A model generated the notes under the pieces. The model made no database searches. It was not told the origin of the DNA and worked only from the letters and a program-made list of their open reading frames with translations. Of a stretch of DNA of 20,000 nucleotides, positions 1 to 20,000 are shown piece after piece. Every line of letters begins with the position of its first letter. Position 1 is the stretch's first letter. Source of the stretch: an uncultured virus (IMG/VR IMGVR_UViG_3300049259_000219) (lineage: Duplodnaviria; Heunggongvirae; Uroviricota; Caudoviricetes); IMG/VR virus record IMGVR_UViG_3300049259_000219; one strand, 5' to 3'. The position numbers and the translations under genes are program-made.

Positions 1-1534
1 GTTGCACGACATTCTCGAGCTGCTGCAGGATGAGATCGAGATAGCCCTGCGCGTCGACAATCTCCTGCGCCCATCCACGGATCTCCGCCGGCGCGCGATC
101 CTGCAAGCGCAGCGGCCAGTGGAACATGCCCGCTTCCCACCCCTCGCGGTAGTTCTGATGGCAGGCCTCAATGAACCCGTCGTCACTCACGAGCTGGCGC
201 GGCTCCACGAAGGGCAGACGGTCGAAGGAACCACCCCGCTTGAAGTAGTGAACGATCGGCTGCTTATCAACCGTGATCGGCTCATCCGTGGTACACAGCG
301 GGGTGACGTTGAAGCGGTGCCCATCGAGTTCCTGCGTCGCCCGCTTCATTTCCTTGTAGACCCACAAGCCACCACCGCCAGGATCGAGCACGATGCGCGA
401 GAAGGCAAAGAAGCGGTGCAGCCGATGAATGAAGGCCGACGTCTCGGCTGCCGACTTGTCCCGCAGAAAGGAGGCGAAGGTGAACGCGATATTGAAGTCA
501 CGCCCAGGGAGCTGGAAGTTGCAGGGCAGGTTCATCCCCGCCGCCGCCAGCTCCACGATCCGCAGATTCACAAAGGCCGAGCTATCGGACTTGATCGACT
601 GACCGGGCGCAATGTCGACGCCAAGGATGTTCACCTCGCCGTCATACAGCCGGGCCATGGCGGGCTCGAGGTAGCGGCGCGTGGCCAGCGTCAGGATTCC
701 CTCCGGGTAATAAGTGGATCCATCGCGGCTCCACAAGCCGAGCCATTGCCGCCGGAATTGCTCAGGCTGCAAGACGGCCCGTTGCGTGCGAATCGTCGAA
801 TCAGGCCGCAACTTTTTCGCCATCGCGGGCGAGAAATCGCGAAAGCAAAAAGAATAGACCGCGTGCGTGTTGGAGCCGTCCCGAATGAGGCGGCGATAGC
901 TCTTGTACCGCTCGAAGCCACGATGCGACGGCTTCTCCGCGTGCCCCTTGAAGTGGATATGGTTGCACCAGATCGGATGATTCTGATTGAACGAAGGCCG
1001 GGTCACACGATCGACGAGCTGCTTGTCGATGCCCTCGCCCATGTCCATCGAGCGGAGCCAGTCGTCGATGACCAGCGTGTTGAACCGGCGACTGGCCTGC
1101 GTATTGGAGTCCTGCATGAAGGACGGCGCCGGCATGATGACCCGCGAACCGTGTTTGTAGTGCCACGAGTAGGCACCAGGCTCCTTCTTCTCCCCGATGA
1201 CGTTGCGATAGACCTGACACTGGAGCCGGAAGATCTCCGATTGCTGGATGGTCTTTTCGTAGTACGGCCAGAACTCATCCTTGCCGGTCTGGAAGTTCGG
1301 AAAGTAGACGGCCGCCACGTGATCCGGCAGCAGCATCGCGCGGAGATTGACGAGAAGGAAGATGCGGAGGGTCTTGCCGGTCGAGACGCCGGACGAGTCG
1401 ATCGTCTCCGGGAACCACCAGTCAATCCGCAGCGCGGCCGCCTGAAACACGTCGAGCTTCCAACCCATCAGGACCTCGGCGGCCATGACCGGGTCGCAAA
1501 GTAACTTTTTGAGAACAGAGGAGGAGAACTCCAT
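1..1534 (-). CDS. terL: Terminase large subunit (3' end truncated by window edge; at least 511 aa)
   Basis: Manual translation from ATG at 1534 (MEFSSSVLKKLLCDPVMAAEVLMGWKLDVFQAAALR...), open to position 2. Walker A-like GVSTGKT (1370-1390), Walker B-like TLVIDD (1061-1078), linker FRRQWLGLW, RNase H-like nuclease motifs ILGVDIAPG...SDSSA and IVLDPGGGG. Abuts the upstream stop at 1535. Confidence 0.85.
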   Translation of the reverse strand, partial: MEFSSSVLKKLLCDPVMAAEVLMGWKLDVFQAAALRIDWWFPETIDSSGVSTGKTLRIFLLVNLRAMLLPDHVAAVYFPNFQTGKDEFWPYYEKTIQQSEIFRLQCQVYRNVIGEKKEPGAYSWHYKHGSRVIMPAPSFMQDSNTQASRRFNTLVIDDWLRSMDMGEGIDKQLVDRVTRPSFNQNHPIWCNHIHFKGHAEKPSHRGFERYKSYRRLIRDGSNTHAVYSFCFRDFSPAMAKKLRPDSTIRTQRAVLQPEQFRRQWLGLWSRDGSTYYPEGILTLATRRYLEPAMARLYDGEVNILGVDIAPGQSIKSDSSAFVNLRIVELAAAGMNLPCNFQLPGRDFNIAFTFASFLRDKSAAETSAFIHRLHRFFAFSRIVLDPGGGGLWVYKEMKRATQELDGHRFNVTPLCTTDEPITVDKQPIVHYFKRGGSFDRLPFVEPRQLVSDDGFIEACHQNYREGWEAGMFHWPLRLQDRAPAEIRGWAQEIVDAQGYLDLILQQLENVVQ

Positions 1535-1795
1535 TTAGTTTTTCCCCTGCGTGTTGACCTGCGCAGTCAGCGCGTAGCCCTCGCCCTTCTTGCCACCGCC
1601 CTTGACCAACCCAACCTTGACCACGATCACCTCCGGAAACTCGCGGAGCAGCTTCGCCATGTACCGGGCAATCGTCCGCGGCCGATTCTCGACGATGAAG
1701 CCGATCTTGCCGCCGGTCTTGCGGGCCACCTCACCAATCGCCGTGATACGCTGATCCTCAGTCAAGGACGCCAGGTCAAAGTAGGGAGTACTCAT
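1535..1795 (-). CDS. Hypothetical protein (86 aa)
   Basis: ATG overlaps the upstream TGA; its stop abuts the terL ATG; globular-like composition. Confidence 0.75.
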   Translation of the reverse strand: MSTPYFDLASLTEDQRITAIGEVARKTGGKIGFIVENRPRTIARYMAKLLREFPEVIVVKVGLVKGGGKKGEGYALTAQVNTQGKN

Positions 1796-2076
1796 ATCGT
1801 ATCTTTAGGTTCCGTCGGTCGATTCCATTGCAGGTCGTAACCTGGCTCGTGTTGCTTCCAGTTGCGATGGCATTGCAGCACCTTCAGACCGCTCCCGCAC
1901 GGGCAGTAGCTCCACTTTTTGATTCGGCGCACAGGAGGAACCGCTTGCGGAGGGTAGGGCTTCTGAGGGAAGCAGCCGCCCGCCGCGAACACGCGCCCCA
2001 TAAAGGCAGCCTCCTCCGGGAACTCATGTTCAAAGCGCGGCGGTACATCCTGCACGTCTGGATAGCCTTCGGTCAT
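1792..2076 (-). CDS. SEC-C (Zn-binding) motif protein (94 aa)
   Basis: IKKWSYCPCGSGLKVLQCH matches the SEC-C pattern CPCGSGxxxxxCH; ATGA overlaps at both ends. Confidence 0.75.
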   Translation of the reverse strand: MTEGYPDVQDVPPRFEHEFPEEAAFMGRVFAAGGCFPQKPYPPQAVPPVRRIKKWSYCPCGSGLKVLQCHRNWKQHEPGYDLQWNRPTEPKDTI

Positions 2077-2351
2077 TGCCTTTGAACCCCGGCATCACTC
2101 CTCACCTTTTCCCACGCGAGCTTGATGTCGCGCAACCGAATGGCCGCAACCATTGGCAGGCACCCTTCGAAGCTAGCCACCAGGTCCCACTCCGCCTCTG
2201 TCATTGGTCGGCACGGCGGAGTATGCAGGCAGGGAAAGACGGTGAAGCCGCCGAAGACGGGAATCTTCTCCGCGCGCAGCACGGTATCGACCCGCGCCTC
2301 CGCGTCGCCCTCCACGGCGCGCAGCAGCCGGCATTGATGAATTGGTACCAT
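2073..2351 (-). CDS. Hypothetical protein (92 aa, MVPIHQCRLL...)
   Basis: ATG at 2351 is 2 nt after the upstream stop, so it is preferred over the track's start at 2411; the stop overlaps the next ATG. Confidence 0.6.
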   Translation of the reverse strand: MVPIHQCRLLRAVEGDAEARVDTVLRAEKIPVFGGFTVFPCLHTPPCRPMTEAEWDLVASFEGCLPMVAAIRLRDIKLAWEKVRSDAGVQRQ

Positions 2352-2353
2352 AG

Positions 2354-2503
2354 TCAAGTTCCAGGTGCAGCAGAGGCTGGGCGAGCCGTGGCGCGCAGAT
2401 AAAGGGGACAAGTGGAAACGACCCTCACAACAACCCCGTTGCTCCGAATAGAAGCCGTCCGCTCCCAGTGTGGACGGGAAGGAGTATGTTTTTTGCGCTT
2501 CAT
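2354..2503 (-). CDS. Small basic hypothetical protein (49 aa, MKRKKHTPSR...)
   Basis: ATG at 2503 overlaps the TGA of the upstream 29-aa ORF; fills the gap in the coupled chain. Confidence 0.45.
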   Translation of the reverse strand: MKRKKHTPSRPHWERTASIRSNGVVVRVVSTCPLYLRATARPASAAPGT

Positions 2504-2589
2504 ATATACTTCAGCGCCTTCAGGATGATGACGGCCAGGGCCGCGGAGAGGAGGACAACGTCGAGGTAGCGAGCGATTCGAGGGTTCAT
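2500..2589 (-). CDS. Single-pass membrane micropeptide (29 aa)
   Basis: Manual translation MNPRIARYLDVVLLSAALAVIILKALKYI*; ATGA overlaps at both ends; hydrophobic core flanked by basic residues. Confidence 0.6.
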   Translation of the reverse strand: MNPRIARYLDVVLLSAALAVIILKALKYI

Positions 2590-2840
2590 AATCCGTAGCA
2601 GACAAAGCAGGTCAGTTTAGTCACACATCCGCAGGAGGGGCACTTGACCTCGCGGCATCCACACCATTCGGGAAGGCCGAGCCAGTCGACAGTTCCACCA
2701 CACTCGGGACAGAGAGCAGTAAGAGGAGGCCGCGGGGCCTGCGACATACCGACGAGCAGCCCACGAGCAAAGCCCCGCGCGAGAGCGGCGTTCTCCGCAG
2801 CTTTGCAAATCTCGATAATCTCAGCGGAGCCATCGGCCAT
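2586..2840 (-). CDS. Cys-rich Zn-finger-like protein (84 aa)
   Basis: CPECGG...CGC...CPSCG...CFVC; ATG 1 nt after junction motif copy 1. Confidence 0.7.
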   Translation of the reverse strand: MADGSAEIIEICKAAENAALARGFARGLLVGMSQAPRPPLTALCPECGGTVDWLGLPEWCGCREVKCPSCGCVTKLTCFVCYGL

Positions 2841-2841
2841 G

Positions 2842-2860
2842 TTTTACGGTACGCGTTCCG
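2842..2860 (-). repeat. Junction motif copy 1
   Basis: + strand TTTTACGGTACGCGTTCCG; contains the TAA stop of 2844..3458. Confidence 0.9.
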
Positions 2861-3458
2861 CGAATTTCGCGACCCACCCGGTTTGATGGCAGGCAGCGCA
2901 CCCGCTGGCATTACACTGCTGACAGACGGTGTTCGTGATGAGGGACGCGTCACACATGACTTCTTCGCCGTCGTGATAATTGCGAGCAGCCGGGGTCGGA
3001 TCTTTAATGAACACCGGCGACCGGCGCATGACCTTGGCAACCGCACGCTGAATCTTTGCCAGTCCTTTCTCCGGCGTGGCCGAGCTGACTTCGAGCGCAG
3101 GATCTTCTTCCGGCGTCCAAGGAGGCGGAGCCGCCTGCTCTTCCTCGTACTCGCGTGGCACACCGAGAATCTCAGGCAGCGGCGCCGCGCCCTCAGGCAG
3201 GATCCGGACGAGGACATGATGCTTCTTCATCCGCACCTTTCCCTGCGGCTGGCCCATCCTATCCAGCCAATCGGGCCGGTAATGCGGACAGGTCTCCCAG
3301 TAGGTTTTCAGGGCCATCATCGCGCTGACCGCCGGCACGTCGCCGAGGTCCCATTCGGTGGCGACGTGTTGCACCTTCTTGATGGCGAGCGTCGAGATGA
3401 TGCGGCGCGTCTTCGCGGAGAGCCGGTACATCCTCATTCCTTCAGGTAGATCGCTCAT
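2844..3458 (-). CDS. Hypothetical protein with C-terminal Cys cluster (204 aa)
   Basis: C-terminal CQQCNASGCAACHQTG resembles CxxCxGxG-type Zn repeats; starts 2 nt after the ssb stop. Confidence 0.75.
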   Translation of the reverse strand: MSDLPEGMRMYRLSAKTRRIISTLAIKKVQHVATEWDLGDVPAVSAMMALKTYWETCPHYRPDWLDRMGQPQGKVRMKKHHVLVRILPEGAAPLPEILGVPREYEEEQAAPPPWTPEEDPALEVSSATPEKGLAKIQRAVAKVMRRSPVFIKDPTPAARNYHDGEEVMCDASLITNTVCQQCNASGCAACHQTGWVAKFAERVP

Positions 3459-3460
3459 AA

Positions 3461-3952
3461 TCAGAAAGGGATATCGTCTTCCTCCGGCGCGTCGAGATCA
3501 GGATCGACGGGCTTGCGCGGAGGCGGCGCAGCAGCCGGCCGCGCCGAAGCTGGCCGCGAAGCTGGCCGCGCCGCCGACGCATCTTCCTCGCCGTCGCCCG
3601 ACGGCTCGCCACCACCAGGGCGACCACCAAGGAATTGCATTGTCTCGCCAACCACCCGCATCTTCGACCGCTTCTGTCCGGTCGTCTTGTCGTCCCACGT
3701 GTCGAGCTTCAGCCGACCCTCGATGTAAACCGGGCGGCCCTTCGCCAGATACTCCTTGGCGATCTCGGCCTGGCGGCCCCAAAGCTCCACGTCGACGAAG
3801 GTCACCTCCTCGCGTTTTTCACCGCTCTCCGTGGTGTAACTACGATTCACCGCCAGGGCGAGATCGGCAATGGCCGTCCCCTTCGGAGTGTACTTGAGCT
3901 CGGGGTCGCGGGTGAGATTCCCCATGAGCATGACTTTATTGAGATTGGGCAT
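3461..3952 (-). CDS. ssb: Single-stranded DNA-binding protein (163 aa)
   Basis: MPNLNKVMLMGNLTRDPELKYTP...WGRQAE...YLAKGRPVYIEGRL OB fold, G/P-rich linker and acidic tip EEDDIPF; start reassigned to ATG 3952. Confidence 0.97.
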   Translation of the reverse strand: MPNLNKVMLMGNLTRDPELKYTPKGTAIADLALAVNRSYTTESGEKREEVTFVDVELWGRQAEIAKEYLAKGRPVYIEGRLKLDTWDDKTTGQKRSKMRVVGETMQFLGGRPGGGEPSGDGEEDASAARPASRPASARPAAAPPPRKPVDPDLDAPEEDDIPF

Positions 3953-4250
3953 TGGAAAGCTGGCGGCGTTTGGCTGGTGTTCGGCGTTTCGGTCGAGGCT
4001 CGGGATCGATGGGCGCACCGCCTTTTACCCAGTCGGCATAGGCGGCCTCGTACGGCTGAAGCCGGACCAGGCTGTGAGGAAGGCGATGACCGAGAGCCCG
4101 CGTCTCCCCTTCGGAAATGGTGTCGAATTTACTGCTCTTCGGAAAATCGGTAGTGAACTCCCACTGCGACCGGCCGCGGGCAGATAGCGTGAAAAGAACG
4201 AAGTGAGCAACAGTGGCTTTGGAAACGAAGACGAACGATTCACCTTCCAC
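3936..4250 (-). CDS. Hypothetical protein (about 104 aa)
   Basis: Fills the gap on the coding strand; GTG start uncertain; short overlap with the ssb start. Confidence 0.45.
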   Translation of the reverse strand: MEGESFVFVSKATVAHFVLFTLSARGRSQWEFTTDFPKSSKFDTISEGETRALGHRLPHSLVRLQPYEAAYADWVKGGAPIDPEPRPKRRTPAKRRQLSNAQSQ

Positions 4251-4265
4251 GAAATGAGGGGGAAA

Positions 4266-4291
4266 GCCGCGCCAGCCTCAGCTGACGCGGC
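4266..4291 (-). terminator. GC-rich hairpin, possible weak intrinsic terminator
   Basis: Minus strand GCCGCGTCAGC-TGAG-GCTGGCGCGGC (11-bp stem, one G-U pair) followed by only TTT; downstream of 4318..4995. Confidence 0.45.
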
Positions 4292-4317
4292 AGGTTAAAG
4301 GTTACGACGGTTACGAC

Positions 4318-4995
4318 TCAGTCCTCCTCGTTCGTCGCCATCGACTCCAGAGCGGCCTCGACCGCCATCAGCTCCTCCGTGGCCTGATGCCCGGTGAGAC
4401 GCAGCAGCTCCGCGTTGTTGCGCTTAATCAGGTCGACCAGCGTCCGCAAGGGATTCTCCGGCACCGACACGAGGCGGCGGGATTGAGGACGGCCGAATGT
4501 CTCGACCTCCCGCGCGGAGACATCGTCACCAAGCGGCCGCGGACGGAAGCTAAAGCCACCATCGAAGCTGACGATCGCGGTGAACTCGGAATACGTGACA
4601 GCACGCCACTCTTCGCTACCGACCTCGCGCACCTGATACTCGCCCTCGTGAGTCCGGTACTCGTGCCGGAGAGCTTCCGCCCGCGCCTTCGCCTCTTCTT
4701 CCGTTGCTTCGCGGAAATCCTCCTGCGGCTCCCATCCGCTTGCGCCGAGATGGGGCTCCCATCCGCCCGAGTTCAAACTCCGGACGACGGTCCGCACCCG
4801 CGGACAGCCAATCCCGGCGTTCTCCCATTCAAGCTCAGTACGCTGGCTTGCCAGTGGCTGACCCTCGGAAGGCTGGCCCTCGGCAGGACCCGTCTCCCCG
4901 GAAGGCGGTTTGCTTGTCTCCTCGGAAGGAGGGTGGCTTGTCCCCGTGGAAGGGGCTTGAGCGGACGGCGCCGCGGATCGTTGGTTTCTTGACAT
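4318..4995 (-). CDS. Hypothetical protein (225 aa)
   Basis: Low-complexity N-terminus, acidic body, helical C-terminus; consistent with the operon strand. Confidence 0.7.
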   Translation of the reverse strand: MSRNQRSAAPSAQAPSTGTSHPPSEETSKPPSGETGPAEGQPSEGQPLASQRTELEWENAGIGCPRVRTVVRSLNSGGWEPHLGASGWEPQEDFREATEEEAKARAEALRHEYRTHEGEYQVREVGSEEWRAVTYSEFTAIVSFDGGFSFRPRPLGDDVSAREVETFGRPQSRRLVSVPENPLRTLVDLIKRNNAELLRLTGHQATEELMAVEAALESMATNEED

Positions 4996-5027
4996 AAGAG
5001 GAAGGCCGACTTGGCAAAAAGAGAAAG

Positions 5028-5513
5028 TTAGATTTTCGGAGCCTCCGCATCGTCCGACTCAGGGGTGCCAGTCGGCAGACCAGCGTCAGGCTTTGGGCAA
5101 CCACCGGGATGAACATGGCAGTTGCCATCACCATCAGTATCGAGACTACACCCCGCCGCCGGCGCATCCTCAGCCGCCGCGATCCGCCCCGTGGCCTTGC
5201 GGCGCGCGACCTTCGTCTCGACCGCATCGAGCTGAAGCGTGCCATCCAGGAGCAGGCGGTGCGTGACCAAAGGAAGCTCGCCCTTGTTCCGCTTCATCGC
5301 GGAGGCGAGTTGCTTATCATCACCATCCACATCGGTCGTGACGAAGCAGCCGAAGTTTTTGGAGGAATCGCGCCTGACGTAGACCTCGATGATCTGAGCC
5401 GTATTCGGCAGGCGAATCAGGAGTGAACCGAAGCGTTCGAGGCGGACCTCGAGGTTGCCTTCGGGCGTGGCGGTGAAGGTGGCAAGTTCGGCAGGCGTAG
5501 GGACGAGGCTCAT
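5028..5513 (-). CDS. Hypothetical protein (161 aa)
   Basis: ATG start, operon strand; C-terminal CSLDTDGDGNCHVHPGGC motif. Confidence 0.75.
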   Translation of the reverse strand: MSLVPTPAELATFTATPEGNLEVRLERFGSLLIRLPNTAQIIEVYVRRDSSKNFGCFVTTDVDGDDKQLASAMKRNKGELPLVTHRLLLDGTLQLDAVETKVARRKATGRIAAAEDAPAAGCSLDTDGDGNCHVHPGGCPKPDAGLPTGTPESDDAEAPKI

Positions 5514-5514
5514 T

Positions 5515-5625
5515 TCAGTGGTTTTTTTTGTGGTGTCTAACGAAAGGGATCACGTCTTGGGGACAGCAACGCCGATCGCAGAAGTCAGCGCCATCGTGGT
5601 TGAGCACTTGCCGCGACCGGGTCAT
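5515..5625 (-). CDS. Possible 36-aa Cys/His-rich peptide
   Basis: Manual translation MTRSRQVLNHDGADFCDRRCCPQDVIPFVRHHKKNH*; ATG overlaps the upstream TGA; stop 1 nt before the next ATG. Confidence 0.4.
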   Translation of the reverse strand: MTRSRQVLNHDGADFCDRRCCPQDVIPFVRHHKKNH

Positions 5626-6005
5626 ACCGCCCCCTCCGCAACGCCGTGCTCCGATTTCGAGAAGCCACACATTGCACACTGGGGAAACCCGTCAGCCTCG
5701 ACGCCCGCACCAATCCCGGCGGGGTCATATTCATCACAGGGCGTATCACCTTCGATTGGAGGCACGCGCTCGCCGTAGGTGGTTAGGCTTCCGGTAATCG
5801 GCTCTCCAGCCGCGTTAGCAGGCGCAGCCGCGACCGGAATACTGGCCTCATGAAGCCAGTCGCTCAACCGAGTGAACCCCAAGAGGTGCGCAACCTCACT
5901 CAATGGATGCGCGACGAGGTTATGAATGGACCACTTGAAATGCTCACGCGACTTCGCGCGAATCGATCGGCACAGACCCTTCAGTTGGCAGTTGGAGCAG
6001 TTCAT
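5622..6005 (-). CDS. Hypothetical His/Cys-rich phage protein (127 aa)
   Basis: Start reassigned to ATG 6005 (MNCSNCQLKGLC); WSIHNLVAHPLSE...SDWLHE motif and C-terminal CAMCGFSKSEH. Confidence 0.7.
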   Translation of the reverse strand: MNCSNCQLKGLCRSIRAKSREHFKWSIHNLVAHPLSEVAHLLGFTRLSDWLHEASIPVAAAPANAAGEPITGSLTTYGERVPPIEGDTPCDEYDPAGIGAGVEADGFPQCAMCGFSKSEHGVAEGAV

Positions 6006-6023
6006 TTTGCGGTACGCGTTACG
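6005..6023 (-). repeat. Junction motif copy 2
   Basis: + strand TTTTGCGGTACGCGTTACG; contains the stop of 6019..6816 and overlaps the ATG at 6005. Confidence 0.9.
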
Positions 6024-6816
6024 GAAGCAGATGCGCGAACCGCTCATGCAGCTCCTTCAACTCCTTCAACTCAGACAGGGCGGCGTCTCGCTCGGCCTGC
6101 ATTTCCGTGAAGACTTTGCCGCACTCAGAGACGCCCTTGTTGTAGCCGCGCTCCTCCTCGTGACGGAGGGCTTGTGCGTGCCTGGATTGCTCCCCTCGCA
6201 GGAAGTTTTCGACGGCGGTACTTTCGTGGAGGTAGGGAACGAGTTGCTGCTCCAGCTCCCGCACTCGGCGCAGCAGGCCAAGCTCAGAATCCTCCACCTT
6301 CATAGCGCATCCGGGCTCGTGTCTACCCGAAGAGCCGAAGTGCAGGCGGGCGCACTCCTTGTGCGTGAAGACTTCGCCGCAATGGAAACAGCGCCATTGA
6401 GTAGCCGCCGCCTCCGCGCGAGCGACGAGCCACTTCACGACATCCTCAAGGCCGTCCGCGCCTTCGTATTCGCCGGCGACTGAGGATTTCGAAAGCACCG
6501 CCTCGGCAGCCACCCAGTCCTTGACGAGGTCAAGAAGATCGCTCGCGTCCTCGCCACCCGATTGATAATTCGCCATCAGCGCCAGGCACTGCTTCACGGT
6601 CTCAGCCGGCCCCTCGGCTTCGGGATCGCGATCAGTCTCGGCTTCGGGATCGCGATCACGCTCTCCTCGAAGTTCGGCGCGGACTCTCTCAACTGCTTGG
6701 AACCATTTCGAGTGGTCAAGGCATCGGTGATCCATATCTTGCGCCAGACGGTCACACTCCGGGCCGACGACCGAAGTCAGCAGCCCGCGTAACATTGATT
6801 CAGAGAGAGGTTTCAT
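6019..6816 (-). CDS. Hypothetical protein with C2H2-like Zn finger and coiled coil (265 aa)
   Basis: WRCFHCGEVFTHKECARLHFG followed by E/L/R-rich helices. Confidence 0.8.
   Translation of the reverse strand: MKPLSESMLRGLLTSVVGPECDRLAQDMDHRCLDHSKWFQAVERVRAELRGERDRDPEAETDRDPEAEGPAETVKQCLALMANYQSGGEDASDLLDLVKDWVAAEAVLSKSSVAGEYEGADGLEDVVKWLVARAEAAATQWRCFHCGEVFTHKECARLHFGSSGRHEPGCAMKVEDSELGLLRRVRELEQQLVPYLHESTAVENFLRGEQSRHAQALRHEEERGYNKGVSECGKVFTEMQAERDAALSELKELKELHERFAHLLP
6613..6658. repeat. In-frame tandem duplication (22-bp identical units, 24-bp period)
   Basis: CTCGGCTTCGGGATCGCGATCA at 6613-6634 and 6637-6658, encoding DRDPEAE twice. Confidence 0.9.
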
Positions 6817-6839
6817 ATTGCGGTACGCGTTCCGTAAAA
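6816..6839 (-). repeat. Junction motif copy 3 (most symmetric copy)
   Basis: + strand TATTGCGGTACGCGTTCCGTAAAA fills the whole gap between the stop at 6840 and the ATG at 6816. Confidence 0.9.
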
Positions 6840-8057
6840 TCAGTAGTCCGCCAGCTTGGCCGAACGAACGGGTGGTTTTGGCGCGGGAGCGCGCTCTTGG
6901 GGTGGCAGCGAACGGGGCACCGCGGCGTCGCCATCCTTCTCGGCGGATTCGGCAATGGCCTCGGTCCGGTCGATGCTTTCAGGATCGAGCTCGCCGACCG
7001 CCTCGCCCGCCTCGGTCCGCGCGAGAGCCAGCCCCTGCCGGAAGCCGGCCAGGAGGCGACGATGGGCAGCACGCGCCACCTTCGGCACGGAGAAGCCAGG
7101 GTCGAACAGATTCTCGATACAGTCAGGCACGATGAAGATCAGGTCCGGGCGATACTGGAACGGTCGGGTCGCGAACTCTTCGGTCAGGATCTCCACCTCC
7201 GTCGCGGTGAACACCCCGTCAATCAGCGCGCGATCGCCGTGGGCCTCATAAGCCACCACCGCTTCGACGATCGTGGCGAGCGAATCCTTGAACGCCCGCT
7301 TGAGCCGGAGCGAACTGGTCTGCGCCTCGGACAAACCGAGGGCCTTCATCGTCGCCTCAATCTGCGCCTGCGCCTTGTTGCGCGACTCCATCAACTTCGT
7401 CAGGCGCTCCTCCATATCCTTCGTAAGCTGCCCGCCTTCGGTCCGCTGACGAATGACCGTCTGCGCCGCGCGCAAGGCTGGCTGAAGGGTGAAGAAAAGG
7501 TTGGCTTCCTGATCAATCAGGGACCGCGCCATCGACCGCTGATTCTCGGACTCGAGCACGACCTCCAGGTCGATGATGCGACCGGCCATGAACCGCCGCT
7601 CGGCCGGGTCCGTGACCTGAACGAAGCCATGCTCCAAAAGTAACTTTTCCAGACTGGCCTCATCGAGCCGGTCGACACTGGCGATGACCGGCCCTTCCGG
7701 CTCCGCGACGACCGCAGCCCGCTGATGGCGCTGCCACAGTCGCTTGGCCTCGGCGAAGCCAGCTTCCACTTCCTTGATCGGCACCGCCAGCTTTTCAGCG
7801 ATCTCATCCATCTTCCAAGGCCGGAGCAGGTCAGGATCTTCCACGCCAAAAAGCGTAGTCGCCCCGAAGAGACGGCAGACGATCCGCCAGAGGGCGGGTT
7901 GCGCGGACAGGACTTCATGCCAGCGGACGACCGCGGTGAACACCTCATCGTCCGAGCCCGCGATGCCGAAGTCGTGCAGCATCAGGCGACCGCTATCAAC
8001 GCGCCAGTCCTCGCCATCAGCGACGTACTCAATAAAGCCAGAGGGATCGATCTTCAT
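6840..8057 (-). CDS. Hypothetical helical protein with HTH-like segment (405 aa)
   Basis: WKMDEIAEKLAVPIKEVEAGFAEAKRLW HTH-like stretch and long amphipathic helices; ATGA overlap with the upstream gene. Confidence 0.8.
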   Translation of the reverse strand: MKIDPSGFIEYVADGEDWRVDSGRLMLHDFGIAGSDDEVFTAVVRWHEVLSAQPALWRIVCRLFGATTLFGVEDPDLLRPWKMDEIAEKLAVPIKEVEAGFAEAKRLWQRHQRAAVVAEPEGPVIASVDRLDEASLEKLLLEHGFVQVTDPAERRFMAGRIIDLEVVLESENQRSMARSLIDQEANLFFTLQPALRAAQTVIRQRTEGGQLTKDMEERLTKLMESRNKAQAQIEATMKALGLSEAQTSSLRLKRAFKDSLATIVEAVVAYEAHGDRALIDGVFTATEVEILTEEFATRPFQYRPDLIFIVPDCIENLFDPGFSVPKVARAAHRRLLAGFRQGLALARTEAGEAVGELDPESIDRTEAIAESAEKDGDAAVPRSLPPQERAPAPKPPVRSAKLADY

Positions 8058-8398
8058 TCGCCAACCTCCACCAGCTTCCGAGGTGTTCCACGTAGAACAT
8101 TGACTGATCGCACCGGCACGTTCGTGTCAATCCGCTTGGCCACGACGCGCGGCGACTCACCCATCTCCAGCTCGAGGCGGATGTTCTGCGCCGCGAGCGT
8201 GCCGTTGGCAAACTCCATAGCGCACAACAGCTCCTCAGCCGTCATGATGCGCCGCAGCTTGTTCCAGGTCGGCGTCCCGTTGCGCTGCCCGCGCAAGACC
8301 TGAACCAGGTGCGGACTGCCCGAGAAGATCATCTTCGCGAGCGAACGAATCGTCATGTTACGCGCCTTCAGCAGCTCGATCAGTCGCAAGTTTTTCAT
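8054..8398 (-). CDS. XRE/Cro-like helix-turn-helix protein (114 aa)
   Basis: LIELLKARNMTIRSLAKMIFSGSPHLVQVLRGQR...TWNKL follows the HTH_XRE pattern. Confidence 0.7.
   Translation of the reverse strand: MKNLRLIELLKARNMTIRSLAKMIFSGSPHLVQVLRGQRNGTPTWNKLRRIMTAEELLCAMEFANGTLAAQNIRLELEMGESPRVVAKRIDTNVPVRSVNVLRGTPRKLVEVGE
8084..8099. promoter_or_regulatory. parS-like palindrome
   Basis: TGTTCCACGTAGAACA, one mismatch from the canonical-type parS TGTTCCACGTGGAACA. Confidence 0.55.
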
Positions 8399-8646
8399 AG
8401 GTCAGTAGCCAAGGCCCACATGCCGGGGTAGCCGGGGACAACTCTGAGAGGAACCCCGGCAAAGCAGGCGCCGAACAGGATCGGACCTTCATTGAGTTCG
8501 CGCCAAACCGCCTCAGAGATCGCGAGGAACGCCGGGAAGTCCCACTGGTGAGCCCGCCGGTAGGACTCCATCGTGACGAGCAGCAACCCGATCACGTCGT
8601 CCTGGACGAGGTCTGCCTTCTTGTCTGGATATTGGGCACGGATCAT
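8395..8646 (-). CDS. Hypothetical protein (83 aa)
   Basis: 4-nt overlaps with both neighbours. Confidence 0.7.
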   Translation of the reverse strand: MIRAQYPDKKADLVQDDVIGLLLVTMESYRRAHQWDFPAFLAISEAVWRELNEGPILFGACFAGVPLRVVPGYPGMWALATDL

Positions 8647-9416
8647 TCGGCTTTGCCAAAATAGGCGTCAAAATTGGCAACGACACGGTTCGGGATCTTC
8701 ACCACCTCCACGTTGTCGCGGTTCTTGTGCAGGTACCGCTCCACCATGACGATGCTTTCGTTCTTATAGGTGCGAATGATGCCGACCGCCTTCGTGAGCA
8801 GCTCGCCATTGTACTCGGACGTATGCCGAACCGGCGCGCCGCAAGCGCGGTCCATCCGCATCAGGAAAGCGATGGCCCGCTTCTCTTCCTCCTCGCTCAC
8901 TTTCAGCGCCTCGGAGAAGACGAGGGCGCCCTGCGCCTCCAGAAGCCGCTGTTGCTGGGCCGCCATGTCATCGACGTCCGCTTGCCGACGCCGTTCCGCC
9001 TTGGCCAGCCCGCCACGTTGCTGGGTGGTCTTGTAGTCCGGCGACAGATGGACGTTGCACGTCCAGAAATCATTCAGGGTCATCCCCCACAGGTCGCCGC
9101 GCTGAACCATCGTCAACATACCGACCTCCATCCAGAGCTTCACCAGCTCGCCCGTCTCGCCCTTCCATTCGCAGAACTCTTCGAGGATGTAGGCGATCGG
9201 CTCCTTATCCCACCGGTGAACATGGCCCCCGAACGCATTATCAAGCGGACGCCATTGAACGCCAGCCCGCCCCCAGTCGCACCAGAGCCGGACGAAGTAG
9301 AGGCTCGCCATCGCCTTCGCGGACTCGCCGTGCGTCGGCCGGAGCCGCTGCGCGAGACGACGCAAGTCATCTCGCATCTCGAAGTCGAGAGGGAGGTGAA
9401 GGACAGGAGCAACCAT
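8643..9416 (-). CDS. Putative phage replication-initiator/organiser-like protein (257 aa)
   Basis: N-terminal FVRLWCDW...LEEFCEWKGETGELVKLWMEVGML...LNDFWTCN followed by a basic helix resembles the winged-helix N-termini of phage replication proteins. ORF is secure, function is inferred. Confidence 0.5.
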   Translation of the reverse strand: MVAPVLHLPLDFEMRDDLRRLAQRLRPTHGESAKAMASLYFVRLWCDWGRAGVQWRPLDNAFGGHVHRWDKEPIAYILEEFCEWKGETGELVKLWMEVGMLTMVQRGDLWGMTLNDFWTCNVHLSPDYKTTQQRGGLAKAERRRQADVDDMAAQQQRLLEAQGALVFSEALKVSEEEEKRAIAFLMRMDRACGAPVRHTSEYNGELLTKAVGIIRTYKNESIVMVERYLHKNRDNVEVVKIPNRVVANFDAYFGKAE

Positions 9417-9465
9417 GCAGGAAGTTCCATAAGGAACTTTCCGAAAGCGGTCAAGCGATTACTTT

Positions 9466-9930
9466 TCAGGCATCCACTTCGCCGACATAGTGGTGGGTGA
9501 TGTGGAAGGGGCGACCTTGGCTGTGGTGAAACTCCGCCCATTCGTCTTCACGTATCCACTCCGCCGGCGCACAGGCCGTACAAAGCACCCAGCCCCGGCA
9601 GTGAGCAACCCAATGCGTGTGAAAATACGCGACGCGCGGAGGAACGCCGGGATTCAACCACTTGCCCTCCCACTGCACGCGATTGATTCCGTTGCAGAGG
9701 GTCAGTGTTTTCACGACTCGCGCTTGCGTCAGCCGCCCCAAAAACAGGAGGGCCTGAGACATTTGCGTCGGACTCATCCACCCCTTGTAGTTCACGAGCG
9801 CGGGCCTGACCGCCTCAAGGGTGAGCCCACACGCTGCGGCGATCGAGTGCGGGCCGCACGATGCCTTCCAGTCAAGGTTCGCCCGCTCGGATTCCTCCGC
9901 GCTGTAGCAGAGCTTGGGCAGATCAGACAT
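9466..9930 (-). CDS. Papain-fold (peptidase C39-like) cysteine peptidase (154 aa)
   Basis: SCGPHSIAAAC (catalytic Cys at helix start) and HTHWVA (His strand). Confidence 0.6.
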   Translation of the reverse strand: MSDLPKLCYSAEESERANLDWKASCGPHSIAAACGLTLEAVRPALVNYKGWMSPTQMSQALLFLGRLTQARVVKTLTLCNGINRVQWEGKWLNPGVPPRVAYFHTHWVAHCRGWVLCTACAPAEWIREDEWAEFHHSQGRPFHITHHYVGEVDA

Positions 9931-9951
9931 ATCCCATAGGGCTCATAGAGA

Positions 9952-9970
9952 TTTTACGGTACGCGTTCCG
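9952..9970 (-). repeat. Junction motif copy 4
   Basis: + strand TTTTACGGTACGCGTTCCG, identical to copy 1; intergenic between the stop at 9983 and the ATG at 9930. Confidence 0.9.
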
Positions 9971-9982
9971 GATTTTATGGGG

Positions 9983-11398
9983 TTACTCATCGGTGAGGAG
10001 GCGCATCTGAATCAGGCCCCCGATGCGCGGATCGGGCGGACAAGTGAGCTGGTCAATCACCCATTTCGTATTGGTCGTCGCGACCATGGAATGGCCAGGG
10101 CTGATGCTTCCGCTGCCGAGGACCCCCGGAGGACCGTAAGCCGCCCCGCCATTGTCCGCGGTGATCGCGGCGAAGATGGTATTCGTCGACTCGGTCACCG
10201 TCCCGCCCGCGAGGTCGTACTTGCGGATGCGGTAAGTGATCGGCTGATTGATGATGTCGCCGGTATTGGCAAAGACCCGCTGCTCGAACGCGCCGCCAAA
10301 GGCAAAGCCGACGCCGAACGTGAGCTGCGATTCGCGGCGATGGTGGAGGGTCTCATCCACGCTCATCCGGTGCAGGGCGACCGTGGCCCCGGTGATGCCG
10401 GACGAGAGGACGAAGATCGGGTGATCGACCTGGTAATCGAGATTGGCCTGCACGACCGCCTCGAACTCGGCCGTCTCGTAGGGATTCGAGAGGACCAGCG
10501 TCAGCAATTCCGTCCTGGTTTCGCCCCCGCACAAATACGAGCGGTCCATGGTCCGCGAAGTCTCGGTCTCGGTCACCGTCCCGAACGTGAGCTCGCGCGC
10601 GAACCAGTGGAGCGGGAAGCGGCAAAGCCCCACCGTCTTGTCGTCGTTGCGGAAAAGGTCATCCGAGAAAGTACGGACGTGTTGGCCCGTCGGGTCGTCG
10701 CGCAACTCCCCGCCGGACGGCACAAACTCCCACTTCCCGCTGTAGATCCGCTCATTGGCCCCGACCAGGGCGCAGCCGGGGTACGAGCCCGCCACGACCA
10801 ACTGTTTTTTGTAGAGCTTTGCAGCCGGCCCATCGCTGGTCCGGAACGCGGGGAAACCGCTTTTGCGGAGCTGATGATCCTGCAGCGCTCCGGAGAAGTT
10901 GCCGACCGCGCTCCCGGGCGGCCCAGCGATAAAGGTGAACGTATGGATGTCGGCCGGCTGCGGCAGCTCGTAGATGTCGCCATCAGAGCACTCCATCCAC
11001 CCGGCGGCATCGTACACCCCGGACTCGGGATCGGTCATCGGCTGGGAGAAGCGGACGACCGCCGCATCTGTCGTCCAGGTCGCCGGCGCGCTGCTGTCCT
11101 CAGAGTCCTGGTTCACCGTGATCGGGCGCACGTCGACGACGTATGGCCCGACCGTGGCGCCGGAGAACTTCACCTTGATCCGCACCTTGCGCGTGGAGGT
11201 CGAATAAGGAGTCGTGAAGTCGCTGCGGGCGAATTCGGTGAACGCGTCGCCCTCATCGCTGACTGAGGACCAGATTTCGCACGCGGGCGGAAGGTCGGGC
11301 GCGCACCGGCAAAGGCACGGCCCGTCGCTCGTCTGCCTCATCTCCCATCGGGGCAAAACGGACGGCTCGGCCGGCGGCCGCAAGATCAGCTCACCCAT
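9983..11398 (-). CDS. Putative virion structural protein (471 aa)
   Basis: T/G/S/D-rich, beta-strand-like composition; starts 1 nt after the 932-aa gene. Function inferred from context. Confidence 0.55.
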   Translation of the reverse strand: MGELILRPPAEPSVLPRWEMRQTSDGPCLCRCAPDLPPACEIWSSVSDEGDAFTEFARSDFTTPYSTSTRKVRIKVKFSGATVGPYVVDVRPITVNQDSEDSSAPATWTTDAAVVRFSQPMTDPESGVYDAAGWMECSDGDIYELPQPADIHTFTFIAGPPGSAVGNFSGALQDHQLRKSGFPAFRTSDGPAAKLYKKQLVVAGSYPGCALVGANERIYSGKWEFVPSGGELRDDPTGQHVRTFSDDLFRNDDKTVGLCRFPLHWFARELTFGTVTETETSRTMDRSYLCGGETRTELLTLVLSNPYETAEFEAVVQANLDYQVDHPIFVLSSGITGATVALHRMSVDETLHHRRESQLTFGVGFAFGGAFEQRVFANTGDIINQPITYRIRKYDLAGGTVTESTNTIFAAITADNGGAAYGPPGVLGSGSISPGHSMVATTNTKWVIDQLTCPPDPRIGGLIQMRLLTDE

Positions 11399-11399
11399 G

Positions 11400-14198
11400 C
11401 TAAGGACCGGTTGGATCGGTTTCGACGATCCCGACCAACGGGTCCGTCGCCATGTTCCCGATGAAATACTCCTGAGTATATGTATCGCAAGAGACCGCGA
11501 CGACCTGAGGAATTACGTCGATGGAACCCGTGTAGCAATTGGTGATCTGTGAATTGTCGGCGATCACCCCATCCTTAACCTCGATGGTCGCAATGACGCG
11601 CGACCAGACCTCGGGAGGTTCATCATCATGACCCACCGGATTGGTGAGGTTACTCAGGCTTTCGCTCAGTTCCAGCGATGCGGAGACGGTGCGACCTCCC
11701 TCCGTCTCGCCGTGGAGAATCATGTAATAAGTGCCATCTTCGTCGCCGCAGACGAACTCCTGATCATTATTGCCCGGCTGGACGTCACGCACGAACCCCG
11801 GGCGCACCTTAACCCGGCGTTCCTGATCGTCCGGAGCGGTGCTGTCCCCGGTGTAGGCGGATTTGTAGGTCTGAAGCGAGACGCGAGCCCCGGCCGCGCC
11901 GCCACCACTGCCGATCTGGACGGGAACGAGAATGGTATCTGTCCCCGCGTACTCATAGAGCACCTGCCCCACCGACCGCCAGCCGGTGCCCCGCTTGGCC
12001 GTGCAATCCACTTCGGTCGCGTCGCAACCGACCGAGTCGCCCGGATGAAACGGCCCCTTCACTCGGACCGGCACGGTGCCATAAGTGACGCAGGCCGCGT
12101 GTGTCGTGGCACCCTCCGCGACGACGATGCCCCCGAAGGTATCGAACTTGGCGTCATCACCCGAGCCCGAGGCCAGCCAGACGACCTGACCGGCGTGCGT
12201 CGTCGTGACGTTGCGAATCGAGATGCTGCACCGATGCGCACCGACCGGCCGTTGCATGACCTCCGAGACAGTGGAGTAGGCATTGGGCGAGTTGCGCTTC
12301 AGCTCGCGGGAGAGCTTGGCGATCAAATGCAACTGCTCGACCTCCTTGGCGTTGTTCTTCTGGCCGGGAAAGAGATCCCGCGCCTTTGCCTTTCGATCGA
12401 GGTCGCGCTCGTTCTCAAAGTTACTTTGCGACCGCTCCTTCGTGTACTCGACCTGCTCTGTCAGCGCATCGGCAAAGCTAAGATTGACGCTCACGCGGTC
12501 AATCGTGCTCGTCAGCGCGGTGCCGACGCTGCCGTGTCGAGTGTAGCCGCCCGATCGATAGACGGCGACCTGGGCCGTCACCGTCGATGCACACTCGGCA
12601 GCCTTCGTGTCGACAGAGCGGTTATCCGCATAGACGACCTCGCTTTGAAAGACGCCGCCATCCATCAGCGCGTGGTAATTCAAGCCGCTGATATACTTCG
12701 CCCCCTTGCGGACGCCACTGCCAAACCTCTTCGAGTAGCGCTCCGCGGAGAAGACCATGGAGGCCCGGACCGGCGCCGCCGTGACGACCACGTCCGCATT
12801 CGGCACCGCGATGTTATAGAGCGGATCGCCTTCCTCCAACGAGTCATGGTTCGGGAAGAGGAAGAGCGCGTGCTCATCGGTCCCCGGAAGAAAGACCGCG
12901 TGCTCAAAGATGACGCAGTAGTTTTTCACGTCCAAGGTGAATTTGTTTTGCGCACTCCAGCTATCGGCCGACGCCGAGAGCTGCTCCGGCGTAATTGCTC
13001 CCTGCGTGCGCGGATCAAGCAACTCCATCGGCTGGCCCTTCGCGATGATGAATGCCTTCGCGTCCGGGTAATATTCGCTCGGCGATTTGTAGATCATCTC
13101 GCCGTCATCGATCGAATAAGTCACCGCCGCCAACAGCCCGTCATTGATCTCCAGACTCTCCAGATCGATGCCGTTGATGGTGTAGGTGGTTGGCACGCGG
13201 TAAGCCTTCCAAACAATATCTTGAAGGTAGACCCACACCGGAATCTCCATACGGCCGACCTCACCCCAAGTGCCGGCATCGATATAATCATCCCCCTTCT
13301 TCGCGACGTACTCCCGAACCGTCACCGACCGGGCCTTGGCGACGAGCTCCCCCTGACTCGCGACATCGTCGGCATCCAGCTCAAACTGCGCAGCGACTTC
13401 CGCCAGCCACGCCGGCTCGGACCAGAACTCCTCATAGACAGACTTCCAATCAGGAGTGAGATCGATCGGCAAATCCTGGTATCGGTTACGATCGCCGACG
13501 ATGCGCACCTTTGTGTCGTTATTAGACAACGCATCACCGTCCTTCCAGTCAGTCACGTTGTCTGGGATGGCCACCAGATCGCCCTCGCCCTTACGAACCC
13601 AAAGCAAGGTGTTCTCACCCACCAACGTGAAGACCAACCCCTGCTGTTCGCTGACTTCCTGCAACAGCGTCCCGAACTTCTGGCCGTTATTGTCGCCAAT
13701 CGAATAGACCGGCTTGTCCTGATCGGCATGGAAGGTGAAGTTCCAAACCGTTTCCACGGTTTCGCTTTCATATATACCATTGATAACGGCAACGGCGCTT
13801 AGCGGCGACTGTGTCCAAGTTTTCTGTTGTGCGTCCCAATCGTCGGGAAAGATATGCCAATACCTTTTCTGGCGATCAAGACCAGGCGTGGCCGGATTAT
13901 CCTCCCTGACTTCGGCGTTGTTAAAGGTGCAGTACACATCATCCCACATCAGCTTGATCCGATTATCCACGAGCTGCAGCTCAGTCATCGTGCCCCACGA
14001 TGCCGTTGTCGGATTCTGATTGATGATGCCATTAAAGACACTGCCCCCGAGCGTGATCGCCACCGCATCGCCAACATGCAAAGCGATCCCGGCCGCAGCA
14101 CCCGGAATGGTGACCGTCGCCGAGGCCGGCGAAAGACCCCAGCTATAGGTCAACTGCATCGCCGCAACATCGAATCCGCCAACAGTGATCGCCGCCAT
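11400..14198 (-). CDS. Putative tail/baseplate hub-like virion protein (932 aa)
   Basis: N-terminal strands ITLGGSVFNGII...TELQLVD and FGTLLQEVSEQQGLVFTL recall tail hub proteins; the C-terminal GTVPVRVKGPFHPGDSV module recalls phage fibre/decoration domains. ORF is secure, function is inferred. Confidence 0.55.
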   Translation of the reverse strand: MAAITVGGFDVAAMQLTYSWGLSPASATVTIPGAAAGIALHVGDAVAITLGGSVFNGIINQNPTTASWGTMTELQLVDNRIKLMWDDVYCTFNNAEVREDNPATPGLDRQKRYWHIFPDDWDAQQKTWTQSPLSAVAVINGIYESETVETVWNFTFHADQDKPVYSIGDNNGQKFGTLLQEVSEQQGLVFTLVGENTLLWVRKGEGDLVAIPDNVTDWKDGDALSNNDTKVRIVGDRNRYQDLPIDLTPDWKSVYEEFWSEPAWLAEVAAQFELDADDVASQGELVAKARSVTVREYVAKKGDDYIDAGTWGEVGRMEIPVWVYLQDIVWKAYRVPTTYTINGIDLESLEINDGLLAAVTYSIDDGEMIYKSPSEYYPDAKAFIIAKGQPMELLDPRTQGAITPEQLSASADSWSAQNKFTLDVKNYCVIFEHAVFLPGTDEHALFLFPNHDSLEEGDPLYNIAVPNADVVVTAAPVRASMVFSAERYSKRFGSGVRKGAKYISGLNYHALMDGGVFQSEVVYADNRSVDTKAAECASTVTAQVAVYRSGGYTRHGSVGTALTSTIDRVSVNLSFADALTEQVEYTKERSQSNFENERDLDRKAKARDLFPGQKNNAKEVEQLHLIAKLSRELKRNSPNAYSTVSEVMQRPVGAHRCSISIRNVTTTHAGQVVWLASGSGDDAKFDTFGGIVVAEGATTHAACVTYGTVPVRVKGPFHPGDSVGCDATEVDCTAKRGTGWRSVGQVLYEYAGTDTILVPVQIGSGGGAAGARVSLQTYKSAYTGDSTAPDDQERRVKVRPGFVRDVQPGNNDQEFVCGDEDGTYYMILHGETEGGRTVSASLELSESLSNLTNPVGHDDEPPEVWSRVIATIEVKDGVIADNSQITNCYTGSIDVIPQVVAVSCDTYTQEYFIGNMATDPLVGIVETDPTGP

Positions 14199-14209
14199 TT
14201 TGCGTTAGA

Positions 14210-14228
14210 TTTTACGGTACGCGTCCCG
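14210..14228 (-). repeat. Junction motif copy 5
   Basis: + strand TTTTACGGTACGCGTCCCG; contains the TAA stop of the upstream gene, 11 nt before ATG 14198. Confidence 0.9.
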
Positions 14229-14871
14229 CAATTCCACGGAAGGAGTTGCGCGTTGAATCGACCACAATCTTGACCGGAAAGTCGCGCGGCACCGGAGCCA
14301 CCTTGGAAAAATTACGGCCCGTCGGCAGCACGTCGTCCTCACTCGGCGCGACGTTCTGAATACGCAAGCCGAGCGATGGTGAAATATCGAAATGGGCCGG
14401 GTAATCGAGCTGGCAGTAACCCGAACTCATCGACGCGGTCAACTCCACCTCGAGCTCCTCTCCCGGTTGAAGCTCGACGTCTTCATTCAGCGTGTAGTGG
14501 CAAGCCGCGGTATCAATGATGGCGTTGAACTCAGACCCCACAGAGTAGCGAACCGCAGACCGCACGGTGCTGATCTTGAACCGGCACCGCGACCGCAGAA
14601 AAGTAACTTCCTGAGCCGCCACCCAGTCATCTGTCCCGGCAATCGCCACCTCCGCCTTGACCTCCCAATCGGAACGCCAGGCGGCAATGACCATCCAGTC
14701 CCGCATGTAAGGCCGCGCATCCTCGATCGGCTTCCACGGCCCCCACTCCGCCGGCGGCACAGCGGGCTGCCGGAACGCGAGCCGAATGCGATAGCCCTGC
14801 TCGGGCGCAACGCCGTCCCATTGGAGCCAAACATGGACTCCATCCCAAGCGCCGCAAAGGTAGCAATTCAT
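14212..14871 (-). CDS. Hypothetical beta-rich protein (219 aa), FN3/Ig-like N-terminus possible
   Basis: ATG 14871 is preceded by GGGGAG; VWLQWDGVAPEQGYRIR resembles FN3-type strands. Confidence 0.65.
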   Translation of the reverse strand: MNCYLCGAWDGVHVWLQWDGVAPEQGYRIRLAFRQPAVPPAEWGPWKPIEDARPYMRDWMVIAAWRSDWEVKAEVAIAGTDDWVAAQEVTFLRSRCRFKISTVRSAVRYSVGSEFNAIIDTAACHYTLNEDVELQPGEELEVELTASMSSGYCQLDYPAHFDISPSLGLRIQNVAPSEDDVLPTGRNFSKVAPVPRDFPVKIVVDSTRNSFRGIAGRVP

Positions 14872-14890
14872 CCACTCCCCGATACACGGC

Positions 14891-14949
14891 CACAATTACT
14901 TGTGCAATTCACGATTTCCCATTGACGCGAATGCAACAACTGTTGCAAT
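14891..14949. promoter_or_regulatory. Divergent control region with operator-like palindromes
   Basis: AT-richer gap between divergent genes; CACAA-ttac-TTGTG (14891-14904), TTGACG -35-like hexamer (14922-14927), TGCAACA-ac-TGTTGCA (14932-14947). Confidence 0.6.
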
Positions 14950-14973
14950 GCTGACAACCCCTTAACTCGTCCC

Positions 14974-15207
14974 ATGCCTAAACCTCCAGCGTCCGTAGGG
15001 ATAGCCCTTACTTGCAGCGACATTGCCACCCAAATTGCGGCCAGCGGTCGCGGGAGCTGCGACCGCTCCACGGTCTGGCGGGTCATCAAGCGGCTCAAGA
15101 TCGAACCGACCATCAAGGCCGGCCGATATAGCCTCTACTCCGCGGAAGACGCGAAGAAGATCGCCGCCACGATCCGCCCGCAAACCGCCGATACCGCTGA
15201 TAAATGA
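14974..15207 (+). CDS. Small HTH DNA-binding protein (Xis/MerR-like, 77 aa)
   Basis: LTCSDIATQI...DRSTVWRVIKRLKIEP...GRYSLYSAED winged-HTH pattern; ATGA overlap with the primase. Confidence 0.65.
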   Translation: MPKPPASVGIALTCSDIATQIAASGRGSCDRSTVWRVIKRLKIEPTIKAGRYSLYSAEDAKKIAATIRPQTADTADK

Positions 15208-18200
15208 GCACAGGCTCCACGGACCCGGAGATCTGGAACACAGCGCGGCAGCGCCTACCGCTGCCCCTGCTGCTGACGAAGCTGGGGGACGGCTCCCACA
15301 CCAAGAAGGGCGCGGACTGCCCATTCTGCGGCACTGGCAAGGGCAAGTGGGCCATCTTCGAGAAGGGCGGCAAACACTTCTTCAAGTGTCACGAACCGGA
15401 CTGCGTCGCGAACGAGAACGAGGTCGGACACAACGAGATCGCCTACATCCAGCTCCGCCGCGGGATGGAAGCCAAGGAAGCCGCGAAGGAGTATCTCCGC
15501 CTGGCCGTCCCCGATCTAGTGCCGGAACTTTTCGACCGCCCGCCGGAGCGCAAGGCGCGCAAGGCCCGACTGGGCCTCGGCGAAGAGGACGACGACGAGA
15601 TTCCCGGGATCGCGCCCGCAGCCCCGCCGCCACCGCCGCCGCCCCGAGACGGCGAAGCGCGCAACGTCTGGCATGCTCTCTGGAAGAAGCTGCCCCTGAC
15701 CGTCGACGACCGCGCCAAGCTCCGCGTGGCCCGCGGATTGAGCGACGACACGATAAATCGCCTCGGCTTTCGCTCCAACAACGGGAGCAACTTCCACCAC
15801 CTACAGGCGCTGGCCGACGACTTCTCACTCGACGAGCTGATCGCCGAAGGCATCTACAAGGACGAGGGCAGCCGCGGCGCCAAGGCGAGCGGACAGTTTC
15901 AAGGGTGGGGAATCACGGACCAAAAGGACAAGACCGGCAAGGCCATCTTTGAACAGACGGAGCCGATCCTCATTCCCTACCTCGACGCCGACGGGGTGCC
16001 GTTCTACATGCGGCCCCACAAGGGTGGCGTGAAGAAACCAAAGGACGAGCTCGAGGAGCTGGACCTTGACGAAGACGCGCCGGAAAGCTGCGCCAGCCAC
16101 GTCTATTGCCCCTACCTCCTGGTCGAACTGATCCTGTTCAACGATGGCCTTTGCGTGCTGACCGAAGGGGAGTTCAAAGCGGCTGCGCTCTGGCAATGCG
16201 GCATCGCGGCGATCGCCTGCCCAGGCATCCAGTTCGTCCGCAATCAGGCTTTCCGCGCCGAGCTGGTCGAGATCCTGCGGACCTTCGGCGTGACCGACCT
16301 GGTCGTGATCTTCGACAACGAGGTGAAGGACGACCCCGCCTTTCCGAAGCGCTACAAGGCCGACCCTTGGAAGCGGTGGGATACGCCCATGTGGGCGGAG
16401 TACACAGCCATCGACCTGAAGGACTATTTTGCGTCACGCGGGACCTGCCGAATCGGCTGGCTGCCCGATCAATACCGCGTCGAAGGAAAGGCCGACTGCG
16501 ACGGCATCCTCGCGCAGATGGTCCATAAGTACGGGATGGATGAAGGGACGAGGCAGGCCCGCCGCATCTTCCTCCAGACGATCGAGTCATCGAGCGAGAA
16601 ACCGACGATTGACCTCTTCCCTTCGGAGAGCCGCCGCATCATCGAATGCAAACTCTCCCGGCTGTACTACAAACCGCTCGTGCAGTTGGGCGGGAACAAG
16701 GAAATGACGCTGGCCCGCCGCTTTGCGGAGCACGACGAGAACGGTCGCATCGTCGACAAGCCGATGGCCGATCTTTTCCGGAGCCTGCGCGGCTGCTACT
16801 ACAAACGCGCCAAGCCCAAGGAGAAGCATCTCGACTCGCTCCACGAAGAGAAGGTCGCCCTGCAAAAGACGATCGAGGAGCTGAAGGAGGCGGGCAAGTC
16901 CGCAACCCCGCAATGGGAGCGAGCCCGCCGCCAGAAACTCCGCATCGCCCACGCCAAGCTCGCGGTGGTCTGGGAGAACCTCAAGGGCATCCCCGAGCCG
17001 CTTAGTAACTTTACCCTCGCCTGCGAGTACAAGCTCCACACGACCCTCGGCGATGTGCATCGACTGGTGAACGTGAGGGATTCGAAGGAGCGGACCAAAC
17101 GCGACGCGGCCATGCGCCGCCTTGCCCCGAGCGATCTCGCCCGCCTCGCGGACTTCCGCAAATGGTGTTACAGCACGGGTGAGGCGGTCTGGACAGGCGG
17201 AGACAAGGAGCTGCAGCACCTGGTCCAAGACATGGACCATCACTCCTTCCTCCGCGACATTCACGAGATCACGACCTACGGCTTTCACCCGGCGTCGAAG
17301 CTCTGGTTTTTCGGCGACGTGGCCTTCGGACCGGACGGCCGCCCGATCCTGCCCGACGCCAGCAACATCTTTTGGTACGACGGCATTGGCTACCAGATCG
17401 ACCAGAGCATCCACGAGCGCGGCGAGTCCTTCGTACAAGGATCGCCCCTCCTCCTCCAGCCGCAGGGCACGGTGCCACCGCTGGAGAATCCAGACGTGCC
17501 AGCCATGTTCCGCCAGCTTTCAGAAGACCTTTTCAACACGGTCGGCGGGTACGACGGCTGGCTGATCATGGGCATGATCGCGGCCTATGCCATCGCCCCG
17601 GAATTGATCCGCGCCGGCGGGCACCCCGGCCTCTGGCTCTTCGGCAAAATGTCGAGCGGCAAGACGACCGTGGCGCGCTGGGCAATGCGGGTGTGGGGAT
17701 TCAAGGAACTCGGCGGCATCCGCATCGGCGAGAGCACCACGTCGACCGCGATGAACCGCTTCCTCGCTCAATACAATTCGCTCCCGGTCTGGATGGACGA
17801 ATACCGGCGCCTCTCCGTCGACGCACAGCGGGAGGAAGTCCTACGCGGTGCCTTCGACCGAAGCTCGGCCGCCAAGGGCGTGGCCGACCACTCCAACAAG
17901 ACCCGCAACGCGACGATCCTGACGATGCCCGTCATCTCCGGCGAATCAAGCTCCGGCGACGCCGCGACCCGCAGCCGGTACGGCCACGTGAACGTCTCGG
18001 CTCACAAGCGCATCGGCGACGGCCATGCCCGGTATGTCCGCGTCCAGAACGAGCAGCTCCATTTCTACCACATCGGCTATTGGCTGATGAGCAACCGCAA
18101 GGCGTTCGCGGAAAAGACGATCGCGCTCCTGGAGTCGTGGATGGCCGACCCGACCGTGAAGGCAGCCATCATCAACGAACGCGTCCGCTTCGTTCACGGC

Positions 18201-18857
18201 ACCGCCTACGCGTCCTTCTACACCCTCGCCGATATGCTCGGCATGGGGAAGTCGGTGACCGTGCCCGAGAACGCCGATTCCGACGAAGATCCGGACCGGA
18301 CGAACACCCAAGCGGCCCGCTTCCGCATTGCCGAGTTTCAGTCCTACCTTTTCAAGCACGGCGAACAAGCCCTTGCCGATGTTATCGAGGAGACGTTTAT
18401 CAATTCCTTTTGGCGCGACATTATTTCCGGTATCCAACTCGCTAAGATTTCCCGCAAACTTCTGGTTACGCGTTACGTGAAAGTATTACCGGATGGTCGC
18501 CTGACCGAAGTCAACGCAAACGAAGACGGCGCTATCCACGTGGTCTATGTTGCGTCCGAGTCTGTATTCGCCAGCTACCAGGCTTATAAGGCCGGCCGCC
18601 GCGAAGACGCACAACAACAGCTATCCGATATTCGGCGCGAAATGGAGAAGGAGCCCTATTGGATTCCAGCACCGAAGAGCAAGGACGCGCGCGTCCATCG
18701 TATTTCGATCATTGGCCACAAGACGAGCTGCTGGGTCATCACGCTGGAGAAGGAGCCTCCAGTGAACGGCAGGCCAGGCCGCTACCTCTTCCCCTTCGCC
18801 GAGGATATCATCGACTCGCTGACCGAGGAAGCCCACGAGGTCGAGGAACCGACCTAG
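15204..18857 (+). CDS. Primase-helicase (Zn finger + TOPRIM + P-loop helicase, 1217 aa)
   Basis: CPFCG...FFKCHEPDC Zn ribbon; TOPRIM LTEGEFKAAAL...CPGI...VIFDNE...KADCD; Walker A GKMSSGKTT, Walker B VWMDEY, motif C-like VISGE, arginine-finger-like ATRSR. Confidence 0.88.
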   Translation: MSTGSTDPEIWNTARQRLPLPLLLTKLGDGSHTKKGADCPFCGTGKGKWAIFEKGGKHFFKCHEPDCVANENEVGHNEIAYIQLRRGMEAKEAAKEYLRLAVPDLVPELFDRPPERKARKARLGLGEEDDDEIPGIAPAAPPPPPPPRDGEARNVWHALWKKLPLTVDDRAKLRVARGLSDDTINRLGFRSNNGSNFHHLQALADDFSLDELIAEGIYKDEGSRGAKASGQFQGWGITDQKDKTGKAIFEQTEPILIPYLDADGVPFYMRPHKGGVKKPKDELEELDLDEDAPESCASHVYCPYLLVELILFNDGLCVLTEGEFKAAALWQCGIAAIACPGIQFVRNQAFRAELVEILRTFGVTDLVVIFDNEVKDDPAFPKRYKADPWKRWDTPMWAEYTAIDLKDYFASRGTCRIGWLPDQYRVEGKADCDGILAQMVHKYGMDEGTRQARRIFLQTIESSSEKPTIDLFPSESRRIIECKLSRLYYKPLVQLGGNKEMTLARRFAEHDENGRIVDKPMADLFRSLRGCYYKRAKPKEKHLDSLHEEKVALQKTIEELKEAGKSATPQWERARRQKLRIAHAKLAVVWENLKGIPEPLSNFTLACEYKLHTTLGDVHRLVNVRDSKERTKRDAAMRRLAPSDLARLADFRKWCYSTGEAVWTGGDKELQHLVQDMDHHSFLRDIHEITTYGFHPASKLWFFGDVAFGPDGRPILPDASNIFWYDGIGYQIDQSIHERGESFVQGSPLLLQPQGTVPPLENPDVPAMFRQLSEDLFNTVGGYDGWLIMGMIAAYAIAPELIRAGGHPGLWLFGKMSSGKTTVARWAMRVWGFKELGGIRIGESTTSTAMNRFLAQYNSLPVWMDEYRRLSVDAQREEVLRGAFDRSSAAKGVADHSNKTRNATILTMPVISGESSSGDAATRSRYGHVNVSAHKRIGDGHARYVRVQNEQLHFYHIGYWLMSNRKAFAEKTIALLESWMADPTVKAAIINERVRFVHGTAYASFYTLADMLGMGKSVTVPENADSDEDPDRTNTQAARFRIAEFQSYLFKHGEQALADVIEETFINSFWRDIISGIQLAKISRKLLVTRYVKVLPDGRLTEVNANEDGAIHVVYVASESVFASYQAYKAGRREDAQQQLSDIRREMEKEPYWIPAPKSKDARVHRISIIGHKTSCWVITLEKEPPVNGRPGRYLFPFAEDIIDSLTEEAHEVEEPT

Positions 18858-18888
18858 CGGCTGCGAAAAGAGACGCCCGCCCTCCCCC

Positions 18889-18916
18889 TGACCCCTTCCG
18901 AAAGGGGTCATGTTTT
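18889..18916 (+). terminator. Intrinsic terminator after the primase
   Basis: TGACCCCTT-CCGA-AAGGGGTCA perfect 9-bp stem followed by TGTTTT. Confidence 0.75.
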
Positions 18917-18987
18917 CGATTGCTGAGTGTGCTGGCAGACGGTCGCGTTGCTTGCAAGCGCCCGAGTGGCAGGCGGCGCATATTTCA

Positions 18988-19063
18988 ACACGTGGAAACT
19001 TTGTACGATTCCGGTCAGCAGCGACCGCCCGAGCGGGGAACCGGCAAGAAAGTTTCCACGTGT
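18988..19063. repeat. Perfect 15-bp inverted repeat, 46-bp spacer
   Basis: ACACGTGGAAACTTT (18988-19002) / AAAGTTTCCACGTGT (19049-19063). Confidence 0.85.
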
Positions 19064-19082
19064 ATTGGAGCATCCGAGCCAA

Positions 19083-19376
19083 GGACACCAAACCGGGTGT
19101 CCGAGGCCACCAGTGGTGTCTTTGCAAGTAGCTGAGCGCGAGCAGGATCGGACGCAAGGACACCAGGACACCAGATTTCAGGTACAGCCGCCTAGTGAAG
19201 CGCGCGACACGACCGATGATCGAGCGCCCCAGTGGCGACCTTCCGAATTTTTTGCGTAAGAGATATGAAAATCTGGTGACTTGGTGTCCTTCCTCTTCTT
19301 TTGAGAGATAACTATCTCTCTTTCAAAGGAATAGAACGGACACCACCACGGCCACCAGGCGGCCACCACGGTGTCC
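19083..19376. repeat. Iteron-like GGMCACCA cluster around an AT-rich tract; putative replication origin
   Basis: GGACACCA at 19083, 19158, 19166, 19338; GGCCACCA at 19105, 19350, 19361; inverted copies at 19096, 19114, 19282, 19370; AT-rich stretch about 19245-19335. Confidence 0.65.
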
Positions 19377-19616
19377 GAGCTTGCCGCCCGCCCGATCTCG
19401 CAAAAGTTACTTTCCGAAAAGTCCCGTGCCCCCAAGATCGAGGCCCAGGTCGTGCATCCGGCGCGGTCCCATGCCCCCGAGGATTTCGGCCGGCGTCACG
19501 ATCCACAACCGCAGGCCGCCGGCGTGTTCGACGTGGATCTCGGCGCGAGCGAGCTGGTATTCTGGCGATCTCTCACGCGCAGACGGCTCCAGTACCCGAA
19601 AGCCGATTCGATTTCT

Positions 19617-19635
19617 AGGAACGCGTACCGCAAAA
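19617..19635 (+). repeat. Junction motif copy 6 (opposite orientation)
   Basis: AGGAACGCGTACCGCAAAA, the reverse complement of TTTTGCGGTACGCGTTCCT. Confidence 0.88.
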
Positions 19636-19847
19636 CCCATCCCCCCACTGTAAACCGGCTAAAGGTTGTTTCCATCGGCGCGCCTCGGGGGTTGTAGTGT
19701 TCCACGTAGGGGAATCCTCGGGAGACCGCGCGTTCTACAGAGTAAAAAACGCGCGCGCGCAATCGGTAGCTGTGTTCGGGCGCTCGTGTGCGATTATCTA
19801 AGTGCGGGGCGGGCGCGGCATTCCGCTGCTGCCACCCTGCTAGTAGA

Positions 19848-19892
19848 ACACACACACAGCACACACCATGAGCACACACACACAGCACACAC
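19848..19892. repeat. Duplicated (CA)n-rich unit
   Basis: ACACACACACAGCACACAC at 19848-19866 and 19874-19892. Confidence 0.85.
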
Positions 19893-20000
19893 TCGCATCG
19901 CAATCCTCGCCTCTATTGGTAGGGGCAGGGGGAGCGGTCGCACCCTTGGCCCTCCCTGCGCGGTCGGCTTGGCATTCGGGCCGGACGGCGGCGGCAAAGC

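Follow-up and report, generated by a model that had tools for sequence, protein, structure and literature searches.

Phage-wide operator arrays are an already known concept, not a new one. Published accounts describe several such systems. Cluster O mycobacteriophages carry a 17-bp dyad, with 34 copies in Corndog, many of them intergenic and mostly off predicted promoters (PMC4351075). This repeat is predicted to bind a dimeric protein, its function is unknown, and it shows little involvement in rearrangements (PMC4351075). In cluster K phages, the SAS has 13 bp, is asymmetric, and is capable of pairing with 16S rRNA, and the ESAS are 17-bp repeats whose spacer varies (PMC3203893). Cluster A (L5) stoperators are asymmetric 13-mers recognized by a monomeric two-domain repressor, and their reversal abolishes repression (PMC9283540). 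On plasmid RK2, KorB is a ParB-family clamp that acts from palindromic OB sites, with KorA as a partner, to silence genes near or far (PMC11790492). PeSL cassettes of T4-type phages combine strong sigma-70 promoters with terminator stem-loops, and their recombination has been shown (PMC2839356).

The window, i.e., the whole 20-kb stretch of DNA that was analyzed, belongs to a tailed phage of 77 kb (contig of 77,117 bp), which is a soil virus of Verrucomicrobia-type bacteria. Its relatives are prophages in Verrucomicrobiota; those compared at the junctions, G001 and G002, are distant, with 46 to 50% identity in the terminase large subunit (TerL). Closer relatives, known from their proteins, lie on contigs of 44,782 and 16,027 bp and have a TerL of 76 to 78% identity. 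We compared 11 related prophages, several of them covered incompletely; L016, L023, L028, and L029 were scanned as loci only and are excluded from this count, L030 and L032 are terminase fragments only, and 34 distant primase loci stand outside the comparison. Group-wide genome searches returned relatives in 2/401 (both known), 2/401 (one new), and 1/401 (known) cases. Our searches found no cultured relative of this phage family and no paper on it, and the present analysis gives an initial view of how genes are controlled in this little-studied group. Shared genes are in the same order in the window and in three relatives (G001, G002, and G003), and the genes from ORF 6840 to TerL vary among relatives. 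The integrase and Xre-like gene found in G001 are absent from the matching places in the window, which we weigh against the operator reading proposed below; the window phage therefore need not be temperate. The genes that matter here are as follows.

2 to 1534, minus strand: terminase large subunit, running off the window (full protein 571 aa)
3461 to 3952, minus strand: single-strand binding protein
8054 to 8398, minus strand: small Cro/Ner-like HTH protein (by Atlas features, 0.92 to clusters of HTH_3; the Pfam match to HTH_26, at E 0.12, falls below the cut-off)
14974 to 15207, plus strand: small HTH-like protein before the primase (G001 homolog matches HTH_11, E 0.0018)
15204 to 18857, plus strand: primase-helicase

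A preliminary description of this DNA had reported a six-copy invariant core, and this core is real. The exact sequence TTRCGGTACGCGT occurs at 2844, 6007, 6818, 9954, and 14212 on the plus strand and at 19621-19633 on the minus strand, i.e., six times when a second-order Markov model predicts 0.0012 copies. Allowing up to two mismatches yields nine matches, compared to a mean of 0.76 and a maximum of 4 in 200 shuffles; three of the nine are a copy matched again as its palindromic mirror. The six 24-bp sites each score 35 to 40 bits on the matrix derived from them, and the next independent match is far weaker.

2842 to 2865, minus strand: copy 1 of the 24-bp palindromic site; gives the TAA of ORF 2844-3458 (-ERVP*) and lies 1 nt before the ATG of ORF 2586-2840
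6005 to 6028, minus strand: copy 2; contains the TAA of ORF 6019-6816 and overlaps the in-frame ATG at 6005, which we chose as the start of ORF 5622-6047 (a match to PHROG 36447)
6816 to 6839, minus strand: copy 3; occupies the entire gap from the TGA of ORF 6840-8057 to the ATG at 6816
9952 to 9975, minus strand: copy 4; separates ORF 9983-11398 from ORF 9466-9930, 21 nt before the ATG
14210 to 14233, minus strand: copy 5; gives the TAA of ORF 14212-14871 (-GRVP*), 11 nt before the ATG at 14198
19612 to 19635, plus strand: copy 6; in non-coding DNA beyond the primase and presumed origin; its ortholog in G001 is the first site of the array, and its 3' flank is conserved
18459 to 18482, plus strand: weak seventh look-alike within the primase gene (9.6 bits)

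Elsewhere, the TTRCGGTACGCGT core is found in 15 stretches of viral contigs and 93 of metagenomes, which we judged to be chance since each has a single copy and no tblastn match to window proteins. A six-copy palindrome near L020 was dropped because it lies in a conjugative-element-like region with a terminase fragment only (ORFs read by eye).

Judged by its letters, the site is best described as a near-palindrome of 24 bp, centered on an invariant CGCG. The earlier division into 8-bp inverted arms around a slightly asymmetric 8-bp spacer needs qualifying: the central 8 bp are themselves self-complementary at 6/8 positions and are the most invariant part of the site, and the arms are degenerate, their 60 pairs in the window copies comprising 35 Watson-Crick, 2 G-T, and 23 mismatched pairs. 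The window copies have one common asymmetric position, oriented with transcription, which counts against an operator since a plain homodimer would not need one. On the same side of the site, the flank can be an A-tract or a T-tract, and such interchangeability fits reading of DNA shape, not base pairing.

Five of the six site centers lie at most 35 nt upstream of a start, as does 3.9% of the window (P about 5e-7, a value that rests on our own choice of starts), and an automatic gene caller places all five left copies at most 20 nt from a stop. These five copies had been described as stop/start junctions just before an ATG, which is what we see, with the ATG anywhere from a 1-nt overlap with the site to 21 nt beyond it. 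We likewise find that three copies supply the upstream stop, as a TAA given to ORFs ending in -ERVP*, -GRVP*, and -HLLP*. The reported lack of a Shine-Dalgarno (SD) sequence is correct for the five starts but is nothing special, as 21/22 window genes have no simple SD match. In the direction of transcription, all six copies read GGAACGCGTACCGYAAAA-like; this orientation rule is valid for the window (6/6) but not family-wide, since the G002 consensus is symmetric and the flanks of one G001 site are the other way round. Sigma-70 promoters are not enriched in the window (4 found vs. 3.9 expected), and thus no promoter is demonstrated beneath any site. Relatives do not conserve the five junction positions, and gene order is collinear across them. 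Absence of the motif from relatives' junctions, named beforehand as an argument against a junction-linked system, is observed in part: 0/7 printed orthologous left-arm junctions of G001 and G002 have a site.

The site is not a host REP-like repeat in the genomes surveyed, which may not be those of the true host. Among 331 genomes from a related host order (possibly not the true host's), there are 0 exact copies and only 7 one-mismatch matches, in 6 genomes, which is below a reversed-pattern control. A further check found the site in 0/4 genomes. As a control, heptamer repeats of the related prophages occur throughout host genomes. Together with the confinement of homologous arrays to prophages, these counts support the original idea of a phage-specific multicopy cis site and speak against a common host repeat.

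Two of the 11 related prophages (G001 and G002) have CGCG-centered 24-bp arrays of 8 copies each in a different spelling, lying mostly or wholly inside the prophage and clustered in the early region. The first copy of each array occupies the same post-primase place as window copy 6. In G001, all 8 sites are within the prophage, with 0 elsewhere in 3.7 Mb, and a matrix from this phage alone ranks the window copies 1st, 2nd, 3rd, 6th, and 8th across the window. When its first site is aligned with window copy 6, the flank is conserved and the core is altered on both sides. In G002, the 8 sites lie around CGCG directly after the primase, all outside called genes (8/8), with 5/8 located 14 to 52 nt before a start and one supplying the upstream TAG and abutting the ATG; genome-wide, 6/8 matches at up to one mismatch are within the prophage. 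A third prophage (G005) has a 30-copy array of another palindrome, whose homology to the window site is not established because it is ACGT-centered and 14/30 sites are in called genes. Even-centered arrays are thus present in only 3/11 related prophages, which we weigh against the operator reading; the fetched parts of G003, G006-G011, and G524, several of them incomplete, show none. Spelling is uniform within each phage and different between related phages, a pattern that joint change of site and protein would produce. The window phage, G001, and G002, with homologous arrays, different spellings, and one orthologous anchor copy, form a natural matched set in which to look for the binding protein and to ask by what route an entire array is re-coded.

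On balance, and with moderate confidence, we favor the view that a dimeric regulator encoded by the phage uses the sites as operators, that their spelling was re-coded from phage to phage, and that copies spread to gene starts in the window's lineage; among the options listed in the preliminary description, a repressor site is the best. The operator would be double-stranded DNA, a 16-bp palindromic core around CGCG that A/T-tract flanks extend to 24 bp, bound by a dimeric protein of the phage's own. The founder copy would be the one that separates the origin region from the first early gene, and later copies would have been added as blocks at gene 5' ends, sparing reading frames. The bound protein would repress early promoters or block elongation, leaving the phage silenced, and concerted change of site and protein would create an immunity-type specificity.

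Candidate binders are the products of the genes at 8054 and 14974, both plausible HTH proteins by sequence, or an Xre-like or ParB/KorB-like protein encoded outside the window. Homologs of the former are found in G001, G002, G003, G007, and G009, with different recognition helices, and of the latter in G001, G002, G003, and G010. We rejected as a binder a 262- to 318-aa early protein that is site-flanked in G001, G002, and G005, as it is also present in G006, G007, and G524, whose fetched parts show no array; its model is poor (pLDDT 51) and an Atlas link to DUF3102 (0.84) is a lead only. ORF 6840 has a well-folded model (pLDDT 87), with no PDB or BFVD match at E 0.001.

A second motif, AAAGTWACTTT (class A), is common to the window, G001, and G002, the latter two both encoding a ParB-like protein. 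The features concerned are listed below.

1498 to 1508, no strand assigned: class A motif inside TerL
7637 to 7647, no strand assigned: class A motif inside ORF 6840-8057
12417 to 12427, no strand assigned: class A motif inside ORF 11400-14198
19403 to 19413, no strand assigned: class A motif, non-coding, after the primase
8084 to 8099, no strand assigned: palindrome of 16 bp that precedes ORF 6840-8057 by 27 nt and resembles a parS consensus

Similar parS-like sites are found in the same region of G003, G005, and G007. ParB-like proteins are encoded by G001, G002 (two), G003, and G005, but by none of the fetched parts of G006-G011 and G524. No ParB is encoded within the window, and the search of its contig was insensitive (1 protein returned, known homologs missed).

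These proteins raise the possibility, which we consider unlikely, that the 24-bp sites load a ParB/KorB/Noc-type CTP clamp that organizes, partitions, or silences phage DNA at a distance, rather than being local operators. ParB-like genes do cover all three relatives with even-centered arrays, and the 16-bp palindromic cores match the length of Noc sites. However, the recognition helices of the G001 and G002 ParB are nearly identical (SLTH..NC) while their 24-bp spellings differ, and the class A motif, common to both, appears from sequence to be the better fit for ParB; moreover, G003 has a ParB and no array in its fetched part, and a sliding clamp needs no tight placement at starts. An RNA-level element just upstream of the start codon (a translation-initiation signal, a translational operator, or a hairpin processing site) is quite unlikely. 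It would account for the 6/6 orientation, the conservation of the start-proximal half, and starts always lying 12 to 34 nt downstream of the site center, and G001/G002 sites can form CGCG-loop hairpins (to -12.9 kcal/mol). Yet shuffled sequences fold just as well as the window copies (z -0.44 to +0.90), leaving the suggested RNA hairpin unsupported, arm pairs are often mismatched, Rfam has no match to the site, copy 6 and 5/8 G001 sites are more than 170 nt from a called start, and SD sequences are lacking in general. That the sites are promoter elements, or activator sites of a phage-encoded transcription factor turning on the following gene, is very unlikely: they are start-associated, oriented, uniform per phage, and early-region clustered in G001/G002, but in three window copies the ATG overlaps the site or is 1 nt away, so that a downstream promoter could fit only if transcripts were leaderless, and site-to-start distances range from 12 to more than 300 nt. 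The first early gene, sigma-like by eye, obtained no Pfam support.

We give still less credence to a non-functional or selfish mini-repeat surviving only at gene junctions. The same prophages hold many small junction repeats, 8/11 relatives show no array (partial data), copy 3 fills its gap exactly, and the C terminus of ORF 14212 extends 4 residues past that of its closest homolog, as from block insertion; but the other repeats are host-wide whereas the 24-bp sites are prophage-confined, and one copy persists, with changes on both of its sides, at a non-coding position that is orthologous. In a lox/dif-type tyrosine recombinase site, the inverted arms are conserved and the overlap region between them is asymmetric. 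Copies 2 and 3 do bracket one ORF exactly, genes for a small serine recombinase and an integrase occur in relatives, and gene content between ORF 6840 and TerL differs among them. Nevertheless, a lox/dif/res-type site shuffling gene cassettes, another option raised initially, is the least credible reading and is unsupported: the center is palindromic and invariant and the arms are degenerate, recombination among the five direct copies would delete the genes between them that relatives conserve (ORFs 6840, 8054, 8643, and 11400), shared genes remain collinear in G001, G002, and G003, and the serine recombinase is also present in G003, G006, and G524, none of which shows an array. In sequencing-run contigs (part of each of three runs, with one contig covering 1-3938), no listed joint falls on a site, a coverage too thin to weigh on either side.

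A more speculative reading, to which we attach a low probability, is that this phage family runs a two-layer plasmid-like silencing system. A ParB/KorB-type CTP clamp would load on the evenly spaced AAAGTWACTTT motifs and a second protein at the re-coded 24-bp sites would stop it at gene starts, in a KorA/KorB-like manner, with re-spelling setting the immunity type; this lineage, which has no integrase at the usual place and has a parS-like site, might have distributed the sites across its whole genome and so remain silent as a prophage outside the chromosome.

Set against these published systems, our arrays resemble PeSL in being repeated small putative regulatory elements, those of PeSL lying between variable genes, but window copies have no sigma-70 promoter or hairpin (PMC2839356). 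With KorB/OB they have in common palindromic sites, and ParB-like genes occur in four related prophages (G001, G002, G003, and G005) but not in the window; that is a plasmid system with KorA, whereas here we have a tailed phage whose relatives' ParB fits class A better (PMC11790492). Cluster A genomes have more than 20 sites genome-wide, in short intergenic spaces and oriented with transcription (PMC9283540); 6/6 window copies follow transcription too, but the relatives do so less strictly, one G001 site having reversed flanks. Unlike stoperators, ours are 24-bp near-palindromic dyads, with a symmetric consensus in G002 (PMC9283540), and no HTH-plus-stoperator-domain repressor was detected in the window by Pfam or PHROG matches. 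Cluster K SAS/ESAS are also oriented and directly upstream of starts (5/6 copies here), are also scarce in the host, and the inverted-repeat consensus of ESAS varies between subclusters (PMC3203893). In contrast to SAS, we find a single palindrome, with five starts having no SD match upstream, and while SAS/ESAS stay with the same gene families, 0/7 printed G001/G002 orthologous junctions carry a site here, the relatives being distant (PMC3203893). The cluster O repeat is likewise a phage-wide dyad array with many intergenic sites, comparable to six copies over the 20-kb window and the arrays in G001, G002, and G005. It differs in having 7-bp arms and a 3-bp A/T center, instead of 24 bp with a CGCG center, and in showing little orientation bias and no tie to starts, when window copies are start-tied and oriented (PMC4351075). 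Finally, cluster O has one spelling in all five phages, whereas our arrays are re-spelled between phages, in a different host phylum (PMC4351075).

The core TTRCGGTACGCGT occurs in six exact copies in the window, five on the plus strand and one on the minus strand, against 0.0012 expected under a Markov model. With a matrix built from the six copies, the 24-bp sites score 35 to 40 bits and the next independent place in the window scores 9.6, which bears out the claim of a six-copy motif made in the preliminary description. The consensus in the direction of transcription is nnTnnCGGAACGCGTACCGnAAAA.

Starts of the 24-bp site in the window (matrix built from the six sites)
2842, copy 1
6005, copy 2
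6816, copy 3
9952, copy 4
14210, copy 5
19612, copy 6, the anchor copy after the primase

Five of the site centers lie no more than 35 nt upstream of a start, positions that make up 3.9% of the window (P ~5e-7, on our own gene set, which includes a start at 6005 that we selected next to the site). With an automatic gene caller, which missed two downstream ORFs and shifted one start, all five left copies (copies 1 to 5) still have a stop codon no more than 20 nt away. The proposed location at stop/start junctions thus holds, but the lack of a clear SD said to accompany it is not special, since it applies to 21 of the 22 window genes. The earlier parse into 8-bp arms around an 8-bp asymmetric spacer obscures that the ACGCGT center is an invariant, perfect palindrome with poorly paired arms: of 60 arm pairs in the window copies, 35 are Watson-Crick, 2 are G-T, and 23 are mismatched. 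A single asymmetric position adjoins the center, oriented with transcription in all six copies. The better-conserved half is start-proximal.

The window is part of a 77,117-bp contig and encodes a terminase large subunit (TerL), an SSB, and a primase-helicase; a search of 50,697 phage records with TerL found no match. One soil run contains this DNA and is its possible source. Alignment revealed relatives in bacterial genomes at 16 loci, and 15 of these carry a Verrucomicrobiota title. The closest, G001:C7 (genome:contig), spans ~78 kb as an integrated prophage, one edge of which carries an integrase. No integrase is present in the matching window slot between ORFs 8643 and 8054 (named by start), where the sole content of 8398-8643 is an 83-aa ORF. 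Most relatives keep the 405-aa protein of 6840-8057, which belongs to no known family, upstream of TerL (237 matches at E 0.001), and its confident structural model gave no fold match. After the primase, window 18889-19380 holds a terminator followed by GGACACC/GGCCACC repeats, with a 23-nt inverted repeat at 19156-19178/19269-19291; prophages G001 and G002 carry GCCAC-type repeats at the matching place, and the region is a probable replication origin. G001, G003, and G009 have an Xre-like gene beyond the origin, and the window does not. The first early gene beyond the anchor site (window from 19868) is reminiscent of a sigma factor when the G005 and G006 versions are inspected by eye (L239:2826-3635 and L132:4743-5732), a resemblance for which Pfam gave no support. 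Other features are a short tandem duplication at 6613-6660 within ORF 6019-6816, CA-rich repeats at 19845-19892 at the start of the 19868 ORF, and, in G001:C7 45712-50006 (L157), a PRTRC-type ubiquitin cassette (Prok_Ub, Prok-E2_D, ThiF, and PRTRC_E).

The site does not behave as the common host repeat that the preliminary description had set against its own proposal. The motif had no match in four genomes carrying relatives, and 331 genomes of G001's order, which may not be the host's, gave 0 exact and 7 one-mismatch matches, fewer than the reversed control; collection scans returned single copies only. As a control, heptamer repeats of the same prophages occur throughout host genomes, and tandem heptamers were host-wide in both of two genomes tested. 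Such tandem repeats lie at gene junctions in the G005, G002, G003, G007, and G524 prophage regions, with a unit that differs per genome.

We examined 11 related prophages (G001-G003, G005-G011, and G524), several in part only. G001 has eight sites of the form W-tract, RGGGCG-CGCG-CGCCCY, AAAA, all within the prophage; the remaining part of the 3.7 Mb has none. The first site aligns with window copy 6, the 40 bp that follow it being nearly identical and its core altered on both sides of CGCG. A G001-only matrix ranks window copies 1st, 2nd, 3rd, 6th, and 8th in the window, with low absolute scores. G002 has eight sites of the form AAGTGGTTTC-CGCG-GAAACCACTT within 8 kb after the primase, the first of which, as in the window, lies ~760 nt beyond the primase stop. 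All eight are outside called genes. Five precede a start by 14 to 52 nt, and one site provides the TAG of the upstream gene and adjoins the next ATG; genome-wide at one mismatch there are eight matches, six in the prophage and two elsewhere. G003 has a single degenerate site at the orthologous place, and the partly incomplete regions of G003, G006-G011, and G524 yielded no array. In G005, 30 copies of an ACGT-centered palindrome, 14 inside called genes, are spread over three contigs with phage-like genes and are possibly homologous to the window site. Separately, six copies of GCTCCCKCGMGGGAGC in G004:C2 264-317 kb (L127-L130), mostly intergenic and confined to a conjugative-element-like region, are likely the operator set of that element. 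The dyad array is phage-confined and, in the window, tied to starts; two relatives have it in another spelling, with the center and the anchor copy kept.

Junction copies, expected in relatives by the preliminary description, were absent from all seven printed orthologous left-arm junctions of G001 and G002. Since these junctions lack the site and gene order is kept, the five left copies look like gains in the window lineage. Copy 3 exactly fills a stop-to-start gap that is 6 nt in G001, and ORF 14212 extends four residues beyond its closest homolog; the copies would have arrived by block insertion. That the site is a selfish repeat is quite improbable in our estimation. Recombination sites for module shuffling are hardly credible, because the gene order common to relatives is kept and seven relatives, some with arrays and some lacking them, have a small serine recombinase. 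Folding of the window copies as RNA was no better than that of shuffled sequences (z -0.44 to +0.90) and Rfam gave no match to the site; we regard an RNA-level element as rather unlikely. A promoter or activator site is less probable still, and neither sigma-70 promoters nor terminators were enriched in a scan of the window.

We lean, with slightly better than even confidence, toward an array bound by a dimeric phage protein. This phage-encoded dimer would bind the site and, once bound, would repress or road-block transcription. The motif is real and phage-specific, and it is probably an operator array. Both suggested binders remain candidates, ORF 8054 being Cro/Ner-like and ORF 14974 HTH-like; their homologs in G001 and G002 have altered helices, and array-less relatives have homologs too. 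An early protein with sites on either side did not pass a test of co-occurrence with arrays. Among the relatives examined, ParB-like proteins occur only in G001, G002, G003, and G005. A ParB-type clamp site is an unlikely alternative, though the least so of those considered: at the equivalent (placed by eye) of R173, the ParB specificity position (PMC7383237), the ParB common to G001 and G002 has leucine in both although their 24-bp spellings differ, and that of G003 has arginine. This pattern fits better with a second palindrome common to G001 and G002, the class A motif AAAGTWACTTT, than with the differing 24-bp sites.

Class A and parS-like palindromes
Window 1498, 7637, 12417, 19403: AAAGTWACTTT
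Window 14600: AAAGTWACTTT with one mismatch
G001:C7 26-96 kb: span of AAAGTWACTTT
G002:C2 35-125 kb: span of AAAGTWACTTT
Window 8084-8099: parS-like palindrome
Window 19698: weaker parS-like palindrome
G003:C102 15356, G005:C504 13078, G007:C123 9847: parS-like palindrome

The four window copies of AAAGTWACTTT compare with 0.001 expected; the G001 prophage contains 11 and that of G002 contains 12, with an average spacing of a few kilobases. The motif is evenly spaced and spelled the same in the three phages. G003 has one copy, a look-alike occurs five times in G009, and the motif is absent from the other fetched relative regions. Its 12-letter form was not commoner than the control in the 331 genomes, except G001. 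In G002 it often supplies the stop codon and adjoins an ATG, and it co-occurs with one ParB-like family; in G001:C7 58047-59816 (L157:18047-19816), a small Arc-like gene (E 0.074) directly precedes the ParB-like gene, and there is a class A site upstream. The palindrome at 8084-8099, which we take to be parS-like from its presumed consensus, is retained in several relatives close to the ORF 6840/8643 region and may recruit host ParB.

A literature search, mostly of open-access text, found no description of the phage family or motif. The site resembles the cluster O 17-bp dyad repeat (PMC4351075), cluster K SAS/ESAS (PMC3203893), cluster A stoperators (PMC9283540), and KorB/OB (PMC11790492), but on the features tested it belongs to none of them. 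PeSLs (PMC2839356) need a promoter and a stem-loop, both absent at the site. The array is a variant within a kind of system that is itself already known.
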